Assembly: GCA_003130835.1 (NCBI GenBank) | Contig: QEXX01000059.1 | Span: 219-64,218 of the forward strand | DNA length: 64,000 bases | DNA from: Anaerolineae bacterium | GTDB lineage: Bacteria; Chloroflexota; Anaerolineae; Anaerolineales; UBA4823 | Reading direction: 5' to 3' | Part shown: piece by piece, positions 1-64,000 of the stretch | How positions within the stretch are numbered: position 1 is the stretch's first letter | Layout of the letters: every line of letters starts with the position of its first letter | The notes under the pieces: model-generated | What the model saw: the letters and a program-made list of their open reading frames with translations, nothing else | Told to the model about the DNA's origin: nothing | Databases searched by the model: none | Made by a program: the position numbers and the translations under genes

Positions 1-1773
1 GATTTGTCCGTCCTTATATACGGTGCGCAGAATGGTCACGTCTGCGCCTTCGGCTGCCCAATCTATTTGACGGATTTCGTTTGGGGCTAATTCCGGATTC
101 TCTTGAAAGAGCGGCTCAGGGGGTTCAACAATAAACTGTAAGCCGCTGGTTTGCCATTCCACCACCCGCCCATCCGAAGTGGAATAGAATTTCCACGTCA
201 GGGTGCGCGCCGGGGCATTCACATAGGTCTCCATCAGCAGCCAATAGGGGGTGTCGTTTTTGAACTTGAAATCCACCACCGGCACAAAGACGGTCGCATC
301 TAAGCCGGCTAAACTCGTGTCAATGCCTCCAGAGCGAGTTTGCTCGTAATAACTCACCCGATAGGCATGCGAATGGCGCTCAATAATTGGATAGCCGCCA
401 AAAAAGGCTGTGCGGAACAAGGTGGTACTGACCTGACAGACACCTCCACCAACCCCCTTAATCGTGCGATCGCCATAGATAATCAGCGCTTCAGCGTAGC
501 CATTGTCCAAGCTTACATCCCCAAGTTTTTCGGCCATCGAAAAGGTCTCGCCCGGTGCGACTAACACGCCATGAAAACGGGCTGCCGCAGTTTGAATGTT
601 TTGAATGCGCTCCGCGCTGGAGCCGTAGAAGTAGGAAGTGTAGCTGCTCACCAGCTCACGGATGCCCAATTGCTCTGCTGTAACTGTATCCCCGATTTGG
701 GGGGGTTTAGTATCCATCACCAATTCAATGCGGTGTTCACCCTGCAACAGCTTTTGTTCGATGGTTTGGAGGGATTTTGGGATATTTAAGGTACGCCCGA
801 TAATTGCGGTTTGAATCACTTCTAATTGTCGGGTTTCGTCGTTGAAAATAAAACGGGCGTTTTCGGGAGAGCGGTTGGTCTCCTTGGCAATTTTTTCCAA
901 TTGGGCTTGCAGCAGTTCTTCTTGAAAGCCGATCCGTACGGTGGCACCCGAAGAGGTCTGAAGGCGTTCAATTTTGAGCATCCTGACCAATTCGGCTGGC
1001 TCAAAGCGCCATTCACGGGTCTCCTCTTCGCCCATTGCAGGTACTTGTAGGACAAGCGCAGACCTTAAGATTGCTCGCACCGTCTCTGCTTGGCTGGAGA
1101 GATCTAAAATTTCTGGCGGCTGTTCCTTTACACTCAACCTCACGATGCCGTCAGTGAGAGTCAGGAGCTGATTACGCAAGGAAGTTAACGAACTCTCGTA
1201 ATCCAAGCTGCGCCCAACCCTGCCCGGCAGAGCTTGTACCTCTAAATCGCGGATTTGCAAGCTAGCTTCTACCGTTGGGACGTTAATCTCTGCCGCAATC
1301 GCCTGTAAGACCGCCAGCGCCTTGCGCTCATCATAGGTCATACGCGGGGATAACGAGGCACCCCGTAGCCAAATTTGTAAGGGGGTAAAGAGGCGTGTCC
1401 ACAGGTCTCCTTCGCGTCCAAGGCGATAGGCAACCAGAGCGGATTGTTGTGCATCGAGGAAAAACCCTACCTCGGAAGGAGCAAAAGCCCAAACGCGCTC
1501 GTTATCTTGCAGGATGATGCGCCCCTTTTGGGAATAGAGCAGATTTTGTTCGATTTTCTGACGAGCCTGTTCTAAGCTCAGCCCCGAGACATCCACCCCT
1601 CCAACCCGCACCTTAGGATAGATGCGGCCTGAGTAGGTCACACTGAGGAAAAGGTTTGCGAGAACGATACTGACTAGAAATAGCCCTACCCCCCCAATCA
1701 GGGCAATCAAGCCATTGAGTAGCAATGGCTGCCAAGATAAAGAGGTTGGCTGTATGCTCGCAATGCGTTTCAT
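1..1773 (-). CDS. VanW-family protein with an N-terminal TM anchor; its 3' end runs off the window start
   Basis: The minus-strand frame is open from the ATG (complement of 1771-1773) to base 1, and is absent from the ORF track because it has no stop. My translation starts MKRIASIQPTSLSWQPLLLNGLIALIGGVGLF. It contains YGSSAERIQNIQTAAARFHGVLVAPGETFS...GVGGGVCQVSTTLFRTAFFGGYPIIERHSHAYRVSYY, the VanW core. Confidence 0.8.
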   Translation of the reverse strand, partial: MKRIASIQPTSLSWQPLLLNGLIALIGGVGLFLVSIVLANLFLSVTYSGRIYPKVRVGGVDVSGLSLEQARQKIEQNLLYSQKGRIILQDNERVWAFAPSEVGFFLDAQQSALVAYRLGREGDLWTRLFTPLQIWLRGASLSPRMTYDERKALAVLQAIAAEINVPTVEASLQIRDLEVQALPGRVGRSLDYESSLTSLRNQLLTLTDGIVRLSVKEQPPEILDLSSQAETVRAILRSALVLQVPAMGEEETREWRFEPAELVRMLKIERLQTSSGATVRIGFQEELLQAQLEKIAKETNRSPENARFIFNDETRQLEVIQTAIIGRTLNIPKSLQTIEQKLLQGEHRIELVMDTKPPQIGDTVTAEQLGIRELVSSYTSYFYGSSAERIQNIQTAAARFHGVLVAPGETFSMAEKLGDVSLDNGYAEALIIYGDRTIKGVGGGVCQVSTTLFRTAFFGGYPIIERHSHAYRVSYYEQTRSGGIDTSLAGLDATVFVPVVDFKFKNDTPYWLLMETYVNAPARTLTWKFYSTSDGRVVEWQTSGLQFIVEPPEPLFQENPELAPNEIRQIDWAAEGADVTILRTVYKDGQI

Positions 1774-1951
1774 GGTGCTTGAAAGAATTATATCGTAATT
1801 GTTCGGCAAGCTTTAAGCGAGCATACCATCGATTACGACACGCAGGCATCCTCGCCTAGGCTGACACACAATTAACAAAGCGTCAGACGAGGGCGCCTGC
1901 TCTCCAGTTTTGTCATCATCTATAAGACCAATCTTATGCTATAGACCGATC

Positions 1952-2425
1952 TCAAGCAACCCCTTCTAAGTTTGCCATCTCATCCTTTTCACTAACCGTC
2001 AGCACCTTGGCTAAATCGAGCAAGATGATCAACCGCTCACCCACTTTGGCAATTCCGGTGATAAAGGCGCTATTGATCGTAGTTACCATAGGGGGTGGAG
2101 GTTCAATGGCTTCTTCTTGCACCCGCAAGACCTCAGACACTGCATCTACAATCATGCCGATTTTCATTCCATCCATTGAGGTCACGACAATGCGTTTATC
2201 CTCGCGGCTGGTCTCAGCATGCGATTCTTTCGAGCCAAGCCCAAAGCGTTTGCGCAAATCCATCACCGGCAATACACTGCCTCTTAAGTTGGTAATGCCT
2301 TCTACAAAAGCTGGGGCTTGGGGCACAGCTGTAATCGGCTGCATTTTGATAATGCTCTCTACTGCAGCGATGTCAACGCCGTAATGCTCATTGGCTAATT
2401 CAAAAACTACAAGCTGGCGTTCCAT
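1952..2425 (-). CDS. cheW: Chemotaxis coupling protein CheW
   Basis: 157 aa. LVVFELANEHYGVDIAAVESII...FVEGITNLRGSVLPVMDLRKRFGL is a typical CheW fold signature. It is the last gene of the che operon. Confidence 0.9.
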   Translation of the reverse strand: MERQLVVFELANEHYGVDIAAVESIIKMQPITAVPQAPAFVEGITNLRGSVLPVMDLRKRFGLGSKESHAETSREDKRIVVTSMDGMKIGMIVDAVSEVLRVQEEAIEPPPPMVTTINSAFITGIAKVGERLIILLDLAKVLTVSEKDEMANLEGVA

Positions 2426-2443
2426 TTGACCTCCTTATATCTG

Positions 2444-4099
2444 CTAATTAGTACCATAGACTGGCTCGGCTAATACTCCACTAGGAAGTCCGAGGGCTTC
2501 TTCGTTAGGCATCCCGTCCGGCAAGGATGACCGATCGTCGAATTGAAACTGCATGACGATTTTGTTCAACTGCACAGCTAGCGCAGCTAGGGACTGGGCA
2601 GCCGCAGCCACTTCTTCCACTTGAGCCGTCATTTCTTCTGCCGAAGCCGAAACCTCCTCAATGGCTGCCGAGTTCTCTTCAGCGACCGAAGCAATGTTCT
2701 CGATCGCTTGGGTTACCGTTTGTGCTGAAGCCGACATTTGTTCTGAAGCGAAGATATTCTGTTCTAACACAGAAGAAACCGCATCCATGGCGGTGATCAT
2801 TTCTTCGGCTGCTTGTTGCATTTGTGCAGAAGCATTGCTCGTATTCGAAGCCCGCTTTTGAACCATCTCTGCCGCATCTAAGATATTTGAAAGGGAATGG
2901 CCGGATTCATTCGCCAATTTCATGCCTACCTGAACCTCATCAGTGGTTTCATTCATCGATGCGACGGCCTCTTGCACGGTGGCTTGAATGCGTTTGACCA
3001 ATTCACCGATTTCCTTGCTCGACAAGGCGGCTCGTTCCGCCAATTTGCGCACCTCATCCGCAACGACTGCAAAGCCCTTCCCATGCTCGCCGGCTCGAGC
3101 CGCCTCGATGGCAGCATTGAGCGCCAGCAGATTCGTCTGAGAAGCAATATCTTGAATCGTCTCCACGATCGAGTGGATTTCAGCCGAGCGCTCTCCCATC
3201 TCGCGCACTTTTTCAGCCGAGCTATTTACCTTAGATACGATTGCTTGCATACTGCGGATGGTAGCTTCCACGCTCTTAAATCCATCTTGCGCTGCCTTAG
3301 TGGCGTTAACCGCATTTTCAATTACGGTTTGGGCGTTGGAAGCTACCTGGCGAATGATGGTCGAGATTTGTGTCGTGAGGTTAGAAGCAGAAGCAACCGC
3401 CTTTGCTTGCTCCTGAGTGCCTGAAGCGACATTTTCAATTGCTCGAGATAACTGGTCTGTAGAAGCAGCCGTTTGGGCAATCGACTCTGATTGCTGACCA
3501 ATCCCTTTCGTTACTTGCTGAACCGTAGCTGCAATTTGCGATGTGGCTTGCCCGGCTAGATCAGCTGAACTCGCCAATTGGGTAGAAGCTTCATATAACG
3601 ATTGACTGCTCTTTGCCACTTGTTGGATGGAATGTTTGAAGGAGTTAATCATCCTTGAGAACGCATTTCCGAAGATGTCTTTCTCAGAACGAGGGGTTAC
3701 TTGGATCCAGAGCTTTCCTTCGGCAAGTTGCTCACTCAAAAAAGCCATCTCGGCTAGATAGGCGATCATCTCATAGAATGCAGATACCAGTTGCCCGATC
3801 TCATCTTTGGAATTTTGCTCTACTTTGACATCTAACTCGCCCCGTGCAATCTTTTGGGCACTGATCGTTAGCTGTTCAATGCGGGTTACCAACTGATCGA
3901 TCCATTTCCAAACGACCAGTAAGGCGAGGATAATGAAGGCTAGTGAGACTAGCACCATATTCCGTAACAAGTGCTCAACTTGAGCGCGTTGAGTTAATAC
4001 TGCAGTGATGCTCAGTGCAAGTGCAAGGCACACAAAACAAGAACCAAACCATACAATCAAGGTGGTTTTCAAAGAAGTTCTTCCCAATGATGACTTCAT
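2444..4099 (-). CDS. Methyl-accepting chemotaxis protein (two TM helices, HAMP domain, MCP signalling domain)
   Basis: 551 aa. It has N-terminal TM helices and a HAMP-like segment ([17 protein letters not shown]). The conserved signalling hairpin is [39 protein letters not shown]. Confidence 0.9.
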
Positions 4100-4346
4100 T
4101 TAGGTTCTCTCCTTGTGACTTAGCCACTTTGTAGATGACATGATCGACTCACATTTTGCGGTTGATCACTCCTACAGTCTTGCCTCGCTTGAGGCATGAC
4201 CGGCAAGACTCGTTCGAAAGATATGGGGCTTGTCAATCGCAGCATCGGCGCGATTGCCGTTACACCCTCTTATTACACATGATTTCTCATCAATTTGGAA
4301 TAAAAGACAGATGAGTATCGTGTAAAAGTTGCGTAAAGGATGACGC

Positions 4347-5621
4347 TCAGCTCAGAATGTTGAGCGCCTTGCGCATTGTTTCAGCCCATTGGAGGCTTTG
4401 CAAATAGATATCCCGAATGAGATCATTGTTTAGATGGAGAAAATGAACCTTCTCCCATTCAGCTCTCTCATAGGCTAAGACGCATTGGAGTACCTGGCCA
4501 ATCATCCCCTTGCCTTCAAGTAATCCCTCTTTGATAACCATGGACAACCGAATATTTTCCAACAATTCTTCAAGAGGGGTATCCATAATTGCATCCAAGG
4601 CAGAAAGCAAGCCAGCTAGGAAATAAGACTCGGGATCACTCAGTTTGGCATGAATCGCCAACAATTCACTCATGCGCGCCCGTACCATTGCCAGGATTGT
4701 CAATTCGCGAGGCTTATCCTGCTTCTCGGCAAGGAGAATCAAGGTAAGCCAACCGCGCAGCTTCTCCAAGCCCAGTAAAGCCATTGCCTGACGGATGGAT
4801 TTAATCTCTGATCGGATGCCGTAATAAGCGGAATTGGTTAGCCGTAAGAGTTTATAACTCAGAATGGCATCCTGTGAGATGATCTGCTCTAGCGCTTCAA
4901 ATCCCACGTCAGGGTCTTGCAGTTTTGCTAACAACTGCATTAAGACAAAGCGGGAGCTAGGCACCTTTCGCCCCGTAATCAGGTTCGGCCGGCAAAGGAA
5001 AAACCCTTGAAAAAAGTCAAAGCCAGCCTGCATACACAAATTCAATTGTTCCTGCGTTTCAACCTTTTCGGCTAATAACTTCGCTCTCTGAAATTGCAAG
5101 CGATAAGCCAGAGGTTGAAGTTTTTCTGGAGGGATTAAGGTCAAATCTAACTTCAAAATATCCGCAACGTTTAATAACGAGCGAATGGTTGCAATGGAAG
5201 CCACGTCATCCAAGGCAATCTGATAGCCTTGCCGGGAGAATTCTTGAATATTGTCGAGGACTTCCTTATCTAAAATCCAATCCTCCGGCACCTCAATGAC
5301 CAGTTGACGAGGAGCAAAGGGAATTGGATATTTTTCAAGGAAAAATTGGCGTGTCAGGTTAATAAAAGCTTTTTGGCGGCCGACAACCTCTTCTAACCCA
5401 ATCTCGGCAAAGGTGTTGAGAATCACCTGAGAGGTCGCTTCATCTTCGTTCAGAAAGGTGGCGGACTCACTTCCTTTACTACGATAGAGAAGTTCATAGC
5501 CTATAACCCGTAAGTATCGATCAAAGATGGGTTGCCTGCCAATAAAAACATTCGGCAACACCCCCGTTGGCAGAACACGGCGCGGAACATTTGGAGGAAA
5601 TTCAGAAAAGTTGTCCCCCAT
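4347..5621 (-). CDS. EAL-domain plus HDOD-domain protein (COG3434-type c-di-GMP phosphodiesterase or sensor)
   Basis: 424 aa. The N-terminal IGRQPIFDRYLRVIGYELLYRS and QLVIEVPE motifs are EAL-type. The C-terminal half (LMQLLAKLQDPDVGFEALEQIISQDAILSYKLLRLTNSAYYG) is HDOD. Confidence 0.85.
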   Translation of the reverse strand: MGDNFSEFPPNVPRRVLPTGVLPNVFIGRQPIFDRYLRVIGYELLYRSKGSESATFLNEDEATSQVILNTFAEIGLEEVVGRQKAFINLTRQFFLEKYPIPFAPRQLVIEVPEDWILDKEVLDNIQEFSRQGYQIALDDVASIATIRSLLNVADILKLDLTLIPPEKLQPLAYRLQFQRAKLLAEKVETQEQLNLCMQAGFDFFQGFFLCRPNLITGRKVPSSRFVLMQLLAKLQDPDVGFEALEQIISQDAILSYKLLRLTNSAYYGIRSEIKSIRQAMALLGLEKLRGWLTLILLAEKQDKPRELTILAMVRARMSELLAIHAKLSDPESYFLAGLLSALDAIMDTPLEELLENIRLSMVIKEGLLEGKGMIGQVLQCVLAYERAEWEKVHFLHLNNDLIRDIYLQSLQWAETMRKALNILS

Positions 5622-5760
5622 AGGGAAAATCCTAATTTCTCTCTACAGGTTAGACCGAGACCACCTTAGATATCCCGTAATAATGCTTCTTGCAATACAC
5701 TATTTGAATTATAAACGCTTTTTTAAATTTGACCATTTTGCTTGCCCATCGGATGGCTGC

Positions 5761-6276
5761 TCATAAGGTAAAGCGGTTTGCTACAACCGTATTCCCTTGA
5801 GAAATCACCCGTTGGCTGCCTTCCCGCAACGCAAGGTGAATGGTCAAAGAACCGATCTCGCAATTTAGGGGCACAATTAGGCGAGCAAAGTCCAACGTTG
5901 AGATAATCGCCCCTTTTCCCATCAAGAAGGTTGGTGGAGAGATGACTGACTCGTATCCCGCTTGTGCTAAAAGCACACTCGCCCTCCCGGTGATTACATT
6001 CGCTAACTCAGCAATACTGCTCTGGGCAAGGGCACTCAGCGACTTCAATTCTTCTTCCATCATACGAGAAGCAAGAGCAATGGCGGTCTGGTTATTCAAG
6101 CTATAGATCACATTTCCCATCACTTGACCGACCAAACTGATGATGATGGTAATATCATCTGTCGAATAGGGTTCTTTATCGAGGTTTAGCTCACCGCGGG
6201 TAACCGTCAAGCGGGTTTCAGCTTGTAAGACCTGATAGGCTGCTTCAACAAAAGGGTTTAGAAACTTAACGTTCAT
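5761..6276 (-). CDS. cheX: CheX-like CheY-P phosphatase (CheC/CheX/FliY superfamily), paralogue 1
   Basis: 171 aa. The N-terminus MNVKFLNPFVEAAYQVLQAE and its overall size and pattern match the CheX family. The first 14 residues are nearly identical to the neighbouring paralogue. Confidence 0.7.
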   Translation of the reverse strand: MNVKFLNPFVEAAYQVLQAETRLTVTRGELNLDKEPYSTDDITIIISLVGQVMGNVIYSLNNQTAIALASRMMEEELKSLSALAQSSIAELANVITGRASVLLAQAGYESVISPPTFLMGKGAIISTLDFARLIVPLNCEIGSLTIHLALREGSQRVISQGNTVVANRFTL

Positions 6277-6298
6277 TTCTCCTCCGAAAGAACAGCAA

Positions 6299-6820
6299 TT
6301 ATTTTTTCGCTGAATCCGGCACCATTACCGGGACAAAGGTTGATGAGTGCGTTCCAGGAGGGGCTTCCCGCAATGCCAAATGCACCGATACCTCGCCCAG
6401 CTCCGTTGTCAGAGGCACAACCACTCGGGCAAAATCTAATGTAGAGATCGTAACGCCACGTCCGTGAATCAAGGTAGGAGGGGAAATATTCGCAGAATAA
6501 CCCGCTTTTGAAAGCCGGATGGTCGCTTGCCCCGAAATGACATTTCCTAATTCAGCAACGCCACTTTGTGCCAAGTTGTCAAACTCGGGAAATTCTTGTC
6601 CCATCACGCGCGAGACCAAAGCCAAGCCGGTTTTTTCAGACAATCCATAGAGGACAACCCCTTGCACTTGTCCAACCAAACTAATCAGGACGGTCACATC
6701 ATCCGTGGTTAGAGCAGATTTATGCAATGTTAGATTACCACGTTTCACTTCAACGCCACATTCAGCTTGTAGCACCTCTGAGGCAGCTTCGACGAAAGGG
6801 TTTAAGAATTTTACATTCAT
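6299..6820 (-). CDS. cheX: CheX-like CheY-P phosphatase, paralogue 2
   Basis: 173 aa starting MNVKFLNPFVEAASEVLQAE. It is collinear with 5761-6276 (ISLVGQV, ISPPT, ISTLDFAR, HLALRE are shared). Confidence 0.7.
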   Translation of the reverse strand: MNVKFLNPFVEAASEVLQAECGVEVKRGNLTLHKSALTTDDVTVLISLVGQVQGVVLYGLSEKTGLALVSRVMGQEFPEFDNLAQSGVAELGNVISGQATIRLSKAGYSANISPPTLIHGRGVTISTLDFARVVVPLTTELGEVSVHLALREAPPGTHSSTFVPVMVPDSAKK

Positions 6821-7677
6821 GCCATGAATCTCCTTGTCCGAATAAATTCATCTGCTTCTTCGACAAAGGGTAAAATTCGGTCAGAAATCTCGTTGAACTT
6901 ATGATCATTCCAATTCATTCTCTCAACAGCGAGCGGATCCACCGAATACTGCAAGCCATCTTTTCCTAAGCCGATGCCCAGGCTCATCGCAACAGCATCC
7001 GCTAGGTGCACTGCCGCAGCTAAGATTGCACCTTCGTTTGCCTGTGACGGGCGATGATGGTTAGCGATGGCATCCACCAATGGATTGGGTAATCGCCAAC
7101 GACGTGCCAGTTCTGCCCCTAGAGCTGCATGATCAATCCCAAAATGTGACAATTCCATTTCATTAAAGGGGCGCCCTTGCCAATCGGGTTGGCTGGTGTT
7201 GGTATTTCGCAATAATATTTCGAGGGCGAGTTTTCCTATATCACACAATAAGCCGGCATGATACGCTTCCTCGGAGATTTTTTGTCCAAAATCTGCTGCA
7301 ATCAAACGCGCTCCTGCAGCGACCGCAATCGAGTGTCGCCAAAGTTCGCCGCGTTCGAGGGCATAGCCTGGGGCAGGGCGTTCAAGAAATGAGGCTACAG
7401 AAGCAGCAAGAATCAGGCTATGTAAGGTGCGGTAGCCCAAATACGTCACGGCTTGATGAACGGTAGAGACCGGATATTTCAAACCATAGTAGGCAGAGTT
7501 TGCCCAACGTAAGACCAAACTCGTCATCGCTTCATCCATGGCTAAGATTTTTGCTACATCAGCCATATCCGATTTCGGATCTCGGATGAGGTCTAAAGCC
7601 CTTTGAGCCACTTGAGGCATCGGCGGCAACTCACCAACCCTACGGATTAAATCATCCATCGTAACTTCGGGAGACAT
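6817..7677 (-). CDS. Stand-alone HDOD-domain protein
   Basis: 286 aa. LPPMPQVAQRALDLIRDPKSDMADVAKILAMDEAMTSLVLRWANSAYYGLKYPVSTVHQAVTYLG is the HDOD signature. It overlaps the next gene by 4 nt. Confidence 0.8.
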   Translation of the reverse strand: MSPEVTMDDLIRRVGELPPMPQVAQRALDLIRDPKSDMADVAKILAMDEAMTSLVLRWANSAYYGLKYPVSTVHQAVTYLGYRTLHSLILAASVASFLERPAPGYALERGELWRHSIAVAAGARLIAADFGQKISEEAYHAGLLCDIGKLALEILLRNTNTSQPDWQGRPFNEMELSHFGIDHAALGAELARRWRLPNPLVDAIANHHRPSQANEGAILAAAVHLADAVAMSLGIGLGKDGLQYSVDPLAVERMNWNDHKFNEISDRILPFVEEADEFIRTRRFMA

Positions 7678-7679
7678 GA

Positions 7680-8480
7680 CTATACCCTCTCATAAAAAGA
7701 AATTCCCGCATTGCGCAACCCATAGGTTTGCGGATGAGGGATAATTTCCGTTGCCCCAACGAAGAGAACGCCGCCCGGGCGCAAGGCATCTCGAAACGCT
7801 TTATACAATTGATCTTTGGCGGCGGAAGTGAAGTAAATCACCACGTTGCGACATACAATGAGATCCAGCTCTTTCGGAAAAGGATCGGCAAACAAATTGT
7901 GTTCGCGAAACTCCACCTTTTTGATCAGAGACGATGTAACATAATACGGAGGCCCGCCTGGCTGAAGATAAACTGAGCGTTGTGTTGCGGTTAGATTTTG
8001 AATCTCTTCGGTTGTATATGGTCCTCCTTGGCGGGCTTTGTTCAATGCCCCAAGGTCATAATCGGTCGCTAAGATCGAATGTCGCCGACGCGGGGCAAGT
8101 TCATCAAGCAAAATCGCCAAACTATAAGCTTCTGCCCCAATGGAACAACCGGCACTCCAGATCCGTAACCCGCTCTCCGCTAACCCGCGTTGGAGCGCTT
8201 CTTTGAGTAAACGCGGCAACACCATTTCAGCCAAAGTCTTCCACCGTTCCGGGTCACGGAAAAAAGCTGAGACGTTGATTGTAAGATAATCACGAAAGCG
8301 ATTCCGTTCTTTTTCATCGATACGAATACGCTCAAAATAGCTCTTCCAATCCGTAGAACCACTGCGCACTAGCCACGAATCCAACCGTCGGCGCATCTGC
8401 TCATCTTTGTAATGATTAAGATCAAGCTCAAGCAGTCGTTTAACCTGTCGTTTGATATCTTGATAAACCTCTAAGTCCAT
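7680..8480 (-). CDS. cheR: Chemotaxis protein methyltransferase CheR
   Basis: 266 aa. TINVSAFFRDPERW, RIWSAGCSIGAEAYSLAILL and LIVCRNVVIYF are CheR SAM-methyltransferase motifs. Confidence 0.9.
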   Translation of the reverse strand: MDLEVYQDIKRQVKRLLELDLNHYKDEQMRRRLDSWLVRSGSTDWKSYFERIRIDEKERNRFRDYLTINVSAFFRDPERWKTLAEMVLPRLLKEALQRGLAESGLRIWSAGCSIGAEAYSLAILLDELAPRRRHSILATDYDLGALNKARQGGPYTTEEIQNLTATQRSVYLQPGGPPYYVTSSLIKKVEFREHNLFADPFPKELDLIVCRNVVIYFTSAAKDQLYKAFRDALRPGGVLFVGATEIIPHPQTYGLRNAGISFYERV

Positions 8481-9574
8481 TGAACAGCCCTCGCTATTGC
8501 GTCTGGAATGTTCGCTAGAGGAGCTACTTCATCGGCTACGCCAGCTTCAACCACGCTGCGGGGCATGCCCCAAACCACACAACTCGATTCGTCTTCTGCG
8601 ATTACCTTGCCACCAACAGAATGGGTCAAGACAGCTCCGTTGGCACCATCTCTCCCCATGCCGGTTAAGACAACCGCTACCGTAGCTTTGCCGAAATTTT
8701 GGGCAACCGAGATCAGGGTGACATCCACCGCCGGACGAACACCGTGAACGGTTGGATTCTGGTTCAGACTAACACTTCCATCTTTATCAAAGACCATGTG
8801 GAAGCCACCCGGCGCCACTAAAACCTTGCCAACTTCCAACCGATCACCCGGTTCCGCTTCTTTGACCATTAATTCGGAAAGACTATTCAGCCGCTCAGCC
8901 AAAGATCGGGTAAACCCAACGGGCATGTGTTGCACAATCACAAAGGCAGCCGGCAGATCGGCAGAAAGCTGTGGAATCAATTGATTAAGAGCGCGCGGGC
9001 CGCCCGTCGAAGCACCAATGACAACCACCTTATCCGTCTCACGACGGGGACGCACCTTTTTGGGTAACGTATCTCCAGGCCCTTTTTGGGGTAAAGAAAT
9101 GGACGGCGCCAGCGCGATCACCTTTGCCTTTGCGGCACGCCGGATTTTGACCACCAAATCCTCAATGATTTGCTCAATATTGGCTTTGGATTCGGGTTTA
9201 GCGATAAAATCAATTGCTCCAAATGTGAGGGCTTGAATTGTCTCCCGCGCGCCCTCGGTCGTCAGACTGCTGACCATAATTACTGGTGTTGGGCGGGTTG
9301 CCATGATTTGTCTTAGGGTCGTCAAGCCATCCATGTGCGGCATTTCAACATCCAAAGTAATGACGTCTGGTTTGAGACTCTCAAGCAAGTTCAAAGCCTC
9401 TTTACCGTCATGGGCAGCCCCGACAATGGTCAACCCCGGCGTCTCCCCTAAGCGGCGGGTTAGGGTATAGCGCATGAAAGCCGAGTCATCCACGATCAGA
9501 ACGCGGATGTTTTGATCCCCGCTGTTTTGAGGCGAACTCGTGTCACTTGGCTTGCTGGGTGGCAAAGGAGCCAT
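8471..9574 (-). CDS. cheB: Chemotaxis response regulator protein-glutamate methylesterase CheB
   Basis: 367 aa. The receiver domain is IRVLIVDDSAFMR...DVITLDVEMPHMDG. The methylesterase domain is VVIGASTGGPRAL, VIVQHMP and LTGMGRDG. Confidence 0.9.
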   Translation of the reverse strand: MAPLPPSKPSDTSSPQNSGDQNIRVLIVDDSAFMRYTLTRRLGETPGLTIVGAAHDGKEALNLLESLKPDVITLDVEMPHMDGLTTLRQIMATRPTPVIMVSSLTTEGARETIQALTFGAIDFIAKPESKANIEQIIEDLVVKIRRAAKAKVIALAPSISLPQKGPGDTLPKKVRPRRETDKVVVIGASTGGPRALNQLIPQLSADLPAAFVIVQHMPVGFTRSLAERLNSLSELMVKEAEPGDRLEVGKVLVAPGGFHMVFDKDGSVSLNQNPTVHGVRPAVDVTLISVAQNFGKATVAVVLTGMGRDGANGAVLTHSVGGKVIAEDESSCVVWGMPRSVVEAGVADEVAPLANIPDAIARAVQWT

Positions 9575-9586
9575 GGCAATACTGCT

Positions 9587-9943
9587 CTATCCAACCAATT
9601 TCGCCACTGCGCTTAGGACGCGCTCCTTCTCAAAAGGTTTGACCACAAAATCACGCGCCCCGGCCTTAATGGCTTCTAAGACAACAGATTCTTGGCCTAA
9701 AGCAGTAAGCATGACCACTTTAGCAGATGAGTCAAAACTGCGAATCTCGCGCAAAGCTGTCAGCCCATCCATCTCGGGCATTGTGATATCCATGAGGACC
9801 AAATCTGGCCGAGCGCTTTTATAGGTTTCAACCGCCTTGAGACCATTTTCTGCCTCGATAATTTCATGCCCTTCGCTGCTGAGCATTTTTGAGATTCTCA
9901 CCCTTAGAAATTCTGCATCGTCCACAACAAGAATTTTTGCCAT
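9587..9943 (-). CDS. cheY: Single-domain response regulator CheY
   Basis: 118 aa. The motifs are MAKILVVDDAEFLR, DLVLMDITMPEMDG and FVVKPF. Confidence 0.9.
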   Translation of the reverse strand: MAKILVVDDAEFLRVRISKMLSSEGHEIIEAENGLKAVETYKSARPDLVLMDITMPEMDGLTALREIRSFDSSAKVVMLTALGQESVVLEAIKAGARDFVVKPFEKERVLSAVAKLVG

Positions 9944-9982
9944 TCAGTCCATCTCCTTTGCTATAAAAATTTCGTTCTAAGT

Positions 9983-10492
9983 TTAGACCTCTCTCTCTTG
10001 ATTTCCAACGGTGCGAATCGTCATTCGACCGTCGCGGACATAGAATCGAACTGTCCGTCCGATGGTGCCACCGACTTCCTCAGCAACCAGCCTTAAGCGT
10101 AGTCGTTGCAACGTCTCATGAGCAGCTTCGACATTGCGAGTGCCAATATTAAAGGTGTGGGCAAAGCCGGGCGCAGTAAGCATATTGGCACCTCCTGCCA
10201 TGCGTACAATAATTCGCGAAGGGACAGCACCAGCTTTGATCATTTCTTCCAATAGAAGCTCAATCCCCGAGGTGACATACTTGGCACTCTTTTCAACAGC
10301 ACCGTTAGGGCTAGAGGGCAACACGGCATGAAGCAAGCCGGCTAGGCGAAGCTGGGGATCGTACAGACCGATTCCAACACAAGAGCCTAATCCATAAGCG
10401 ACAAGGACATCGCTGACCGTGTGGCTGATTTTGTATTCACCCAATCCGACTGCGAGATTATCCTGCATTCTTTGCCTCAATTTGTTTCGCAA
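9983..10492 (-). CDS. cheD: Chemoreceptor glutamine deamidase CheD
   Basis: 169 aa. GLGSCVGIGLYDP contains the catalytic Cys, and GGANM and FNIGTRN are also present. The start is uncertain; an internal Met at 10468 is possible because the ORF overlaps cheC. Confidence 0.85.
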   Translation of the reverse strand: MRNKLRQRMQDNLAVGLGEYKISHTVSDVLVAYGLGSCVGIGLYDPQLRLAGLLHAVLPSSPNGAVEKSAKYVTSGIELLLEEMIKAGAVPSRIIVRMAGGANMLTAPGFAHTFNIGTRNVEAAHETLQRLRLRLVAEEVGGTIGRTVRFYVRDGRMTIRTVGNQEREV

Positions 10493-11075
10493 TCGTTTCG
10501 ATGGTATGATGATCCGGGATCAACCAGAAATCTGCTTGGGTTTCCCTACCGTTGCGCAAAAATTTGGCTTGCACCATCAGCACTTCTTCACTCAGCACGT
10601 CTGCGGTGGCAAGGATAACATCCATGATCGCGCCCACCATATCGACGATGACTGCTGGTGGTGAGGGTCGCGCCGCCAAGCCAGCCTTATCCGCAATTGC
10701 ATTAAGGAAAAAGGAACCGGTTAGGTTTCCCAATTCTGCCAAAGCCGACCTTTCCATAGGTCCCAAATGCTTTGTCGTCCCCGGCGGCTCTCCCATCGTC
10801 AAATCAGCGAGTTCTAGGGCTTTCGGATAGGGAATCACCATCATAATTTGTCCGGGGATAGCCCCCTCGACGCGCAAATAAATGCCGACGGCCTCCGTCT
10901 CCGGACCTCCTAACAGGGTAGGAATTTCATAGAAAGGTACAGCTTTGACGGTTGGCATTGTCACGGTGAGGTCCTCGCCAACCATTGCCGACATTCCTCT
11001 AGCTGCATTGCGAATGCCAATATTCGCCATATTGGCTAAAACAGTTTGAAAGTGTTTTGCGTATTCCTCATCCAT
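10458..11075 (-). CDS. cheC: CheY-P phosphatase CheC
   Basis: 205 aa. The second active-site motif S-x3-E-x2-N is present (ERSALAELGNLTG). The first site looks degenerate (TVLANMANIG). It sits between cheA and cheD, as in CheC/CheD systems. Confidence 0.8.
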   Translation of the reverse strand: MDEEYAKHFQTVLANMANIGIRNAARGMSAMVGEDLTVTMPTVKAVPFYEIPTLLGGPETEAVGIYLRVEGAIPGQIMMVIPYPKALELADLTMGEPPGTTKHLGPMERSALAELGNLTGSFFLNAIADKAGLAARPSPPAVIVDMVGAIMDVILATADVLSEEVLMVQAKFLRNGRETQADFWLIPDHHTIETIAKQIEAKNAG

Positions 11076-11093
11076 TTGAAAACCCTTTATGGA

Positions 11094-13376
11094 TCAATCC
11101 GGTAGTCTCTCAAAGCGACCACTGCGCTCGCTCCAGGAGGTTACTAACTTAATTAATCCTTGTACATCAATCACTAAAGCTACCTGCCCATCACCCAAGA
11201 TCGCCGCATTGGAGATTCCAATCACTTCACCAATCACCGAACTGAGGGACTTGACAACAACCTCTTCTTCCCCAATCAAATCGTCTACAATCAATCCCAA
11301 TTGAGACTTTCCCGAACGCACCACAACGATATATTCATAATCATTCTTTGTTCTGCCATGATCACGACTTTGCAGAGCAAATACTTCCCCCAAATTACAC
11401 ACGGGCAAGACATGCTCACGCAGGCTAATCACCGGCCTGCCATTAACGGTTTGAATGTCTTTAGCCTTGATGCGCAATGTCTCATTCACGGTGACCAAGG
11501 GAATCGCATAGGTTGACCCACACACTTTAACCAACAAGGTGGGTACGATTGCCAGCGTTAACGGAAGAATAATGGTGAATTGGGTGCCTTTACCGAGCCA
11601 AGTCTCGACCTGAATGTTTCCATTCAATTGCTCGATATTAGCACGCACGATATCCATGCCAACTCCTCTACCGGAGACATCGCTGACTGTGCGAGCGGTT
11701 GAGAGGCCAGAGACAAAGATTAACTCGATCGCCTCATCCTCGCTCATTGCATCGGCTTCAGCTTGCGTAATTTGCCCCTTTTCAACGGCTTTGGCTTTGA
11801 CTCGGTTGACATCAATCCCACGCCCATCATCTTCTACGGTAATATAAATTCTCCCCTGCTCATGGCGGGCGGTCAGTAAAATAATGCCGCGCTCCGGTTT
11901 TCCAGCTGCGCGTCTTTCTTCTGGAAATTCAATCCCATGATCGACAGCATTGCGAATGAGATGGATCAGGGGATCACTGATGACTTCGAGCACCGAGCGA
12001 TCGAGTTCTGTATCTTCCCCACGAATGACCAAGTCAATTTGTTTGTTTGCTTTTCGCGCCAAATCTCGCACCAAGCGAGGAAACTTATTAAACACGTTGG
12101 AGATCGGCAACATGCGAATCGACATTACTTCCGATTGCAGCATATCCGTGATGCGCCCAACATGGATAATCGTATCGGATAGCGCTTCCACTTGCGGTGA
12201 CCCCCGATAGAGAGCTTCTAACTCTCGCCGCAGTTGGTACATGCGATTGCGATCGGTGATGAGCTCGCCGATCAAGTTCATTAGGTTGTCTAGGCGTTCT
12301 ACACTGGTGCGGACCGTTTTATCGATGACTTTTGTGCGGCCTTTGTCAGTGGTATCCGCCTCGGCAGATACCATCGCAGGGGCTTTCTTCTGTGCGGATT
12401 GCTCGGCAATGATTTCATCAAGGACCTCTTGAGAGACCCACCCCATCCCAACCAGAATCTGCCCCAAAGGTTTTGAGGGGCCTTCGCTCTCCCTCTGGAT
12501 ACGAAGAGCCGTTTGGAGCTGTTCTTCGGTTATAAGTCCATTTTGCACCAGCAATTCCCCTAAGGAATATTTGGCTTGTGGTGCAGGTCTTGATTCGACC
12601 TGGACAGGTTTCGTTTCAAGCGTTTCACTTTTGAGTTGCTCGCCCTCGATGAGGATCTCTTCTAGTTCAGAAATCATTGAAAGCGATTTACGAATTTCAT
12701 AAAGGGGTTTAGTTGGTCGGAACATCACCGTCAGCCAAGCTACCGGTGTTGCCGATTCGATCACCGAAAGCGGCGGATTTAATTCCAGAATATGCCCCAT
12801 TTCCTGCAAGGCGAAGACAACCTGTAAAGCACGTGCAGCCGAAGCAATACTCTCTTGGCTGATCTTCACCTGAATGGTCAGGGGCTGGCTAGTTTGATCA
12901 GCTTGGTTGGTTGATTGAGCCTTTTCTGATGGCTGTGAGGCAATTGAGGCTGGTTTTTGGATCGAGCTCGCTGAGCCGCTTTGGACTCCGCTTAGCTGTT
13001 GGAGTTGAGCAATAATCGAGTGAACATTAATAGAGCTAAGTTCCTCGCTTCCGACTTCGTCAAGTAATTGATGCAAGCTGTCCAAAGACTCCAACATGAC
13101 ATCGATTAACTCAGACGAAGGCTCAAGAGCTTGTTTGCGCACCCCATCTAAAACGGTCTCCAATGCATGGGTCAGCTCAACCATGCGTTTGTGACCGATC
13201 ATGCCTGCGGAGCCCTTCAGAGTGTGCGCGGCGCGGAAGAGCGCCTGAACCAATTCTTGGTCTTGAGATTTGCGTTCCAGTTGCACCAAGCCTTCTTCCA
13301 AAATTTGCAGTTGGTCTTCGGCTTCAGCTCGAAAAATGGGGAGTTCTTCTTCCGTAATATCAAAGCGAGTGTTCAT
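11094..13376 (-). CDS. cheA: Chemotaxis histidine kinase CheA (Hpt, inserted MshEN-like motif pair, dimerisation domain, HATPase, C-terminal CheW-like domain)
   Basis: 760 aa. The Hpt motif is FRAAHTLKGSAGMIGH. The N/G boxes are LIHLIRNAVDHGIE, VEDDGRGID and GRGVGMD. A C-terminal CheW-like domain is present. Confidence 0.9.
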   Translation of the reverse strand: MNTRFDITEEELPIFRAEAEDQLQILEEGLVQLERKSQDQELVQALFRAAHTLKGSAGMIGHKRMVELTHALETVLDGVRKQALEPSSELIDVMLESLDSLHQLLDEVGSEELSSINVHSIIAQLQQLSGVQSGSASSIQKPASIASQPSEKAQSTNQADQTSQPLTIQVKISQESIASAARALQVVFALQEMGHILELNPPLSVIESATPVAWLTVMFRPTKPLYEIRKSLSMISELEEILIEGEQLKSETLETKPVQVESRPAPQAKYSLGELLVQNGLITEEQLQTALRIQRESEGPSKPLGQILVGMGWVSQEVLDEIIAEQSAQKKAPAMVSAEADTTDKGRTKVIDKTVRTSVERLDNLMNLIGELITDRNRMYQLRRELEALYRGSPQVEALSDTIIHVGRITDMLQSEVMSIRMLPISNVFNKFPRLVRDLARKANKQIDLVIRGEDTELDRSVLEVISDPLIHLIRNAVDHGIEFPEERRAAGKPERGIILLTARHEQGRIYITVEDDGRGIDVNRVKAKAVEKGQITQAEADAMSEDEAIELIFVSGLSTARTVSDVSGRGVGMDIVRANIEQLNGNIQVETWLGKGTQFTIILPLTLAIVPTLLVKVCGSTYAIPLVTVNETLRIKAKDIQTVNGRPVISLREHVLPVCNLGEVFALQSRDHGRTKNDYEYIVVVRSGKSQLGLIVDDLIGEEEVVVKSLSSVIGEVIGISNAAILGDGQVALVIDVQGLIKLVTSWSERSGRFERLPD

Positions 13377-13437
13377 AGGCGACTCAACGAGATTCCCTTT
13401 TCCTAAATGACAGCTTAGCAGAGTTGCTGTGCCATCA

Positions 13438-13465
13438 GATATATCCTATTAGGGTTTGTTGTCAA
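13438..13465 (-). promoter_or_regulatory. Candidate sigma-70-type promoter for the che operon
   Basis: On the minus strand: TTGACA (13465-13460), a 16-nt spacer, then TATATC (13443-13438). This lies about 60 nt upstream of the cheA ATG. It is a pattern match only. Confidence 0.3.
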
Positions 13466-13534
13466 GGAAAGTAAACTTGACATAAAAAAATGCCTTACAA
13501 AATTCTTAGGTGAACTCCGTCCCCTCAAGCTAAT

Positions 13535-13942
13535 TCAGAAAACTCCTTGATTATTGAGAAAACGGGTGTACTGCTTATCCGTTTGAAGAATGTGATCAGC
13601 TACCCAAGATTTCAAAAAGTTTAGCAATTGCACCGAAAGCCCCATTGGGTTCTGACGGTACTGACGTTGAAACTCTTGGACTTGGCGGGTTAGTTTCGCA
13701 TGTTCAGCTTTGTGATGGACGTAACCCGGAAAGTTATAGGCTTCCATCAGTCGCTCTTCGGTCTCAAAATGATATTGCGTGTAATCGATCAAACGGTTTA
13801 TGATGTCATTGATCATTTGGGAGCTCTTCCCTTCACGCATGGCACGATGAAGCTGGTTGACGATTTCAATCAGCTGCCGGTGTTGGTTATCGATTTCTTT
13901 GATATTCACCGAGAAGTCATCCATCCAAGTGATAAGGGTCAT
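13535..13942 (-). CDS. Bacteriohemerythrin (single-domain hemerythrin-like metal-binding protein)
   Basis: 135 aa. ITWMDDFSVNIKEIDNQHRQLIEIVNQL, HFETEERLM, HHKAEHAKL and WVADHILQTDKQY give the H...HxxxE...HxxxH...HxxxxD ligand pattern. Confidence 0.85.
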   Translation of the reverse strand: MTLITWMDDFSVNIKEIDNQHRQLIEIVNQLHRAMREGKSSQMINDIINRLIDYTQYHFETEERLMEAYNFPGYVHHKAEHAKLTRQVQEFQRQYRQNPMGLSVQLLNFLKSWVADHILQTDKQYTRFLNNQGVF

Positions 13943-13963
13943 GGTTAATACCTCCAGCGTATG

Positions 13964-14626
13964 TTAGATAAGGGTAAATTTTGTTGGATCAATGGCTTGT
14001 CCATTCTTCCTGACTTCGTAGTGCAAATGCGGTCCGGTCGAATTACCCGTATTTCCAGAGTAACCGATGATCATCCCTGCGGTTACCTTATCTCCGATTT
14101 TGACTGGAATTTTGGATAGGTGGGCGAAATACACTCGATAAGGGCCGTTTTCAATGATGACCAAATTTCCATAGCCCTGGTCATTCCAACCCGCATAAAC
14201 CACTTCGCCATCCAAAGTCGCCTTAACCGGTGTGCCAACCGGGACACCAAAGTCGAGAGCAATATGTCCACTGTGTGACTCCTGAGTTAAGCGCCCCTTC
14301 ACCGGCAAACCGCGCGGGGCATCCACCGGCTGGCTCGATGCGACCGGCGACTTAGGGAACTCAACGGTTTCCACTTGATCGGCAAGCAGTTGTTCGAAAA
14401 GGCTGAGCATCAGTGGCGCCATCAAATTGCTCATTCCAAATGGTTCGGATCGGTCACTAGAAGCTCCCTGAGACACCATGTTGCTCAGCAAAACCAAGGT
14501 CAGCAATTTCCGAAAATCCGCTTTGTCAATCGAAGCATCTTGCGAATTTGACTCCCTGTTCGAGGCTGACTCCGTTGGTAAGGTTGAACGAAAAGCAAAC
14601 AGAGGATAAATCAAAGAACTATCCAT
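13964..14626 (-). CDS. M23 (LytM-type) peptidase
   Basis: 220 aa. The LytM motifs are HIALDFGVPVGTPV, YGNLVII and GYSGNTGNSTGPHLHYEV. Confidence 0.85.
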   Translation of the reverse strand: MDSSLIYPLFAFRSTLPTESASNRESNSQDASIDKADFRKLLTLVLLSNMVSQGASSDRSEPFGMSNLMAPLMLSLFEQLLADQVETVEFPKSPVASSQPVDAPRGLPVKGRLTQESHSGHIALDFGVPVGTPVKATLDGEVVYAGWNDQGYGNLVIIENGPYRVYFAHLSKIPVKIGDKVTAGMIIGYSGNTGNSTGPHLHYEVRKNGQAIDPTKFTLI

Positions 14627-14831
14627 TAGCCTTCCTCAAATCTTGCCTAGATTGAACCTTTATACCGTGTTCATTGTAAGCAAGGATAAGGAAAAATTCC
14701 GTAAAACTGGGATAAAAATTCTTCACTTTTATTCAACCTTTACGGGAATTTCAGATCGTTTTTATTCAAGAAACCCATTGGCTGATTTAGAGTTAGAATT
14801 GGATTAAACTCCATCAGGAAGGAGCAACACC

Positions 14832-16493
14832 TTGGACGAATTCTCCCTAGAAGCCTTACTCATGAACGCAAATCAAGCCGTTGCGGCAGGAAACTGGTCA
14901 GAAGCTCTCGCTTTTCTCAAACAAGCCCAAGACCTGCAGCCGTATAACGCCGACCTGCTGACTGCCATTGGCGGTGTTTATATCCAAATGGGAAAAGCGG
15001 AGGACTCTTTAGAGTACTATCAGGAAGCCCTACGCCTACAGCCCTATTCGGCGCAAGCTCATCAGAATTTAGGGAACGCTTACACCATTTTAGGACGCTA
15101 TTCAGAGGCAGAAACATCCTATCGAAATGCCTTAGGACTGGACGAAGAAGATCGTTTTAGCTGGATGGGGCTAGCGCGGGTATGCATTGTACAAGGCAAA
15201 TACCAAGAAGGCGTGGAAATTTTAGCTGCCCTCATCAAGAGCGATCCTGAAGACCCTCAAGCCATCACGCTTTTGGCGGAGTGTTACGAGCAAGCTGGCG
15301 ATCTAGATTCTGCCCGCTGGCTCTACCAACAAGCCCTGAATGTGGATGAAGACTACGAGTTCGCCAAGCAAGGGATCGAGCGGGTTAAGAGCCAAGCAGT
15401 CTCGCTTGGTGAGGTGGATAAACAAATTCTTGCTCAGAAACTGGCGGCGCTAAAGAGCAAATTGCAAGCTCAGCAAAAGCAGGCAAGCCCTTCCCAAACA
15501 CTCAAAACGGCACGGATTCTGATCTGTGGGCCCGCACTGACGAGCAGTGAACTACGCCTTGGCGGCTTAGCTCAGCAACTCCTCCAGCAGGGCTATAAGG
15601 TAAAAATCACCACGCATGGCGAAGACTTCAGTCAGGAAGCACCGCAGTATGCCCTCTTTAGCCGTCCTCATTTTAACGACGAGCTGACCCAGGCTGTGTT
15701 ACAGAGCAAAGCAAAGGGCGCAAAGGTCATTGTTGATCTCGACGAAGATTTCTTCACCCTGCCGCCTGAGTATTACAATTTTTCCTCTCTGAGTGCGGTC
15801 AATCCACAAGTTGCGACACGCCTGAGCGAGGTGCTCCAAGCTGCCGATGTCGTGACCGTACCGAGCGAAGCGTTGCAAGAGGTCTATCAGAACAAAACCA
15901 AGCGAGTGGTGTCGATTCCCTTTAGTTGGGATGATACGAATCCAATGTGGAAAAAACCCGCGCCGTCGCGCACAATGGTAAAAATCGGCCTGATCGCCAA
16001 TCATACCCAATCCCCCGATCTATCTGCGTTTGGGGATAGTATCCAACAGATATGCAACGAGACGGATCAACTACTTATTGGCGTTGTAGCTAGCCTTGAT
16101 CTTTATAACAAACTAGAGGGCATCAGTGAAGAGCGCAAATATTTTGTTCCACCGGGCTCTATTGAAGATTATCCCTACCTCCTTGCAGATTTCGACCTCT
16201 TGCTGTTCCCCCTAGCGGACATTCCCTACAATCATTCCAAAAGCGATTTGGCACTCTTAGAGTGCGGGGCACGCAAGGTCTGCTGGGTAGCTTCTCCCAT
16301 AGCGGCATACCGCGCTTGGGCGCAGGGTGGTTTGTTTGCCTCCAGCCCTATGGAATGGAAAGAAGCTATAATGGCTTTAATCAATACTCCAGATCGACGC
16401 GCCCAACTCGCCGAAGAAGGGCACCGCAAAGCGCAACAACGCACCACCGCGCAATTGTCCCAAAAATGGTTGGAGTTGCTTCAATCCGTGTAA
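14832..16493 (+). CDS. TPR-repeat protein with a C-terminal GT-B glycosyltransferase-like domain
   Basis: 553 aa. There are about five TPR units (AGNWSEALAFLKQAQDLQPYN, LEYYQEALRLQPYSAQAHQNLG, and others). The C-terminal half resembles a GT1/GT4 fold. The TTG start is preceded by AGGAAGGAG 7 nt upstream; an ATG at 14862 is the alternative. Confidence 0.65.
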   Translation: MDEFSLEALLMNANQAVAAGNWSEALAFLKQAQDLQPYNADLLTAIGGVYIQMGKAEDSLEYYQEALRLQPYSAQAHQNLGNAYTILGRYSEAETSYRNALGLDEEDRFSWMGLARVCIVQGKYQEGVEILAALIKSDPEDPQAITLLAECYEQAGDLDSARWLYQQALNVDEDYEFAKQGIERVKSQAVSLGEVDKQILAQKLAALKSKLQAQQKQASPSQTLKTARILICGPALTSSELRLGGLAQQLLQQGYKVKITTHGEDFSQEAPQYALFSRPHFNDELTQAVLQSKAKGAKVIVDLDEDFFTLPPEYYNFSSLSAVNPQVATRLSEVLQAADVVTVPSEALQEVYQNKTKRVVSIPFSWDDTNPMWKKPAPSRTMVKIGLIANHTQSPDLSAFGDSIQQICNETDQLLIGVVASLDLYNKLEGISEERKYFVPPGSIEDYPYLLADFDLLLFPLADIPYNHSKSDLALLECGARKVCWVASPIAAYRAWAQGGLFASSPMEWKEAIMALINTPDRRAQLAEEGHRKAQQRTTAQLSQKWLELLQSV

Positions 16494-16507
16494 AGAAGGA
16501 CGCCACT

Positions 16508-17863
16508 ATGTCAGTTACCCCTGATTGGAAGGCAGCCACGCAAGAGACCGTGGCGCATCTCTCCCGCCTCATCCAGGCTGAGACGGTCAACCCACCGGGC
16601 AATGAGTTACCGGCGATTTTGTTCATCAAAGAGCTTCTCGAACAGGAGGGCTTTCGTTCGCCCGATGATTTTGTCATCCTCGAGTCGGCTCCAAACCGCG
16701 TCAATTTGGTCGCCCGCTTGCGGGGGGATGGTTCTCAACGCCCCTTGCTCTTGTCGGGACATGTCGATGTCGTGCCAGTCGAACGAGAAAAGTGGAGCCA
16801 CGATCCCTTCGGTGGCGAAGTGATTGATGGTGAGGTGTGGGGGCGTGGGGCGCTGGATATGAAGGGCTTCCTTGCCATGTATTTGCAAATCTTCCTGCAG
16901 GTTCGTCGTTTGAGACTGCCGCTCAAGCGCGATCTCATTTTCGCTGCCATAGCAGATGAAGAAGCTGGGTTCGATCACGGCTCCAAGTTCTTAGTCACCC
17001 AACACCGAGACTTAATCGACGCTGAATATGGATTAACCGAAGGAGGGGCCTTCACGATTCCAATGGGAAAGCGGCGCATCTATGCCATTCAGGCCGCTGA
17101 GAAGGGAGTCACCTGGCTAAAAATGACCACCTCAGGGAAGCCCGGTCATGCCTCCCTGCCTCATGACGAAAACGCCGTCTTCTATCTTGCGCGCGCCATT
17201 GAACGGATTCGCCGCGCTGGGCATTTGCCGGTCCACATCACCCCTACCTTTCAAGCCATGATTGCTAAGGCAGCCGCTCAAGTTGGTTTTCCCGCTTCTC
17301 TATTGATTCGCAGTCTATCTTATCCCTGGGTGGTGAGCCTGTGCTTGAAACTCCTGAAAGGTCAACCGAAATCGTTGCTGACCGCGCTAACGACGAACAC
17401 CTGTACCCCCACCATCCTTCAAGCCGGTCAAAAAACCAATGTCATCCCAGCCGAGGCTGCGGTACATCTCGATTGTCGCCGCCTGCCAGGTCAATCCCCT
17501 GAGGACGTCATGAAAGAGATCTTATCCCTGACAGGCGCAGGCGTCAGCTTCGAACCCTTAGATACCTCGCCGGGCGCTGCTTTTCCGACCGAATCGCCTC
17601 TATATCGCCTGCTTGAGCAAGAAACACGCCGCTTAGACCCACAGGGAATGGTTATCCCCATGATGATGCCAGGCGCAACCGATGCCTGTGTGTATCGCCA
17701 AGCTGGCATCACAATGTATGGTTTCACGCCAGGGCGATTCCCAGAAGGTTTTCCGGTCTTATCCATGGCGCACGGTCATGATGAACGGATTCCTATCTCG
17801 TTCATCGAAAGTGGACTGCCGGTGCTGTGGGCAGTTGTGCAGAAATTCTGCTCACAGAGTTAA
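16508..17863 (+). CDS. M20-family metallopeptidase (ArgE/DapE/ACY1/CPG2 family)
   Basis: I start at the in-frame ATG 16508 (MSVTPDWKAATQETVAHLSRLIQAETVNPPGNE), immediately after the stop of the upstream gene. LLLSGHVDVVP, WGRGALDMKG and ADEEAG are M20 motifs. Confidence 0.85.
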   Translation: MSVTPDWKAATQETVAHLSRLIQAETVNPPGNELPAILFIKELLEQEGFRSPDDFVILESAPNRVNLVARLRGDGSQRPLLLSGHVDVVPVEREKWSHDPFGGEVIDGEVWGRGALDMKGFLAMYLQIFLQVRRLRLPLKRDLIFAAIADEEAGFDHGSKFLVTQHRDLIDAEYGLTEGGAFTIPMGKRRIYAIQAAEKGVTWLKMTTSGKPGHASLPHDENAVFYLARAIERIRRAGHLPVHITPTFQAMIAKAAAQVGFPASLLIRSLSYPWVVSLCLKLLKGQPKSLLTALTTNTCTPTILQAGQKTNVIPAEAAVHLDCRRLPGQSPEDVMKEILSLTGAGVSFEPLDTSPGAAFPTESPLYRLLEQETRRLDPQGMVIPMMMPGATDACVYRQAGITMYGFTPGRFPEGFPVLSMAHGHDERIPISFIESGLPVLWAVVQKFCSQS

Positions 17864-19245
17864 TGTGCGCGCGACAAAACGATCGCATCGATGGCCGTAA
17901 CTAGCTGTGCTAGCGTAGCTGCAGGCAAGACCTTGTCGCAATAAGGGAGATACGCCAGCATATCCGAATCGCCGCTTCCCCACATCCAAGGGGGTTCAGG
18001 GTTCAACCAGATCACAGTGCGGGCAAGCCGCCCAAAGCGCTCGATGAGATCGGCGCGAGAGGGGTTATAGTTATTGCGTCCATCTCCAACCAAAATCAGC
18101 GTTGTACGCCGGTCTAAGGTATAAAGATAATGACGCTCAAATTCACCTAAAACCTGACCGAGATCGGTATTGTAATGACCTGGCGGCAACCGCCAAAGAA
18201 CCTGGGTAATGGCTTGTTGCACCGGCTGTCGCTCAAAGTCAGGTGAAATGTACTCAAGATGGTCAATAAATGCAAAGGCATGGGTATGGGTGATCTGATC
18301 TTGTAATGAGTACAACAAGCTGAGCATTAATTCGGAACAAAAACGCATCGACGTGCTAACGTCGCACAAGACGACAATTTTTGGCTTTAGGGTGCGGTCG
18401 GCAAAATACAACTGCATGGGGACGTGCCCGCTTTTCAGAGCAGCGCGCAGAGTTGTCTTGACATCCAAGCGGCCCTTCCGTTCACGCTGTAGGCGAAGTG
18501 CCAAGCGCGTGCGCAGGCTGGCAGCTAAACGCCGAATCTCATGACGCAGCACTTCCATTTCTCTCGGAGAGAGATGCTGTAAGGGACGCTGTAGCAAGGC
18601 ATCGATAGAGGGGGTTTGCCGTCGCTGGGTAGCTTGCAGCCGTTGCCGCTCGCCAATATGTTGACGGAGCTGCTCCTGCATGGCCTGCAGGTTTTGTTGA
18701 ATACCCGCCCGTAATTGTTCAATTTTTTCACGGTTGAGGCCCAAAGTTTGCAGCGTTTCAAGCAACTCCTGCATGGCTTGTCGTACTTCTTCAAACTGCA
18801 AAGCTTTTAGGTAGCGTTGGAGAAGTTTATCGGGGTTACGGTCAAGGGGCGACGGGTGGGCGTTTAGCCATTGGTCTAACTCTGCTAGCTCCTCGGGCGA
18901 AAGTGATTCGCCGCGCAAGACCTTCTCCATCCACTGACGAATTTGTTGAGCAAATTGGCGCAACGCTTCAGCAAGCTGAGCTGCCTCTTCTGAGCTTAGG
19001 TCCTCCAACAAGTTCGACATGGATGGGGGTGAGCCGGCTTGAAAGAAAAGATCAAACAAGCGGTCGAACGTAGGGAAATCGCGTTGCTCTTTAATCAGGG
19101 TAGAACGTAGGCTCTGCCGAAAACGTTCTCGGTCTTGAATGCCAAGCTGTTGCATCGCAAGAAAAGCGTCGGCACTTTCTGCCATACTGACGCGCACCCC
19201 ATTGGCTCTAAGAGCAGCGATAAATTGAAGCGTGCGTTCTTCCAT
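17860..19245 (-). CDS. VWA-domain protein of the CoxE type (partner of the MoxR ATPase)
   Basis: 461 aa. The N-terminus FIAALRANGVRVSMAESADAFLAM is typical of the CoxE family. The C-terminal VWA domain has IVVLCDVSTSM. Confidence 0.75.
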   Translation of the reverse strand: MEERTLQFIAALRANGVRVSMAESADAFLAMQQLGIQDRERFRQSLRSTLIKEQRDFPTFDRLFDLFFQAGSPPSMSNLLEDLSSEEAAQLAEALRQFAQQIRQWMEKVLRGESLSPEELAELDQWLNAHPSPLDRNPDKLLQRYLKALQFEEVRQAMQELLETLQTLGLNREKIEQLRAGIQQNLQAMQEQLRQHIGERQRLQATQRRQTPSIDALLQRPLQHLSPREMEVLRHEIRRLAASLRTRLALRLQRERKGRLDVKTTLRAALKSGHVPMQLYFADRTLKPKIVVLCDVSTSMRFCSELMLSLLYSLQDQITHTHAFAFIDHLEYISPDFERQPVQQAITQVLWRLPPGHYNTDLGQVLGEFERHYLYTLDRRTTLILVGDGRNNYNPSRADLIERFGRLARTVIWLNPEPPWMWGSGDSDMLAYLPYCDKVLPAATLAQLVTAIDAIVLSRAH

Positions 19246-19290
19246 ACCAGTACCCTGTTCAGCGTATGAAACACGTTCAAAAGGTCAACA

Positions 19291-20250
19291 TCAATTCTGC
19301 CAGCGCGGCGGTGAAGTCGGGCGCGGGATTTGTCCATCCTCTGCGCTTGGCTTAACCAATGAGCGTCGCACCCGTTCTAGATCGGCTTCGTGCTTCAACA
19401 GCACACTCAAAGTAGTTTTCAAGGTCTGTTCATCTAGGGCACGCGCATTTAGAGCTACCAAGGCTTTCGCCCAATCGAGCGTTTCACTGATGGATGGATA
19501 TTTGCGTAAATCCATGCGTCGCAAACGTTGCACGAGTTCTACTGCTTGACGGGCAAGCTTCTGCGATAACTGCGGCGCTTTTAGTCGGACAACCGCCAAC
19601 TCCTGTTCCAGATTCGGATAATCGATGAAGAGATATAGACAGCGCCTCTTAAGGGCTTCGCTCAATTCACGCGTATTGTTGCTGGTCAGAATCACCAAAG
19701 GCTGATGAACCGCTTTGATCGTGCCAATTTCAGGGATGCTGACCTGAAAATCGCTCAAAATCTCAAGCAAGAAGGCTTCGAATTCAGCATCAGCGCGGTC
19801 AATTTCGTCTATCAGCAAGACAGTGGGGGTTTCGGAGATGATCGATTTCAGAAGAGGACGGGCAAGCAAAAAACGCATCGAAAAGAAAACATCTTCTTCT
19901 TCGGCAAGGCGGTCGGCTGCCTCACGCAAGGACTCGGCTTTGGTTAGCAGGTCTTGGAGTTTATCGCGCAGGAGTTGGGTATATAACATCTGTTTGGCAT
20001 ATTCCCATTCGTAAAGAGCTTTGGTTTCATCCAGCCCTTCATAACACTGCAAGCGGATGAGGGGGTACCCACTAGCCCCCGCCAAAGCTTTCGCTAACTC
20101 CGTTTTGCCAACCCCGGCCGGACCTTCGACCAGAACCGGCTTTTTGAGCGTGTAGCTGAGAAAAAGCACCGTGGCAATTTCATCGCTGGCAAGGTATTGT
20201 TGCGCCTGCAAAGCGGCTTGTAAGGATTGCGGTGATGTGAAAATGTCCAT
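19291..20250 (-). CDS. MoxR/CoxD-like AAA+ ATPase
   Basis: 319 aa. Walker A is LVEGPAGVGKTELAKALA and Walker B is VLLIDEIDRA. Its size and layout match the MoxR family. Confidence 0.85.
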   Translation of the reverse strand: MDIFTSPQSLQAALQAQQYLASDEIATVLFLSYTLKKPVLVEGPAGVGKTELAKALAGASGYPLIRLQCYEGLDETKALYEWEYAKQMLYTQLLRDKLQDLLTKAESLREAADRLAEEEDVFFSMRFLLARPLLKSIISETPTVLLIDEIDRADAEFEAFLLEILSDFQVSIPEIGTIKAVHQPLVILTSNNTRELSEALKRRCLYLFIDYPNLEQELAVVRLKAPQLSQKLARQAVELVQRLRRMDLRKYPSISETLDWAKALVALNARALDEQTLKTTLSVLLKHEADLERVRRSLVKPSAEDGQIPRPTSPPRWQN

Positions 20251-20479
20251 CGATCAGCCTTTCTTTGCGATCAAATATAACATAAATTAGAGGAGATTTG
20301 GTTAATTATGGGGGCGATTTTTTATGTTTTGAAGATCAACGGCAAAGACCATTCCGGAGATTAAGCCTCATCGTCACTAGCCAACATGACCCATCTAACA
20401 GTAAATAACTCCAAGGGTGCCCCTTAACCGAGACCGCGCATAGGTTTGTTAACCCAAAAACCGCTTAGAAGCAGCTTGG

Positions 20480-22096
20480 CTATGGCAAAAACCAATTTAG
20501 GATCAGAGGTAAATAGTTAATCAATCCAGATGGTTGCGGTCCAGGATAGGGACCAGGTTCTGTCGTTGGCGGAGGGTACGGAGGAACGACGGTGGTTGGT
20601 GGTGGAGTCGTTGGAGCAGGTGTGTTCGGCGGGGGTGTTGTCGCAGCCGGTGCGGTCGGGCTTGGGGAGGAGTTATAGACCAAATAATTGGCTCCCAAAC
20701 CGACATTCGAGACACCGTATTTGATTCGCATGTAACCACCTTCCCCCCAATAAGGTCCCCACGAATTTCTCAAAATCCACACCCCTTGCGAATCATCCCA
20801 CCCAACCAACACAATGCCATGGTTGACCAATGAGCTACCGCAAACTGTTTTCTCGTCCGTTGCAAAGACCCCACCCCGATAATATTCAAAAGCGGAGCCA
20901 GCGCAAACCGCGGCTGCAACCGGTCCGTAGGTATAAATCGCCTGTTTGATCGCCGCAGGTGAAGGAATACTGTCATAGGTACTGATGTAATGCCAAGAAA
21001 GGGCACGGTAAGGATGGGAGTAAGGGCCATTACAAGGGAGATCAGCAGCTTGATAGCGGAAAGAGCTTTCCAGCACCGCTCCGGCTTGGCTTTCACTCGG
21101 AGGAATTTTCCAAATATGGTAATCATGGGCAAACCAACCGCCATCACAACCCCAATTATTCGTATTGCAAGAGACCAGATATTGCTCTGAGAGATCTTGA
21201 CTGTTGTTATCGGCAATTAGAAGTTTGGACTCAAGGACTCCAACGGTCGAAAAGGCCCAACAGCTCCCACAATTACCCTGATTACGCACCGGGGTGCATT
21301 TCCCTAAACTACACCAGTTAAACGCAGTAGGAAGCTCTTGGGCAGCAGCGATTTGCTCGGGTATCGGCGTACTCACCTTCGGAAAACCATCCACGGGATT
21401 GGCACTGTCCATCGCAGTGCTTGGGACGTGCAGACTGAGGCTCTGAGCTAAATCGCTTAGCCAGACTTGCTCCGCCTGTACCCTATACACGATCCCTGCA
21501 GAAGATTCGGTCTCCCAAGGACGGTGATAGCGTAAGCTAATTGTGGCTATTGTTGAACGAAGGGCTCGCAATGAGATGCTCTGAGCAGCCATGCCACCGA
21601 TGCGGGGAATCATTTGGCGCATCTGAATTTGCTCTCTCGTGATGGTTGTATTCGCCACCCCGCCTTCCACTTCCCACAAATAGCCCGTGGAAGGGTTACT
21701 GGGCAGAACCAGTTGAAAGGTTTGTCCCGCCTGAACCCGCCCCTTGAGTTCGAGGGTCATCTCGCCGGCCAAAGTGCTGAGCCCGCAAGGGCTCTCCAAG
21801 AGGAAGGCTCGCAAATCAGCCATCGAGGTTCCGGAGAAGATTTTCTCTGGCGCAGACAGAGAACTGGTTTGCTTCGTGCGCTGGATACCTTGCCAAGCGC
21901 CATCTGCTTGAAGATCAAACGAGAATTCGGTTTGCCCTTGCGAGAGAAAGTAACAGCTTTGTGGGGAAGGCGTGAAAACCCATTGACCGAACGCTGCTCG
22001 AGCAGGGGCACGGAACACCCCGAAGGACAAGCTCAAGATACTGCCAATAAGAAATAAGGTTGAAAAAAAGAGTTGATGAAGGCGGGAAATCTTCAT
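20480..22096 (-). CDS. Secreted papain-family (C1A) cysteine protease with an N-terminal chagasin-like I42 inhibitor domain and a Pro/Thr-rich tail
   Basis: I start at Met28 of the ORF (MKISRLHQLFFSTLFLIGSILSL, a signal peptide). The I42 motifs are NPSTGYLW, GGMAAQ and YHRPWE. The C1 catalytic triad context is NQGNCGSCWAFS, VNHGIVLVGWD and LRNSWGPYWGEGGY. Confidence 0.85.
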   Translation of the reverse strand: MKISRLHQLFFSTLFLIGSILSLSFGVFRAPARAAFGQWVFTPSPQSCYFLSQGQTEFSFDLQADGAWQGIQRTKQTSSLSAPEKIFSGTSMADLRAFLLESPCGLSTLAGEMTLELKGRVQAGQTFQLVLPSNPSTGYLWEVEGGVANTTITREQIQMRQMIPRIGGMAAQSISLRALRSTIATISLRYHRPWETESSAGIVYRVQAEQVWLSDLAQSLSLHVPSTAMDSANPVDGFPKVSTPIPEQIAAAQELPTAFNWCSLGKCTPVRNQGNCGSCWAFSTVGVLESKLLIADNNSQDLSEQYLVSCNTNNWGCDGGWFAHDYHIWKIPPSESQAGAVLESSFRYQAADLPCNGPYSHPYRALSWHYISTYDSIPSPAAIKQAIYTYGPVAAAVCAGSAFEYYRGGVFATDEKTVCGSSLVNHGIVLVGWDDSQGVWILRNSWGPYWGEGGYMRIKYGVSNVGLGANYLVYNSSPSPTAPAATTPPPNTPAPTTPPPTTVVPPYPPPTTEPGPYPGPQPSGLINYLPLILNWFLP

Positions 22097-22641
22097 AGGG
22101 ACTCTTGAGGAAACTTCAAAAAACTGCTTCGTAAAGGATTGATGATTCAGACACATTTTAGCACATGAAGGAATCACTACAACTTAACAATTTTGCAAGA
22201 AACAAAATTGATGCAAATTTATATGATATTCAGTGGAGAACACACCTTAACCCCCTTGTCCACAAGCTTAAATCTTAGACTAGTTAGGGTTCACCTGAAC
22301 CATTCACTAGGGTTCAAAGAAAACCTCTACAGCAGGAAGTTCATCCATCACCCTCGAGCTGGATTGTTCAGCATCAAAAGCATCCAAAGATTGAAGGTCA
22401 CACCCAAGAACCTTTTCGACCAATCGGTGAGTTTGCCCATCCTTTGGAATAGTACGGTTTCCATAAAGGATTGTGCTTTTAGTTGTCAGAAAGCCAGTTT
22501 CACACGGCATATTCTCACAAGGTATAATCTACTTAATGCCCCTCCTGATTGGTTCCATGATTGCACTACGAAAATGTCAAGTACAACCTCGTTTGGGAAC
22601 TGTTGAGCCTTTCAGGACGTCTTGAGCGAAAAGGAGTTCTC

Positions 22642-25600
22642 ATGGAAACAAGTTGGAACTTTTCCCGCCATTTTTCAAGACGGTTAGGGTTCGTGTTTGT
22701 CTTGATCCTAGCTGCTTTTGCCTGTTCATTACCTCGCTTGAGCGTTACGGAAACCCCTTTCTCTTCCCGACCAACCGAGACTCCATTTCCAACTCCTACC
22801 CCGCGGCCTCTCCCACCGGCATTGGTTGAAACGTTCCCTCTACAGGGCGAGAAACTCGCTCTAGATGGCGAAATTAAGCTCTATTTTAATCAAGCGATGG
22901 AAAAAGCTTCTGTCGAAGCAGCCCTGTCTAGCGATCCATCCATCCCAACTGAAATTAAGTGGGAAAAAGACACTGTCCTTGTCCTTCGCCCACTGCAGGC
23001 ACTTCAACCCGAACAAAAGCTGCGTTTATCCATCGCCGAAACCGCCAAAGCTCAAAACGGACTTAGCCTACCCGAAGCAATCACCTTGCAATATGAGACA
23101 GCTTCCTTCTTGCGTGTCACACAACAAATTCCTGAAAACAACTCGCAAGCGGTGCGCGCTGATGCGGCAATTGTGGCAACGTTCAACCAGCCAGTGGCCG
23201 CTTTAGGAAGGGAAGCCAGCGCAGCGCCAGCGTTTACCGTCCTGAGCGAGGATGGGCAACGAATCGATGGAGTTGGTGAGTGGCTCAACACCAGCACTTA
23301 TCTCTTTCGCCCCCAACCCGCCTGGGTTGGCGGCAAACGGTATCGGGTCCTATTTGACCCCAATTTAAAGAGTCTAAATGGCTCACCGCTGCAGATGCCC
23401 ACCGAAGAGTGGACCTTTTCGGTTGCCCTGCCACAGATCATCGATCTTCAGCCTGCTGATGAAGCCAGCAACGTCCGTCTGGATAGCAAAATCACCCTCA
23501 CTTTCAACCAGCCGATGGACAAGGCAAGTGTCGAGAGGAATTTCTCCTTGTTGGATGGCGCTGGGAAAACCGTGGAAGGTAAATTCAAATGGAATGAAGA
23601 GGCTACTCAGCTCACGTTCATCCCCGCCAAATTGCTCCAACGCAGCCAATCCTATACGGTTCTAGTGGGTGGGGAATCACAGGCAATTGGAGGGGTAGCC
23701 TTGCAACAAGCTAGCCAGGTAAATTGGCAAACGCTGCCTGCATTCGACCTCGTCTATACCCAACCGACCGATCAAGGCGAAAAACCGCCTTATGAGGCGG
23801 TCTGGTTTTACTTTAGCAGCCCTTTAGAAGGAAAAGGGTTAGAAAAATACTTTCGCGTCTCGCCGTCGGTCAGCAATCTCTCAGTCTGGTGGGATGACCA
23901 AGTTTGGGCGGCTGGTCTAACAGCCAATTTTGATCCTAGTCAAACCTACACAATCGAGGTAGCCTCTGATTTACCAGATCTCTACGGTGCTGTGCTTGGT
24001 CGTTCGGCAACCTTGACCTTCCGTACTGCCCCTTTGCCGCCTAATTTGACCCTCAACTTGCCTAATAACATACTGTATCTCACCAGCCAAGAAACAACCC
24101 TCCCAGCCCAAGCAGTTAACCTTCCGCGCCTGCGATTAGCTGGTGGCAGTCTGTCTCTGGATGAGTTCCAGCGCATGCAAGCCCCAGATAACTATCCGTT
24201 TTTTCGTGACTTTCGGGCCGCCGACCATCAAACTTGGGAACAAGCCTTTGAGCTGGCAACCAACAAAAACCAACGGGTTGAAATTGGGCTGCAGGCAAAC
24301 GGTCAACCGCTCTCCCCTGGCTTGTATTACTTGGATATCGAACTGCCTTTTGAACCACCGGTTCTCAATCGAGCCTTAATCGTAGTCAGCGATGTCCATC
24401 TCACTTTCAAGCTTTCCCCTCAGGAGGCTTTGGTCTGGGCAGTAGAAAACGAAAATCTCTCGCCTTTGGTCAACGCTCCAGTCGCCATTTATGACCAAGA
24501 TGGGACGATCTTAGCGCAGGGCAAAACCGACCAGCAAGGGCTTTTCCGCAAAACGATTCCAACGATCACGGATGCATGGCGAAACTTCTATGCCGTTGTC
24601 TACCAACCCGGTCATCCCCAATTTGGTTTAGCCATGCCAAATTGGAATGCCGGCGTGGATAACTGGGAATTCGATATTCCCTTCCAATTTTCTCCGCCCG
24701 CTCTAAAAGTCTATCTCTATACCGATCGCCCGATCTACCGACCTGGGCAAACGGTTTATCTGCGCGCCGTTGCCCGCCAAGCCTTCAACGCGCGTTACTC
24801 CCTGCCAGAGGTAGCTTCTCTCCCCTTGCGCATCCTCAACCCCGATGGGCAGGAAATTTCCACGTTATCCCTGCCGCTTTCCGATTTTGGCACTGCAAGT
24901 GGCGAATTCCGGTTACCTGAAGATGCCCAGCCTGGCACCTATTCGATCGACGCGCCGCTAGCCGAGTACCAAGCCGTGTATTTCGAGGTGGCTGCCTACC
25001 GTAAACCTCAAATTGAGTTGAACTTCTCCGTCGAACAGGATCACCTGCTTGCAGGGGAGAATCTCAAAGTGCACCTTACTGCGCGCTATTTCTTTGATGC
25101 CCCGGCTGCAAATCTTCCCGTCCATTGGGCATTGTATTGGCAACCAGAAGCTGAGCAATTAACAGGATATTCCACCACGCAAGCCGAAAACGCCTGGTTT
25201 GATCGGATGGTTAACCCTCAAACACTGACCCTTTTGGGTCTATTCACCAACTTGGTCGCCGAAGGGGATACCCAAACTGATTCAGACGGCAGTGTGGAAC
25301 TGTCTATCCCCACCGAAAAAGTCCCCCAAGCTAGACGTTATCTCTTGGAAGTGACTGCAGTTGACGAAAGCGGACTACCGGTCAGCGCCCGAACGAGTGT
25401 CTTTGCCCATCCAGCGCCGATCATCATCGGTATCAAACCGGATGTCTGGTATGGCAGGGTTAACATCCCCATTGAAGCAGAGGTATTGGTTGCCGATTGG
25501 AAAGGACAGCCATTGGGGAGCAAAGCTCTGCGCGCCGAATTTGCCGCCATTCGCTGGATACGCGATGAAACTCAAAGCGATCCCTTTGGGTTGCCGATCT

Positions 25601-28545
25601 ATGTACCCCAGACTGAAGTGCTTGGCAGCGCTGACTTGGTCAGCAGTGCCAATGGTTTAGCGCGGCTTGCCTTCACACCTGATCAAGCTGGCACCTATCT
25701 CCTGTCGGTTGCCGGTGAAGGGGCGCGCAGTAGCGTGATTATCTGGGTCGCTGGAAGCGGAGAAGCCATTTACCCATCTTTCCCTAACCAACGGCTGTAT
25801 TTGGTGACCGACCGCGAAACCTATACTCTCGGCGAGACAGCAAAAATCTTTATCCCCAATCCTTTCGCTAGTGCAGCAACAGCTTTGATTTCGTTTGAGC
25901 GCGGCGCGATGATGGGCACTGAAATCCGCCAAATCCCCGCTGGTGGTGCTGAGATTGAACATCGCCTATCCGCCGACGATATCCCCAATGTCTATGTTAG
26001 CCTTACCCTCTTAGGGAAGACAGAAAATGGCCAAGTTGACTTCCGACAAGGGTATGCCAAACTGCGGGTCACTCCTAAAGAGCAGACCCTGCAGGTGAGC
26101 GCCACTTTGCAACCCCAACGCGCCGGCCCTGGCGAGGAAGTAACCCTCGAACTCCAGGTTCGCGATGCTGGTGGACAAGCTGTGCAAGGTGAATTCTCGG
26201 TTGCCGTGGTCGATAAAGCGATCTTCTCCTTAGCAGAACCCAATGTTTCTCCGATTCTCACTGCTTTTTACGGCGATCAACCATTAGGGGTGAGAACTGG
26301 CCTTGATTTAGCCGTTGCAGCTTGGCGGATGGTTGAGTTGCCTGGTGGTTTAGGGGGCGGAGGTGGAGAGATGCCTACTAGCGTTGTGCGCCAACGCTTT
26401 CCTGATACAGCCTATTGGAACGGGAGCGTAGTCACCGACCTAGCAGGAAAAGCCACCGTAAAATTGAGACTGCCGGACAATGTGACTACCTGGAAAATCC
26501 TTATCCGCGGCCTAGATCAGGAGACCCGCGTCGGGGAAACGGAGGTTGAGCTTGTTGCTACTAAACCGCTCTTAATTCAACCGGTGACCCCCCGCGTTTG
26601 GATAGCCGGAGATCATCTTCTCTTGGCAGCAGTTCTGCAGAACAACACCCCTCAGAGTTTAGATACACAGGTTTCGCTCCAAAGCACCGCTTTTGTCCTC
26701 GATGAAGGGCAAAACCCAACTCGGATGGTAACCGTACCCGCCAACGGCCGCGCCCGCGTGGAATGGTGGGGTAAGGTTGCCGCCCAAAGGACACTGGATA
26801 TCCTGATCTCTGCCCAAGCCGCAGATTTGACCGATCAGGTGCGCATTGGCGGCAGCCAAACCGAGATTCAACAAGCAACCGCTAAGCAGACATTCAGCAA
26901 TGTCGGAATGCTGGATATCGCCGCTTCCCGCCTGGAAGTGATCAGTTTGCCGCAATCTGTTTCCCCTCAAGGCGGCAGCCTACGGATTGAGTTCAATCCC
27001 TCCCTGGCTGGACTGCTCTACAACGGAATTAAGGCTTTCAAAGCGGTGGACAGTCAAAGCACAGAGGCGCTTCTTTCGAATCTGCTGCCTAATTTGGCTG
27101 TCTATCGCTTGTTGAAAGGCACAAACGTCAGCACAGCCATCGACCAAAACGAACTCCAACAATCCGTTCAAGCAGCTATTGCCCAATTGGTTGCCCGCCA
27201 GCGGTTGGAGGGCAGCTGGAGTTGGTGGGAGACTGGCAATGGGGAGCCCTTGATCACCGCTTATGTGCTGTTCGGATTGACCCAAGCTCAGCAAGAAGGC
27301 TTCTCCGTCTCCCAAGAATCACTGGAGCGCGCCAAACAATACTTGCTATCCAGCCTGATTCAACCTGCTCAAACCTCGGATGGCGCCGCTTTAGATCGCT
27401 TGGCGTTTATCCACTTTGCCCTCGCCCAAAGCGGCGTTGCTGATCAGGGGGCGTTAGGACAACTTTTTGAACGCCGTGCGCAGCTCAACCCCTGGGCAGA
27501 AGCTTTATTGGCATGGGCATTCGAGGCGGTATCACCGGGCAGTGAACAAGCTCAAACCCTGCGTGCCGACTTGGAGGGGCAAGCCCTGCGCAGCGCAAGC
27601 GGGGCAGCCTGGCAGGAAGAAAGCCAAAGCTGGCGCATGGCATCCTACCAATTGACGGTTACAGCAATGACTTTATACGCCCTCGCCAGTTACGACGCCT
27701 CCACACCGTTGGTGGCAGATGCTACTCGCTACTTAATCACCCATCAACAACCAAACGGTGGTTGGGGTTCAAGCTTTAGCACCGCTTGGGCTTATCTCGC
27801 TCTGTACGAAGTACTGAAAGCCAACCAGGAGCCACAAAGCAACTACACCTTTAGCGCCTCGATCAACGGTGCGCCATTGGTGAGTGGCTCGGCTGACAAA
27901 AACTGGATGAATTCCGTGATCGGTGAAATCCCCTTAGAACGATTGTACCGCCAGGCACCCAATGCACTTGAAATTCAGCGTCAATCTGGGCCGGGCATCC
28001 TCTATTACCGCGCACTCCTGCAGGCTTTTGTGCCCATTGAAGAGTTACAACCCATCCAACGCGGTTTCTCCGTCTCGCGCGCCTATCGGGTTTTGGGAGA
28101 TAATTGCGGTTTGAAAAGCTGTCCCATCCTCACCGCCGCTAAGGCTGGAACACGCATCGAAGCCCGTCTAACTCTTACGGTCGAAAAAGACGCCTATTAC
28201 GTGATGGTCAAGGACTATATCCCGGCCGGTAGCGAAATCCTTGACACTCGCCTGCTAACCACGCAATTGGGGCTCAATGAGGCAGAACAAACCGACCCAG
28301 AAATCGACCCTACTCAGCCCTTCAAAGAAGGGTGGGACAGGCAACGCTTCAGCCAGCCGCTCATCTATGATGATCATCTCATCTGGTCAGCGGAATATCT
28401 ACCAGCCGGCACGTACGAACTGCGCTATATCATAACCTTGCTTCAACCCGGCGAATACCAACTGCGCCCGGCAGAGGCATGGGAGCTTTACTTCCCTGAA
28501 GTGCAAGGCAGCAGTGCTGCGGGGTTGTTCACCATCCTTCCGTAA
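22642..28545 (+). CDS. Bacterial alpha-2-macroglobulin-family protein (large, N-terminally anchored, thioester-less)
   Basis: I start at ATG 22642, with AAGGAG 6 nt upstream (METSWNFSRHFSRRLGFVFVLILAAFAC). It has repeated Ig-like/MG domains, a bait and TED-like region, and a C-terminal receptor-like domain. STEA (27058-27069) occupies the position of the CxEQ thioester. Confidence 0.8.
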   Translation: METSWNFSRHFSRRLGFVFVLILAAFACSLPRLSVTETPFSSRPTETPFPTPTPRPLPPALVETFPLQGEKLALDGEIKLYFNQAMEKASVEAALSSDPSIPTEIKWEKDTVLVLRPLQALQPEQKLRLSIAETAKAQNGLSLPEAITLQYETASFLRVTQQIPENNSQAVRADAAIVATFNQPVAALGREASAAPAFTVLSEDGQRIDGVGEWLNTSTYLFRPQPAWVGGKRYRVLFDPNLKSLNGSPLQMPTEEWTFSVALPQIIDLQPADEASNVRLDSKITLTFNQPMDKASVERNFSLLDGAGKTVEGKFKWNEEATQLTFIPAKLLQRSQSYTVLVGGESQAIGGVALQQASQVNWQTLPAFDLVYTQPTDQGEKPPYEAVWFYFSSPLEGKGLEKYFRVSPSVSNLSVWWDDQVWAAGLTANFDPSQTYTIEVASDLPDLYGAVLGRSATLTFRTAPLPPNLTLNLPNNILYLTSQETTLPAQAVNLPRLRLAGGSLSLDEFQRMQAPDNYPFFRDFRAADHQTWEQAFELATNKNQRVEIGLQANGQPLSPGLYYLDIELPFEPPVLNRALIVVSDVHLTFKLSPQEALVWAVENENLSPLVNAPVAIYDQDGTILAQGKTDQQGLFRKTIPTITDAWRNFYAVVYQPGHPQFGLAMPNWNAGVDNWEFDIPFQFSPPALKVYLYTDRPIYRPGQTVYLRAVARQAFNARYSLPEVASLPLRILNPDGQEISTLSLPLSDFGTASGEFRLPEDAQPGTYSIDAPLAEYQAVYFEVAAYRKPQIELNFSVEQDHLLAGENLKVHLTARYFFDAPAANLPVHWALYWQPEAEQLTGYSTTQAENAWFDRMVNPQTLTLLGLFTNLVAEGDTQTDSDGSVELSIPTEKVPQARRYLLEVTAVDESGLPVSARTSVFAHPAPIIIGIKPDVWYGRVNIPIEAEVLVADWKGQPLGSKALRAEFAAIRWIRDETQSDPFGLPIYVPQTEVLGSADLVSSANGLARLAFTPDQAGTYLLSVAGEGARSSVIIWVAGSGEAIYPSFPNQRLYLVTDRETYTLGETAKIFIPNPFASAATALISFERGAMMGTEIRQIPAGGAEIEHRLSADDIPNVYVSLTLLGKTENGQVDFRQGYAKLRVTPKEQTLQVSATLQPQRAGPGEEVTLELQVRDAGGQAVQGEFSVAVVDKAIFSLAEPNVSPILTAFYGDQPLGVRTGLDLAVAAWRMVELPGGLGGGGGEMPTSVVRQRFPDTAYWNGSVVTDLAGKATVKLRLPDNVTTWKILIRGLDQETRVGETEVELVATKPLLIQPVTPRVWIAGDHLLLAAVLQNNTPQSLDTQVSLQSTAFVLDEGQNPTRMVTVPANGRARVEWWGKVAAQRTLDILISAQAADLTDQVRIGGSQTEIQQATAKQTFSNVGMLDIAASRLEVISLPQSVSPQGGSLRIEFNPSLAGLLYNGIKAFKAVDSQSTEALLSNLLPNLAVYRLLKGTNVSTAIDQNELQQSVQAAIAQLVARQRLEGSWSWWETGNGEPLITAYVLFGLTQAQQEGFSVSQESLERAKQYLLSSLIQPAQTSDGAALDRLAFIHFALAQSGVADQGALGQLFERRAQLNPWAEALLAWAFEAVSPGSEQAQTLRADLEGQALRSASGAAWQEESQSWRMASYQLTVTAMTLYALASYDASTPLVADATRYLITHQQPNGGWGSSFSTAWAYLALYEVLKANQEPQSNYTFSASINGAPLVSGSADKNWMNSVIGEIPLERLYRQAPNALEIQRQSGPGILYYRALLQAFVPIEELQPIQRGFSVSRAYRVLGDNCGLKSCPILTAAKAGTRIEARLTLTVEKDAYYVMVKDYIPAGSEILDTRLLTTQLGLNEAEQTDPEIDPTQPFKEGWDRQRFSQPLIYDDHLIWSAEYLPAGTYELRYIITLLQPGEYQLRPAEAWELYFPEVQGSSAAGLFTILP

Positions 28546-28609
28546 CTGCAGGGCAGAAGGACTCTTGCGTCCACCTGCTCGATCGTGACACGGTACTCAA
28601 GTTCCCATG

Positions 28610-29614
28610 TCACCCGCTGATCCTTCGACCAAGCAGATCGAGTTGGTGGACGATCAAACTTAATTGCCCTTGATCGATTTGACGGTGGCGCTGTTCTAAC
28701 CAATAACGAAATTTTGTCGCCTCAATTTCGCTGCGCTCACTTAGGGATTCCTCTACCATTTGGAGCAAAAAGCGCAAAAACCGATCCTCGCCTGAAGGAT
28801 ACTTTCCCTGGACGGCATGAATTACCCAATCGGACGCGCCAGCCCGCAACAAATCCCCTCCTGCTTGGTGAAGGACACGCATCAAGCGTCGACCGCTATA
28901 GGCTCCAGCCGAAGGTTGATTGCCAGCCAGCCGCTCCTCCATCGTCCGATGATAGAGGCAGATAATTTGTTCATCCAGGGACTCTTCCAATGGTGGTTCA
29001 AAGACGGTCAGACCATCGAAATTGAGGGTAAAGTAAAACAGCCCCTCATTTCGAAGGCCTTTCAGGAGAAGCGGAAGCGTTGTCTCCAAGTGAACGAGGT
29101 CCAGGAAAGCATGCGCAATCACCAGATCAAACTGCTCAAAGCGCTCCTTGGCGCTGAGCCACTGTTGTGCTTCTTGAGCCACGAACTGTATCTGAATCTC
29201 GTGAGAGGCATCGGAAATCGAAAGCCCTGATTTGTCAGCCTGTACGCCTAAGCCATTGTGCGTTGCCCAATGACCCAAACGATTGCTTGCTTCAGACAAA
29301 AATGTTGGTGAAGCATCCAACGCAATGTAGCAGGCGAAGTGAAGAAAATCCCACTCGATCAGGCGTTGAATCATACTACCAATGCCTGCACCAAGTTCAA
29401 GAACCTGCCAAGGGTGATCACGCGTTGCCTTCGGCATGGTTGCAACCAGAGCATGCCATACACTTGAATTCAGCGAACGGTCGTCGATGGCTTTTTTTAC
29501 ATCCAAATATTCAATAAACGAGGTTTCATCCAAGGTCTTAATCCCGATCGAGAAGAGATAGTAAAAAGCTGCGGACTTTCGCTGCGCTTTCCGCCCACGT
29601 AGGATGGGCTTCAA
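28610..29614 (-). CDS. Class I SAM-dependent methyltransferase
   Basis: 334 aa. VLELGAGIGSM is motif I. The start is uncertain: ATG 29614 overlaps the upstream GT gene by 77 nt, whereas an in-frame TTG at 29533 lies 4 nt after that gene's stop. Confidence 0.7.
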   Translation of the reverse strand: MKPILRGRKAQRKSAAFYYLFSIGIKTLDETSFIEYLDVKKAIDDRSLNSSVWHALVATMPKATRDHPWQVLELGAGIGSMIQRLIEWDFLHFACYIALDASPTFLSEASNRLGHWATHNGLGVQADKSGLSISDASHEIQIQFVAQEAQQWLSAKERFEQFDLVIAHAFLDLVHLETTLPLLLKGLRNEGLFYFTLNFDGLTVFEPPLEESLDEQIICLYHRTMEERLAGNQPSAGAYSGRRLMRVLHQAGGDLLRAGASDWVIHAVQGKYPSGEDRFLRFLLQMVEESLSERSEIEATKFRYWLEQRHRQIDQGQLSLIVHQLDLLGRRISG

Positions 29615-30641
29615 AACGCTTGCGAGCTGCGATACCCATTTGGGCTAAAAGCAGGCGATCATGATGTAATTGCTGCAGATGATTGGCTAAAGCAATGAGA
29701 TCACCCGGCGCAATTAGAAAGCCTTCGATGCCCTGCGTGATTAATTCTCTTGCCCCACCCTGTGTGGAACCGATCACCGCCAATCCATAGCGCATTCCAT
29801 CTAAGTAGGCAATCCCGAATCCCTCATAGGAAGACGGCAAAACGAGGACATGCGCTTGCTCCAATAATCCTTGCAACCGTTTTTCATCCACTGCGCCCCA
29901 AAACCGCACCCGCTCGCTCAGAGAATATTCCATGACCTTGCGACGCAATAGACGGGCATACTGCGGCTGACGACTCTCATCCCCAACAATATCAAGGTAA
30001 AATGGCACATCCCTTAGGTGACTCAGGGCAGCTAGCAGCCAATGCACGCCCTTGCGGGGAATTAAGTTGCCTAGGAAGAGCAGTCTAAATTCACCGTTGC
30101 GCTTAGCCCGCTGTTCAATTTCAATTTCCCCCACTCCTCCCGAAAGATGATCTTTGCCTGGGTAGGCTATCACCGTAGGAGGAGGGCTACCCATTTGCGG
30201 TGGTAAGAGAGCAAGCACAGAACTTAGCGTACTCTTACTATTGCAGATCAACCCTTCGAGACTTTTCAGAAAGGTACGCTCAACCAAACGATAAAACCCG
30301 TTGAATCCACTGCCCTCAGCTTCGTTCCAACGCAAGTGATGGACAATGCTGGTGATGCGAAATGTCTTTCGACGCAATAACCAGCCATTCATCACCGCCA
30401 AAGAAGGATGGTTTAATTCATCTTCAATCAGAATATCCACCGTTAATCCCCGCAGGGCGCGGTACAAGACAAGGGAAAGATTATCCCCTAGATGACGGAA
30501 ATAATTGCGCCAGGGAAGGGAGAAGATCTGCACCTTGTCCCCTTGCTCTTGCAGATACTCGACCATCTTGCGATCGTAAAGATAACCACCCGTCTGTTGG
30601 TCAAGCTCGCCGTAGATAACCAACCCTAGGCGCATAATCAA
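29538..30641 (-). CDS. GT4-family (GT-B) glycosyltransferase
   Basis: 367 aa. PSSYEGFGIAYLDGMRYGLAVIGSTQGGARELI is the EX7E-type GT4 C-terminal signature. Confidence 0.85.
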   Translation of the reverse strand: MIMRLGLVIYGELDQQTGGYLYDRKMVEYLQEQGDKVQIFSLPWRNYFRHLGDNLSLVLYRALRGLTVDILIEDELNHPSLAVMNGWLLRRKTFRITSIVHHLRWNEAEGSGFNGFYRLVERTFLKSLEGLICNSKSTLSSVLALLPPQMGSPPPTVIAYPGKDHLSGGVGEIEIEQRAKRNGEFRLLFLGNLIPRKGVHWLLAALSHLRDVPFYLDIVGDESRQPQYARLLRRKVMEYSLSERVRFWGAVDEKRLQGLLEQAHVLVLPSSYEGFGIAYLDGMRYGLAVIGSTQGGARELITQGIEGFLIAPGDLIALANHLQQLHHDRLLLAQMGIAARKRFEAHPTWAESAAKVRSFLLSLLDRD

Positions 30642-30643
30642 GC

Positions 30644-31021
30644 TTAAACCTCAAGGGTATAAGAAGCCCAAGCGATCTGGTTTTCCCACAATTTGACGGT
30701 AATGTATTTTAGGGTAGGAGTTTGCAAGCGCACACACAGCGTTTCACATAAGTAACGGCAAAAGCGTTCTAGGCTAGGATTTAGCCCGCGAAAGGGGGGT
30801 AAATCGTTCAAGGTGCGGTCGCGAACTTGTGCCACTTGTTCATCGAGAGCTTGCTCGACCGCCACAATGTCCACCAAATAGCCATGCTGATCAAGTTCTT
30901 CCCCTTGTAAAATCACTTCGAGACGGTAGTGATGGGAATGAAGCTGGTTTTCAGCACCCCAGTCACCACCAATCAGGTAATGCTGGGCAATGAAATCCCG
31001 CTCAACACCAAGCTGAAACAT
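30644..31021 (-). CDS. 6-pyruvoyl-tetrahydropterin synthase / QueD-like protein (atypical)
   Basis: 125 aa. FIAQHYL...LHSHHYRLEVIL...GYLVDIVAV matches the PTPS/QueD H...HxH zinc-ligand pattern. I do not see the catalytic Cys that normally precedes HGH in QueD. Confidence 0.75.
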   Translation of the reverse strand: MFQLGVERDFIAQHYLIGGDWGAENQLHSHHYRLEVILQGEELDQHGYLVDIVAVEQALDEQVAQVRDRTLNDLPPFRGLNPSLERFCRYLCETLCVRLQTPTLKYITVKLWENQIAWASYTLEV

Positions 31022-31210
31022 AAAAAACCTCCTTTGAGATGAGACAGAATGCGCGGTTTGTTAAGAATGATAACACAAGAAGTTTGCCGTCTCTTTGGCG
31101 TTTTTTTGCCGCTGTTGATTAAGAGTGTTTGATTTTGGGCATGCAGAGTCCGCTAATGGCTGAATTCAGCCTAGAAGACAATCAGCACCAAGTTTTCCGG
31201 GCAATTCATT

Positions 31211-32065
31211 TCATTCATTCTCCTTCGAACGCCAGATGCGATAGGCAGAAATCAACAAAATGAACCCCAAAAACACTTGCAAGAAGACACTAGGCGCATA
31301 CGGTAAGAGCTGACTTCCTAAATACGCCCCTAAGATTGAACCCAAAGCCATCCACATCACTAAGCCTAGATTTTGCCGCACCTGAGCGAAGACGGACTGG
31401 CGTGAATAACGCCATAAACCCATCAGGATGGTCGGGAGGCTGATTAGCAAGCTTAGACTGCCCGCCAACTTGATTTCAACCCCGAAGAACAGCGCTAAGG
31501 TGGGGATCAATAGTTCCCCACCAGCAACACCGAGCAAACTGCTGACCAACCCAATGCCAAACCCAGCCAAGAGACCCAAAAGGATGCGAAGGACGGGAAA
31601 CAAGCTCAACGGCTGCTGGGCAAACAACCACTCATGGGCGATAAGTAATCCGCCAAGAAAAACCAGCAACAGGGCGATCAACCCCCTAAGCCGTCGTGCC
31701 TTGGCTCGGGCGGCTAAGCGAGCGCCTGCGACCGACCCCAACAGTGAGCCCCCCAACAGATTGAACACAATGGGCAAATAGGCAACCCAGAAGGCGCTGC
31801 CCTGTAAGGACAGCCGGAAAAGAATAGAAAACGCCACTGTCACCAAACTAATCAGTAGATTGACAACCACGCTAAGCAAAATAGACAGGTGAAATAATCC
31901 AAGCAAAAGAGGCAAACGAAACTCTGCCCCTCCCAGACCGATCAATCCTCCTAAAATGCCCACCACTGTCCCAGACCCAAAAGCGAGCAAAGCATGGTTG
32001 CTGGCAAGGCTTAGCGCAGGGCTTCGAGGGTTAGGCTTCCCTTGCGGTACATTCGAGCGTTGCAT
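31211..32065 (-). CDS. TauE/SafE-family anion exporter-like membrane protein
   Basis: I start at the internal Met (MQRSNVPQGK..., complement of 32063-32065). Two halves carry the G-rich motifs GILGGLIGLGGAEFRLPLL and SLLGVAGGELLIPTL, typical of TauE/SafE. Confidence 0.8.
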   Translation of the reverse strand: MQRSNVPQGKPNPRSPALSLASNHALLAFGSGTVVGILGGLIGLGGAEFRLPLLLGLFHLSILLSVVVNLLISLVTVAFSILFRLSLQGSAFWVAYLPIVFNLLGGSLLGSVAGARLAARAKARRLRGLIALLLVFLGGLLIAHEWLFAQQPLSLFPVLRILLGLLAGFGIGLVSSLLGVAGGELLIPTLALFFGVEIKLAGSLSLLISLPTILMGLWRYSRQSVFAQVRQNLGLVMWMALGSILGAYLGSQLLPYAPSVFLQVFLGFILLISAYRIWRSKENE

Positions 32066-32190
32066 GTTTCCGCAGTATAGCATAAACTTAGCTTTGTTTT
32101 GAATGGTGCTAGAGCAATCCCCCCGAGAGGCAGTGTATAATCCTTTTAGCGGACAGCAGATGGTCTCCCTACGCTCCTTCGAGTGCGCAG

Positions 32191-33735
32191 ATGATCCTAA
32201 AGAAACTCGGCAAGCAGATAATTCAAGTCCCCAAAGATTGGCTATCGCAGAGTTTTCTCTTGGCAATCGCGTTGCTTTTTTGCTTACCGGCACTGAGGTC
32301 GCCGTTTTGGGGCAGTGGGGATGCGTGGTCAAACTTACTCCCCATTGTTCATTACCGCCATTCGATTCTTGAAGAGACGACCGTGCCGTACTATACGGAA
32401 TTATGGTACGGCGGTCGTTATCAATGGCAAAATCCCTTATGGAATTTCTTGTACTTGCCAGCCACCCTGCTTTGGTTGATTTTTCCACTTGATCTTGGCA
32501 CACGCTTGGTCTATCTTGGACATTTGTGGTTCACAGTTTGGGCGGCGTATCGGCTAGCTGGGATTTTTTTACCAAAGGAGATCGACCGGGTAGCCACCGC
32601 AATTTTGCTAACAGCTCCGGTACTCTCAGCTTACTTGCCTGCCCATACCGAGAAGATTCTCTCATGGGGTTGGGTGCTCCTAGCACTGTATTTCTTTTTT
32701 CACCCCCATCTGCCCGCGTTGCGCAAGGGGCTTTGGAGTGGATTGTGCGTTGGCATGATCCCCCTAACCGGTTCAAATTATTATGCCTTCTATATGCTTT
32801 TGTTGATGGGTGGGTTATTAATTGCCTGCGGAGACCGCAAAACCTGGTGGGGCTTCCTGCTCACCGCTTCGATCGGTTTATTGCACTTGCCCAGTGTTTG
32901 GTACCTAATTGGACAACCGCGTGGAAATCCGAATGAACCGATCGCCAGCTTGAGCATCTCCATGGGGGGCATTTTGTTCTCCTTAGCGTTTGGGGTTTCT
33001 TTTCCGATGACCTGGGAAAGCTGGTCGCCGATCGGGCTAGCCAGCTTATACCTTTGCGCTAAATTCTTCGTTAATCACCTTCGTGACCGCCAGCAGCCAA
33101 GCAAAGCAGAAACCGCTCTGTTAGGCAGTGGATTGATCTTCATCCTGCTCGCAACGGGGGTTCTCTATCGAGGGCATTCGCTATTGAACACTTTTCGCCT
33201 GCCGATGCGCGCGCTACCGTTCATTGCACTGACTGTGCTCTTACTCTTACTCATCCAAATTGCCAGAAGACATCCGTGCGGATATACTTTCTTTCTTGTC
33301 GTTGCCGCTCTGCAAGTTGGCTTGACGAGTTTCCTCATCCGTCCGAGCGGCAGCCCTTACAGCCCGTATGATCCGCAAGCACAAGCTTTTGCCGACTTGC
33401 TCAAACAGCATGGCGCTCACCAAGTGTGGCTGCCTTCGGACAATGCCCGGGAGATGTTCCTACATGTCACCTTGAACCGCAATGGAATCGGCTTACCCAA
33501 TGTCTATTATGGCGATATGGGACAAGAAGCAGCCATTTACGGCAACCATTGCGGTTATGGATTTGATCATTTGGTGACCCGAATGCCTATCCGTACGCCT
33601 ACCTATTTATTAAAACCTGACCTGTTTTGGACAACGACCACTGGAATGATCTCTCGGCAGAACTTGCGCTTGGTTGCTGTCACCTCATTATATGGACAAT
33701 CGCTTTATCTCTATCGGGTGACTTGCGCCCGATAA
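32191..33735 (+). CDS. Polytopic membrane protein, GT-C-like / 'PTPS-related' membrane-protein-like
   Basis: 514 aa with at least 10 predicted TM helices. The N-terminal loop GDAWSNLLPIVHYRHSILEETTVPYYTELWYGGRYQWQNPLWNFLYLP resembles the D..H..R...W..G...Y.PL loop of ArnT/YfhO/PF10131-type proteins. The family assignment is from memory only. Confidence 0.5.
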   Translation: MILKKLGKQIIQVPKDWLSQSFLLAIALLFCLPALRSPFWGSGDAWSNLLPIVHYRHSILEETTVPYYTELWYGGRYQWQNPLWNFLYLPATLLWLIFPLDLGTRLVYLGHLWFTVWAAYRLAGIFLPKEIDRVATAILLTAPVLSAYLPAHTEKILSWGWVLLALYFFFHPHLPALRKGLWSGLCVGMIPLTGSNYYAFYMLLLMGGLLIACGDRKTWWGFLLTASIGLLHLPSVWYLIGQPRGNPNEPIASLSISMGGILFSLAFGVSFPMTWESWSPIGLASLYLCAKFFVNHLRDRQQPSKAETALLGSGLIFILLATGVLYRGHSLLNTFRLPMRALPFIALTVLLLLLIQIARRHPCGYTFFLVVAALQVGLTSFLIRPSGSPYSPYDPQAQAFADLLKQHGAHQVWLPSDNAREMFLHVTLNRNGIGLPNVYYGDMGQEAAIYGNHCGYGFDHLVTRMPIRTPTYLLKPDLFWTTTTGMISRQNLRLVAVTSLYGQSLYLYRVTCAR

Positions 33736-33833
33736 TGCGCCGCAATATTGCCGATGAGAGCATAGGGCACAGTGATCAAATCTACCCAACCAACGATCGT
33801 TTTGTGATAATTTTAACAAAGAAGAAAAATTAT

Positions 33834-33849
33834 TGTGATTAATATCACA
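33834..33849. promoter_or_regulatory. Perfect CRP/FNR-family-type palindrome TGTGA-N6-TCACA
   Basis: The sequence TGTGATTAATATCACA at 33834-33849 lies in an AT-rich gene-free stretch. A half-site, TGTGA, sits at 33803-33807. Confidence 0.35.
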
Positions 33850-33904
33850 GATATTTCATGACAGAAAGCTATCGCAAAAATAAATAAAGTATTGTATGCT
33901 TAGA

Positions 33905-34093
33905 TTGGATATGGGATTCAGGAAACTCTCCTGATGCTCATCGCTGTTTCCTCCTTTGGCGAACGCCTCCGCCGGGTAAACTCCTCACCGCCCCGGCGGA
34001 GGCCGATTTTAAGAGCAAGTTGGTCGTTTCACCAGCCAGAAGCGACACCGATCTACAAAAACGGGCTGCCCGATCCGGTACAGCCCGTTTTTG
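33905..34093 (+). ncRNA. Candidate small RNA (orphan transcript with C/U-rich anti-SD-like motifs and two terminator-like hairpins)
   Basis: There is no credible ORF. A 12-bp perfect GC stem pairs GCCTCCGCCGGG (33965-33976) with CCCGGCGGAGGC (33992-34003). CUCC/CCUCC motifs occur at about 33926, 33948 and 33982. A terminal hairpin with a T-run lies at 34061-34093. The 5' end is a guess. Confidence 0.25.
34056..34093. terminator. Bidirectional rho-independent terminator
   Basis: The sequence is AAAAA-ACGGGCTG-(12-nt loop)-CAGCCCGT-TTTTT. It lies 25 nt downstream of the minus-strand stop at 34118 and also closes the plus-strand orphan transcript. Confidence 0.75.
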
Positions 34094-34117
34094 TAACGCT
34101 CAAGGTAAGCGATTATC

Positions 34118-35719
34118 CTATCCCTTGCGGGCGTAATTCGGGATCAAAATAGGGGAACGCACAGCCCCATTAACCCCGATTTCATCCAACGCACGGTTCC
34201 AGCTTTCCAAGTGTGCCAAGGTCGGTTTACCGGGTTGGCGTTCTTTGGCTAACTGGGCAGCGGTGACGCCGGCGCGGCGTCCAAAGACGCACACATCCAG
34301 CAAACTGTTGCCCATCAAGCGGTTTCGCCCATGCACGCCGCCGCTGGTCTCTCCGGCTACCAACAAGCCGGGCACACTGGTGCGGCAGTCGGCATCGATC
34401 TTCACCCCTCCGTTTTGATAATGCAAGGTAGGATAAACCAAGATCGGTTGGTGTACCATGTCAATATTGAAGCGTCTGAATTGACGCACCATGGCTGGCA
34501 AAGCCTTTTCAATGGTGCCCGCACCATGAATGAGATCAATCATCGGCGTATCCAGCCACACGGCTGGTTGACCGCTGGGCGTGATCACGCCTAAATTGCG
34601 CTCTTTGCATTCGCGAATGAAAGCGGCTGCTTCGACATCGCGTGGTTCCAGGGGATAAACAAACTGCTCACCCTTGACATTAACCGGCTGAGCGCCCAAG
34701 CCGCGCACTTTTTCAGTGACCAATTGACCTAAAATCTGTTCGGGATAGGCTGCTCCGGTTGGATGGTATTGCATGGTATCCAAAAAAGCCAGTTCTGCGC
34801 CAGCGCGGTAAGCCAATACAATCCCGTCGCCGGTAGCGCCGTAATGGTTAGTGGTTGGAAAACCCTGGTAATGCAAGCGTCCACTACCACCAGTTGCCAA
34901 GACAACCACCTTAGCTCGAGCATAGAAATAGCGTTCGGTCTCAAAGTTCATCAAAATCGCCCCACAAACCGCCCCTTTGTCATCAAGCACCAATTCCACG
35001 GCTGGGCAGAATTCAATGACCTCGATATTCGGTCGGTTGCGCACCTCATCGCGCAAGACACGCATAATCTCTGCCCCGGTATAGTCCCGGGCCGAGTGCA
35101 TGCGTTTGATGCTCGTGCCACCGCCGTGTTCCTCCATCATCACCCCATCGGGGGTTTTATCGAACATGACTCCCAAGCTTTCCAGCCAAGCGATCACAAT
35201 CGGCGCATCCTTAACCAGCGCTTCCACCAGGTCGGGAAAGTTGGTGAAGTGTCCGCCACCAATTACATCCAAGTAGTGCGTAGCGGGTGAATCTTCGGGC
35301 CGGTCGGCAGCTTGGATACCACCCTGTGCCATCATCGTATTTGCATCCCCGAAGCGCAGCTTGGTAACCAAAGTTACCTTTGCACCGTTTTCCTGAGCTA
35401 GGAGAGCAGCACTCGCCCCGGCTCCACCGCCACCGACGACTAAAACATCGGTTTCAAAATCAGGATTGCTCAAATCGAAATGAGCATCAACGTGCGGTCG
35501 GCCTTCGACAACATCTGCCAATTCAATCGGCATGCGCTTGCCTTTATAGCTACCAATGCGCACTTCGCGCATCCCCGATTCGATGTAATCCGGATGAAAT
35601 TTCTTAAGCAGCTCTTGGCGTTCTTCTAAGGGCATCGCCGGAAAAGTTTGACCTAAACGTTGAGGGCGCGTGGCTTCAACAATCTTGAGCTGTTCGAGCA
35701 ATTCGGCTGTGTAAGTCAT
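34118..35719 (-). CDS. FAD flavoprotein of the SdhA/FrdA/NadB/AprA superfamily with an N-terminal extension of about 90 aa; substrate unknown
   Basis: 533 aa. The motifs are DVLVVGGGGAGASAALLA, MQYHPTG, TEKVRGLGA (in place of RGEGG) and RLMGNSLLD. Confidence 0.8.
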   Translation of the reverse strand: MTYTAELLEQLKIVEATRPQRLGQTFPAMPLEERQELLKKFHPDYIESGMREVRIGSYKGKRMPIELADVVEGRPHVDAHFDLSNPDFETDVLVVGGGGAGASAALLAQENGAKVTLVTKLRFGDANTMMAQGGIQAADRPEDSPATHYLDVIGGGHFTNFPDLVEALVKDAPIVIAWLESLGVMFDKTPDGVMMEEHGGGTSIKRMHSARDYTGAEIMRVLRDEVRNRPNIEVIEFCPAVELVLDDKGAVCGAILMNFETERYFYARAKVVVLATGGSGRLHYQGFPTTNHYGATGDGIVLAYRAGAELAFLDTMQYHPTGAAYPEQILGQLVTEKVRGLGAQPVNVKGEQFVYPLEPRDVEAAAFIRECKERNLGVITPSGQPAVWLDTPMIDLIHGAGTIEKALPAMVRQFRRFNIDMVHQPILVYPTLHYQNGGVKIDADCRTSVPGLLVAGETSGGVHGRNRLMGNSLLDVCVFGRRAGVTAAQLAKERQPGKPTLAHLESWNRALDEIGVNGAVRSPILIPNYARKG

Positions 35720-35728
35720 GCCAACCTC

Positions 35729-36418
35729 CTAAGCCTCGATCGGACGAGCTTTATAGCGTTCTTTCAACGCGTTCACATCCAGAGATTTCAATTCGGCGAG
35801 GCTCTGGTCAAATACACCTTCCTGAATCTCCTGGACGCGCTGGTGAAGATGCTCAGAGCGCGGGGATAGATAGCGACCATACAAACGCCGCGCTAAGATG
35901 GCAATGTTGTATTGAGGTTCTTCTGCAGGACAGCGCGCTGCGCACAGACCGCACATGATACAGTCAAAAGACAGATTGGCAACACTGGCAATATCGCCGC
36001 GCATCGCCGCTGCCATGTATCCCTTGACATTTAATTCCTGCGGACAAGCTTTGGTGCAGGTGCCGCAACCCAAACAGCGCAAAATTTCCGGGTAGATTTG
36101 GAAAAGTGTCGAAGCCTGCGCCTGGAGTTGAGCAATGTCATACGTAGCCCGCTTTGCCGGGAAGAAAGGAATCTGCCCAAGATACATCTCCGGTTTAACG
36201 ACCGTCTGGCAAGCCAAGCCGAAATATAGCTTAGGATCGTCTTTGATCCGATAAACGGTTGAACACGCTCCGCAGAAGCCGCCGCGGCAGCCAACGCCGC
36301 GGATCAGGGTGTATCCGGCGTATTCCATTGCCTTCATAATGGTCAAACTAGAAGGCACATCGTAGCGTTTGCCCATAATGTAAATCGGAATCAGATCATT
36401 TCGTTCAGCCATACGCAC
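35729..36418 (-). CDS. Iron-sulfur subunit (2Fe-2S-like N-terminus plus 2x[4Fe-4S] ferredoxin), FrdB/SdhB-like partner of the flavoprotein
   Basis: 229 aa. The cysteine motifs are GVGCRGGFCGACS, CLGCGTCTKACP and CIMCGLCAARCP. Confidence 0.7.
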   Translation of the reverse strand: MRMAERNDLIPIYIMGKRYDVPSSLTIMKAMEYAGYTLIRGVGCRGGFCGACSTVYRIKDDPKLYFGLACQTVVKPEMYLGQIPFFPAKRATYDIAQLQAQASTLFQIYPEILRCLGCGTCTKACPQELNVKGYMAAAMRGDIASVANLSFDCIMCGLCAARCPAEEPQYNIAILARRLYGRYLSPRSEHLHQRVQEIQEGVFDQSLAELKSLDVNALKERYKARPIEA

Positions 36419-36444
36419 TCCTTAAGAATAATTCATCGATCAAG

Positions 36445-37551
36445 TTACTCTCCAACTTCCGTCCATTCATCCGCTTTGAAGGTGACGAGCGGCAAAGGCT
36501 CTTGGACATTGCGTCCGGGTAGATAATCAAAGGTTTGTTGCAAGCGCTGCGCAACGGCACGGAAGACCAGCCCAACCGGCAGTTCTGACGGACAGGCGTC
36601 GGTGCACATGCCACAGCCTACACAGGAAAGCGCCATGTGATTTTGACGGGTGAGGTGAAACAGCATGGTATCGGGAGGCATGCGTTGAGCGCCCTTTTGA
36701 CGCGCCCATTCCAAATATTTCATTGGCTCGTGGTCAAAGACGTGGCTTTTGAAAACACACGTCTTGCAATAACAAATCGGGCAGACGGTCATACAGTTGT
36801 GACAACGAATGCAAGCTGCAAACACGCCAGCGATCCCTTCATCGCCCTCGAGACGCAAACGAATTTCGGCAAAAGCCTGGTCGCGAGCTTGGGTGCGGGC
36901 AGCCAGATAGGCTTCAACTTCGGCCGAGCGTCCATTTGTTGCCGTGCCTTGCCAGCCCAGTTTTTCCGCGATCTCGTCTTGTGCTTCAATCCAAACGCAT
37001 TGTTCTAAATCGCTTTCCAGCAGCCGAATCCGAATGGGGGCATTTTCATAAATCGGTTGTTCGCAAATTTGGCAAGCTGGACGCAGGTCTGGGTTTACAA
37101 AACCGGGTTGTTGACGCACCGCAGTATAAAGCTCAGCCCACAACGGCGCCTCGCTTTGAGCCTGCTTGCGCAAATAAGCCGTAGGGGTATACGTGCCGGC
37201 GCAATCAATGGCAACGATCACCAAATCGTCTAGGCTAGCTTGCGCCATTTTGGTCAGTTCAATCAATGCCCGCGCCTCACAAGAACGCAAAACAGCCGCT
37301 ACGCGCGGGCGCGGCTCACGTAAGCTGACCTTGCCTGCCCAAGTGGCAGCGTTGACCGGCAATACAGGCGCCAGAGGATCGGCATGATCAAGCAAGACTG
37401 CATCGCTCACCAAGGCTGGCGTCACCGAACCACTGGGGGTGCGCATGGGGGTCAGGACGACATCCACAATTTGTTTCTCCAACAAGCTCTTTAAGACACC
37501 TTGCAGGACAGCCAGTGGTTGATGATTTTCGACGGGCAAAGAGATCTTCAT
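36445..37551 (-). CDS. 4Fe-4S dicluster protein, AsrA/FlxB-C/sulfhydrogenase-beta-like electron-transfer subunit
   Basis: 368 aa. It contains CIRCHNCMTVCPICYCKTCVF...HLTRQNHMALSCVGCGMCTDACP. Its N-terminal half resembles FrhB/AsrA-type domains (VLRSCEARALIEL). Confidence 0.6.
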   Translation of the reverse strand: MKISLPVENHQPLAVLQGVLKSLLEKQIVDVVLTPMRTPSGSVTPALVSDAVLLDHADPLAPVLPVNAATWAGKVSLREPRPRVAAVLRSCEARALIELTKMAQASLDDLVIVAIDCAGTYTPTAYLRKQAQSEAPLWAELYTAVRQQPGFVNPDLRPACQICEQPIYENAPIRIRLLESDLEQCVWIEAQDEIAEKLGWQGTATNGRSAEVEAYLAARTQARDQAFAEIRLRLEGDEGIAGVFAACIRCHNCMTVCPICYCKTCVFKSHVFDHEPMKYLEWARQKGAQRMPPDTMLFHLTRQNHMALSCVGCGMCTDACPSELPVGLVFRAVAQRLQQTFDYLPGRNVQEPLPLVTFKADEWTEVGE

Positions 37552-37599
37552 AGTTCCTTCTCTATCTCCATTCGTCCAGATGTTCTACCAACATAGACA

Positions 37600-38031
37600 T
37601 TAAACCGCCCATTGCGTTTTCATGGGGTTAGGCCCTTTGGCACGCATGGCTTCGGTCATCTCGCGCACCGTCTCGGCAAAGCGCGCCCCTTCGCTGGCGC
37701 TGATCCAACGTAACCAGACACGCTCCTCGTCGAAACCCGCGCTTTTCAAAATTTCCTTGAGAGCGATCACCCTGCGGCGTGCTTTGTAATTGCCTTCCTG
37801 ATAATGACAATCGCCGGGATGACACCCACCGATCAAGATTCCATCTGCGCCAGCTAAATCCGCTTTTAACACATACATCGGATCAACGGCCCCGCTGCAC
37901 ATCAAGCGGATAATGCGCACATTGGGCGGATATTGCAAACGGCTTGTGCCGGCTAAATCGGCGCCGGTGTAGGTACACCAATTGCACAGAAAAGCAATGA
38001 TTTTTGGTTCAAATTCGGTCGCTTCTGTCAT
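37600..38031 (-). CDS. mvhD: MvhD-like (methyl-viologen-reducing hydrogenase delta subunit / FlxD-like) 2Fe-2S protein
   Basis: I start at MTEATEFEPKIIAFLCNWC, with AAGGAG 7 nt upstream. The motifs are CNWCTYTGADLAG, IRLMCSG and GGCHPGDCHY. Confidence 0.85.
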   Translation of the reverse strand: MTEATEFEPKIIAFLCNWCTYTGADLAGTSRLQYPPNVRIIRLMCSGAVDPMYVLKADLAGADGILIGGCHPGDCHYQEGNYKARRRVIALKEILKSAGFDEERVWLRWISASEGARFAETVREMTEAMRAKGPNPMKTQWAV

Positions 38032-38072
38032 CCGTAAACTCCTTGCTTTCACTCCAAATTGCGCATGCACAA

Positions 38073-41000
38073 TCAACTCAAAGCTGCATCGATCATCTCG
38101 GCAACTTGCAAGAATTCAAAGCCCAACTGCTGACTGGCTTTGTTCGGACAGGCTGCCACACATGCGCCACATCCCTGACACAACACAGCCACCACTTCAG
38201 CATAAGCTGCGCCGGGCTCCAGACGGCGGGCGCCATACGGACAAACCTCCACGCATAACCCGCAAGCCGAGCACAAGCGCGGGTTGACCGAAGCGATGAT
38301 CGGCGTGGCGGTCAGTTGTTTCTTCGCCAGCAAAGCCACTGCCCGAACTGCTGCAGCCTGCGCTTGGGCAATGGTTTCATCCATAGCGCGCGGCGAGTGA
38401 GCTAAACCGGCTAGGTAGACGCCATCGGCGGCAAAATCCACCGGGCGCAATTTGACATGCGCTTCAAGGAAGAAGCCCTCAGCCGTGAGCGGCAGTTTCA
38501 ATAGGCGGCTCAAGGCTTCGTTACCAGGCTCTGCCTCAATGCCAACGCTCAAAACGACTTGGTCAACGGACAAATGGACTTCTTCGCCTTCTGGCTGAGA
38601 GAGCACATGCACCCAGACCTTTCCGTCAGAACCCGCCTCGACCCGAGGCGGCTGCTCAGCCTCGTATTGCAGAAAGACCACCCCTTGACGGCGCGCTTCG
38701 GTGTAATATGCCTCGCGGAATCCATAACTGCGCAGGTCTCGATAGAGGATATAGACGCGGCTGTGCGGAGAGCGACGCTTGATCTCGAGGGCATTCTTGA
38801 TCGCTTGGGTGCAGCAAATGCGCGAGCAATACGGGTGATCATCATCGCGCGAGTCGACACATTGGATCATCACCAGCGATTCGGGCAACGGTTGCCCTTC
38901 TTTCAATTGGCTTTCGAGTTCGCGCTGAGTGATCACACCCGGCAGTTCACCATAACGATACAGGTGGGTGGGAATTTCCCGCCCGCCAGTAGCGACAACA
39001 ATGGCACCGTGTGTAAGCTCCTCGCAGGAGCCATCGGCGTGACGAATCACCGAAGTATATTGTCCAACATAGCCACGCGTTTCAACCACTTCGCATTCGG
39101 TCAGCACGCGAATGCGCGGTTCATCTCGAATGGCTGCGATCAGGTCACGTAGCAGTTGCTGTGGGTCCGTACCATCTAAACCGATGTAGATATGACGCAA
39201 GTTACCACCCAATTGCGCCTCACGCTCAATCAGGTAAACCGGGAAGCCTTGGCGGGCAATGGAAAGAGCGGCGGTCATGCCTGCCAAACCGCCCCCAACC
39301 ACCAAAGCCTGATGCGCGACTTCGAAGCTACCACGTTTGATCGGTCGCAAGCGGCGCGCCTTAGCAACAGCCATGGCGACCAACTCTTTGGCTTTTTCGG
39401 TGGCTACGTCCGGCGTAGCCCGATGCACCCAAGCATCCTGCTCACGGATGTTGGCAAGCTCAAAGAGATGGGGATTCAATCCCGCCTGACGAATGGTGTC
39501 TTGGAAAAGCGGTTCGTGCGTGCGCGGCGTGCAACTGGCGACGACCACGCGATTTAAGCCGTGTTCTTGGATTTTGGCAACGATCTTTTGTTGCGTATCC
39601 TGCGAGCAGGTATAGAGGTTGCGCTCTGCATAGACGACACCGGGTAAGTTCTTAGCATATTCAACCACCTGCGGAACGTTCACAACCCCGCCGATGTTGA
39701 TCCCACAGTGGCAGACAAATACCCCGACGCGTGGTTCTTCACCACTGATATCGCGTTCCGGCGGGTAAACGGCTTGCCGGGTGAGCGTTCCGCGGCCAGC
39801 GGCTAATAACGCCGAAGCTTGTGCAGCGGCACAACTGGCTTCGATGACGGTTTCGGGGATATCTTTGGGTTCACCAAATGCCCCGGCGACGAAAATGCCC
39901 TCCCGATTGGTCTGCGTGGGAAGGTAATGAGGGGATTCAGCAAACCCAAAGTCATTCAAGTTAATGCCCAACCGCTGCGCCGTTTCGAGTGCTTCTGGCG
40001 TCGGTTTGAGTCCTACCGAAAGCACAACCAAGTCAAATTCTTCTTCGTGCGGAATGGGTTTTCCCTCGGCATTAAAGGTCACATAGGAGACGCGCAGGTT
40101 ACGGCTGCCAGGCACTTCGCGCACACTGGCGACCATGCTGCGCACATAGCGCACGCCGTGCTCTTTTTCTGCTCGGGCGATGTAGGCATCGAAACCCTTA
40201 CCAAAGGCACGAATATCCATATAAAAGATGGTCGGTTGGATGCGACTATCGTGTTCGCGAGCGATGACCGCTTCTTTGGTGGCATACATACAGCAGACCG
40301 AAGAGCAATACCCCTGCCCGCAAGCGTTGTCGCGCGACCCGACGCATTGAATCCAAGCAACTTTTTCGGGGTGGCGTCCATCGGAGGGGCGTTGCACCAC
40401 GCCGGCAAACGGACCAGAGGCGCTTAACATGCGTTCAAACTCAATGCTGGTTACGACATTCGGATAGCGACCATACCCGTATTCCGGCCGAATCTGATCG
40501 CTCAAGGGTTGAACCCCGGGCGCCAATAATACCGCCCCAACCTCGATTTCCTCGATCGTTTCGACTTGGTTATGATCGATGGCTTTGGCGCGGCAGGTAT
40601 AAACGCACTGCAGACACTCCGAGCAAATGCCACAACTTAAGCATCGGGCAGCCTCAGCCCGTGCTTCCTCTTCGCTTAGCCCAGCGTAAACTTCCATAAA
40701 ATCCTGCTTGCGCTCGCTCGCCGGACGAGCTTTAGTTTCAATGCGTGCTTGACGAGCAGCGCTGGACTCCAATAAACGGGCAGCCACTTCGGCTGAACTC
40801 AATTCGACTTTCGGTGGACGAGCCTTTGGCATGGATAACGGCTCACCTCGAAGGTAGCGGTCAATCGATTGCGCTGCACGGTGTCCGGCGGCAATGGCGT
40901 TAACGATGAAGGATGTCCCGGTGACGGCGTCCCCTCCGCCAAAGATGCCCGGCACATTGGTTGCCAAGGTTTCCTCATCCACTTTTAGAAAACGCCCACG

Positions 41001-42596
41001 CACGGTTTCGACTTCCCCGTTTAAGCACTCTAATTCCGGACGTTGGCCAATGGCAAAAATGACGATGTCCGCCGCGATGATCTCCTCCGTGTTAGGAATT
41101 TCGTCAAAATCGGGTCGACCGTCAACAAAGCCGCGGAAATTGACCTGCACACAGCGCACACCGCTGACTTTTCCATCGGCTTGGGTGATTTCTTTGAAGG
41201 TGCGAGAGGGATAAACCGCTATTCCTTCTTCTTCCGCATCGCGAACTTCCCAGTCATGAGCAGGCATGGTCTCGCGACTTTCCAGGCAAGCCATTCCCAC
41301 CCAACTTGCTCCCAAGCGAACCGCGCTCATGGCTGCATCGATGGCAACATTTCCACCGCCCAACACCAAAACACGTTTTCCCTTAAAGCTTTCAGCAACC
41401 TTCGATTTATCCTCTAAACTGACTTGGCGGAGAAAATCGGTAGCAACGGTCACTTGCGGCAAGTCTGCGCCTGGAATAGGCAATTTGATGCCACCATGCG
41501 CCCCCACAGCGACAAACACGGCCTCATACCCCTGTTTCAGCAAAGCGGGTACGTTCTCAACACGGCTGTTCAAGCGCAATTCAACCCCTTCAGCCAGAAT
41601 CTGATCGATTTCGCGTTGCACCAGTTGATAGGGCAAGCGGTACTCTGGCACCCCAACCCGCATCATTCCTCCCGCCACCGGCAGGGCTTCAAAGACGGTG
41701 ACATCATAACCCATACGCGCCAAGTCCAAGGCGGCCGTGAGGCCGGCCGGCCCAGAACCGACCACAGCGACTTTCTTACCCTTTGGCTCAATTTCGCTTG
41801 CCCAGCGAATCTGCTCCGAGCTTAACTCACCGCTGTCCATCTTTGACCAGACCCAATCGGCAACAAAACGTTTGAGCGCCATGATGTTGACGGGTTGGTC
41901 ACTTTGATTGCGCGTGCAGGCTTCCTCGCAGCGATGATTGCACACCCTACCGCACACGGATGGAAAAGGATTCTCCTCCTTGATGGTGCGGTAGGCATCT
42001 AAAAAGCGCCCTTCGCGCACCAAAGCCACATAACCTTGAGCGCGTTGGTTGATCGGGCAAGCATCGCGGCAGGGCGCCATGCCAGCTTTTTCAATGGCAT
42101 ACGCGTTGGGGATGGCTTGGGGATAGGGCTTATAGATCGCCTTGCGTTGTGAAAGTCCGCCGTTGAATTCGTCTCGGCGGGGCACCGGACAAGCTGTGGC
42201 GCAATCCCCACAACCGGTGCAGGCATCCAGTTTTACATAGCGCGGGTGACGGCGCACCTTCACGCGGAAGTTACCGGGTTCGCCTTCGATCCCTTCAATC
42301 TCGGAGGTGGTCAGGATTTCGATGTTGAGATGGCGACCGACCTCCACCAATTTTGGCGACATAATGCACATGGCACAGTCATTGGTCGGAAAGGTTTTAT
42401 CCAATTGCGCCATAATGCCACCGATGGCCGGCGATTTCTCCAAAAGGTAAACTTTGAAACCGGCTTCGGCAAGGTCGAGTGAGGCTTGCATTCCACCAAT
42501 ACCGGCGCCGACAACCATAACAGCGCCGATCGGTTGTTTTGGGGCGTTCGGGGTCATCAAATCTTCTACGCTCATGCTCACTTCCTCACTAGCCAT
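38073..42596 (-). CDS. Giant HdrA-GltD/NfnB-HdrA fusion flavo-iron-sulfur protein (HdrL-like)
   Basis: About 1,507 aa. HdrA module 1 has VVGAGIGGMQASLDLAEAG and TNDCAMCI. An inserted GltD-like NAD(P)H module is present (CGRVCNHRCEEAC, VAVVGSGPAGLTAA, VLVLGGGNVAIDAA). It also has a ferredoxin and HdrA module 2 (VGVFVCHCGINIGG, VVGGGLAGMTAA, CSRICC), and ends in a 2x[4Fe-4S] domain. The start could be ATG 42596 or ATG 42575; the latter has GAGGAAG upstream. Confidence 0.85.
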   Translation of the reverse strand: MASEEVSMSVEDLMTPNAPKQPIGAVMVVGAGIGGMQASLDLAEAGFKVYLLEKSPAIGGIMAQLDKTFPTNDCAMCIMSPKLVEVGRHLNIEILTTSEIEGIEGEPGNFRVKVRRHPRYVKLDACTGCGDCATACPVPRRDEFNGGLSQRKAIYKPYPQAIPNAYAIEKAGMAPCRDACPINQRAQGYVALVREGRFLDAYRTIKEENPFPSVCGRVCNHRCEEACTRNQSDQPVNIMALKRFVADWVWSKMDSGELSSEQIRWASEIEPKGKKVAVVGSGPAGLTAALDLARMGYDVTVFEALPVAGGMMRVGVPEYRLPYQLVQREIDQILAEGVELRLNSRVENVPALLKQGYEAVFVAVGAHGGIKLPIPGADLPQVTVATDFLRQVSLEDKSKVAESFKGKRVLVLGGGNVAIDAAMSAVRLGASWVGMACLESRETMPAHDWEVRDAEEEGIAVYPSRTFKEITQADGKVSGVRCVQVNFRGFVDGRPDFDEIPNTEEIIAADIVIFAIGQRPELECLNGEVETVRGRFLKVDEETLATNVPGIFGGGDAVTGTSFIVNAIAAGHRAAQSIDRYLRGEPLSMPKARPPKVELSSAEVAARLLESSAARQARIETKARPASERKQDFMEVYAGLSEEEARAEAARCLSCGICSECLQCVYTCRAKAIDHNQVETIEEIEVGAVLLAPGVQPLSDQIRPEYGYGRYPNVVTSIEFERMLSASGPFAGVVQRPSDGRHPEKVAWIQCVGSRDNACGQGYCSSVCCMYATKEAVIAREHDSRIQPTIFYMDIRAFGKGFDAYIARAEKEHGVRYVRSMVASVREVPGSRNLRVSYVTFNAEGKPIPHEEEFDLVVLSVGLKPTPEALETAQRLGINLNDFGFAESPHYLPTQTNREGIFVAGAFGEPKDIPETVIEASCAAAQASALLAAGRGTLTRQAVYPPERDISGEEPRVGVFVCHCGINIGGVVNVPQVVEYAKNLPGVVYAERNLYTCSQDTQQKIVAKIQEHGLNRVVVASCTPRTHEPLFQDTIRQAGLNPHLFELANIREQDAWVHRATPDVATEKAKELVAMAVAKARRLRPIKRGSFEVAHQALVVGGGLAGMTAALSIARQGFPVYLIEREAQLGGNLRHIYIGLDGTDPQQLLRDLIAAIRDEPRIRVLTECEVVETRGYVGQYTSVIRHADGSCEELTHGAIVVATGGREIPTHLYRYGELPGVITQRELESQLKEGQPLPESLVMIQCVDSRDDDHPYCSRICCTQAIKNALEIKRRSPHSRVYILYRDLRSYGFREAYYTEARRQGVVFLQYEAEQPPRVEAGSDGKVWVHVLSQPEGEEVHLSVDQVVLSVGIEAEPGNEALSRLLKLPLTAEGFFLEAHVKLRPVDFAADGVYLAGLAHSPRAMDETIAQAQAAAVRAVALLAKKQLTATPIIASVNPRLCSACGLCVEVCPYGARRLEPGAAYAEVVAVLCQGCGACVAACPNKASQQLGFEFLQVAEMIDAALS

Positions 42597-42597
42597 C

Positions 42598-43467
42598 TTA
42601 TGCGGCGGCTGCCAATCTTGAGGAGTGCAGCTCGGCAAGCAACGGCCGCGGATTAATCAAATGTTTGCTCCACCAGCTCTCCGCTTCGGGCAATCCGAAC
42701 GCCAGCCCCATCAATTCGGTAAAGTAAAAAACAGGCAGCTTTTGCGTCCCGCTCTGACGCATTTCCAAGTTAATTTGACAAAGCGGACAACTGGTGACAA
42801 TGGCGGCTGCCCCGGCCTCTCGCGCCCGTTCGGCTAAGCGGTTTACTAAGCGGGCAGCCACGTTGGACTTGGTGAGCGAGAGTCCACCGCCACAACATTC
42901 CGTGGCATACGACCATTCAACAGCTTCAGCGTCTAAGGCTTGCAGCAATTGATTCATCAAGCGTGGATTTTCAGGGTTCTCAAATTGGGTTACCTGCGGT
43001 GGACGTACCAATAGACAGCCATAATAGCCCACCGCTTTAAGTCCTGCTAGAGGTTGCTTGACCCGTTCGCGGATGCGCTGCAATCCTACCCCAATCGTCA
43101 GCACCTCCAACAAGGGGCGCACCGCGATATTGCCTTGATAGTTAAACCCAACGATGTCTTCCAATTCTTTGCGCCGTTGCGGGTCGTGGCGCAAGGCATG
43201 ATCGGCGCTTTTATGGCGGTTGAAACAGGCAGCGCATGGCATTACCAGATCATGCCCAAGCGGTTGCGCCAAAGCCAGATTGCGAGCAGGCAGTGCCAAC
43301 GCTAACACAGGATTGAGACTGTGGGCAGAAGATGCGCCGCAGCAATTCCACTCTTCTAGTTCATGGAGTTCAACCCCTAGGGCATTGAAAACCGCCCGCA
43401 CCGAGGCATCGTACTCACAGGCAGTGGATTCGAGGCTGCAACCCGGATAATATGTATAGGCGCTCAT
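42598..43467 (-). CDS. hdrB: HdrB-like protein (two CCG domains), copy 2
   Basis: 289 aa. It contains YYPGCSL...WNCCGA and YYGCLL...ECCGGG. An ATGA overlap links it to the upstream hdrC-like gene. Confidence 0.85.
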   Translation of the reverse strand: MSAYTYYPGCSLESTACEYDASVRAVFNALGVELHELEEWNCCGASSAHSLNPVLALALPARNLALAQPLGHDLVMPCAACFNRHKSADHALRHDPQRRKELEDIVGFNYQGNIAVRPLLEVLTIGVGLQRIRERVKQPLAGLKAVGYYGCLLVRPPQVTQFENPENPRLMNQLLQALDAEAVEWSYATECCGGGLSLTKSNVAARLVNRLAERAREAGAAAIVTSCPLCQINLEMRQSGTQKLPVFYFTELMGLAFGLPEAESWWSKHLINPRPLLAELHSSRLAAAA

Positions 43468-44045
43468 TTTGCCTCCTGTGCAGAAGCGGGATTCGCAGAA
43501 GGGAGATTCTCTTTAGCAACTGCTTCGGCAGACTTGAGGAAAATTCGTCTAACCTGATCGCGTCCTTTGATCGATTTGGGAAGGACAGGCACTTTGCCTT
43601 TGACAAATAATTGCAATCCGCTATCCATATCAGCCAAGAGGTTCAGCGTCCATAATTTGTAGGCGATCAGCAGACTGGCTTCATGACTGCGTCCCAAAGT
43701 TTGGACTACAAATAAGAAAAGCTTATGGAATTTTGCTGCATCGGGTTCGGCGGGAGTCACGCCGCTGCGCAAGGCTTCCAGCCGCAACGCATCCATCACC
43801 TTCGCAATGTCAATGCCATTGGGGCAGCGCGTCCCACAAGTCTCGCAAGCTGCGCAGAGCCAAATATCGCGGCTCTTCAGCAACCTTTCCCTCTCCCCCA
43901 ACTGCACCATGCGCAAGATGCGATCCGGGCCAAACTCCATCTCCTCCACTACCGGACACCCTGCAGTGCATTTGTGGCAGTGGTAGCAGAGCAGGATGGG
44001 TTGGTTACTTAGCATGGTAATCTGTTCATGAAAGTCTAAGCTCAT
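43464..44045 (-). CDS. hdrC: HdrC-like 2x[4Fe-4S] protein, copy 2
   Basis: 193 aa. It contains CYHCHKCTAGCP and CAACETCGTRCPNGIDI. Confidence 0.8.
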   Translation of the reverse strand: MSLDFHEQITMLSNQPILLCYHCHKCTAGCPVVEEMEFGPDRILRMVQLGERERLLKSRDIWLCAACETCGTRCPNGIDIAKVMDALRLEALRSGVTPAEPDAAKFHKLFLFVVQTLGRSHEASLLIAYKLWTLNLLADMDSGLQLFVKGKVPVLPKSIKGRDQVRRIFLKSAEAVAKENLPSANPASAQEAK

Positions 44046-44217
44046 ATTTCAACCTTTTCGGGTTTGTTTTGGGTTGTGAGTTTTGAGTTCTGAGTTTTGG
44101 ACAGAGTATTTCTTTTGAAATTAAGGTCGCTTCTTTTATTTTTTTGGCTTCTTCGCATAGAGCAATGAGCATTTGCCTTTCCGCTTGCATCTCTACCCTA
44201 AACCCACAACTCACAAC

Positions 44218-45957
44218 TCATAACAACACGTCCACCATGCCCATCACTTGCTCAACACGCCAGTTGCGCACTTGGCTGGCTTTGTTGGGACAGGCAACCA
44301 CGCACGCACCGCAACCTTGACACAGGGCAGCATTGACGGTGGCATAGTTCCAAATCGGATGGATCTGCCGCGCTCCGTAGGGACACACCTTGACGCAGGC
44401 GCCGCAGGCAGCACAGTACTCTTCAATCACGCTGGCAACCAGCGGCGAGGCAGTCATTTCGTTTTTAGAAAAAAGTTGCAGCACTTTTGCCGCTGCCCCA
44501 GAGGCTTGAGAGACCGCCTCAGGAATATCCTTCGGACCTTGTGCCACTCCGGCTAGATAAATGCCGGCTGTCAGGGTTTCCACCGGGCGCAATTTGGGGT
44601 GTGCTTCGTTGAAAAAGCCATAGCCATCGGTACTGATATGCAACAATTGTCCTAGCTCCGTTGAGCCATGCGAAGGCAACATCGGAGTCGCCAAGACCAC
44701 CAGGTCTGCAGCGATTTCTACCGCTCGCCCGGTCAAGGTGTCGCTTCCCCAGACGATGGTCTGATCGCCCTCGCGGAAAACCCGGCTCACTTTGCCGCGC
44801 AGGTACAACACCCCATAGTCAGTCATGGCGCGCTGCACGTATTCATCGTAATTTTTACCTGCCGAACGAATGTCGATGTAAAAAACATACGCTTGTCCAT
44901 TGGGCACACGCTCTTTGTAAAGCATTGCCTGCTTAGCGACATACATACAGCAAACTTTTGAGCAATAGGAGACGCCATGCTCGGGATCGCGGGAGCCAGC
45001 GCATTGTACGAAGACCACCTCGCGAGCAATCTTGCCATCCGAGGGACGGCGGATCACCTCCCCAGAACGAAGCATTTTCTCAAAGGTCAAGCCATCCACC
45101 ACATCGGGAATGTCAGCACCGCCATACTCGGTCAACCGAGCACGATCATACGGTTGCCAGCCACTGGCAACGACAATTGCTCCAACATCAAAAGTAAACC
45201 TCAAGGGTTCAAGCTCATCTAAGGCAACAACGGCGCCATCGGTTGCCGACGGTTTTTGCTCGACTGTGACGCGGAAGTTCCCGACATAGCCAGATAAACC
45301 ATCTACTTCGGCGTTTAGAAGGGTTTGAATATTAGGATGATTCAGCACCTGCTGGATTTTCTTCTCCAGCAAGTCAGGAGCTGCCTGAAAGTTAAGATAA
45401 CTGCCGCTCAGCTCTGCCATGCGTCCGCCAAGATGGTCTTGCCGTTCGACTAAGATGACCGGATAGCCGGCTTCGGCAATATCCAAAGCCGCCTGCATGC
45501 CGGCAATCCCTCCCCCAATCACCAATGTACGGTGGGTTAGAGGGAGGATTAACGGTTCAAGCGTTTCGTTGCTCTTGACCTTTTCGACAATCGACTCGGC
45601 GATCTCAATCGCTTTTTGTGTGGCAGCTTCTTTATCTTGTTGATGCACCCAGGAAACCTGTTCGCGAATATTTGCCGACTCACACCGAAAGCCGTTTAGT
45701 CCAGCCGCCGAAACCGTGCGTCGAAAGGTCGATTCATGCATCGCCGGTGAACAAGCTGCTACAACCACCCCATCCAGTTGGTATTTCTCAATGCTCTCGC
45801 GAATTAACTGTTGACCCGGATCTGAACACATGTACTTATAGTCGATGGCAAAGACAACGTCTCCATTGCGTTGTAACTGCTCAACCACCGCTTTGACATC
45901 TACCGTTCCGGCGATATTATGTCCACAATGACAGACAAACACTCCAATCCGACTCAT
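44218..45957 (-). CDS. hdrA: HdrA/QmoB-like flavoprotein (HdrA N-terminal Cys domain, FAD domain, C-terminal 2x[4Fe-4S])
   Basis: 579 aa. The motifs are IGVFVCHCGHNIAG, VIGGGIAGMQAALD, YCSKVCCMY, CAACGACVKVCP and CQGCGACVVACP. Confidence 0.85.
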   Translation of the reverse strand: MSRIGVFVCHCGHNIAGTVDVKAVVEQLQRNGDVVFAIDYKYMCSDPGQQLIRESIEKYQLDGVVVAACSPAMHESTFRRTVSAAGLNGFRCESANIREQVSWVHQQDKEAATQKAIEIAESIVEKVKSNETLEPLILPLTHRTLVIGGGIAGMQAALDIAEAGYPVILVERQDHLGGRMAELSGSYLNFQAAPDLLEKKIQQVLNHPNIQTLLNAEVDGLSGYVGNFRVTVEQKPSATDGAVVALDELEPLRFTFDVGAIVVASGWQPYDRARLTEYGGADIPDVVDGLTFEKMLRSGEVIRRPSDGKIAREVVFVQCAGSRDPEHGVSYCSKVCCMYVAKQAMLYKERVPNGQAYVFYIDIRSAGKNYDEYVQRAMTDYGVLYLRGKVSRVFREGDQTIVWGSDTLTGRAVEIAADLVVLATPMLPSHGSTELGQLLHISTDGYGFFNEAHPKLRPVETLTAGIYLAGVAQGPKDIPEAVSQASGAAAKVLQLFSKNEMTASPLVASVIEEYCAACGACVKVCPYGARQIHPIWNYATVNAALCQGCGACVVACPNKASQVRNWRVEQVMGMVDVLL

Positions 45958-45968
45958 GCGTTATCTCC

Positions 45969-47372
45969 TCAATCACCCACAGCTTCTAAGACACCCTGTG
46001 CCTGGCTTTGGGCATGGCGCTGTTTTTGGAAGAGCGAAAGCACTTTCGCCGCTGCACCACTCGCTTGAGCAACGGTTTCGGGAATGTCCTTCGGTCCTAA
46101 GGCGGTTCCAGCCATAAACACGCGGGGCGCAATGCTCAAAACGGGGTCTAATTCCTCGTTCGCAGCGCAATAGAAGCCGTTTTCATCGCAAGGGACACCG
46201 AACAAGGCCGCCACCTGAGGGTTAGTGGCGCGGGGAATAACAGCCGTCGCCAAAACCACCAAATCCGCAGCAATCTCGACGGTGCGGTTGCTTAGGGTAT
46301 CTACCCCTTTCACGATGACTTTATCGCCTTCACGGAAAAGCTTGCTCACTTTGCCACGCAAATAAATTACACCATCTTCCTCCATGGCGCGGTTGACAAA
46401 CTCTTCATACCCCTTTCCACCCGCGCGAACATCAATATAGAATACATAGGCTTGACCTTGCGGAAGGCGATGTTTGTAGAGAATAGCCTGTTTAGCCGTG
46501 TACATGCAACAGATTTTAGAACAATAGGGAACGCCGCGTTCAGGATCGCGCGAACCGCTACATTGAACAAAAACCACCTCCAACGGAGGTTTACCATCTG
46601 AGGGGCGTAAGATTTTGCCTGCTGTCGGTCCACTGGCTGCTAATAATCGCTCAAAAGCCAAGCCATCGATCACATCCGGGATTTTTCCCCCGCCGTATTC
46701 AGGCAGGCGAGATTGAGGGAACAGATCGTACCCGGTGGCAAGAATCACGGCGCCGACTTTTTCTTCAAAAAAGGTATCCGTTTGATCCCATTGAATAGCG
46801 CCGGTTGGGCAGAATTTTTCACATGCGCCGCATTTCGGTTTGGCAGGGTTGCCTTTGGCATCCACAGCTGGCACACGCCCAGCTTCGATATCCCACTTAG
46901 ACTGCAAGTAACGGCAGTTCTCAGCGTCAATGACCGGCTTGTTGGGAACAGCTTGCGGTGATAGTGTATAGATTACCTTGCGAGTTCCCACCCCGCGTTC
47001 GAAGAGCGATTCGACCTTGAAGGGACACTTTTCCTGACACACGCCACAACCGGTGCAGATATCCCAATCCACATAGGCCGGTTTACGGCGGATGCGCACG
47101 GTGAAATCGCCGTTTTCATCCTGCTGGATGGAGTCGATCTCACTGTAGGTGTACAGACGGATGTTCTCATGTTTGCCGGTTTCTACCGTTCGGGGGGTGA
47201 GAATGCACTGCGAGCAGTCCAAAGTGGGGAAAGTCTCTGAAAGTTGCGCCATGTGGCCGCCAATCGATGGCTCCCGCTCCACTAAGATCACTTCATAACC
47301 ACTGTTGGCAATATCCAAAGCCGCTTGAATGCCGGCAATCCCCGCTCCAACCACCAAAGCTCGTTCAATCAT
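45969..47372 (-). CDS. hdrA: HdrA/QmoA-like flavoprotein (short form)
   Basis: 467 aa. The motifs are LVVGAGIAGIQAALDIANSG, TLDCSQCILTP, CTGCGVCQEKCP and YCSKICCMY. Confidence 0.85.
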   Translation of the reverse strand: MIERALVVGAGIAGIQAALDIANSGYEVILVEREPSIGGHMAQLSETFPTLDCSQCILTPRTVETGKHENIRLYTYSEIDSIQQDENGDFTVRIRRKPAYVDWDICTGCGVCQEKCPFKVESLFERGVGTRKVIYTLSPQAVPNKPVIDAENCRYLQSKWDIEAGRVPAVDAKGNPAKPKCGACEKFCPTGAIQWDQTDTFFEEKVGAVILATGYDLFPQSRLPEYGGGKIPDVIDGLAFERLLAASGPTAGKILRPSDGKPPLEVVFVQCSGSRDPERGVPYCSKICCMYTAKQAILYKHRLPQGQAYVFYIDVRAGGKGYEEFVNRAMEEDGVIYLRGKVSKLFREGDKVIVKGVDTLSNRTVEIAADLVVLATAVIPRATNPQVAALFGVPCDENGFYCAANEELDPVLSIAPRVFMAGTALGPKDIPETVAQASGAAAKVLSLFQKQRHAQSQAQGVLEAVGD

Positions 47373-47395
47373 TCCACCTGCCTCCCGTCCATCGC

Positions 47396-48271
47396 CTAGG
47401 CGACTGTTGCCCGATAGGGTTCAAAAAGCGGGCGTGGATCGACGCTGTGACCTTCCATTCCCCAGACCTGCTCGGGTAAACCCAGAGCCACAGCCATCAA
47501 TTGGGTGAAGTACAGCACTGGCAAAGGCTTGATTGCCCATCCACGCACAGACTGCTGAGGATAGTCCAAATTGTATTGACATAAGGGACAAGCGGTAACC
47601 AACGCTTGCGCCCCGTGGTGTTGTGCCGAAGCGAGGATGTCTTGCGCCAATTGCTGGGGTACGGTGGGCTTGCTGACCGCCAAGTAGGAGCCACAACACT
47701 CGGACTGATAGGGGAAGGTGATCACTTCACATCCCAACGCCTCCAGGCATTCGTGCAAAATATGGGGATCATCCGGGTCATCTAACTGAATCTCAGCGGG
47801 TGGGCGCAATAATAAGCATCCATAGTAAGGGGCAACTCGCAAACCTTTAAGCGGTTGGCTCACATTCGCCCTCAAGGTTTCCCAAGTCAATTGATCGCGT
47901 AATAGTTCCAAAAAGTGCGTGACACGTACCTGACCCAGATAAGGTTCTTCGGTGAACCAATTAATGCGCTCCAAAACATCCGTGTGTTCCTGCAGAAAGT
48001 TCTGAGTGCGCCGCAGGACATGGAAGCAAATGGCGCATAAGGTGGTCATCTGTCCGCCGGCTTCTTGCGCTTGACGAAGCAAGCGGGTGGGGGCAATCAA
48101 TGTCATCGCATTGTCGGTGGAGAGAGGGAAAGTTGCTCCACAACATTGCCAATCCGGGAGTTCTTGGAATTCAAGACCTAGGGCTTGGGCAACCGCCCTC
48201 CCTGAGCGATCATAACCGCTGGCTTTGGTTGATAAGGTACAGCCTGGAAAATATGGGATGGCCATCTTCAC
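47396..48271 (-). CDS. hdrB: HdrB-like protein (two CCG domains), copy 1
   Basis: 291 aa. It contains YFPGCTL...WQCCGA and YYGCLL...ECCGS. Confidence 0.85.
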   Translation of the reverse strand: MKMAIPYFPGCTLSTKASGYDRSGRAVAQALGLEFQELPDWQCCGATFPLSTDNAMTLIAPTRLLRQAQEAGGQMTTLCAICFHVLRRTQNFLQEHTDVLERINWFTEEPYLGQVRVTHFLELLRDQLTWETLRANVSQPLKGLRVAPYYGCLLLRPPAEIQLDDPDDPHILHECLEALGCEVITFPYQSECCGSYLAVSKPTVPQQLAQDILASAQHHGAQALVTACPLCQYNLDYPQQSVRGWAIKPLPVLYFTQLMAVALGLPEQVWGMEGHSVDPRPLFEPYRATVA

Positions 48272-48276
48272 CTCTC

Positions 48277-48681
48277 TCAGACAGAATACTTACGAAAGCC
48301 ACCGATGATGGCAAGTTGAGGCATTTCTGCCGCTTGTTCAGGAGAAATCTGATTGGGGTCTAACAGGTTGCCATAGGTTTCCATATAGATTTGGCGCAGT
48401 GCTTCCATCACGCGCGGCAGGTCGATTCCTTTGGGACAGCGCGAAACGCAGGTTAGACAAGCCGCGCAAGTCCAGATGGTCTGGACTTGTAAAACCTCTT
48501 CCAGCCCCAGTTGCGCCATGCGGATGACTTGATTGGGCAATATATCCATACTAAACGCCACAGGGCAACCTGCGCTGCACTTGCCGCACTGGTTACAAGC
48601 CAATAGGCTCTGACCGCTAATCGTTTCAATCCGATTGACAAACTCGCCACGAACTGTTTGGAGAGAGATTTTCGTACGCAT
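48277..48681 (-). CDS. hdrC: HdrC-like 2x[4Fe-4S] protein, copy 1 (first gene of the redox operon)
   Basis: 134 aa. It contains CNQCGKCSAGCP and CAACLTCVSRCPKGIDL. Confidence 0.8.
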   Translation of the reverse strand: MRTKISLQTVRGEFVNRIETISGQSLLACNQCGKCSAGCPVAFSMDILPNQVIRMAQLGLEEVLQVQTIWTCAACLTCVSRCPKGIDLPRVMEALRQIYMETYGNLLDPNQISPEQAAEMPQLAIIGGFRKYSV

Positions 48682-49070
48682 CGCACCGCCTTTACCAAAG
48701 CTGTTTTATCCCGCTTAAGAGGTTTTATACGCCCTCTTCAGGCAGGAGAAGTTATCCAAGAAAAAGCTAAGCACATATCGTGGGAAAGGCTTAAAAACAT
48801 CAACCACCTCTAAAAGAATACCGCTTTGGGTTGCTTTGATTATCGTCTAAATTCAGAGTAAAGTAATCTGTAATAGATAATCAAGTGCAGAGACAAAAAT
48901 CACCCTGCAGGTAGGAAGAAAATCAGAGTGTCTGACGAAATCTTTCCTAACCCTTCACGCCATTTTTGAACCGAAGCAACAGCCTAAAGCGATCAGGATA
49001 GATTGTTTAGACCCAACAATCTTGTAATGGGTTGTGTTCGATAAACTAACAAATCTGCTAGGTAAATTGG

Positions 49071-49099
49071 TTGACATTGTCTTCCTTTTTTGCTAGGAT
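49071..49099 (+). promoter_or_regulatory. Candidate sigma-70 promoter driving the tandem riboswitch leader
   Basis: TTGACA (49071-49076), a 17-nt spacer, then TAGGAT (49094-49099). It lies immediately upstream of aptamer 1. Confidence 0.45.
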
Positions 49100-49100
49100 A

Positions 49101-49199
49101 GGTTCGAGCACGAAAAGGCAAAGCCAGCGAAAGCTGGGGACGCAAAGCCATGGGTCTACCGTCATCGCAAGATGACTACGACTGCCAGGTTGCCGAATG
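49101..49199 (+). promoter_or_regulatory. c-di-GMP-I (GEMM-I) riboswitch aptamer, copy 1 of a tandem pair
   Basis: CACGAAAAGGCAAAGCCAGCGAAAGCUGGGGACGCAAAGCCAUGGGUCUAC...CUGCCAGGUUGCCGAA matches the GEMM-I core (GGCAAA, GNRA-capped P1b, GACGCAAAGCC, 3' GGUUGCCG), as in Vc2. Confidence 0.8.
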
Positions 49200-49282
49200 T
49201 AATCGAATGTCAATTGTATGTTTGTATTCGACGAGCCTGGCAAAGCCCAGGCTCAATTGCTTGAGTGCACATTACCAATCTA

Positions 49283-49378
49283 CCAAGACCGATAAAGGCA
49301 AACCCGGCGAAAGCCGGGGACGCAAAGCCATGGATCTACAGCCGGCTTAGCCGGCCAGGATAGCCAGGTTGCCGAAGC
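49283..49378 (+). promoter_or_regulatory. c-di-GMP-I (GEMM-I) riboswitch aptamer, copy 2
   Basis: GAUAAAGGCAAACCCGGCGAAAGCCGGGGACGCAAAGCCAUGGAUCUACAGCCGGCUUAGCCGGCCAGGAUAGCCAGGUUGCCGAA has the same conserved core as copy 1. Confidence 0.8.
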
Positions 49379-49404
49379 AGCGAACTGTTTTCTTGCGTTC
49401 TCTC

Positions 49405-49437
49405 AACGGGCTTGGTTATCCAAGCCCGTTTTTGTTT
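49405..49437 (+). terminator. Intrinsic terminator (expression platform of the tandem riboswitch)
   Basis: The sequence is AACGGGCTTGG-TTAT-CCAAGCCCGTT followed by TTTGTTT. It ends about 15 nt before the ATG at 49452 and abuts the GGAGAG RBS. Confidence 0.7.
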
Positions 49438-49451
49438 GGAGAGCAAATCGA

Positions 49452-51140
49452 ATGAAGACCAATCACCATCAACCCAGATCATCTCACTCCTTACTCAGCC
49501 GAGCTTTTTGGAGGGTGCTGAGCGGGTTTGGCATTCCTGGTGCACTTCTAACGGTCTTCTCTGTTGTCCCGCTTCTCTCCGCCCAAGCCGCAAATCCCTC
49601 TTCGAATTTACCGGCTTGTCAGCCATTTGTGCAAGTCAATGACAATGCTTTTGGCCTCGGCGGCGGGGCAGATGGGACATTCAGCTCAGAAGAGGGTTTC
49701 GAAGTGGTGGTCTTCAATGGGCAACTGTACCTTGGTATGGAAGCCGATAACACCATGGGGGCGCGCATTTGGCGCACAAAAGCCGGCGTAACCATCCCTG
49801 CTTCTCAAGCGGATTGGGAGGAAGTTGCGGCTGACCAATTCGGATATCCCTTCGGGGTAACCAATGTCACCCAAAATGATCACATCGATAGCCTAGCTGA
49901 ATTTAACGGCTATCTCTACGCTAGCACCGCCAATGGAGGGAGTAGTACCTATGGGACGCGCGTCTTTCGCAGTCCCAACGGAAATCCGAATAGCTGGGAA
50001 GATGCCCTGATCAACATTGGCGCCGGTTTTGGAAGCGCACAAAACACAAATTTCAAAGATATGCAAGTCTTCAATGGTTGGTTGTGCGGCGGTACGCAAA
50101 ACTGGCTATATGGGGCGCAGGTATGGTGCACTCAAGATGGTTTGAATTGGGTGCAAAAGAATATCAGCGGCTTTGGCAGCACACAATATAACAACAAAAC
50201 TGTTGAGGTTTGGTCGGGATACGTATTTCAAGAGGCTTTGTACTTCGGTGTGCAAAACCTCGGTGCAACTCGCTCCAGTAACTATGATGACTTGGGGAAA
50301 CTCTACCGCACTCGCAATCTGAACGGCACGCCGCAGTGGGAAGAGGTCTTTATCAGCCTGCCCGGTTACCTGAATCGGGTCGATATCCTTGGTGAATTAA
50401 ATGGGTATCTCTACATTACTAGCCGTGGATCAAACGGCGGCATTATCGTCTATCGCAGTTCAACTGGTGACCCCGGCACCTGGCAACAAGTCAGTCTCGA
50501 AGGTATTCATGGCAACACAGCCAACAATGCTGTGATTGTGGACGGTGCGGTAACTTATGAAGGTGGTTTATATGTTGCTGTCAGCAACAACAGCGGTTTC
50601 CAACTCTGGCGCACCTCGGGAGCTGTGCAAGGGGATGGAATGGTTGATTGGGAACAGGTGGGGGGTAGCGGTTTGACCGATGCGAAAAATATCCACTCTG
50701 AACTAGCTGTTTTCAATGGTTATCTTTATGCATGGACATCCAATTACACGCGCGGTCAGCAAGTGCTGCGATCCAACTGTATGGCTGGCGCAGTGATGCC
50801 GTCCCCAACTGCGACGAACACCACCCAACCTAGCCCCACACCAACAATGACACAAACATCGCTACCAAGCCCAACCCCCACCGCTTCACCTACCTCTGCG
50901 CCAACCCAAACCCCAACCGCTTCTCCAACCCCTGCCCCCAGCCAGACCCCAACCCCCACGGCTCTGCCAAGCTACACCCCCACCGCTTCACCTACCACTG
51001 TTCCAACCCAAACCCCAACGGCCACTCCAACTGCAGAACCACCATCACCGTTCTGCCCGCAAGGCGATCAAAGCTGTCAAAGCTCCAACCCCAACGGTTC
51101 AATGTATAGCGTATTCATCCCCATCTTGATAAAGCCATAA
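49452..51140 (+). CDS. Secreted beta-propeller-like protein with a Pro/Thr/Ser-rich linker and a short hydrophobic C-terminal tail
   Basis: 562 aa with a signal peptide (FGIPGALLTVFSVVPLLSAQA). About seven blade-like repeats are centred on FNGQLYLG, FNGYLYAS, FNGWLCGG, EALYFGV, LNGYLYIT, YEGGLYVA and FNGYLYAW. The product name is structural inference only. Confidence 0.7.
   Translation: MKTNHHQPRSSHSLLSRAFWRVLSGFGIPGALLTVFSVVPLLSAQAANPSSNLPACQPFVQVNDNAFGLGGGADGTFSSEEGFEVVVFNGQLYLGMEADNTMGARIWRTKAGVTIPASQADWEEVAADQFGYPFGVTNVTQNDHIDSLAEFNGYLYASTANGGSSTYGTRVFRSPNGNPNSWEDALINIGAGFGSAQNTNFKDMQVFNGWLCGGTQNWLYGAQVWCTQDGLNWVQKNISGFGSTQYNNKTVEVWSGYVFQEALYFGVQNLGATRSSNYDDLGKLYRTRNLNGTPQWEEVFISLPGYLNRVDILGELNGYLYITSRGSNGGIIVYRSSTGDPGTWQQVSLEGIHGNTANNAVIVDGAVTYEGGLYVAVSNNSGFQLWRTSGAVQGDGMVDWEQVGGSGLTDAKNIHSELAVFNGYLYAWTSNYTRGQQVLRSNCMAGAVMPSPTATNTTQPSPTPTMTQTSLPSPTPTASPTSAPTQTPTASPTPAPSQTPTPTALPSYTPTASPTTVPTQTPTATPTAEPPSPFCPQGDQSCQSSNPNGSMYSVFIPILIKP
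50879..51022 (+). repeat. Imperfect 42-nt direct repeat inside the PT-rich linker coding region
   Basis: CACCGCTTCACCTACC(T/A)CTG..CCAACCCAAACCCCAAC(C/G)GC occurs at 50879-50920 and again at 50981-51022. The offset is 102 nt (34 codons). The copies encode PTASPTSAPTQTPTA and PTASPTTVPTQTPTA. Confidence 0.6.
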
Positions 51141-51391
51141 TCACGATACTCATTGATCTGTTCTCTTAGTGTTATCGCCCAATCCTCGTTTCGTCCACAG
51201 AGTTACAAAATTTAGCCTCTCCGTGTATTGTCCTGAAAGGAAGAAGTGGGATTAAGTAGATGAACCATGGGTTTCGTGCCGCCAAGCTCTGCTTGGTAAG
51301 GTCTGACGTAAGATTAACAACACGAGACCAATTCTCGTGAATCTTCGTTCAAAGATAAGACTAATAAACGGTAATTGGTGCTTAAGGGGGA

Positions 51392-51420
51392 TTGTTTTTT
51401 AGCAAGATTTATGTTATAAA
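51392..51420 (+). promoter_or_regulatory. Candidate promoter for the third riboswitch leader
   Basis: TTGTTT (51392-51397), a 17-nt spacer, then TATAAA (51415-51420). It is a weak pattern match. Confidence 0.3.
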
Positions 51421-51445
51421 CAGATTAAGTAGCTTCATCGTTGTG

Positions 51446-51537
51446 CAAGTCACATCGAAAGGGCAAACCCGCCGTGAGACGGAGACGCAAAGCTGAGGGT
51501 CTATTCCTCAAGAGAAATAGATAGTCTGGCTGCCGTG
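51446..51537 (+). promoter_or_regulatory. c-di-GMP-I (GEMM-I) riboswitch aptamer, copy 3
   Basis: CACAUCGAAAGGGCAAACCCGCCGUGAGACGGAGACGCAAAGCUGAGGGUCUAUUCCUCAAGAGAAAUAGAUAGUCUGGCUGCCG has the GGCAAA, GNRA-capped helix and GACGCAAAGC core. Confidence 0.75.
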
Positions 51538-51564
51538 GGTGTTCATGCTAACGGCAGTTTTTTT
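51530..51564 (+). terminator. Intrinsic terminator overlapping the 3' end of aptamer 3
   Basis: The sequence is CTGCCGT-(14-nt loop)-ACGGCAG followed by TTTTTTT. The 5' arm is shared with the 3' end of the aptamer. Confidence 0.7.
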
Positions 51565-51610
51565 AAACTGTCACCCAATTCGATAGTTTCAAGTTAATAA
51601 GGAGGTCTGA

Positions 51611-53074
51611 ATGAAAGAAAGGGTGGGGTATCTTTTCCTAGCGGTGATCATCGCCTTAAGCGGAATGATGATCCTCGCAGGAGTAGCTTCAGCGTCATCG
51701 AATCTTGAACCAGCAAGCCCAGATTGTTGGAACACCATCACGATCAAGAAAGTCACGGAACCGGCTGGAGGCACGGGATTTGACTTTACAATTCGATGGG
51801 GAAGCTACATAGATAGTTTCACACTGAACGATCAGCAAACAAAAAAATACACTCCTAACAGCCATAGCGTTTTTACCGTTACAGAAGCAGTTAAAGCAGA
51901 TCATTATTTGAAAAACATCTCTTGCAACGGGCCAACAGGCGCTCTTTTTAACTATGATTTACAAAACCGACGCGTCATCATCGATCTTAAAACAAATAAG
52001 GTTGATGGAAATATTACCTGCACTTTCACGAACACTCGTTACGGTAAGATCACGGTTTATAAATTCGAAGACCTGGATAATGATGGACAATGGGACAATG
52101 AAGAATCACCCTTGAGCGACTGGGAATTTGATTTATCTGGACCGAAGACAGGCAGTGGAAAAACAGACAGCAACGGAAAACTGATCTTCGAAAACTTGAT
52201 TTCCGGAGAATATACCGTCACAGAAAACCTCGAAGATGAATATACTTCAACCACGGGATTGATGCAAAATGTCACCTTGAACCCGAATGGCGCTGAAACG
52301 CTTTACTTTGGCAATCGACGCTTTGCGATGGATTACGGCGATTTACCCGGCGCCTATGGTCTGACCCTATTCTCTGAAAGCGGTGCTCGCCATCTACCCC
52401 TTGAACAAGGAGACGTTTGGCTTGGTACAAACCGAGATGTCGAGTACGATGGTAAGCCCCATAACGATGCTGTGGGGGATGACAATGATGCAACCAATGA
52501 CGAAGACGGTGTAGTGCGTGGAGCAACTTGGGGGGGTGGCATGGGAGTGATCATGGTCACCGTCAACGGCCCTTCTTGTTTGATGGGTTGGGTTGACTAT
52601 GCAACCGTAACCGAAACGCTTCCCACAAACTTGTTCAAGGAATTCGGGTTTGATTACAAATTCACCGATAATTTCGACAAAGATGGAAACTCATTTTCCG
52701 AGAAAGTGATTGATAACCTTCTCCTAACCTCCGCCGGCACGCATGAGATTACATTCCCCTTGCCCACAGATTTCGGCGGCGCCAGTGTCTTTGCCCGCTT
52801 CCGGCTCTCACCTGCCATTCCGGCAGACGGTAGCGAGGCATTGAACCCTGTTGCAGAGAACAATGGAGCATATCGCTGTCCATCCGTTGGGCTTACAGGC
52901 CTTGCACACGGCGGTGAAGTTGAAGATTATGTATGGACATTTGGACCCACTGCTATCAAAATCAAACAGATCAATGCCGTTCAGCAACATTCAGCTCTAA
53001 GTTTTGGGTGGGGCTTAATTGGTATTCTGATCAACCTATCCGCTTTGTGGTTCATTAAACGCCGACGGAAATAG
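51611..53074 (+). CDS. Surface protein with a Cna-B/SpaA-type domain and a GEVED domain; C-terminal TM helix plus basic tail
   Basis: 487 aa with AAGGAGG as RBS and a signal peptide. KITVYKFEDLDNDGQWDNEESPLSDWEFDLSGPKTGSGKTDSNGKLIFENLISGEYTVTE is Cna-B-like. It also has a GGEVEDY motif, and it ends GWGLIGILINLSALWFIKRRRK. Confidence 0.75.
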   Translation: MKERVGYLFLAVIIALSGMMILAGVASASSNLEPASPDCWNTITIKKVTEPAGGTGFDFTIRWGSYIDSFTLNDQQTKKYTPNSHSVFTVTEAVKADHYLKNISCNGPTGALFNYDLQNRRVIIDLKTNKVDGNITCTFTNTRYGKITVYKFEDLDNDGQWDNEESPLSDWEFDLSGPKTGSGKTDSNGKLIFENLISGEYTVTENLEDEYTSTTGLMQNVTLNPNGAETLYFGNRRFAMDYGDLPGAYGLTLFSESGARHLPLEQGDVWLGTNRDVEYDGKPHNDAVGDDNDATNDEDGVVRGATWGGGMGVIMVTVNGPSCLMGWVDYATVTETLPTNLFKEFGFDYKFTDNFDKDGNSFSEKVIDNLLLTSAGTHEITFPLPTDFGGASVFARFRLSPAIPADGSEALNPVAENNGAYRCPSVGLTGLAHGGEVEDYVWTFGPTAIKIKQINAVQQHSALSFGWGLIGILINLSALWFIKRRRK

Positions 53075-53093
53075 GATAAGAAAGGAGAAAACG

Positions 53094-53213
53094 ATGTACG
53101 AGCGAGAACAAAAGGTTTATATCACCCCCGCGATTGTTTTGGAGCTAGAATTAGAAACACGCGCCGGATCATCTTTGGGAGAAGTTTTTGAGGAGCTTTT
53201 TTCAGAAGAATAG
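53094..53213 (+). CDS. Small ORF (39 aa) with a lasso-peptide-like leader/core layout
   Basis: It was found by hand because it is below the ORF-track cutoff. AAGGAG lies 7 nt upstream of ATG 53094. The translation is MYEREQKVYITPAIVLELELETRAGSSLGEVFEELFSEE. It lies between the stop of the surface-protein gene and the terminator at 53235. Confidence 0.4.
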   Translation: MYEREQKVYITPAIVLELELETRAGSSLGEVFEELFSEE

Positions 53214-53234
53214 TCCAAAACGGTAATGTGATCG

Positions 53235-53279
53235 ACCTCCTGTAAGAGACTTATCTTGCAGGAGGTTTTCATTTTACAA
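53235..53279 (+). terminator. Intrinsic terminator closing the riboswitch-3 operon
   Basis: ACCTCCTG(TAAGA)...(TCTTG)CAGGAGGT forms a stem followed by TTTCATTTT. Confidence 0.6.
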
Positions 53280-53357
53280 GGATAGAGAGATACCTCACGT
53301 TGCAGAGAATGTCGATTACTCTTGGAGAAACCATCACCCTTAAGTCACTTTCCATCT

Positions 53358-53374
53358 GCTATAATCAACGCATG
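53358..53374 (+). promoter_or_regulatory. Extended -10 element (TGcTATAAT) placed 6 nt before ATG 53372; possible leaderless start
   Basis: TGCTATAAT lies at 53357-53365 and the ATG at 53372-53374. No SD sequence lies between them. Confidence 0.3.
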
Positions 53375-54181
53375 GAAAATCTCCCAACAGCTACAACCGT
53401 TGCTTGCTCTCAGTGCGGAGGTGAACTTCATCCAGAGGTTGGGCAAGTCTTTCTCATTTGTCCTTACTGCTCTTCGACCGTATACATCGATAAAAGCCAA
53501 GTCGTCTTCCATTGGTATGTAGCCCCGACACTAGATGAAAAGCAAGCTCGCGCAGCCCTGGCGCGCTGGATGGCAGGTAACCAAACCGTCAAAGATTTGG
53601 ACCGCAAAGCTCAAATTAGCGAAGTCTCTTTCGCTTACTTTCCAATGTGGTTGTTCAAATATCGTAAACCCGATGAAAAAGATGAGCTTCTACTCGTGCC
53701 TGCGGCAGCTACCTCGGTCAGCGAGATAAAAAATCTTATCCTTCCCCCTGGTGACCTGCGTAAGCCTACTGCTGAGATCGACCATGCCGCCCAAGCCCCT
53801 ACTGTGCCGTTGGAAACCGCCTTAGCTTGGTTGGGACAACGTCAAATCACTGCAGAGCAAATTATCGAAAAAGCCCTCGTGCACGTCCCTGTTTATACTT
53901 TCAAATACTTTTTCAATAGCCGTACTTATACTGCCCTTGTGGAAGGCGCCAGTGGGGGCGTTTTTGCCAACCTTTTCCCTGCCAAAGCCGAAGCACCTTT
54001 CCTGCTGATCGGCGGAGCAACAGCCTTGATCTACCTCTGCTTGGCTACCTTCCCTGCCATGGGCGCGCTGCAAAGCGGCGCCAGTGGCTTGGGAATCGGC
54101 CTGCTGATCTGCAGCGGAGCAGGCTTGGTCATTGCACCGATCCTGTTCGTAATTGCCGCTTGGATTGCAGCCAAAATATGA
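53372..54181 (+). CDS. Zinc-ribbon protein with a C-terminal two-helix membrane hairpin (module paralogue 1); function unknown
   Basis: The zinc ribbon is ACSQCGG...ICPYC. It then has VVFHWYVAP, FAYFPMWLFKY and HVPVYTFKYFFNSRTYTALVEGASGGVF, followed by two TM helices. Alternative starts are at 53300 and 53309. Confidence 0.6.
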   Translation: MENLPTATTVACSQCGGELHPEVGQVFLICPYCSSTVYIDKSQVVFHWYVAPTLDEKQARAALARWMAGNQTVKDLDRKAQISEVSFAYFPMWLFKYRKPDEKDELLLVPAAATSVSEIKNLILPPGDLRKPTAEIDHAAQAPTVPLETALAWLGQRQITAEQIIEKALVHVPVYTFKYFFNSRTYTALVEGASGGVFANLFPAKAEAPFLLIGGATALIYLCLATFPAMGALQSGASGLGIGLLICSGAGLVIAPILFVIAAWIAAKI

Positions 54182-55206
54182 GCGAAAAAGACGTTACCCA
54201 TGGTCTAAACTGTCCAAAGTGTGGTGGGATGATTCGCATCCCAGAAGGGCAACGGTTGGTCATCTGCCCGTATTGCCAACAGCGTTCTATCGTGCGCGGC
54301 GAACGTGGTGTCCTACGCTATCAAGTACCTGCCCAAATCGAGCGTCTTGTAGCTGAAAAGATGTTGCAACGGTTCCTAACGAGCAGCTTCGCCATCGCAC
54401 GCAACGCCCCTCGTCTAGCTAAGCTTGACGAAAGCTTATTGGTATTTTTGCCCTTTTACACCAGTTGGGGCAGAGTACTTGGTTGGGTTTTTGGACAAGA
54501 ACGGGTTGGAAGCGGGGAAAAAGCGCGTTATGAGCCGCGGGAAGTCCAGTTTGTACAAGATGCCACTTGGAATAGGGCAGCTTGTGATGTGGGCGAATTT
54601 GGGGTAGAAAGTGTGCCTTTGGAAGATAAACCCTATGAACCCTATAACGATGACGAAATCCATCGCGCCGGCATGGTCTTTGAACCGGTCGGATCGCTGA
54701 GCGAAGCCCTACAAGAAGCTCAGCAAATGTTTCAAGCTCAGGTGCGTGGAAGTGCTCGTCTTGATCGCATCTCTCAGGTGTTTGTTCGCATTGTTCGCCA
54801 GCGGTTTGGTTTGGTCTATTATCCCTTATGGATCTTGCGCTATCTCTACCGCGGACGAGCGTATCAGGTGGCCATCGATGGTCATAGCGGTCAAATATTG
54901 TACGGCAAAGCACCGGGCAATACCCTCTACCGGGCAGCCGTCTTGGTGGGTGGGATAGCCTTGGGAGCCTTAATCGCGATTGATGTTCCTACCTTACTTT
55001 TGTACTTTGGTCGCAACAGTGACGAAATGGATGGCTTACTTGTCCTCAGTGGATTTGCCCTTTTGGTTGGATTTTCGGCAATGTACGCTGCCTATCGTGC
55101 TTTTCGGTATGGGGAGGAATATGAATACCGTTGGAAAAAAACGGCCTCAATCGCAGAATGGTCTCCAAAACAACTCATCGAGTCGCTCTCGGAGGCGCTG
55201 GAATGA
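54178..55206 (+). CDS. Zinc-ribbon protein with a C-terminal two-helix membrane hairpin (module paralogue 2); function unknown
   Basis: An ATGA overlap links it to the upstream gene. It has NCPKCGG...ICPYC, VLRYQVPA, LVFLPFYTSW and YYPLWILRYLYRGRAYQVAIDGHSGQILYG, followed by two TM helices. Confidence 0.65.
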   Translation: MSEKDVTHGLNCPKCGGMIRIPEGQRLVICPYCQQRSIVRGERGVLRYQVPAQIERLVAEKMLQRFLTSSFAIARNAPRLAKLDESLLVFLPFYTSWGRVLGWVFGQERVGSGEKARYEPREVQFVQDATWNRAACDVGEFGVESVPLEDKPYEPYNDDEIHRAGMVFEPVGSLSEALQEAQQMFQAQVRGSARLDRISQVFVRIVRQRFGLVYYPLWILRYLYRGRAYQVAIDGHSGQILYGKAPGNTLYRAAVLVGGIALGALIAIDVPTLLLYFGRNSDEMDGLLVLSGFALLVGFSAMYAAYRAFRYGEEYEYRWKKTASIAEWSPKQLIESLSEALE

Positions 55207-55745
55207 GTCAATCGGTTACATTGTTTCCATTGAATTGCATCCGCTGTGCGACGCCCATTCCAGCAGAAGTAAATGAAGTGGCGTGGCTATGTTCCATCTG
55301 TGGGGCAAGCATGGCCCTCACTGAAGCTGGCGAAATCGTTCCTTGCGAATTTCATTTTTCAACAGACCTACCTGCTGGCAAAAAAGGTAGACCTTTCTGG
55401 GTGGCAGAGGGGGTCGTTCGTCTGATACGTCAATCGTATAACCGAATCGGCAAGAGCGATCAAGAAGCGATTCAATTCTGGAGTCAACCCCGTCGGTTTT
55501 TCATCCCCGCTTATGATTGCGGACTAGAGGAAATGCTTACCATCGGCACCCGCTGGCTAACCAAGCCACCACCCCTTTTTGAGGGGGCTAAAAGCGATTT
55601 TTTACCTATTACGCAATCAGCCGCTGATGTGCGCGCTTTTGCCGAATTTCTGATTATTGCCATCGAAGCAGCGCGCAAAGACAAGGTCAAGGAAATCCAG
55701 TTTGAACTTGAAATGGGAGTGCCGCAGCTATGGATTCTCCCCTAA
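55203..55745 (+). CDS. Soluble zinc-ribbon protein (module paralogue 3); function unknown
   Basis: An ATGA overlap links it to the upstream gene. It has NCIRCATP...LCSICGAS, IVPCEFHFS and RRFFIPAYDCG, with no TM segment. Confidence 0.6.
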   Translation: MSQSVTLFPLNCIRCATPIPAEVNEVAWLCSICGASMALTEAGEIVPCEFHFSTDLPAGKKGRPFWVAEGVVRLIRQSYNRIGKSDQEAIQFWSQPRRFFIPAYDCGLEEMLTIGTRWLTKPPPLFEGAKSDFLPITQSAADVRAFAEFLIIAIEAARKDKVKEIQFELEMGVPQLWILP

Positions 55746-55938
55746 GCCTATCTTCGATATTGACTTCTTGGGTGCATTGAGGGAGTTGGACGTCTTTATC
55801 TACCTCACTCCAGTTGGAAAAACCTGCACTCCAACGAGAACGAACGACTACGAGGATAAACTTTTCTTGAACAAAAATGCCCCAAAGCCCGGACAAACGA
55901 ACGTTAACTTAGAGATTGCAAATAGAGAGTGAGACAGA

Positions 55939-58434
55939 ATGGAAACCGAAGGAAAATTTTATCTTGGACGGCTCGTTGACCCCCAAACCAACAAAACCAC
56001 CGATCAACCCTTGCTCTACAAATCCGAAGATCTGACCACGCACGCCTTCGTGGTCGGGATGACCGGCTCTGGCAAGACGGGGTTATGCATTTGCCTCTTG
56101 GAGGAAGCGGCCATACAAGGCATACCAGCCTTGATTGTCGATCCCAAAGGCGATATGACCAACGTTCTGTTGCACTTTCCAAATTTTGAGCCAAGCGACT
56201 TCGAGCCCTGGGTCAACGCTGATCTCGCCCGCCGAGAAGGGAAAACGGTGCAACAGGTGGCACAGGAAACTGCCGCAATTTGGAAACAAGGTTTAGCCGA
56301 TTGGGGAATTGAACCTAACCGCGTCCAAGCCCTCTCTGAGGCGGCTCATTTTTCTGTGTATACCCCAGGATCGGATAGCGGCATCCCGGTCAATATCCTC
56401 ACCTCTTTTGAAGCACCTGAGCTTGCGTGGGATGAAAACCGCGAAGCGTTGCGTGAGAAGATCTCCGCTACCGTGACAGCGCTGTTGGGATTAGTCGGTT
56501 TATCGGACGTTGATCCGTTGCGCTCGCGTGAGCACATCCTGCTCTCCAACATCCTTGAACACGCTTGGGTGGCGGGTAAAAACCTCAATTTGAGTGAATT
56601 GATTTTGCAAACTCAATCCCCTCCTTTCACCAAATTGGGTGTTTTCGATGTAGATACTTTCTTCCCTCAAAAAGACCGTTTTGCCCTATCCATGTTGCTC
56701 AACAACATCCTTGCCGCGCCTAGTTTCCAACCTTGGATTGAAGGGCAACCGCTGGATATCCAAAAATTGCTTTATGCTGAGGACGGACGGCCGCGCCATA
56801 GCATATTCTATTTAGCCCACCTGAGCGAAACCGAGCGCATGTTTTTTGTGACCCTGCTTTACACCGCGGTTGAGAGTTGGATGCGCTCTCAACCGGGCAG
56901 CGGCTCCTTAAGGGCAATCGTTTATTGCGACGAAGTCTTTGGCTACTTACCACCGGTCAGCAACCCACCCTCGAAAACTGTGCTGTTGCGCATGCTTAAG
57001 CAAGCCCGCGCCTTCGGCGTCGCCCAAGTGTTGGTTACCCAGAACCCAGTGGATATCGATTACAAAGCCTTATCTAATGCTGGCACTTGGTGTATCGGGA
57101 AATTACAAACCGATCAAGACAAACAACGTCTGTTAGACGGCTTAGAAAGCGCTGTACCAGGCGGGATGAACCGCAATGACTATGATAAACTCATCTCCGG
57201 TTTAGGCAAACGGGTTTTCCTATTGCATAACGTGCACGCAAAAGGCCCCCTGCTCTTCCAGACCCGCTGGGCGATGAATTATCTCGCCGGACCACTCACG
57301 CGTACTCAAATTCCGGCCTTAAGCCGCCTGGCGAAAGCTGCGCAAAGCTTAACGCCTGAGTCCCCCCAAGTTAAGTCAACGGCTCCAGCCTCCTCTAGCC
57401 CACCCATTGGGAAAAAACTTCCACAAACGGAAACTTACCTTGCCACCAAACCTCCTGCCCCAACGGGTGTGGCGGAAGTTTTTCTGCCCGTAAAAGAGAG
57501 TCTTGCCCAAGCCCTTCAAAAATCCGGGCGAACTCGTTCAGCCGATCAGAGTGCCAAGCTACTCTACCGCCCCCGATTGTTCGGACAAGCTCAAATTCGT
57601 TACGTGAACCGAAGGATTGGTTTAGATACTGAAAGCGCAAAAGCGGTTCTAGCAGAAACACCAGATCGACGCGGCTTTGTCCGCTGGGAGGAAAACCTTG
57701 TCCCACCGCTTGACCTGCGCCAGATGGACGGGGCTCCTGTGCCCGATTCTCGGTTTGCACCTTTAGAGATTCCGCTTTCGGATGCCAAGCTAATGGCTGT
57801 TATGCAAAAAGACTTCCTCGATTGGACGTTTCGCAATGCTTCCTTGTCGGTCCAAGTCAACGATGCGCTTCAAGTCGCTTGTGTCCCGCCGATGACCGAA
57901 AGCGAATTTCGGACGCGTTGCGCAGATCTCGCCCGCCAAAAGCGGGACGCAGAAATCAAAAAGGCCACCGAAACCTTCGACAAGAAAATCGAAGCCCTGA
58001 GGCTAAAATTAACCCGAGAAGAGCAAGAACTCGAGGCAGACAAAGAAAAGCTTAACTTGCGGCGCATGGAAGAAGTTGGCACGCATGCTGAAACGTTGTT
58101 CGGATTATTGGGAGGTCGACGCAGTTCGCGTCGGATTTCATCTTCCCTTACCAAGCGCCGTTTAACCAGCCAAGCCAAAGCAGAGGTTGAAGAATCGGAG
58201 AAAACCATCGCGCTGTTGAAGGAACAAATCGCAGATCTTGAAAAAGCCAAAGCAGCCGCTGTCGAAGAGATCCATCAACGTTGGGCGGCCATTGCTGCAC
58301 AGGTGCGCGAAGAAAACATTCAACCCTTGAAAAAAGATGTTTATATTGAGTTTTTTGGCATCGCTTGGCAACCATACTATCTCATACAAGAAGGTGATAC
58401 GTCTATCGAGCTTGTAGCTTGTTCTCTTCAATGA
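55939..58434 (+). CDS. HerA/YjgR(DUF853)-like P-loop ATPase of the FtsK-HerA superfamily with a long C-terminal coiled-coil tail
   Basis: 831 aa. Walker A is VVGMTGSGKTG and Walker B is AIVYCDE. The block FGVAQVLVTQNPVDIDYKALSNAGTWCIGKLQTDQDKQRL is present. The C-terminal 150 aa are rich in heptad-like charged repeats. Confidence 0.8.
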   Translation: METEGKFYLGRLVDPQTNKTTDQPLLYKSEDLTTHAFVVGMTGSGKTGLCICLLEEAAIQGIPALIVDPKGDMTNVLLHFPNFEPSDFEPWVNADLARREGKTVQQVAQETAAIWKQGLADWGIEPNRVQALSEAAHFSVYTPGSDSGIPVNILTSFEAPELAWDENREALREKISATVTALLGLVGLSDVDPLRSREHILLSNILEHAWVAGKNLNLSELILQTQSPPFTKLGVFDVDTFFPQKDRFALSMLLNNILAAPSFQPWIEGQPLDIQKLLYAEDGRPRHSIFYLAHLSETERMFFVTLLYTAVESWMRSQPGSGSLRAIVYCDEVFGYLPPVSNPPSKTVLLRMLKQARAFGVAQVLVTQNPVDIDYKALSNAGTWCIGKLQTDQDKQRLLDGLESAVPGGMNRNDYDKLISGLGKRVFLLHNVHAKGPLLFQTRWAMNYLAGPLTRTQIPALSRLAKAAQSLTPESPQVKSTAPASSSPPIGKKLPQTETYLATKPPAPTGVAEVFLPVKESLAQALQKSGRTRSADQSAKLLYRPRLFGQAQIRYVNRRIGLDTESAKAVLAETPDRRGFVRWEENLVPPLDLRQMDGAPVPDSRFAPLEIPLSDAKLMAVMQKDFLDWTFRNASLSVQVNDALQVACVPPMTESEFRTRCADLARQKRDAEIKKATETFDKKIEALRLKLTREEQELEADKEKLNLRRMEEVGTHAETLFGLLGGRRSSRRISSSLTKRRLTSQAKAEVEESEKTIALLKEQIADLEKAKAAAVEEIHQRWAAIAAQVREENIQPLKKDVYIEFFGIAWQPYYLIQEGDTSIELVACSLQ

Positions 58435-58523
58435 TAGAGATGACTCTACCAATGATCGGTCAGCAATGTGATTAGCGGTTGAAGCTTCTTGTAATGAAAA
58501 ATTCTATCCCTTAGAGGTGAACC

Positions 58524-58730
58524 ATGCAACCTATTCATGAAACCCTTTGCTTACTGGTGGCAACCGGTTATCTCAATCAGCAACTGGATGAGTTTGAAGC
58601 GATGATCACTCCCCCAAACTATCTTTGTACCTCCTGCGGTCGGGTTGCTCGGGAGGAAGAGAGTTTATGTTTGCCGCGCCCAATTCATATCTGCGCCGGG
58701 AATCCTCCTCAAGAGGGAGCAGTACAATGA
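58524..58730 (+). CDS. Small Cys-containing hypothetical protein (68 aa)
   Basis: AGAGGTG lies 5 nt upstream of the ATG. The stop overlaps the next gene's ATG (ATGA). It has a CxxC motif (LCTSCG). No family was recognised. Confidence 0.45.
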
Positions 58731-59212
58731 CACAACCTCCGCCAGATACCCTCAATGCTATCGGCGTGTTGAAGCGCCGCGAGATCGAAGCCCGCATTCT
58801 TAAGCCCGTGCTAGAAGCCTTTGCCCGAGAACTCGGCTGGGAGCGCACTATCGAGATTCTGCAGGGCGTGATTATAGCGATCGCTCGGGAACAAGGGAGA
58901 GAATTAGCGCAGTCTCAAGGTGGTTGCAGCTTACAACAGTTTGCTGCCTCACTAGAAAACTGGCAAAAGGACGATGCCATGCAAATTGACATCCTTGTCC
59001 AAAACGAGGAGGAGTTTTCGTTTAATGTGCAGCGGTGTCGTTATGCAGAAATGTACCGCGCCTTGGGGATGGAACAATTAGGGCGGGTTCTGTCTTGCAG
59101 CAGAGACCAAGCTCTAATCGAGGGCTTCAACCCAGAGATCGAACTCACGCGCACCCAAACCATCCTGGAGGGCGCTCCGTTTTGTGATTTTCGCTATCGG
59201 ATTAAGCGATAA
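58727..59212 (+). CDS. L-2-amino-thiazoline-4-carboxylic acid hydrolase-like protein
   Basis: I start at the internal ATG 58727 ([25 protein letters not shown]). The C-terminus [55 protein letters not shown] fits the ATC-hydrolase family pattern. Confidence 0.6.
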
Positions 59213-59214
59213 CC

Positions 59215-59847
59215 TCATACCGCAAGGTTAACCCTCGTACCAACGCTTTCTTTCTGGTCGCTGCGCTGACGGGCTAATTCTAGGCGGGCGCGCATAGCCA
59301 TCACGTCTGCCTCAGCAGCCACTGCGCGGTCTTGCGGCGATGGGTCAGGAGGAGCGAGCGCTGCCGCTTTGACGCGCGCAGCTTTTCGGATCGTTGCGTC
59401 TGGGTCACCCTCTACCGGACTCGTATCAATCGACACTTCACCGGCAACAGCATAAAGTTTTCCGTCAGGGCCGGTTTGATAAGCGTATTGGGCACGACTG
59501 CGGATTAAATTTCCCCCAACACGGATATGCGCTTCTTCATGGGCACGCACCTTGCGGTCGGTCTCTTTAAGTTTAGCAATCGCTTGTTTCTCTTGCTCAC
59601 TGAGTTCTTTCTGCCCGAAAGCGCTGTGACCGCTTGTGATTTCCTTCTCTCTATCTTTTCCTTGAGTGGGATGAACCCGCATTGGCGCATCGGGAGATAG
59701 GGCCGTCGCCGCAGGAGCGTTGCCTTGCAGGCTGTTTTGAAAGCCTTGCTGCCATTTCCGCCATTCGGCGCGCGCTTCCTGCAGCCCTCTAAGGCTGAAG
59801 GTTCCCGAATTCAACTCAGAAGACCCAAAATCGCTCATTAGCGACAC
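59215..59847 (-). CDS. SprA-related / putative HExxH metalloprotease-like protein
   Basis: 210 aa. VRAHEEAHIRVGG...YAYQTGPDGKLYAVAGEVSIDTSP matches my recollection of the SprA-related family signature. Confidence 0.45.
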   Translation of the reverse strand: MSLMSDFGSSELNSGTFSLRGLQEARAEWRKWQQGFQNSLQGNAPAATALSPDAPMRVHPTQGKDREKEITSGHSAFGQKELSEQEKQAIAKLKETDRKVRAHEEAHIRVGGNLIRSRAQYAYQTGPDGKLYAVAGEVSIDTSPVEGDPDATIRKAARVKAAALAPPDPSPQDRAVAAEADVMAMRARLELARQRSDQKESVGTRVNLAV

Positions 59848-59973
59848 TCCCTCTAATTTGGTTTCGGCAGATTCTGATAAAACTTTAGCACTTTTTTAGC
59901 GATATTTGAATGGATTTCGACTATACTAACTTTCTAGGACTATTTGTATCCAGATTATTGCCATTCTTAAACC

Positions 59974-60465
59974 ATGAATTCGGGATCAAATATGAACCGT
60001 TTTGAACACCGTTTTCTTGTACAAGCGCCAATAGAAAAAGTAGCCGATTTTCATCGCGATACCCGCGCCCTACGCAGGCTAACGCCGCCGCCCATTTGGG
60101 TGCAATTTCACCACTTGGAACCCCTTGCGGAGAACTCGATTGCTGAGTTTAGCCTTTGGTTCGGCCCTTTTCCAGTGCGCTGGCGTGCCTTGCACACGCA
60201 GGTTCATGCCTTGCAGGGCTTCACCGATACACAAGTTCAGGGACCTTTACGGCACTGGAGACACACCCACTCTTTTCAAGCAATTGATGACCAAACAACC
60301 CAAATTACTGAAACGATTGAATACGATTATCCCAGCGGCTGGAAAGGAGTTTTTGCTCGTCTGCTCTATTCTCCCCTTGCATTGCGCCTGTTATTCCTCT
60401 ACCGCCAATGGGTGACCCGCTTTTGGCTAGAACGAAAAAGCTTGAGCAGGAGCAACCAGCCATGA
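59974..60465 (+). CDS. SRPBCC-superfamily (cyclase/dehydrase-like) ligand-binding protein
   Basis: 163 aa. FEHRFLVQAPIEKVADFHRD...GPFPVRWRALHT...GPLRHWRHTHSF has the pattern of SRPBCC/DUF-type proteins. An alternative Met lies at 59992. Confidence 0.65.
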   Translation: MNSGSNMNRFEHRFLVQAPIEKVADFHRDTRALRRLTPPPIWVQFHHLEPLAENSIAEFSLWFGPFPVRWRALHTQVHALQGFTDTQVQGPLRHWRHTHSFQAIDDQTTQITETIEYDYPSGWKGVFARLLYSPLALRLLFLYRQWVTRFWLERKSLSRSNQP

Positions 60466-61985
60466 CGCTCAAGCATACCCCTCATGTGCTCGTAATCGGC
60501 GCCGGTATTGGAGGGCTAACCACGGCTGTTTTACTGCTTCAAGCAGGCTACAAAGTCACCGTTCTCGAAGCGCATATCTATCCCGGCGGTTGTGCCGGAA
60601 CGTTCTATCATCAAAAGTTCCGCTTCGACGTAGGCGCTACGCTAGCCGGCGGATTTTCTCCTGGTGGTCCCCATGCCCGGCTAGCCGAACAGCTTGGAAT
60701 CGACTGGCCGGTAAAACCGGTCAACCCTGCTTGGGTCACCTTTCTGGATGGCAAGACAATTTTCCAATGGGCAGAGCGCGAACGCTGGTGGGACGAAATC
60801 CACCGCCATTTTCCCGAAAGCACATCGTTTTGGAAAAAACAAGAATGGCTTGCAAACCAATCGTGGGACATCGCGGCGAAAGATTTTGCTTGGCCGCCGC
60901 GCTCCTTTAGAGATTATCTCACCATCTTCAGCGCGTTGCATCCCGACACACTGCGCGCTGCCCCGTATGCCCTGCGCACCATTGGCTCTCTATTACCTCC
61001 CGCTAGCTCTCCATCCTTGCGCCTGTTTTTAGACGCACAGTTGTTGATCTCTGCTCAAAGCCTTGCCCAGGCTACCAATGCGTTGTACGGCAGTGCCGCC
61101 TTGGATTTGCCCCGTCGCGGGGTAAACCATGTACTCGGTGGTATCGGCAGCTTAGCTCAAACCTTAGCCGATTGGGGGACTCAACGAGGGTTGACACTCC
61201 TTTATCGTCAAAAGGTCACTCGTTTAGAAGTCAAAGATGGGCGCGGTGTTCGAGTCTATACGAACAAAAAACAAGTCTTTGAAGCCGATGCTTTTGTTGC
61301 CAATCTCACACCTTGGGGATTAGCAGCCTTGCTCGGAGAAAATACGCCGCCTGCTTTACGGCGCGAAACCCAAACTCGTCCAGCAACGTGGGGAGCCTTT
61401 ACGCTTTATTTAGGAGTTGATGCCAGCCAACTTACGGCGATACCTGCTGATCACCTTCAAGTCATTGTCGATCCCACCCGACCGCTTGGGGAGGGCAACT
61501 CGGTTTTTATCTCGCTTTCGCCGACTGACGATCCAAGTCGCGCCCCCCAAGGAATGCGCGCCGTCACCTTATCCACCCACACGGCGATTGCCGCCTGGCA
61601 AATTGACGAACGAGCCTCTGAAGAGAAAAGTGCTGAATACACCGAACGCATGCTCCAGGCTGCAGAAATTGCCATCCCAGGCATCCGCCAATCGGTGCGT
61701 TTAGCTTTGCCCGGCTCACCCCATACCTTCGAATTTTACACCCATCGCCCGCTCGGCATGGTAGGCGGGTTTCCCCAAACTTCTTTGTTGCGCGCTCGCA
61801 GCCCGTGGACTGGCTTGGCGAATGTTTGGCTCGTTGGTGACTCCATCTTTCCCGGGCAATCAACGGCTGGGGTAACCGTTGGCGCCATGCGGGTTGCCAA
61901 GGAGGTCATCCATTGGCTACGCCAAACCTTTAACATGCGCAGTTGGTGCGTTGCAAAAACTCCCAGTCCATCCGAAGCAAACTAA
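60462..61985 (+). CDS. Phytoene-desaturase-family FAD-dependent oxidoreductase (CrtI/CrtD-like)
   Basis: I start at ATG 60462, which forms an ATGA overlap with the SRPBCC stop. It contains VLVIGAGIGGLTTAVLLLQAGYKVTVLEAHIYPGGCAG and a C-terminal WLVGDSIFPGQSTAGV. Confidence 0.8.
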   Translation: MTLKHTPHVLVIGAGIGGLTTAVLLLQAGYKVTVLEAHIYPGGCAGTFYHQKFRFDVGATLAGGFSPGGPHARLAEQLGIDWPVKPVNPAWVTFLDGKTIFQWAERERWWDEIHRHFPESTSFWKKQEWLANQSWDIAAKDFAWPPRSFRDYLTIFSALHPDTLRAAPYALRTIGSLLPPASSPSLRLFLDAQLLISAQSLAQATNALYGSAALDLPRRGVNHVLGGIGSLAQTLADWGTQRGLTLLYRQKVTRLEVKDGRGVRVYTNKKQVFEADAFVANLTPWGLAALLGENTPPALRRETQTRPATWGAFTLYLGVDASQLTAIPADHLQVIVDPTRPLGEGNSVFISLSPTDDPSRAPQGMRAVTLSTHTAIAAWQIDERASEEKSAEYTERMLQAAEIAIPGIRQSVRLALPGSPHTFEFYTHRPLGMVGGFPQTSLLRARSPWTGLANVWLVGDSIFPGQSTAGVTVGAMRVAKEVIHWLRQTFNMRSWCVAKTPSPSEAN

Positions 61986-61997
61986 GGAGCAGAGCGG

Positions 61998-62618
61998 ATG
62001 GGTGCCTTTTGGTCGATTCTATTGGCTGTTGCAGGATATGGTTTTCTGCACTCACTACTGGCAGCGCACTGGCTAAAGGCGATGGTGCGCCAACGGCTGG
62101 GGGAACGATTCTTTCGGTGGTATCGCCTAATCTATAACCTGATTGTTAGCAGCACCTTTTTGCCGCTTTTAGGGCTGCTGGCTTGGTTGCCCGATCGCAC
62201 GCTTTATGTGATTCCCTTCCCGTGGTCTTTGCTCAGCGGATTGATTCAGCTTATCGCTCTTGGGGTGATCTTTCTAGGATTACTGCAAAGCGGATTCATC
62301 TCTTTTCTGGGTCTCGATGCCTTGGTTGCCAACCCTTTGCGCTCAAAGGATAAACTGGTTGTCAATGGGCTTTATGCTTGGGTGCGCCATCCCATTTACA
62401 CCGCTGGAATCGTATTTCTATGGTTATCGCCCATCTTGACTCAAAACCTTTTGGCGCTAAATATCGGGCTAACGTTGTACATTTTCGTTGGCGCTTGGCT
62501 CGAAGAGCGCAAAATGGTTGCCGAATTTGGAGAGGCTTACCGCCAATACCAACAGCAGGTCCCGATGTTCTTCCCCTATCGCATCCCGAAAATCCCAAAG
62601 ACAATTGGCTCAAAATAG
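61998..62618 (+). CDS. ICMT/PEMT-family membrane methyltransferase
   Basis: 206 aa and polytopic. GLYAWVRHPIYTAGIVFLW...EERKMVAEFGEAYRQYQQQVPMF is the ICMT/NnrU-type signature. Confidence 0.7.
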   Translation: MGAFWSILLAVAGYGFLHSLLAAHWLKAMVRQRLGERFFRWYRLIYNLIVSSTFLPLLGLLAWLPDRTLYVIPFPWSLLSGLIQLIALGVIFLGLLQSGFISFLGLDALVANPLRSKDKLVVNGLYAWVRHPIYTAGIVFLWLSPILTQNLLALNIGLTLYIFVGAWLEERKMVAEFGEAYRQYQQQVPMFFPYRIPKIPKTIGSK

Positions 62619-62695
62619 CTTGTGGGTATGGCTACATCCAACTCGCTTCGGTGAAATGTCATTTGAGGTGAGCCTATGAAGTGACAAATTTCACA

Positions 62696-62724
62696 TTGAC
62701 TTAGGCATCTAGGCTAGTTATAAT
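62696..62724 (+). promoter_or_regulatory. Sigma-70 promoter for the FMN riboswitch leader
   Basis: TTGACT (62696-62701), a 17-nt spacer, then TATAAT (62719-62724). Confidence 0.55.
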
Positions 62725-62743
62725 CGAGAAAACAAAATCGAAT

Positions 62744-62868
62744 ACCTTCGGGGCAGGGTGCGGTCGCAAACGACCTATTCCCGATCGGCGGTAAAGCCCG
62801 CGAGCGCAAATGAGCGCACGATTCGGTGAAACTCCGAAGCCGACGGTATAGTCCGGATGGAAGAAGGT
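62744..62868 (+). promoter_or_regulatory. FMN riboswitch (RFN element)
   Basis: CUUCGGGGCAGGGUG...AUUCCCGAUCGGCGGUAAAGCCCGCGAGC...GGUGAAACUCCGAAGCCGACGGUAUAGUCCGGAUGGAAGAAGG aligns block by block with the B. subtilis ribD RFN consensus. Confidence 0.85.
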
Positions 62869-62927
62869 AAGCTTGGATAAGGTAGGCGCGTGACAGCTAA
62901 GCAATTTCTCGGTCGCGCGCGAGATGC

Positions 62928-62957
62928 CCCGAAAGCCATCTGGTTTTCGGGTTTTTT
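62928..62957 (+). terminator. Intrinsic terminator (FMN riboswitch expression platform)
   Basis: The sequence is CCCGAAA-(10-nt loop)-TTTCGGG followed by TTTTTT. It lies about 75 nt upstream of the permease start. Confidence 0.7.
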
Positions 62958-63034
62958 GTCAAAAAAGAGGACTGTCCAGCGTTGCACTTGCCCCGAATCG
63001 CGCTGATTCGGGGCTTTGAATTTGACTAGGAAAA

Positions 63035-63856
63035 ATGAACTTAATTGAGATACCGAAACGTCTTCCGCTCCAACGCAAGCTCAGCCGCACGCAACATGCG
63101 CTGACCATCACTGCCTCATTGGGGAGTGCTCTTCTTCTCTGGCATTTTGTTACACAGCTTTGGGACTTGCCCGCCTTTATTCTTCCCTCTCCGACAATGG
63201 TCGGACAACGATTCGTCCAAGCATGGCGAGATGGAAGTCTGCTCCGACACACAGGCTATACGCTCTTTGAAGTCCTGTGTGGCTTGACACTAGGCGTACT
63301 AACGGCAACTCTGCTCGGTTATCTTTTAGCGAAATCGCACTGGTTTGAGCGCCTTTTATCCCCATATATCGTTGCCAGTCAATCCATTCCGATTGTCGCC
63401 ATTGCTCCGCTCTTGGTCATCTGGTTCGGGCCCGGGCTCTTTTCAAAGATTCTGATCTGCGCGCTGATCGTCTTCTTTCCGGTGCTGGTCAACACGATTG
63501 TCGGTTTGCGATCTGTGCCTGAGGAGCTTAGCGACCTGATGCGCTCGCTCAAAGCCAACCGCTGGCAAACCATCCGCTACTTGGAAGCGCCTGCCGCACT
63601 GCCGGTCTTCTTGGGGGGCTTGCGCATCGGCGCAACCCTATCGGTCATTGGCGCTGTGGTCGGTGAGTTTGTCGGCGCCGACCGTGGGCTGGGTTTTTTA
63701 GTCAATGTTGCCCGCGGCAAATACGATACCCCCCTGGTGTTTGTTGCAGTGTTTACCTTGATTGCTATGGCGTTGCTGCTTTATACCAGCGTGTTCTTCA
63801 TAGAAAAACGCTTGCTCAATTGGCAACAGCGTCAAGAACAAACCAATTTCACCTAA
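63035..63856 (+). CDS. ABC transporter permease (NitT/TauT family); RibX-like, putative riboflavin-related importer component
   Basis: 273 aa with 6 TM helices and an EAA-like loop (LKANRWQTIRYLEAPAALP). The FMN riboswitch lies directly upstream. Confidence 0.8.
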   Translation: MNLIEIPKRLPLQRKLSRTQHALTITASLGSALLLWHFVTQLWDLPAFILPSPTMVGQRFVQAWRDGSLLRHTGYTLFEVLCGLTLGVLTATLLGYLLAKSHWFERLLSPYIVASQSIPIVAIAPLLVIWFGPGLFSKILICALIVFFPVLVNTIVGLRSVPEELSDLMRSLKANRWQTIRYLEAPAALPVFLGGLRIGATLSVIGAVVGEFVGADRGLGFLVNVARGKYDTPLVFVAVFTLIAMALLLYTSVFFIEKRLLNWQQRQEQTNFT

Positions 63857-63870
63857 GGAGACCTTTCATC

Positions 63871-64000
63871 ATGCATCGCCTATCTATTCTTCTAACCATT
63901 CTGTCTCTTAGTATCCTAAGCTCTGCTTGTGCTCAAAGGACACCCGTCCCGACAGCCGTAAACCCGTCTGCGCAAACCCAAATAGACCATGTGCGCTTGC
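63871..64000 (+). CDS. Lipoprotein, probable substrate-binding component of the same ABC transporter (5' fragment; continues beyond the window)
   Basis: AAGGAG lies 10 nt upstream of the ATG. MHRLSILLTILSLSILSSACAQ is a lipoprotein signal with a lipobox Cys. Only 43 codons are visible. Confidence 0.5.
   Translation, partial: MHRLSILLTILSLSILSSACAQRTPVPTAVNPSAQTQIDHVRL

Follow-up and report, generated by a model that had tools for sequence, protein, structure and literature searches.

c-di-GMP controls whether cells live a motile or a sessile life, and to our knowledge the routes described from it to chemotaxis lead through PilZ receptors, adaptors or the flagellar motor, none of them through CheA itself. 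In the ATPases MshE, PilB and PilF, MshEN_N is a four-helix bundle of 53-56 residues that binds one c-di-GMP. Described routes from c-di-GMP to chemotaxis include PilZ-domain chemoreceptors (Cbp1, PMC6454048), V. cholerae PlzC (PMC12799141) and the PilZ adaptor MapZ, which acts on CheR1; in the kinase CckA, c-di-GMP binds the CA domain (in PMC7288161). These are receptors, adaptors or a catalytic domain, and none is a dedicated receptor domain within CheA. A CheA-MshEN_N architecture has been predicted since 2016 in the CheA of Aeromonas veronii (Wang et al. 2016, Nat Commun 7:12481, Supplementary Table 4, Fig. 3c). In the openly accessible literature we came across no experimental work on a CheA MshEN_N and no report of direct c-di-GMP binding to CheA. 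The original prediction knew of no characterized CheA with this insertion, a statement that holds literally because no experimentally characterized CheA of this kind was found; the architecture as such had already been reported by Wang et al. 2016.

The window analyzed here, a stretch of 64,000 nucleotides from an Anaerolineae bacterium, encodes a CheA that fits the fusion class listed in Supplementary Table 4 of Wang et al. 2016. The published distribution of that class, from which our examples of actinobacterial and proteobacterial fusions are taken, is 'Actinobacteria, Proteobacteria', whereas the window CheA belongs to the Chloroflexota (Anaerolineae). The protein is 100% identical to the NCBI entry 'MAG: chemotaxis protein CheA [Anaerolineae bacterium]'. 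Its gene sits in a che operon, and all five CheA domains P1-P5 are present in order, each above its Pfam cutoff (Hpt, residues 14-102; P2, 167-243; H-kinase_dim, 353-420; HATPase_c, 468-607; CheW, 614-743). The relevant features of the gene are:

11094-13376, minus strand: cheA, an open reading frame of 760 amino acids with the order P1(Hpt)-P2-MshEN_N-P3-P4-P5 (Pfam)
12648-12878, minus strand: P2 (CheY-binding) domain, residues 167-243 (PF07194, 35.8 bits)
12570-12629, minus strand: flexible linker from P2 to MshEN_N, residues 250-269 (pLDDT below 50 in the full-length model; conservation 0.23)
12399-12566, minus strand: predicted MshEN_N domain, residues 271-326, a four-helix bundle with a predicted c-di-GMP pocket (NF053729, phmmer, AF2, Foldseek)
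12495-12566, minus strand: motif I, residues 271-294, SLGELLVQNGLITEEQLQTALRIQ, with Ser at position 1
12471-12494, minus strand: spacer between the motifs, residues 295-302, RESEGPSK, 8 amino acids of low conservation (0.38)
12399-12470, minus strand: motif II, residues 303-326, PLGQILVGMGWVSQEVLDEIIAEQ, with Pro at position 1
12315-12383, minus strand: flexible linker from MshEN_N to P3, residues 332-354 (pLDDT below 50 in the full-length model; conservation 0.34)
12117-12320, minus strand: P3 dimerization domain, residues 353-420 (PF02895, 56.8 bits)

The Pfam positions place the segment at 12396-12569 on the minus strand (residues 270-327, translation YSLGELLVQNGLITEEQLQTALRIQRESEGPSKPLGQILVGMGWVSQEVLDEIIAEQS) between P2, which ends at residue 243, and P3, which starts at residue 353, in agreement with the earlier claim that the insert lies ahead of the dimerization domain. 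In the full-length AF2 model, pLDDT is 76-87 over residues 270-331, and in the homologue alignment the conservation of MshEN_N (0.61) is similar to that of P2 (0.64), against 0.23-0.34 in the flanking linkers. In this CheA, MshEN_N stands as a separate module, flanked on either side by a disordered linker of about 20 residues, and its conservation is that of a domain. The CheA of A. veronii has an identical domain order, with its insert in the same place (about residues 260-342 there, 271-326 here), an MshEN_N without MshEN_C, no Arg at motif I position 1 (Met there) and a likewise long spacer. The two proteins, both known from sequence, differ in their position 1 residues, which are Met/Lys in A. 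veronii and Ser/Pro here.

The identity of the insert was assessed with profile, sequence and structure searches. The NCBIfam model NF053729 ('c-di-GMP_motif, MshE-related') scored 61.1 bits on the whole CheA (E-value 6e-17) and 67 bits on the insert alone, against a cutoff of 38, and covered profile positions 2-53 of 53, aligning end to end across the 8-residue spacer. It also matched 56 of 56 aligned insert-bearing homologues at E<=1e-6 and, as a negative control, 0 of 5 close CheAs without the insert at E<=1e-5. A phmmer search of the PDB gave PilF (4.5e-14), PilB (about 3e-6) and MshE 5HTL (4.4e-5), the PilF GSPII domains being the best sequence matches. The AF2 model of the insert is a four-helix bundle (helices 272-278, 284-296, 304-310 and 316-330; core pLDDT 80-92), for which the nine best Foldseek matches in the PDB were all MshE or PilF GSPII domains (rmsd 0.8-2.3 Å), led by 5HTL (rmsd 0.8-1.9 Å over 58-62 columns, prob 1.0) and the PilF GSPII-B c-di-GMP complexes. 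The Foldseek E-values of about 0.1 are as expected because the domain is so small. Since the curated HMM, the matches to solved domains, the predicted bundle superposing on MshE and PilF complexes and the conserved ligand-contact positions agree, sequence and model together support the view that the insert is a bona fide MshEN_N domain with an MshEN-type c-di-GMP-binding motif pair. The MshEN identity originally proposed for it is thus upheld by four independent lines (HMM, PDB sequence matches, predicted fold and conservation).

Scoring CheA against Pfam PF05157 (T2SSE_N), the check suggested in the original prediction, gave no match at E<=10. This miss is no refutation because PF05157 describes the MshEN_C subdomain alone (supplement of Wang et al. 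2016), and CheA has no such subdomain; in control proteins the PF05157 alignment lies immediately C-terminal to the two motifs. Rather than a full MshEN (MshEN_N + MshEN_C, T2SSE_N1), CheA carries MshEN_N only, with a disordered linker and P3 coming next after the two motifs; this places it in Wang et al.'s class 'MshEN_N only, no T2SSE_N1'. The missing PF05157 match and the modest Foldseek E-values are what one would also expect of a generic helical CheA linker with a chance likeness to the MshEN motif, a possibility that the original prediction had itself allowed for. That reading is extremely improbable given the HMM and phmmer E-values, the rarity of chance tandem matches (7e-7 per protein) and the boundaries of the PF05157 model, which explain the miss; moreover, CheAs without the insert, Leptolinea included, have Pro/Ala-rich linkers at the site instead. 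A chance helical linker was accordingly rejected on the tandem expectation and on the failure of all five insert-less CheAs to match NF053729.

Both halves of the insert satisfy positions 2-24 of xLGxx(L/V/I)(L/V/I)xxG(L/V/I)(L/V/I)xxxxLxxxLxxQ, motif II with the conservative variants Trp at II-11 and Ile at II-21, which bears out the earlier description of two tandem 24-residue MshEN-type motifs that match the relaxed motif except at position 1. From CheA's own composition, 0.0066 single motif matches would be expected by chance per protein; at least one match occurred in 116 of 20000 shuffles of CheA, and in the six-frame translation of the window no open reading frame besides CheA matches. 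Position 1 has been defined as strict Arg, as R/K/L in the extended consensus of Neissner 2024, and as R/K/P/N in the relaxed search motif of Wang 2016. Ser271 of motif I lies outside all three versions; Pro303 of motif II lies inside the relaxed one and is the same residue as P335 of the binder PilF GSPII-C.

Among homologues, L2, G3, L17, L21 and Q24 of motif I are near-invariant, and G305 and L308 of motif II are invariant. In the 56 aligned homologues the pocket positions of motifs I and II are retained as follows: G3 in 55/56 and 56/56, L17 in 56/56 and 51/56, and Q24 in 52/56 and 38/56, respectively. Of 123 distinct homologous inserts, 80 have R/K at motif I position 1, and the spacer in the 123 CheA-type inserts ranges from 4 to 12 residues with a mode of 8 (62/123), compared with 8 in the window CheA, 5 in MshE, 7 in PilF GSPII-C and 9 in A. 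veronii CheA. K269, two residues upstream of motif I position 1, is conserved in the clade of the window CheA. A K/R at this −2 position occurs in 28 of 43 inserts without R/K at position 1 versus 1 of 80 in the R/K group, an association that is largely that of one clade, with a Fisher p-value inflated by relatedness. In the more tentative reading given below, the pocket of the window clade would be re-wired, with the pattern [KR]-x-[S/P/Q]-L-G.

Solved relatives of the domain include both binders and non-binders of c-di-GMP. V. cholerae MshE (5HTL), the prototype receptor and best structural match to the model, shares with the CheA insert the two 24-residue motifs, the four-helix bundle and L2, G3, L17, L21 (Ile in motif II of CheA) and Q24 in both motifs. 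MshE, which is fused to a secretion/pilus ATPase, starts both motifs with Arg, separates them by 5 residues and adds a C-terminal alpha/beta subdomain, whereas the CheA insert has Ser/Pro, a spacer of 8 and no C-subdomain, and lies inside a histidine kinase. Mutating hydrophobic positions costs more than 10-fold in affinity, while altering Arg9 changes it at most fivefold (PMC5013675), and the N-subdomain alone binds c-di-GMP (350 nM for MshE, 54 nM for PilF). According to PMC11731258, PilF GSPII-B, with K167/L196 and no Arg, binds with a KD of 6 nM, and GSPII-C, with P335, binds at about 0.3-0.5 µM; the position 1 Arg modulates affinity and is dispensable for binding (PMC5013675; PMC11731258). 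In GSPII-C, motif II begins with Pro and the spacer is 7 residues long, and GSPII-B (KLGELLLQKGWIS) carries Trp at motif I position 11. By analogy with these two domains, loss of Arg, a long spacer and Trp would therefore be compatible with binding. The caveats attached to the original prediction (Ser/Pro for Arg, an 8-residue spacer, one Trp) are all seen in the translation and are softened by these published binders. GSPII-B and GSPII-C differ from the CheA insert in carrying a C-subdomain and being part of a pilus ATPase, and in neither of them does motif I start with Ser; GSPII-C contains three motifs.

Two non-binders, PilF GSPII-A (9G1W, PMC12002112) and the Xanthomonas XpsE N-domain, have the same fold as the CheA insert. 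GSPII-A is near-consensus yet fails to bind, and restoring consensus residues does not rescue it (PMC12002112). The CheA insert might likewise be a degenerate MshEN_N, no longer able to bind c-di-GMP and kept as a small folded spacer or protein-interaction module in the P2-P3 tether, for instance by setting tether length or by docking CheX, HDOD or CheC. Such a loss would fit the guanine-stacking position 1 residues, which in both motifs of CheA are small or non-stacking (Ser271, Pro303) in place of Arg, and the footnote to Table S4 of Wang et al. that some entries are without a recognizable binding motif. GSPII-A also has a Ser that starts a motif (motif II), where an N-cap blocks its site, and a possible N-cap exists in the CheA insert too. 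In MshE, guanine specificity comes from helix-start backbone amides that read O6/N7 (PMC5013675). The CheA stretch Y270-S271-L-G-E274-L275 fits an N-cap box, which could occupy the corresponding amides. The remaining defects of the non-binders are absent from CheA: GSPII-A has lost both Gln24 and the motif II Gly3 and has an N-cap-stabilized extra helical turn braced by its C-subdomain, and the XpsE N-domain has many substitutions at key positions (PMC5013675), none of them in the CheA insert, whereas CheA keeps both Gln24, both Gly3 and all hydrophobic positions. Helix alpha1 is predicted by AF2 to begin at L272 with no extension, CheA has no C-subdomain to lock an N-cap, and the ligand-contact positions are conserved inside the Ser/Pro clade, which a mere spacer would not require. 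We consider loss of binding unlikely, if far from negligible.

The difference in base-stacking residues could also point to another cyclic dinucleotide or nucleotide as the ligand, such as 3'3'-cGAMP or c-di-AMP, and MshEN does bind cGAMP weakly (PMC5013675; KD of 330 µM quoted in PMC7288161). Against this, the LG-helix geometry that reads guanine O6/N7 in MshE is preserved in both motifs, and the curated model and all characterized relatives are c-di-GMP-specific, making a different ligand very improbable. Judged by analogy with the characterized domains, the window CheA with its Ser/Pro variant probably binds c-di-GMP, and relatives of the Arg/Leu type, such as the CheA of Thermanaerothrix daxensis, very likely do.

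Related CheA loci were retrieved with an alignment of the insert plus P3. Reading the rows by eye, we found the insert in about 52 of about 74 evaluable loci; a strict tandem regular expression undercounts inserts (39/80 loci). The MshEN_N-bearing form is the usual form of CheA in Anaerolineae, which is new here. Cultured Anaerolineae with the fusion include T. daxensis, T. solaris and Ornatilinea apprima. The only Anaerolineae genome tabulated by Wang et al. 2016 is that of Anaerolinea thermophila, which is without PilZ and has a single MshEN as its only known c-di-GMP receptor. A profile search with the insert gave 30,204 matches, of which the best 150 were multi-repeat MshEN_N proteins; CheA fusions outside Chloroflexota were therefore neither isolated nor counted by this search.

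We compared the gene context of the window cheA with that of its T. daxensis homologue. The neighboring genes in the window are:

10458-11075, minus strand: cheC (PF04509), in the same place in the T. daxensis operon
9983-10492, minus strand: cheD (PF03975)
9587-9943, minus strand: cheY (PF00072), 118 amino acids
8471-9574, minus strand: cheB (Response_reg + CheB_methylest)
7680-8480, minus strand: cheR (CheR_N + CheR)
6817-7677, minus strand: HDOD (HD-related) protein (PF08668, 184 bits, + HD), in the same place in T. daxensis
5761-6820, minus strand: two cheX genes, at 6299-6820 and 5761-6276 (PF13690 in both)
4347-5621, minus strand: EAL-HDOD protein (EAL, 55.5 bits over model positions 114-236 only; HDOD, 80.7 bits)
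1952-4099, minus strand: MCP with a HAMP domain (2444-4099) and cheW (1952-2425)

The EAL-HDOD and HDOD genes that had been noted as suggestive context do lie in the same minus-strand che cluster as cheA. The EAL-HDOD sequence shows ELLYR, EVPE, LDD, KLD, AEKVET and QGFF, and gave only weak EAL matches, in the PDB to solved EAL structures and in NCBIfam. Its sequence makes it a candidate for a c-di-GMP phosphodiesterase or sensor whose EAL domain is divergent. The gene is absent from this position in the T. daxensis operon, and no diguanylate cyclase was found in the window. MshEN-bearing CheX and M23 peptidase are known in other phyla (table of Wang et al. 2016); the motif is absent from both cheX genes of the window, and no MshEN-bearing CheX or M23 peptidase was found in the operon.

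We favor, as the probable explanation as a whole, a CheA with a genuine MshEN_N domain that gives the kinase direct c-di-GMP input. c-di-GMP would bind the pocket formed by L272/G273 and L287/L291/Q294 together with L304/G305 and L319/I323/Q326. The bound ligand would stiffen or re-shape the tether that carries P1/P2 to the P4 ATP site or, alternatively, would create a docking surface; either change would alter CheA autophosphorylation or phosphotransfer to CheY/CheB, and the EAL-HDOD protein of the operon could set the local c-di-GMP level. The identity, fold, position, conservation and gene context of the domain are computational results; c-di-GMP binding by this CheA and every later step are inferred. 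The effect of c-di-GMP on the full-length MshE ATPase in vitro is below 10% (PMC5013675), therefore binding need not alter enzyme activity directly. We propose only tentatively, at slightly less than an even chance, the more specific form in which CheA is a c-di-GMP receptor gating phosphotransfer through the P2-P3 tether, standard in Anaerolineae, with the stacking Arg moved two residues upstream in the window clade.

MshEN_N in this CheA is invisible to Pfam-based annotation, so surveys built on PF05157 will undercount MshEN_N. The cultured Anaerolineae species offer expressible fusion CheA proteins, and material for comparison already exists in the natural position 1 variants (Arg/Leu, Pro/Thr, Ser/Pro) and in the insert-less CheA of Leptolinea. 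No link between c-di-GMP and chemotaxis could be shorter than a receptor domain inside the kinase and, if the proposal is true, CheA of this type would be the first chemotaxis kinase shown to be under direct second-messenger control.

The cheA gene of the window encodes all domains of a complete CheA as recognised by Pfam, and its product is 100% identical to the NCBI protein 'MAG: chemotaxis protein CheA [Anaerolineae bacterium]'.

11094-13376, minus strand: cheA, 760 aa (open reading frame and Pfam)
CheA residues 14-102: Hpt domain (Pfam)
CheA residues 167-243: P2 domain (Pfam)
CheA residues 353-420: dimerisation domain, H-kinase_dim (Pfam)
CheA residues 468-607: HATPase_c domain (Pfam)
CheA residues 614-743: CheW-like domain (Pfam)

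Reverse-strand translation of 12396-12569 gives YSLGELLVQNGLITEEQLQTALRIQRESEGPSKPLGQILVGMGWVSQEVLDEIIAEQS, CheA residues 270-327, exactly as quoted in the original prediction, which had located a tandem MshEN-type motif here, between the Hpt/linker region and the dimerisation domain. The Pfam boundaries agree with this placement, P2 ending at residue 243 and H-kinase_dim starting at 353, and both 24-residue halves obey the published relaxed MshEN motif everywhere except position 1. From CheA's own composition, 0.0066 single 24-mer matches and 7e-7 tandem pairs are expected per protein, and this tandem expectation rejects a chance origin of the pair. At least one motif match occurred in 116 of 20000 shuffles of CheA, and the two CheA halves are the sole matches in the six-frame translation of the window.

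Four independent lines (a curated profile, sequence matches in the PDB, the predicted fold and domain-like behaviour) show the segment to be an MshEN_N domain. The NCBIfam profile NF053729 ('cyclic di-GMP-binding domain-containing protein, MshE-related'), which models the motif pair alone with a curated cutoff of 38 bits and is also matched by the C-terminal c-di-GMP-sensing regions of NfrB-type glycosyltransferases, aligns to residues 272-326 over profile positions 2-53 of 53 and scores 61.1 bits on whole CheA and 67 bits on the insert alone. It was found at E<=1e-6 in 56 of 56 aligned insert-bearing CheA homologues and at E<=1e-5 in none of 5 close homologues without the insert. Significant phmmer matches of the 67-residue insert in the PDB are confined to MshEN/GSPII domains, including Thermus thermophilus PilF (4.5e-14), all three domains of which align, PilB (~3e-6) and Vibrio cholerae MshE (5HTL; 4.4e-5). 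AlphaFold2, run on residues 253-344 with an alignment of 22 sequences, predicts four helices with a core pLDDT of 80-92. The top Foldseek match of this model in the PDB is 5HTL ('MshE with cdg'; rmsd 0.8-1.9 Å, 58-62 columns, probability 1.0), with PilF GSPII-B c-di-GMP complexes ranked next; the E-values of ~0.1 are expected because the domain spans only ~60 residues. In the full-length model the insert helices (272-278, 284-296, 304-310 and 316-330; pLDDT 76-87) are bordered by stretches of pLDDT <50 at 250-269 and 332-354. Conservation across the 56 homologues is 0.61 for the insert and 0.64 for P2, compared with 0.23 and 0.34 for the flanking linkers and 0.38 for the inter-motif spacer. 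The most conserved insert positions in these homologues are those that contact the ligand in MshE, as illustrated by retention in motifs I and II, respectively, of G3 (55/56 and 56/56), L6 (55/56 and 56/56), L17 (56/56 and 51/56) and Q24 (52/56 and 38/56).

The original prediction had taken the lack of a significant T2SSE_N (PF05157)/MshEN match as grounds for refutation. PF05157 indeed gave no match in the window CheA at E<=10, but this does not count against the domain. In control proteins retrieved with the insert profile, PF05157 lies C-terminal to the motif pair (pair 118-175 and PF05157 187-256 in P0195; 6-61 and 119-205 in P0203). PF05157, in the 90-position copy used, therefore models MshEN_C, and it misses CheA because CheA lacks that subdomain. 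The insert falls in the class 'MshEN_N only, no T2SSE_N1 domain' of Wang et al. (2016, Nat Commun 7:12481). Weak sub-threshold Pfam matches over CheA 227-335, to FumaraseC_C (profile ~24-50), DUF4388 (~46-76) and DUF2949, recur over the MshEN_N motif pairs of the controls P0195, P0203 and P0216 and are the fingerprint of a domain without a Pfam model.

About 105 of the 120 top-ranking homologues in the database have the insert. When GTDB species-representative genomes were scanned with an alignment of the insert plus P3, 513 relatives were confirmed, the best 80 of which all belong to Chloroflexota and, where named, to class Anaerolineae (Anaerolinea, Leptolinea, Levilinea, Bellilinea, Ornatilinea apprima, Thermanaerothrix daxensis and T. 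solaris). Among these best 80, a strict regular expression detected the tandem motif in 39, and reading the rows by eye added about 13 inserts with a more divergent second half, for a total of ~52 of ~74 evaluable loci. About 20 Leptolinea-type CheAs in the same set carry a Pro/Ala-rich low-complexity P2-P3 linker in place of the insert (L054-L069, L073, L075, L077-L079 and L081, from Leptolinea and relatives). Since these insert-less proteins are closely related Anaerolineae CheAs, the insert must have been gained or lost within the class. Some close homologues without the insert (P0033, P0049, P0050 and P0054; 966-987 aa) have ~290 extra residues before Hpt, and CheA models begin to match them at residues 289-299. 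In a library of 1.84 billion proteins, the strongest matches to the insert profile (P0121-P0134 and others) are proteins of 390-1180 aa with 5-9 tandem MshEN_N-like stretches, compared to three in Thermus PilF.

At position 1 the classical Arg is indeed absent from both motifs (Ser271 in I, Pro303 in II), as the original prediction had cautioned. In 123 distinct inserts, position 1 of motif I is R in 64, P in 19, K in 16, S in 10, Q in 6, L in 4, H in 3 and W in 1, and that of motif II is L in 78, P in 20, T in 10, M in 8 and R in 3. The window CheA shares its Ser/Pro combination with the relatives closest to it (81-85% identity), and by these counts the combination is a derived minority state. 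A K or R lies two residues upstream of position 1 ([KR]-x-[S/P/Q]-L-G) in 28 of 43 inserts without R/K there, against 1 of 80 having R/K at position 1 (Fisher p ~1e-15, a value that overstates independence because the cases come largely from one clade). In the window this is K269-Y-S-L-G, with K269 and Y270 encoded at 12570-12575, and the upstream K/R was also noted among homologues P0001-P0031, L005 and L007. Its retention across 60-100% identity suggests a basic residue relocated two positions upstream, which may serve as the guanine-stacking or phosphate-contacting residue.

Some comparable departures occur in known binders. In MshE, mutation of any conserved hydrophobic residue lowers affinity more than 10-fold, and alterations of Arg9, Asp12 or Gln32 change it no more than fivefold (PMC5013675). 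PilF GSPII-B binds c-di-GMP with a KD of 6 nM with Lys and Leu at its two position-1 sites, and its authors widened the consensus there to (R/K/L) (PMC11731258). GSPII-C, which binds at ~0.3-0.5 µM, departs from the consensus at a single place, where motif II begins with Pro; the window CheA has Pro there too. The 8-residue spacer, also raised as a caveat, was confirmed and is the mode among the 123 inserts (range 4-12); it measures 7 residues in the best-aligning GSPII-C stretch and 9 in the Aeromonas veronii CheA already published. Motif I of GSPII-B, KLGELLLQKGWIS, has Trp at the motif position where the window CheA has it in motif II. An isolated N-subdomain suffices for binding (350 nM for MshE, 54 nM for PilF159-221). 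The non-binder PilF GSPII-A has His/Arg in place of both terminal Gln, Ser at motif II position 1, Ala for the motif II Gly and an additional helical turn at its N-terminus that an N-cap and the C-subdomain keep in place, and restoring consensus residues did not regain binding (PMC12002112). In contrast, the window CheA retains both Gln and both Gly, lacks the C-subdomain, and in AlphaFold2 models its helix alpha1 is predicted to start at L272 without extension. Nevertheless, no published version of position 1 includes Ser, and the stretch Y270-S271-L272-G273-E274-L275 matches the N'-Ncap-N1-N2-N3-N4 pattern of PMC12002112. Helix-start amides read guanine O6/N7 in MshE (PMC5013675), and judging from this pattern the Ser271 hydroxyl could compete for them. 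On balance, the window CheA is somewhat more likely than not to bind c-di-GMP at physiological concentrations, and the Arg/Leu-type relatives probably do so.

Three genes near cheA are placed as follows.

13964-14626, minus strand: M23 peptidase gene, upstream of cheA
13535-13942, minus strand: bacteriohemerythrin gene (NF033749, 158 bits)
4347-5621, minus strand: EAL-HDOD gene (Pfam)

The minus-strand order is M23 peptidase, bacteriohemerythrin, cheA, cheC, cheD, cheY, cheB, cheR, HDOD, cheX, cheX, EAL-HDOD, MCP, cheW, so that the EAL-HDOD and HDOD genes do share the che cluster and strand as predicted. The T. daxensis order is M23, cheA, cheC, cheD, cheY, cheB, cheR, HDOD, cheX, cheX, ParA-like gene, cheW; the HDOD gene is therefore conserved, and the EAL-HDOD and hemerythrin genes are absent from the corresponding positions, the EAL-HDOD slot being filled by a ParA/MinD-like ATPase gene. 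The EAL domain is compact and divergent: it scores 55 bits against the C-terminal half of the Pfam model alone (positions 114-236), and the protein matches solved EAL structures weakly. Its motifs ELLYR (ExLxR-like), EVPE, LDD, KLD, AEKVET and QGFF resemble EAL catalytic and ligand motifs, and the architecture resembles that of B. subtilis PdeH/YuxH; the activity of the protein is putative. No GGDEF or PilZ signature was found in the window. Table S5 of Wang et al. gives Anaerolinea thermophila 15 GGDEF proteins, 10 HD-GYP proteins and no PilZ; the sole c-di-GMP receptor known there is one MshEN, in a protein the paper leaves unnamed. The stand-alone bacteriohemerythrin gene, between the M23 gene and cheA, might feed an O2 or redox signal into the chemosensory system. 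In T. daxensis the M23 gene directly precedes cheA. MshEN_N-Peptidase_M23 fusions exist in cyanobacteria (Wang et al. 2016); the six-frame scan found no MshEN motif in the window M23 protein. Elsewhere in the window, a cysteine protease of the papain family that carries a fused chagasin-type inhibitor domain (20480-22177, minus strand) adjoins a 1994-aa bacterial alpha-2-macroglobulin (22561-28545, plus strand), bringing one protease together with inhibitors of two types over 20480-28545. A minus-strand series of genes at 34118-48271 encodes flavin and iron-sulfur oxidoreductases with CCG (heterodisulfide-reductase-like) domains; one product, of 1521 aa, joins two FAD/NAD-binding modules to ferredoxin domains (38073-42638, minus strand).

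In the structure models a folded MshEN_N module lies within the tether that joins P2 to the P3-P4-P5 core, parted from both by predicted disordered linkers of ~20 residues each. Modules of this type bind one c-di-GMP at nM to sub-µM affinity, with local helix unwinding (PMC11731258). c-di-GMP would bind CheA directly at the insert and could change how far P1/P2 reach, or how they move, with respect to the P4 ATP site; alternatively it could create a docking site for a partner. In either case autophosphorylation or phosphotransfer would rise or fall. Local c-di-GMP may in turn be tuned by the EAL-HDOD protein of the operon. Given that c-di-GMP changes the ATPase activity of full-length MshE by <10% in vitro (PMC5013675), a partner-dependent mechanism is, by analogy, quite possible for CheA.

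The MshEN-type motif pair in CheA is thus real and was correctly interpreted. The fusion itself is not new: the main text of Wang et al. (2016) counts 'chemotaxis protein kinase CheA' as a partner of MshEN, the paper lists this architecture for Aeromonas veronii CheA, and NCBIfam now models the motif; a specialist familiar with that paper would not be surprised. The original prediction knew of no characterised CheA with this insertion; the literature searched likewise contained no experimental study of an MshEN_N-bearing CheA, and the reviews checked do not mention the fusion. Our analysis adds its distribution in Chloroflexota, its prevalence in Anaerolineae, natural variants of position 1 and the reason why Pfam is blind to the domain. 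That c-di-GMP controls CheA directly is a ten-year-old prediction, and the Anaerolineae CheAs, including those of cultured strains, are a good set in which to test it.

Follow-up and report, generated by a model that had tools for sequence, protein, structure and literature searches.

An 11-gene Hdr-type array with a FrdAB-like module in an Anaerolineae bacterium: a possible soluble fumarate reductase system

Gene content and domain anatomy of the array

We analysed a 64,000-nt stretch (the window) of contig QEXX01000059.1 from an Anaerolineae bacterium. As read directly from the ORF coordinates, positions 34118–48681 hold 11 co-oriented ORFs, all on the minus strand, and independent JGI and Logan gene calls for the same contig give the identical gene set. 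Pfam and NCBIfam searches confirmed the domains (Fer4 dicluster in HdrC, two CCG domains in HdrB, FAD/Fer4 modules in the HdrA-type proteins), in agreement with the array and domains described in the initial annotation, and no transmembrane helix was predicted in any of the 11 proteins.

The first HdrC/HdrB pair comprises hdrC1 (48277–48681; a 134-aa HdrC-type ferredoxin with two CxxCxxCxxxC motifs) and hdrB1 (47396–48271; a 291-aa HdrB/SdhE-type protein with two CCG domains, Pfam CCG E-value 7.2e-20), whose best NCBIfam models, SdhE (160 bits) and HdrB (143 bits), both score under cut-off. The second comprises hdrC2 (43464–44045; HdrC-type ferredoxin, 193 aa) and hdrB2 (42598–43467; HdrB-type, 289 aa, two CCG domains, Pfam CCG 3.7e-25; HdrB model 168 bits, under cut-off). 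According to the Cys map, HdrB1 and HdrB2 each keep 10 of the 10 cysteines for two non-cubane [4Fe-4S] clusters. The spacing reported earlier was read directly from the sequence: hdrC2 and hdrB2 overlap by 4 nt, hdrB2 and hdrL are 1 nt apart, and a 172-nt gap (44046–44217) precedes hdrC2. This gap carries a structured intercistronic element (44064–44226, minus strand) whose 26-nt inverted-repeat arms (44064–44089 and 44201–44226) enclose it, with an RNA fold of −47.8 kcal/mol (z = −4.4); the arm motif is found again in the equivalent gaps of two related loci (L010 and L085). The initial annotation had named internal promoters or terminators in this gap as a sign of separate operons, and no minus-strand match to a sigma-70-like promoter or an intrinsic terminator was found there.

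Four HdrA-type modules are distributed over three genes. The QmoA-like hdrA' (45969–47372; 467 aa; TrxR-like FAD domain with an inserted ferredoxin domain) aligns to residues 152–568 of HdrA 8rvu_a and keeps the DCxxC (Cys197) motif, and it is without the N-terminal and C-terminal domains. The QmoB-like hdrA'' (44218–45957; 579 aa; N-terminal FeS, FAD and C-terminal ferredoxin domains) aligns to residues 13–249 and 319–651, and has neither an inserted ferredoxin domain nor a Cys197 motif nor an MvhD domain. The third gene, hdrL (38073–42596), encodes 1507 aa from an ATG (the start that matches the JGI gene call and the sequence) or 1521 aa from an upstream TTG. It contains an hdrA' part (residues about 41–183 and 674–933) and an hdrA'' part (about 970–1520), and a GltD/NfnB-type NAD(P)H-FAD-2x[4Fe-4S] domain (~187–680), with both Rossmann motifs plus Fer4_20 and Pyr_redox_2, is set into the inserted-ferredoxin domain. 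Judged by these alignments, HdrL is the QmoA-like/QmoB-like pair in fused form with a GltD/NfnB domain inserted. The earlier count of four HdrA modules thus stands, but by the same alignments they are two complementary half-HdrA pairs rather than four independent bifurcating units, with the N-terminal domain and the Cys197 motif divided between the partners of each pair. The locus therefore reads as twice [hdrC-hdrB-hdrA'-hdrA''] followed by mvhD-fdhB'-frdB-frdA. Heterodimers have been proposed for such HdrA pairs from the same split pattern (PMC9012536).

The next gene, mvhD (37600–38031/38076; 143-aa gene call), encodes a [2Fe-2S] adaptor protein (Pfam FlpD 4.6e-52, 175.6 bits). One MvhD, one GltD module and two intact HdrBC pairs had been counted before, and the domain searches and the Cys map bear this out. 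The adjacent fdhB-like gene (fdhB'; 36445–37551) encodes a 368-aa FeS protein of the FrhB/FdhB family, which had been labeled AsrA/FlxC-like. We rejected that label: profile searches against PDB returned FdhB chains (9t1s_M 1.2e-35, 7bkb_E 4.2e-26, 8rvu_E 9.3e-20), the best Foldseek matches are 8rvu_E and 7bkb_E followed by FrhB, and homologs are called formate dehydrogenase subunit beta in public sources. The protein possibly binds flavin. In solved methanogen complexes the FdhB subunit links formate dehydrogenase or F420 modules to MvhD/HdrA, and the FdhB-like protein and MvhD form the adaptor pair known from the solved Fdh-Hdr and Elp-Hdr structures.

The array ends with frdB-like (35729–36412/36418) and frdA-like (34118–35719) genes. 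The FrdB-like protein (Fer2 + Fer4) has one [2Fe-2S] motif (C44, C49, C52, C70), two full CxxCxxCxxxCP motifs and no CCG domain. The FrdA-like flavoprotein (533 aa; Pfam FAD_binding_2, 246.5 bits) keeps the motifs HPTG, TE.VRG, PRD, H.Y..GG and G.NRL..NSL in alignments to SdhA and NadB structures; every dicarboxylate-site residue is kept, and Asn stands at the position of the covalent-FAD His. The Succ_DH_flav_C domain is absent, and an 88-aa extension specific to the family is conserved throughout the orthologs; across 370 representative clusters its position is N-terminal without exception.

Related loci and gene neighborhoods

In 43 loci the sequence reaches 6 kb or more upstream of the frdA ortholog; 41 of these carry HdrA-type genes and 42 carry FrdB. 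Within the metagenome set centred on FrdA, the loci that extend 6 kb or more upstream contain HdrA-type (26/28), CCG (21/28), FrdB (27/28), MvhD (19/28) and FdhB-like (23/28) genes. The entire 11-gene order is found again in L001, L003, L009 and L010 (HdrL identity 63–90%) and, almost intact, in a Bacillota MAG (L048), and the HdrA-type flavin modules are conserved at 55–93% identity. A chance juxtaposition of unrelated operons, to which the 172-nt gap and insertions at module junctions in other genomes could point, is contradicted by this synteny and is extremely improbable: dozens of loci, in Anaerolineae, Bacillota, Aerophobetes and unbinned metagenomes, hold these genes together and in one orientation.

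The array is modular, ranging from hdrCB-frdBA up to the maximal form seen here. In the minimal locus L151, hdrCB-frdBA occurs alone and the hdrC1 ortholog directly adjoins frdB/frdA; hdrCB-qmoAB-frdBA is found in L144, L129 and L134, and hdrCB-hdrA-mvhD-frdBA also occurs. Loci from Syntrophaceae, Smithella and Acidobacteriota carry hdrL-mvhD-fdhB'-hdrCB without frdAB. Of the single super-operon described initially, the conserved multi-module locus holds, but it is put together from modules that can also stand by themselves. In most loci mvhD-fdhB' lies immediately upstream of frdBA, and in L163 and L146 mvhD abuts frdB with fdhB' absent, which suggests a direct MvhD-FrdB wire.

Genes for class I fumarate hydratase (alpha and beta) lie directly upstream of hdrC1 in L016, L029, L048 and L144 (the L144 pair scores above NCBIfam curated cut-offs, 413 > 276 and 277 > 238), and downstream of frdA in L151 (directly) and L163 (about 5 kb off). 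Malic enzyme adjoins the cluster in L048, L088, L104, L126, L139, L143, L145, L150 and L163. Fumarase and/or malic enzyme genes are present in 17 of 96 related loci, a count that takes in many contigs too short to judge.

The terminal reaction had been left open, and here the initial annotation can be narrowed: because of the active-site motifs, TfrA as the best family match of the FrdA-like protein and the recurrent fumarate hydratase/malic enzyme synteny, it is probably fumarate reduction to succinate. It is improbable that the FrdAB-like module works on another substrate or in reverse (succinate oxidation with reverse electron flow, or L-aspartate, 2-enoate or acyl-CoA-linked chemistry). 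Such a role would fit FrdA scores that are all under curated cut-offs, with NadB (289 bits) near the best family TfrA (335 bits), the missing C-terminal domain and unique N-terminal extension, and the ACAD-like gene that about 21 related loci have between frdB and frdA. However, the C4-dicarboxylate site is completely conserved, an FeS partner is nearly constant and NadB has none, non-covalent FAD (Asn for His) disfavours succinate oxidation, and the synteny indicates fumarate supply.

Comparison with known systems

No characterised enzyme matches the make-up of the array, as the initial annotation had noted, and we reject orthology to Qmo-Apr, Flx-Hdr, MetFV-Hdr and Bam (NCBIfam matches all under cut-off, QmoC membrane domain absent). 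The same split into A-type (no N-terminal domain) and B-type HdrA beside hdrCB is seen in Qmo and in qmoAB-hdrCB of Gram-positive sulfate reducers, but the array has no QmoC membrane domain (qmoC model 60 bits vs cut-off 300), its B subunit is without the MvhD-like tail, and aprAB and sat were not found nearby. A check for sat, apr and dsr, suggested earlier, found none within the window.

For the FrdAB-like module a close counterpart is TfrAB of Methanothermobacter, a thiol:fumarate reductase (Heim et al. 1998, as cited in PMC6315080). Both are soluble without a membrane anchor and have a fumarate site in common, and FrdB-like, HdrC and HdrB jointly span the full TfrB model (positions 19–89, 131–222, 265–484). 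The minimal relative L151 consists of hdrC-hdrB-frdB-frdA. TfrA presumably also has non-covalent FAD. The FrdA-like score for TfrA, its best NCBIfam match (335 bits), is nevertheless far below the equivalog cut-off of 718; the protein covers model positions 6–410 of 546, with no C-terminal part and the N-terminal extension added. TfrB is a single polypeptide and its counterpart in the array is three genes, and the array adds HdrA, HdrL, MvhD and FdhB-like modules in a bacterial host with no sign of CoM/CoB.

A bifurcating HdrABC-FlxABCD-(KorABCD)-TfrAB complex was proposed for tubeworm symbionts and Chromatiaceae (PMC6315080; PMC11636981); thus bifurcating fumarate reduction by Hdr-Flx and Tfr has already been suggested for sulfur-oxidising symbionts (PMC6315080), with the same logic as the array and with co-expression in PMC11636981. 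A frdA-hdrA-hdrA-mvhD-hdrDEF cluster is found in Thiomargarita (PMC4914600). The concept is alike (an NAD(P)H-oxidising module feeding HdrA, with Tfr-like high-potential and ferredoxin low-potential acceptors), and both systems are known from gene clustering rather than biochemistry. In the array, however, NAD(P)H input would be at the GltD/NfnB domain embedded in HdrL instead of FlxA, HdrA occurs as two sets of complementary halves, the place of FlxBC is taken by an FdhB-like adaptor, there is no OGOR/rTCA context, and the host is presumably a fermentative member of Anaerolineae. HdrL and HdrABC-HdrL clusters of sulfate reducers (Db. autotrophicum, PMC2702500; S. fumaroxidans Sfum_0819-0824, PMC5947623) share the large HdrA-GltD fusion gene, after which come mvhD and an FdhB-like gene, with hdrB/hdrC adjacent; they are without FrdAB, their presumed role is in DsrC and sulfite reduction, and they too are uncharacterised. 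Fdh-MvhD-HdrABC and Elp-Hdr of methanogens (7bkb, 9t1s, 8rvu) have homologous HdrA, HdrB, HdrC, MvhD and FdhB-family subunits, but in the array FrdAB takes the place of FdhA or the F420 site and HdrA is split into half-modules. Since the fumarate couple is far more positive than their substrates, the direction of electrons through MvhD must differ.

The five-subunit NADH-dependent fumarate reductase characterised in Hydrogenobacter thermophilus (Miura et al. 2008, as cited in PMC13147460) is, like the system proposed for the array, soluble, multi-subunit, pyridine-nucleotide-dependent and quinone-free. GltD-like, HdrB/C-like and FrdAB parts are all in the array, which would suit a non-bifurcating soluble NAD(P)H:fumarate reductase with Hdr-type subunits as electron wires only. 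We take the extra Hydrogenobacter subunits (FrdCDE) to be GltD-like and HdrB/C-like, and presume that this enzyme lacks HdrA, MvhD and FdhB-like modules and that its genes are dispersed. We give the non-bifurcating account a low probability, as four conserved HdrA-type modules (55–93% identity) with bifurcation-specialised domains would be costly as a mere wire, and NADH-to-fumarate transfer is strongly exergonic (−58 kJ/mol; PMC13147460, Table 1).

Proposed electron path

The reading we favor, at slightly less than an even chance, is that the array specifies a fumarate reductase that is cytoplasmic and independent of quinones, with Hdr-type electron splitting and an NAD(P)H entry module. The catalytic core would be FrdA-like and FrdB-like, forming with an HdrC/HdrB pair a split TfrAB, and would be joined to two asymmetric HdrA cores, the QmoA-like/QmoB-like heterodimer and the fused HdrL, whose GltD/NfnB domain would be the NAD(P)H entry site; MvhD and the FdhB-like protein, directly upstream of frdBA, would be the adaptor pair. 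We infer assembly into one complex and the following donor, acceptor and bifurcating path. From the GltD domain, electrons would reach an HdrA flavin and be split there; the exergonic branch would run through MvhD, the FdhB-like protein and FrdB to the non-covalent FAD of FrdA, reducing fumarate (~+30 mV) to succinate, and would drive electrons onto an acceptor of low potential, which is most likely ferredoxin, at the QmoA-like protein's free inserted-ferredoxin domain. In sum, the system would catalyse 2 NAD(P)H + fumarate + Fd(ox) -> 2 NAD(P)+ + succinate + Fd(red), with the HdrBC pairs as internal relays or acting on some thiol/disulfide carrier.

In solved Hdr complexes electrons come to the bifurcating flavin by the MvhD route, and the high-potential ones leave through HdrBC. 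A fumarate reductase on the MvhD side is an inversion of this scheme and counts against our reading. The GltD domain sits where ferredoxin normally docks in HdrL, and therefore NAD(P)+ could be the acceptor rather than NAD(P)H the donor. No NAD(P)H module is present in the simpler relatives L144, L151 and L163; the donor therefore varies within the family. The modest share of loci with a fumarase or malic enzyme neighbor (17 of 96, short contigs included) is a further point against our reading.

Two or more separate enzymes, coupled via a diffusible thiol/disulfide carrier as in methanogens (Tfr + Mvh-Hdr), are a somewhat unlikely arrangement that nonetheless has several points in its favor. 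A Tfr-like fumarate reductase made of FrdAB and HdrC1B1, perhaps joined by the QmoA/B-like pair, would oxidise the thiol, and HdrL-MvhD-FdhB'-HdrC2B2 would re-reduce the disulfide with NAD(P)H, possibly bifurcating. Both halves occur apart, the first in L151 and, with qmoAB, in L144, L129 and L134, the second elsewhere without frdAB, including Sfum_0819-0824 (PMC5947623). The two fully intact HdrB CCG sites suggest that a thiol/disulfide substrate may be involved. The qmoB/hdrC2 and hdrL/mvhD junctions carry unrelated insertions in other genomes and therefore fit two or more separate complexes, the former, between units 1 and 2, being an insertion hot spot with the structured element. Against separate enzymes, mvhD-fdhB' immediately precedes frdBA in most loci, the interleaved order, in which unit 2 separates unit 1 from frdBA, is conserved, and candidate thiol carrier genes (DsrC/TusE, lipoate protein, CoM/CoB synthesis) were not seen in the window.

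If the array is indeed a quinone-independent fumarate reductase with Hdr-type electron splitting, it would provide a widespread, membrane-free route to energy gain from succinate formation.

Gene content and domain architecture of the array

Using ORF calling, we found the 11 minus-strand ORFs of the array (34118-48681; hdrC1-hdrB1-QmoA-like-QmoB-like-hdrC2-hdrB2-hdrL-mvhD-FdhB-like-frdB-frdA) in exact agreement with the coordinates of the initial annotation, and direct reading of the sequence confirmed the ATGA overlap between hdrC2 and hdrB2 and the 1-nt gap between hdrB2 and hdrL. The intergenic spacings, in gene order, are 5, 23, 11, 172, -4, 1, ~41, 48, ~32 and 9 nt. Independent gene calls on the same contig (Ga0401068_000013 of JGI metagenome 3300038964, 560 kb) concur with these ORFs; the FdhB-like protein has a 100%-identical NCBI entry (an Anaerolineae MAG protein), and an exact-sequence look-up of the FrdA-like protein gave no record. 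Transmembrane helices are predicted in none of the 11 proteins. Pfam and NCBIfam bear out all of the domain assignments made from the sequence alone, except that of the 368-aa FeS protein. Since every NCBIfam match of the array proteins is under its curated cut-off, no gene of the array is an equivalog of a named enzyme.

The 368-aa protein had been labeled AsrA/FlxC-like; profile search and Foldseek place it in the FdhB/FrhB family instead. Its profile matches, over the full length of the protein, FdhB chains from solved structures of the Fdh-Hdr and Elp-Hdr complexes with E-values of 1.2e-35, 4.2e-26 and 9.3e-20, as compared to only 0.0067 for sulfhydrogenase beta-type proteins, and FdhB chains of these complexes also take the top ranks in Foldseek (AlphaFold model with pLDDT 69, its ferredoxin part poor). 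In these solved structures a catalytic module is linked to HdrA by two adaptors, FdhB and MvhD. The MvhD of the array carries the [2Fe-2S] adaptor domain (Pfam FlpD, 175.6 bits).

Alignment to solved HdrA arranges the four HdrA-type modules of the initial annotation as two complementary pairs. The QmoA-like protein (hdrA') aligns to HdrA residues 152-568 of solved Hdr complexes and comprises the FAD domain plus the inserted ferredoxin domain, with the DCxxC motif including Cys197 retained. The QmoB-like protein (hdrA'') aligns to residues 13-249 and 319-651, and consists of the N-terminal FeS, FAD and C-terminal ferredoxin domains without the inserted ferredoxin domain and without Cys197. HdrA paralog pairs with the same complementarity have been proposed to be obligate heterodimers (PMC9012536). 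According to sequence alignment, HdrL is this same pair in fused form: its residues 41-183 and 674-933 match the QmoA-like protein (51% and 38% identity), and residues 970-1520 match the QmoB-like protein end to end (39% identity). In this large HdrA-type protein, an NAD(P)H-binding GltD/NfnB domain (residues ~187-680) interrupts the inserted ferredoxin domain and separates its two cluster motifs. Directly downstream of hdrL lies mvhD. Because HdrL is a fused hdrA'/hdrA'' pair, the locus can be written as two copies of [hdrC-hdrB-hdrA'-hdrA''] followed by mvhD-X-frdB-frdA, where X is the FdhB-like gene.

The flanks of the window (chemotaxis, proteases, alpha-2-macroglobulin, glycosyltransferase, TauE and PTPS) are unrelated to the array, and no metabolic context for it is found among these genes. 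They include a minus-strand chemotaxis cluster at 2444-13445 (MCP, CheR, CheB, a CheA-CheW fusion, and HDOD and EAL proteins) and a bacterial alpha-2-macroglobulin (1994 aa, 22561-28545, plus strand). The TauE/SafE permease is the minus-strand ORF 31211-32503 (the true gene is probably 284 aa, as called by JGI), which overlaps a plus-strand ORF at 32191-33735 (514 aa) that has no family match, yet is also called as a gene by JGI. A TauE gene 3' of frdA is kept only in L010, the closest relative.

The FrdA-like protein and the probable terminal reaction

The FrdA-like protein (533 aa, 34118-35719) keeps all fumarate/succinate-site residues (HPTG, TE.VRG, PRD, H.Y..GG and NRL..NSL) and has Asn at the position of the flavinylated His; both features are kept in all of its orthologs, as is an N-terminal extension of 88 aa. 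No match to the C-terminal domain Succ_DH_flav_C was found in this protein. The domain of the extension defines 370 clusters (50% identity) and is always N-terminal in them, and more than 120 clusters (90% identity) are at least 74% identical to the FrdA-like protein, so that the subfamily and its N-terminal domain clusters offer abundant candidates for biochemistry. The AlphaFold model of the FrdA-like protein (pLDDT 66) was too low in confidence for a fold search on the extension. The accompanying FrdB-like protein has one [2Fe-2S] motif and two complete [4Fe-4S] motifs, and no CCG domain. An AprA-like (sulfur) reading of the FrdA-like protein was rejected, as the match to APS reductase is weak (4e-6) and confined to the FAD part.

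Genes for fumarate metabolism are found around the cluster in related loci, which we number L001 onward. Class I fumarate hydratase alpha and beta genes lie directly 5' of hdrC1 in L016, L029, L048 and L144, 3' of frdA in L151 (directly) and L163 (~5 kb away), and around frdBA in L150 and L158. Nine loci have malic enzyme genes next to the cluster, and altogether 17 of 96 loci contain fumarase and/or malic enzyme. The L144 fumarase scores above the curated NCBIfam cut-offs, whereas the tartrate dehydratase model stays below its own. Given this synteny and the intact dicarboxylate site, reduction of fumarate to succinate is the most likely terminal reaction of the array, a prediction we hold with good confidence. 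Efficient succinate oxidation needs covalent flavinylation, and the non-covalent FAD position therefore favours the direction of fumarate reduction.

Recurrence and modular forms of the array

The GTDB scan with HdrL returned ~600 related stretches. The whole array is also found in four Anaerolineae MAGs (L001, L003, L009 and L010; HdrL identity 63-90%), rearranged or expanded arrays are found in L002, L004, L005, L008, L016-L018 and L029, and L048, a Bacillota MAG, has a near-complete one. Only hdrL-mvhD-fdhB'-hdrCB, where fdhB' is the FdhB-like gene, is found in Syntrophaceae, Smithella, Acidobacteriota and others; these loci match the uncharacterised "HdrABC/HdrL" cluster of S. fumaroxidans (PMC5947623) and the HdrL of Db. 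autotrophicum (PMC2702500). The metagenome scan, centred on the FrdA-like protein, added 80 loci. Among the 28 of these with at least 6 kb upstream, HdrA-type genes are found in 26, CCG proteins in 21, FrdB in 27, MvhD in 19, FdhB-like proteins in 23 and HdrL in 19. With metagenome and genome loci of this upstream length pooled, 41 of 43 contain HdrA-type genes, which contradicts the fortuitous juxtaposition that the initial annotation named as a refuting outcome.

The architectures form a series. L151 (DUF3870-hdrC-hdrB-frdB-frdA-fumA-fumB) contains in its hdrC-hdrB-frdB-frdA genes a thiol:fumarate reductase (Tfr) divided over four genes. L163 and L146 have hdrC-hdrB-hdrA-mvhD-frdB-frdA with a full-length HdrA (650 aa); L161 resembles them, but hdrB precedes hdrC and a weak FdhB-like ORF follows mvhD. 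In L144, L129 and L134 the order is hdrCB-qmoA-qmoB-frdBA, and in the type found in the window hdrC2B2-hdrL-mvhD-fdhB' is placed between unit 1 (hdrC1-hdrB1-QmoA-like-QmoB-like) and frdBA. Larger forms add a third HdrA pair, an HdrD-like fusion and an ACAD-like gene. Because these architectures recur as a series across loci, the array is a conserved modular system and not a set of chance neighbours.

The third HdrA'/HdrA'' pair is found in L002, L004, L005, L008, L017, L018, L044, L092, L093, L098, L099 and L102, so some loci encode three HdrA pair units. The HdrD-like fusion (HdrC plus two CCG domains, ~390 aa; Pfam confirmation covers the L004 copy) sits between the two genes of this pair. 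A divergent acyl-CoA-dehydrogenase-like gene, which is not in the window, lies between frdB and frdA in L004 (L004:22727-23860), with equivalents in L008, L017, L018, L109, L112, L116, L130, L132, L133, L135, L140, L143, L145 and L156; it is often accompanied by an extra FdhB-like paralog. DUF3870 is found 5' of the cluster in two distant loci, preceding the fumarase genes in the Bacillota MAG (L048:1853-2371) and hdrC directly in L151, an unbinned metagenome contig (L151:7282-7662).

Other genomes carry insertions at the qmoB/hdrC2 and hdrL/mvhD junctions; L016 and L029, for example, have a GAF histidine kinase. A 26-nt inverted repeat (arms 44064-44089 and 44201-44226, 85% complementary) brackets the 172-nt gap that separates the QmoB-like gene from hdrC2 in the window, and its predicted RNA fold has -47.8 kcal/mol (z = -4.4). 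Copies of the arm motif in both orientations are found in L085 and L010, whose equivalent gaps are longer. Situated between the two Hdr units, this element may serve in processing, stability or regulation. The minus strand of the gap gave no match to a promoter or terminator consensus, and the promoter scan gave 13 promoter-like sites as compared to 10.6 expected.

Two minus-strand terminator-like matches upstream of hdrC1 were rejected, as they are helices of plus-strand c-di-GMP riboswitches. These tandem c-di-GMP-I aptamers (49107-49197 and 49288-49377; RF01051 76.9 bits, GGC variant RF03167 77 bits) are followed on the plus strand by a terminator-like hairpin (49405-49430) and a 562-aa ORF with no family match (49452-51140), and then by a SpaA/prealbumin-fold surface protein (51611-53074). 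The riboswitch-ORF unit runs divergently from the Hdr array.

Relation to known complexes and proposed mechanism

The initial annotation did not recognise the array as any characterised complex, and this was upheld for Qmo, Flx-Hdr, complex II and equivalog-level Tfr. Methanogen TfrAB is the closest characterised catalytic relative. The best family match of the FrdA-like protein is TfrA (NF004900), with 335.2 bits against an equivalog cut-off of 718 and covering only model positions 6-410 of 546; it shares the Tfr-type fumarate-binding and catalytic residues and non-covalent FAD feature, whereas the CCG domains, two of which are joined to FrdB-type clusters in the single subunit TfrB, are on the separate HdrB1 and HdrB2. 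Complex II (QFR/SQR) differs in its membrane anchors, covalent-FAD His and Succ_DH_flav_C domain, all lacking in the array. Membership in QmoABC was rejected: the qmoC model reaches 60.6 and 63.6 bits (cut-off 300) over its N-terminal part only, leaving no QmoC membrane domain, the QmoB-like protein has no MvhD-like tail, transmembrane helices are absent, and no apr is found within the window. FlxABCD-HdrABC was rejected as well, as the array has no FlxA-type gene and the 368-aa protein matches FdhB. In place of the full-length four-domain HdrA of HdrABC-MvhD complexes, the array has these domains spread over complementary pairs, with scores below the HdrA equivalog cut-offs. By these sequence comparisons, no characterised complex is orthologous to the array.

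Our literature search found no description of the Anaerolineae-type array. The nearest published concepts are a proposed HdrABC-FlxABCD-TfrAB bifurcating complex in tubeworm symbionts (PMC6315080, PMC11636981) and the frdA-hdrA-hdrA-mvhD cluster of Thiomargarita (PMC4914600). A functional precedent is the soluble NADH-FRD of H. thermophilus, an enzyme of five subunits (cited in PMC13147460). Fumarate reduction by NADH yields -58 kJ/mol (Table 1, PMC13147460).

NAD(P)H is the sole recognisable soluble donor and would enter at the GltD/NfnB domain of HdrL, and fumarate is among the most positive organic electron acceptors. HdrB1 and HdrB2 each retain all ten CCG cysteines, and HdrC1 and HdrC2 each retain two [4Fe-4S] motifs, so that both pairs are intact as compared to HdrABC-MvhD complexes (two CCG motifs with 10 Cys in HdrB, two [4Fe-4S] motifs in HdrC). 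Two intact CCG sites fit the main rival, in which a Tfr-like enzyme and a disulfide reductase of the HdrL type could be connected through a thiol/disulfide shuttle. We favour the reading that the array would encode a fumarate reductase driven by NAD(P)H, with ferredoxin as a second acceptor, because the four HdrA half-modules, MvhD and the FdhB-like protein are parts of known bifurcating machines. Two caveats apply to this ferredoxin-coupled mechanism: in solved Hdr complexes electrons enter through the MvhD branch and leave at high potential through HdrBC, and the GltD domain occupies the usual docking place of ferredoxin. It is rather unlikely, in our estimate, that all 11 products form one soluble megacomplex with two asymmetric HdrA cores and NAD(P)H-driven, thiol-independent bifurcation to fumarate and ferredoxin.

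At the level of sequence, the array is a real, widespread and uncharacterised variant of a putative Hdr-linked fumarate reductase, and its architecture in this locus is among the most elaborate. The series from hdrCB-frdBA through hdrCBA-mvhD-frdBA to the 11-gene form is a natural dissection of module roles. In the array, the enigmatic HdrL/FdhB-like module known from sulfate reducers and syntrophs also stands in a setting whose substrate can be identified. Ferredoxin reduction through flavin-based bifurcation can be driven by high-potential acceptors such as crotonyl-CoA and heterodisulfide, among others, and the energy of fumarate is so far known to be harvested via membrane quinol:fumarate reductases. 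An Hdr-coupled soluble fumarate reductase, if true, would add fumarate to the short list of bifurcation acceptors. The megacomplex, if it exists, would establish a new biochemical class among flavin-based bifurcating enzymes, an energy-conserving "fumarate respiration without membrane or quinone", and would account for the benefit that abundant fermentative Anaerolineae draw from making succinate.

Follow-up and report, generated by a model that had tools for sequence, protein, structure and literature searches.

How do two c-di-GMP aptamers in one leader act together on a single gene for a secreted protein, and do they turn it on or off? In the window, the 64-kb stretch of DNA analysed here, two complete c-di-GMP-I (GEMM-I) aptamers stand between one promoter and the gene of a 562-aa protein, and such a pair could work as one coupled device or as two separate switches. 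Our analysis favours, with a probability of about 0.65, a leader (49100-49451) made up of two c-di-GMP-I riboswitches in series behind one promoter, both predicted to be OFF switches resembling Cd1 of Clostridioides difficile and to control a propeller gene. All leader features and the gene lie on the + strand, and coordinates are those of the window.

Two canonical c-di-GMP-I aptamers in one leader

Infernal searches with the RF01051 (GEMM-I) model located aptamer 1, which carries a GAAA tetraloop, at 49107-49197 (76.9 bits, E 2.3e-13) and aptamer 2 at 49287-49377 (87.6 bits). Both align over the full model (1-87) and exceed its gathering cut-off of 35 bits. The first-pass annotation had described two complete GEMM-I aptamers behind one TTGACA-17-TAGGAT promoter, with a GC hairpin between them and a strong terminator abutting the ribosome-binding site of an exported beta-propeller protein; every one of these elements is present close to where it had been placed, and the gap between the aptamers, given there as about 85 nt, measures 89 nt.

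Aptamer 2 is reported by cmscan under the clan sibling RF03167 (c-di-GMP-I-GGC; 77.0 bits at 49288-49377) because clan competition is decided by E-value. We rejected this label. RF03167 is distinguished by a G replacing the A directly after GACGC (consensus ACGCGAAG, against ACGCAAAG in RF01051); the variant-defining place reads GACGCAAAGCC / GACGCAAAG in the cmscan alignment of the window, with A where the defining G would stand, and RF01051 gives aptamer 2 the higher score. The RF03167 label attached to many other aptamers of the host genome was rejected on the same grounds.

Bases at the ligand contacts point to c-di-GMP. In Vc2 numbering, we take the contacts of the c-di-GMP-selective type to be G20, A47 and C92 in the 3′ CCGA segment. 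The G20 equivalent, unpaired and just ahead of the GC pair, is G at 49117 in aptamer 1 and at 49297 in aptamer 2, and also in the GGGCAAA motif of a third aptamer in the window, confirming what had been read by eye for all three. The A47 equivalent, directly after GACGC, is A at 49144 and 49324, and the GCCGAA segment with the C92 equivalent is intact in aptamers 1 and 2. Because both aptamers keep these canonical contact bases, c-di-GMP is their expected ligand, as the earlier preference for c-di-GMP over cGAMP had it. The GEMM-Ib 3′3′-cGAMP class was rejected, as it needs an A in place of G at position 20 and all three window aptamers have G.

An Rfam scan of the whole window returned three c-di-GMP-I-type aptamers and one FMN riboswitch. 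The host genome of the window (3.4 Mb in 158 contigs, 94% complete) contains nine c-di-GMP-I aptamers by RF01051 search, and two of them share a leader only at this locus. The nearest named relatives of this genome are Anaerolineales metagenome-assembled genomes.

One promoter and a conserved tandem layout

Ahead of both aptamers lies a sigma-70-type promoter (49071-49099) composed of TTGACA (49071-49076), a 17-nt spacer and the extended -10 element TGcTAGGAT (49094-49099), which in the promoter scan matches at 10 of 12 positions and has the TG extension. Transcription should start near 49106. The same scan of the + strand found no second promoter-like site between the aptamers or from there up to the gene. 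When 14 orthologous leaders were aligned, the -35 TTGAC and the -10 TA..AT proved invariant, which supports a single transcript starting a few bases 5′ of aptamer 1.

These leaders were drawn from orthologues of the 562-aa protein in each of the six further genomes of the same genus (76-83% identity), in genus G020, on seven metagenome contigs and in four relatives at 65-74% identity. The metagenome scan yielded close relatives only, and the more distant leaders come from contigs that encode relatives of the protein. One orthologue (G002) is represented by its first 116 residues only, on a short contig, and has the tandem pair just upstream of the gene start (contig C238). Every orthologue leader scanned carries the tandem pair, in all same-genus genomes, in G020, at the seven metagenome loci and in the four relatives; once identical copies were removed, 14 distinct leaders from several Anaerolineales genera were left, and the pair precedes the gene in all 14. 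The tandem layout is conserved ahead of the propeller gene. A relative at 61% identity (G022) has a single aptamer.

An antiterminator and a hairpin for each aptamer

We examined the RNA downstream of each aptamer for competing structures. Behind aptamer 2 lies an intrinsic terminator, T2 (49405-49437), in which AACGGGCTTGG, the loop TTAT and CCAAGCCCGTT form the stem (49405-49430; 11 pairs, 7 of them GC, in the terminator scan), followed by TTTTTGTTT. T2 directly abuts the translation initiation region (49438-49458), which comprises GGAGAG (49438-49443), the ATG (49452-49454) and TCGAATGAAGA (49448-49458), a stretch complementary to a linker segment, X, considered below. The competing antiterminator AT2 (49360-49419) joins ATAGCCAGGTT (49360-49370), inside aptamer 2, to GGCTTGGTTAT (49409-49419) through 11 contiguous pairs. 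Since GGCTTGGTTAT comprises both the 5′ arm and the loop of T2, AT2 explains why the T2 loop is conserved. In the 14-leader alignment 94.7% of cells are paired in AT2 and 94.7% in T2, with compensatory changes in AT2 and at five pairs of T2; leader L047, for example, has GACTGCC in the aptamer and GGCGTC in the arm and loop of T2, against GATAGCC and GGTTATC in the window. Of the seven leaders tested, three (L046, L047 and L048) have AT2 as their minimum-free-energy fold; in the other four, the window among them, AT2 is less stable than the optimum by 2-5 kcal/mol (5 kcal/mol in the window).

Aptamer 1 has a corresponding pair of structures. The GC hairpin between the aptamers, H1 (49233-49254), is built from GAGCCTGG (49233-49240) and CCAGGCTC (49247-49254) and is followed by AATTGCTTGAG. 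Antiterminator AT1 (49184-49241) pairs the 3′ strand of aptamer 1, GCCAGGTTGCCGAATG (49184-49199), with TATTCG (49225-49230) and with AGCCTGGC (49234-49241), the latter being the 5′ arm of H1. Nascent transcripts ending at this arm adopt AT1 as their minimum-free-energy fold in each of the 14 leaders, and enforcing the aptamer costs 10-22 kcal/mol relative to AT1. Alignment cells are paired at 94.6% in outer AT1 and 88.1% in inner AT1, against 21-46% when the partner is slid, and at 95.5% in H1, which shows compensatory changes at three pairs. H1 is the switching hairpin of riboswitch 1 and no inert feature.

Compensatory two-sided changes occur in H1, in T2 and in both antiterminators, and controls in which the partner was shifted by 1-3 columns leave 16-51% of cells paired over all helices. 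As the sequences are related, shuffle statistics overstate significance, and the slid controls together with the cross-genus compensations are the stronger argument. The alternative pairings AT1/H1 and AT2/T2 are conserved with covariation, and they involve strands of the aptamers themselves. Another linker segment, AATTGCTTGAGTGCACATTACCAA (49255-49278), is conserved in two leader alignments, and RNAalifold found no covarying pairing partner for it. A helix that RNAalifold proposed between CTTGAGTGC (49260-49268) and GCAGTGGAG, after aptamer 2, was discarded on account of two internal mismatches and its absence in the window.

The two hairpins differ in what follows the stem. T2 is a full terminator; H1 in the window has no U-run behind its stem and received no call from the terminator scan. 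Three leaders from other genera (L016, L047 and L048) have H1 followed by U6-U8, an intrinsic terminator, and hold two complete terminator riboswitches. The window's genus, as well as L045 and L046, keep the H1 stem and continue with AATTGCTTGAGTGCAC-type sequence that lacks a U-run. In the window's genus H1 probably serves as a weak terminator or pause, or acts by freeing strand X.

The missing U-run would also suit a distinctly unlikely arrangement in which the two aptamers form one coupled device with true cooperativity, T2 being the single output and H1 a relay. In such a device, with aptamer 1 empty, the 3′ arm of H1 (CCAGGCT) would capture the 5′ strand of the aptamer-2 P1b helix, AGCCATGG, and so free the AT2 strand. 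The H1 3′ arm complements AGCC-A-TGG better than the strand of aptamer 2 does, with C-G in place of U-G, and AT2 alone is weaker than the helix it has to displace. However, the resemblance is automatic, since H1 must mimic a conserved aptamer strand, and the pairing of the H1 3′ arm with P1b appears in none of the full-leader equilibrium folds and none of the partial-transcript folds used to assess AT1 and AT2; H1 is moreover an ordinary terminator in three genera, which makes independent action the ancestral or an alternative state. The first-pass annotation had invoked the glycine riboswitch, whose two aptamers, separated by a short linker, interact directly and use a single platform. We reject a cooperative dual aptamer of that type and drop the comparison: the 89-nt linker holds AT1 and a switching hairpin of its own, and with an antiterminator and hairpin for each aptamer the leader has the anatomy of two riboswitches in series.

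Predicted direction of control

Two features of the series arrangement bear on its sign. Neither H1 nor T2 overlaps its own aptamer, such that aptamer and hairpin can coexist, and each hairpin has a single conserved competitor, a strand that belongs to the aptamer (P1b 3′ strand, C92 region and P1 3′ strand). Because the hairpin is compatible with a locked aptamer and ligand would sequester the competing strand, both units read as OFF switches. According to this model, in the unbound state the downstream strand would capture the 3′ half of each aptamer to form AT1 and AT2; as the capturing strand includes the 5′ arm of the next hairpin, H1 and T2 would be blocked and RNA polymerase would read through into the gene. 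Binding of c-di-GMP would lock the aptamers and let H1 and T2 form, and T2 would halt transcription 15 nt before the ATG. The most likely effect of c-di-GMP is steep and tight repression of the propeller gene, and the off-response is expected to be tighter and steeper than that of one switch because either switch alone would shut expression and read-through would need both aptamers empty.

We judged direction from folds of the nascent transcript. Full-length equilibrium folding is indecisive, as H1 and T2 form in every state whether the aptamers are enforced or free, and control would therefore have to depend on folding kinetics, as in Cd1. The case for switching is built from thermodynamic prediction and from covariation among related sequences.

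That both switches, or at least the second, instead work in the ON sense, with c-di-GMP preventing T2 and inducing the propeller protein, strikes us as unlikely. Surface-protein genes under c-di-GMP-I control are often switched on, among them the gene behind the characterised Bc3-5 triple tandem of Bacillus thuringiensis (PMC4759541), and a neighbouring third riboswitch in the window has a predicted ON design. In window folds with aptamer 2 formed, the pre-aptamer segment CCAAGACC can also pair with the 5′ arm of T2, as an ON-type antiterminator would. This helix is not conserved in sister leaders, however, and we rejected it as a switching element. Both hairpins lie clear of their aptamers and can therefore form next to a bound aptamer, and the only conserved competitors that the hairpins have are strands within the aptamers.

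The OFF reading also bears on what had been proposed about the response. Sharp switching by c-di-GMP was the earlier proposal, and a sharp response agrees with the literature: same-class tandem riboswitches sharpen the response, and multiple platforms have been called "pseudo-cooperative" (PMC9481103). As to the sense of the switch, the anatomy suggests repression and not induction.

A tentative long-range output of riboswitch 1

We considered what riboswitch 1 might control where H1 has no U-run. Segment X (49221-49231), just 5′ of H1, reads TTTGTATTCGA in the window and GTCTTCATTCGA in most sister species, is conserved inside an otherwise variable linker and is complementary to both the aptamer-1 tail and the start-codon region. 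RNAalifold proposed a long-range pairing of X with this region, TCGAATGAAGAC. In sister species the complementarity extends over 12-14 nt, and in six of eight sister leaders X is the best partner that the start region has anywhere in the leader; the duplex is worth -18.5 to -21.8 kcal/mol in those six, -17.6 kcal/mol in L013 and -13.8 kcal/mol in L014. In L013 and L036, where X has C in place of U, codon 3 has a matching G in place of A. Full-length folding brings X and the start region together in every one of the eight sister leaders when aptamer 1 is enforced, and in four of the eight when folding is unconstrained.

Masking of the start by X fits the OFF logic, because X is tied up in AT1 as long as aptamer 1 is empty and becomes free once ligand binds. 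By this mechanism, c-di-GMP would lock aptamer 1 and release the 12-14 nt strand beside H1, GUCUUCAUUCGA, which would reach about 215 nt downstream, past riboswitch 2, and cover the start codon UCGAAUGAAGAC. We put forward only tentatively, and with considerable doubt, that riboswitch 1 may, in the window's genus, have given up its terminator and now act on translation over a long range. If it had, the gene would be repressed at two levels, with switch 2 acting on transcription and switch 1 on the translation of transcripts that escape.

The long-range output is best supported in the sister species, and the window's own copy is weakened. X is degenerate there (TTTGTATTCGA), and its duplex with the start region amounts to -10.0 kcal/mol, against about -18 to -22 kcal/mol in most sisters. 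A window-specific 9-nt copy of the start context at 49446-49454, AATCGAATG (49201-49209), acts as a decoy that pairs X locally in every fold of the window leader, and none of these folds pairs X with the start region. Together with an H1 that is not scored as a terminator, this weakening would be expected if riboswitch 1 were vestigial in the window's species, with an aptamer that folds and a platform deprived of both outputs, and riboswitch 2 alone regulated the gene. We consider such decay highly improbable, as the window retains aptamer 1, AT1 and H1 in intact and conserved form, which is unexpected for a decaying element. Riboswitch 1 of the window's species may work as a weak terminator or pause, may exert a residual effect through X or may no longer function.

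The regulated protein

The gene behind the leader (49452-51140) encodes a 562-aa protein with a Sec-type signal (residues 1-46, ..SAQA/AN), a propeller (about 50-445) containing seven (F/L)NGxLY-type repeats, a Pro/Thr-rich linker and a short hydrophobic tail. An AlphaFold model computed from 50 homologues has a mean pLDDT of 80.7, with values >90 for 352 residues within about 50-445, and is all-beta. Its best Foldseek matches are the seven-bladed Photorhabdus lectins PLL and PHL (5c9o and 6rgr; TM-score 0.63-0.69, normalised to the target), followed by sialidases, GH93 arabinanases and sortilin. The product is confidently predicted to be a secreted seven-bladed beta-propeller, in agreement with the earlier description. 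PLL and PHL share the propeller fold at 10-13% sequence identity, and the matches to sialidases and GH93 propellers are almost as good; the likeness is a resemblance of fold and no functional assignment.

Searches of Pfam and NCBIfam gave no family match for the protein, and the PF25852 assignment that some homologues carry as a precomputed tag did not recur. Homologues number in the hundreds within the Chloroflexota, both inside and outside the Anaerolineales, and some of them carry a fused alkaline phosphatase domain. The first-pass annotation had supposed that the protein is probably an adhesin or a component of the matrix. Neither database supports this role, and the picture of an adhesin raised by high c-di-GMP is weakened by the OFF logic of the leader.

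Relation to known riboswitches

We compared the leader with characterised systems of similar design. Cd1 of Clostridioides difficile was reportedly described by Sudarsan in 2008. In this switch of the flgB leader aptamer and terminator coexist, the antiterminator invades the aptamer, and c-di-GMP brings about termination and turns the gene off (Landgraf 2022, PMC9262584). The Anaerolineales leader shares with Cd1 the aptamer class, the coexistence of aptamer and terminator, the antiterminator that invades the aptamer 3′ strand and the predicted OFF sign. Unlike Cd1, a single switch from Bacillota, it has two units in series, comes from Chloroflexota and has an H1 without U-run in the window's genus, and its function is predicted.

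In the tenA leader of Bacillus anthracis two tandem TPP riboswitches, reported by Welz and Breaker in 2007, are said to act as independent OFF switches that give a more digital response without cooperative binding. The present pair would share with them the OFF sense and a platform for each aptamer, but it senses a different class of ligand by prediction, and in the TPP tandem each unit ends in a full terminator. Like Bc3-5 and other tandem c-di-GMP-I arrangements, the present pair consists of complete riboswitches in series within one 5′ leader ahead of a surface or secreted protein gene, with a steeper response expected; Bc3-5 is an ON system, whereas this pair looks OFF. The predicted sign of control is unexpected.

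We know of almost no experimental work on c-di-GMP signalling in Chloroflexota. The layout itself is already well known and leaves the current understanding of riboswitches unaltered: c-di-GMP-I is the commonest tandem riboswitch class, with 347 doublets and 12 triplets (Sherlock 2022, PMC9481103). Tandem pairs are common among the relatives of the host genome, and we found no paper naming the Anaerolineales tandem family, which may already sit in the published doublet catalogue (PMC9481103). What the locus adds is a conserved and anatomically clear tandem c-di-GMP-I example from the Anaerolineales (Chloroflexota). Its leader family presents one platform in two evolutionary states, with and without the U-run, and offers a natural series for following a change of platform.

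A neighbouring riboswitch of predicted opposite sign

The third c-di-GMP-I aptamer of the window (51452-51537; 56.3 bits) precedes a gene whose 487-aa product has SpaA/SdrD-type domains and carries a membrane anchor at its C-terminus. In this riboswitch the aptamer contains the 5′ arm of the terminator, CTGCCGT (51530-51536), and folding without constraints gives the terminator, which we read as a predicted ON design. With that design the two adjacent surface-protein genes would respond oppositely to c-di-GMP, the propeller protein being made at low and the anchored SpaA/SdrD-like protein at high c-di-GMP. Such wiring would give a simple switch of surface composition, and it is reminiscent of an adhesin and a protease of C. 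difficile that are regulated inversely. In more distant relatives the gene order is reversed, but the riboswitch-propeller unit remains linked to the SpaA-like gene and to a micro-ORF of 47-50 aa.

The second aptamer of the tandem leader in one relative (locus L016, genome G020) carries AAAAGCAAAC in place of AAAGGCAAAC (alignment A3 of the leaders, columns about 255-262), which puts an A at the position equivalent to G20. An A at this position is the signature of GEMM-Ib aptamers, which prefer cGAMP, and on this basis the L016 leader might sense two different dinucleotides. In the same leader and in those of L047 and L048, the region 3′ of aptamer 2 contains a long helix of at least 15 pairs that encloses the intrinsic terminator T2, with a segment 5′ of T2 forming one strand and the Shine-Dalgarno region the other. 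The helix occurs in genera whose switching hairpin H1, located after aptamer 1, carries a U-run, and suggests an additional translational layer in these three leaders.

Other tandem c-di-GMP-I layouts in relatives consist of abutting or overlapping aptamer pairs, found at G009:C5:218059-218260, G010:C29:5816-6056, G012:C5:734331-734509, G018:C19:215803-216002, G018:C13:279366-279578 and G034:C431:1-215 (genome, contig and positions). The matches within each pair are spaced about 0-28 nt apart, an arrangement that leaves no space for an intervening platform and that differs from the layout of the window's tandem pair (49107-49197 and 49287-49377). Many canonical c-di-GMP-I aptamers, both in the bacterium's own genome (L002 and L005-L008) and in relatives, were labelled by cmscan as RF03167, the GGC variant and clan sibling of the c-di-GMP-I model RF01051. 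The same aptamers match RF01051 over the full model at 58-82 bits, well over its cut-off of 35 bits, and the RF03167 labels in this Anaerolineales lineage are explained by clan competition by E-value. Automated annotation of this lineage would over-call the GGC variant.

The window's third c-di-GMP-I riboswitch (51452-51564, 56.3 bits) lies upstream of a gene (51611-53074) whose 487-aa SpaA/SdrD-like product carries a membrane anchor at its C-terminus. The 5′ arm of its terminator, CTGCCGT (51530-36), falls inside the 3′ end of the aptamer, an ON design, and the predicted sign of this riboswitch is therefore opposite to that of the neighboring tandem pair, predicted OFF. In L045-L048, relatives at 65-74% protein identity, the genes stand in the opposite order to those of the window, and a gene for a SpaA/Big_1/GEVED-type protein and a 47-50-aa micro-ORF lie 5′ of the tandem riboswitch and propeller gene, and the linkage of all three genes is kept across genera. 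The third aptamer has a further copy (56.3 bits) on L037 (RFKD01000001.1), a 2.8-kb contig labelled Candidatus Parcubacteria that also encodes the propeller protein's final 34 residues, with 97% identity; L037 is probably a misbinned Anaerolineales contig.

Some homologs of the propeller protein, including P0081, P0087 (E 4.9e-51) and P0092, have a full alkaline phosphatase domain (PF00245) fused to the propeller domain, and these fusions hint that the propeller may be a substrate- or surface-binding module of secreted enzymes. The C-terminus of the window's protein (51105-51137) is a short hydrophobic tail, ..VFIPILIKP, that follows a Pro/Thr-rich linker and is disordered in the predicted structure (pLDDT below 50). 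The window additionally contains a full-length FMN riboswitch aptamer at 62740-62872 (RF00050, 99.9 bits).
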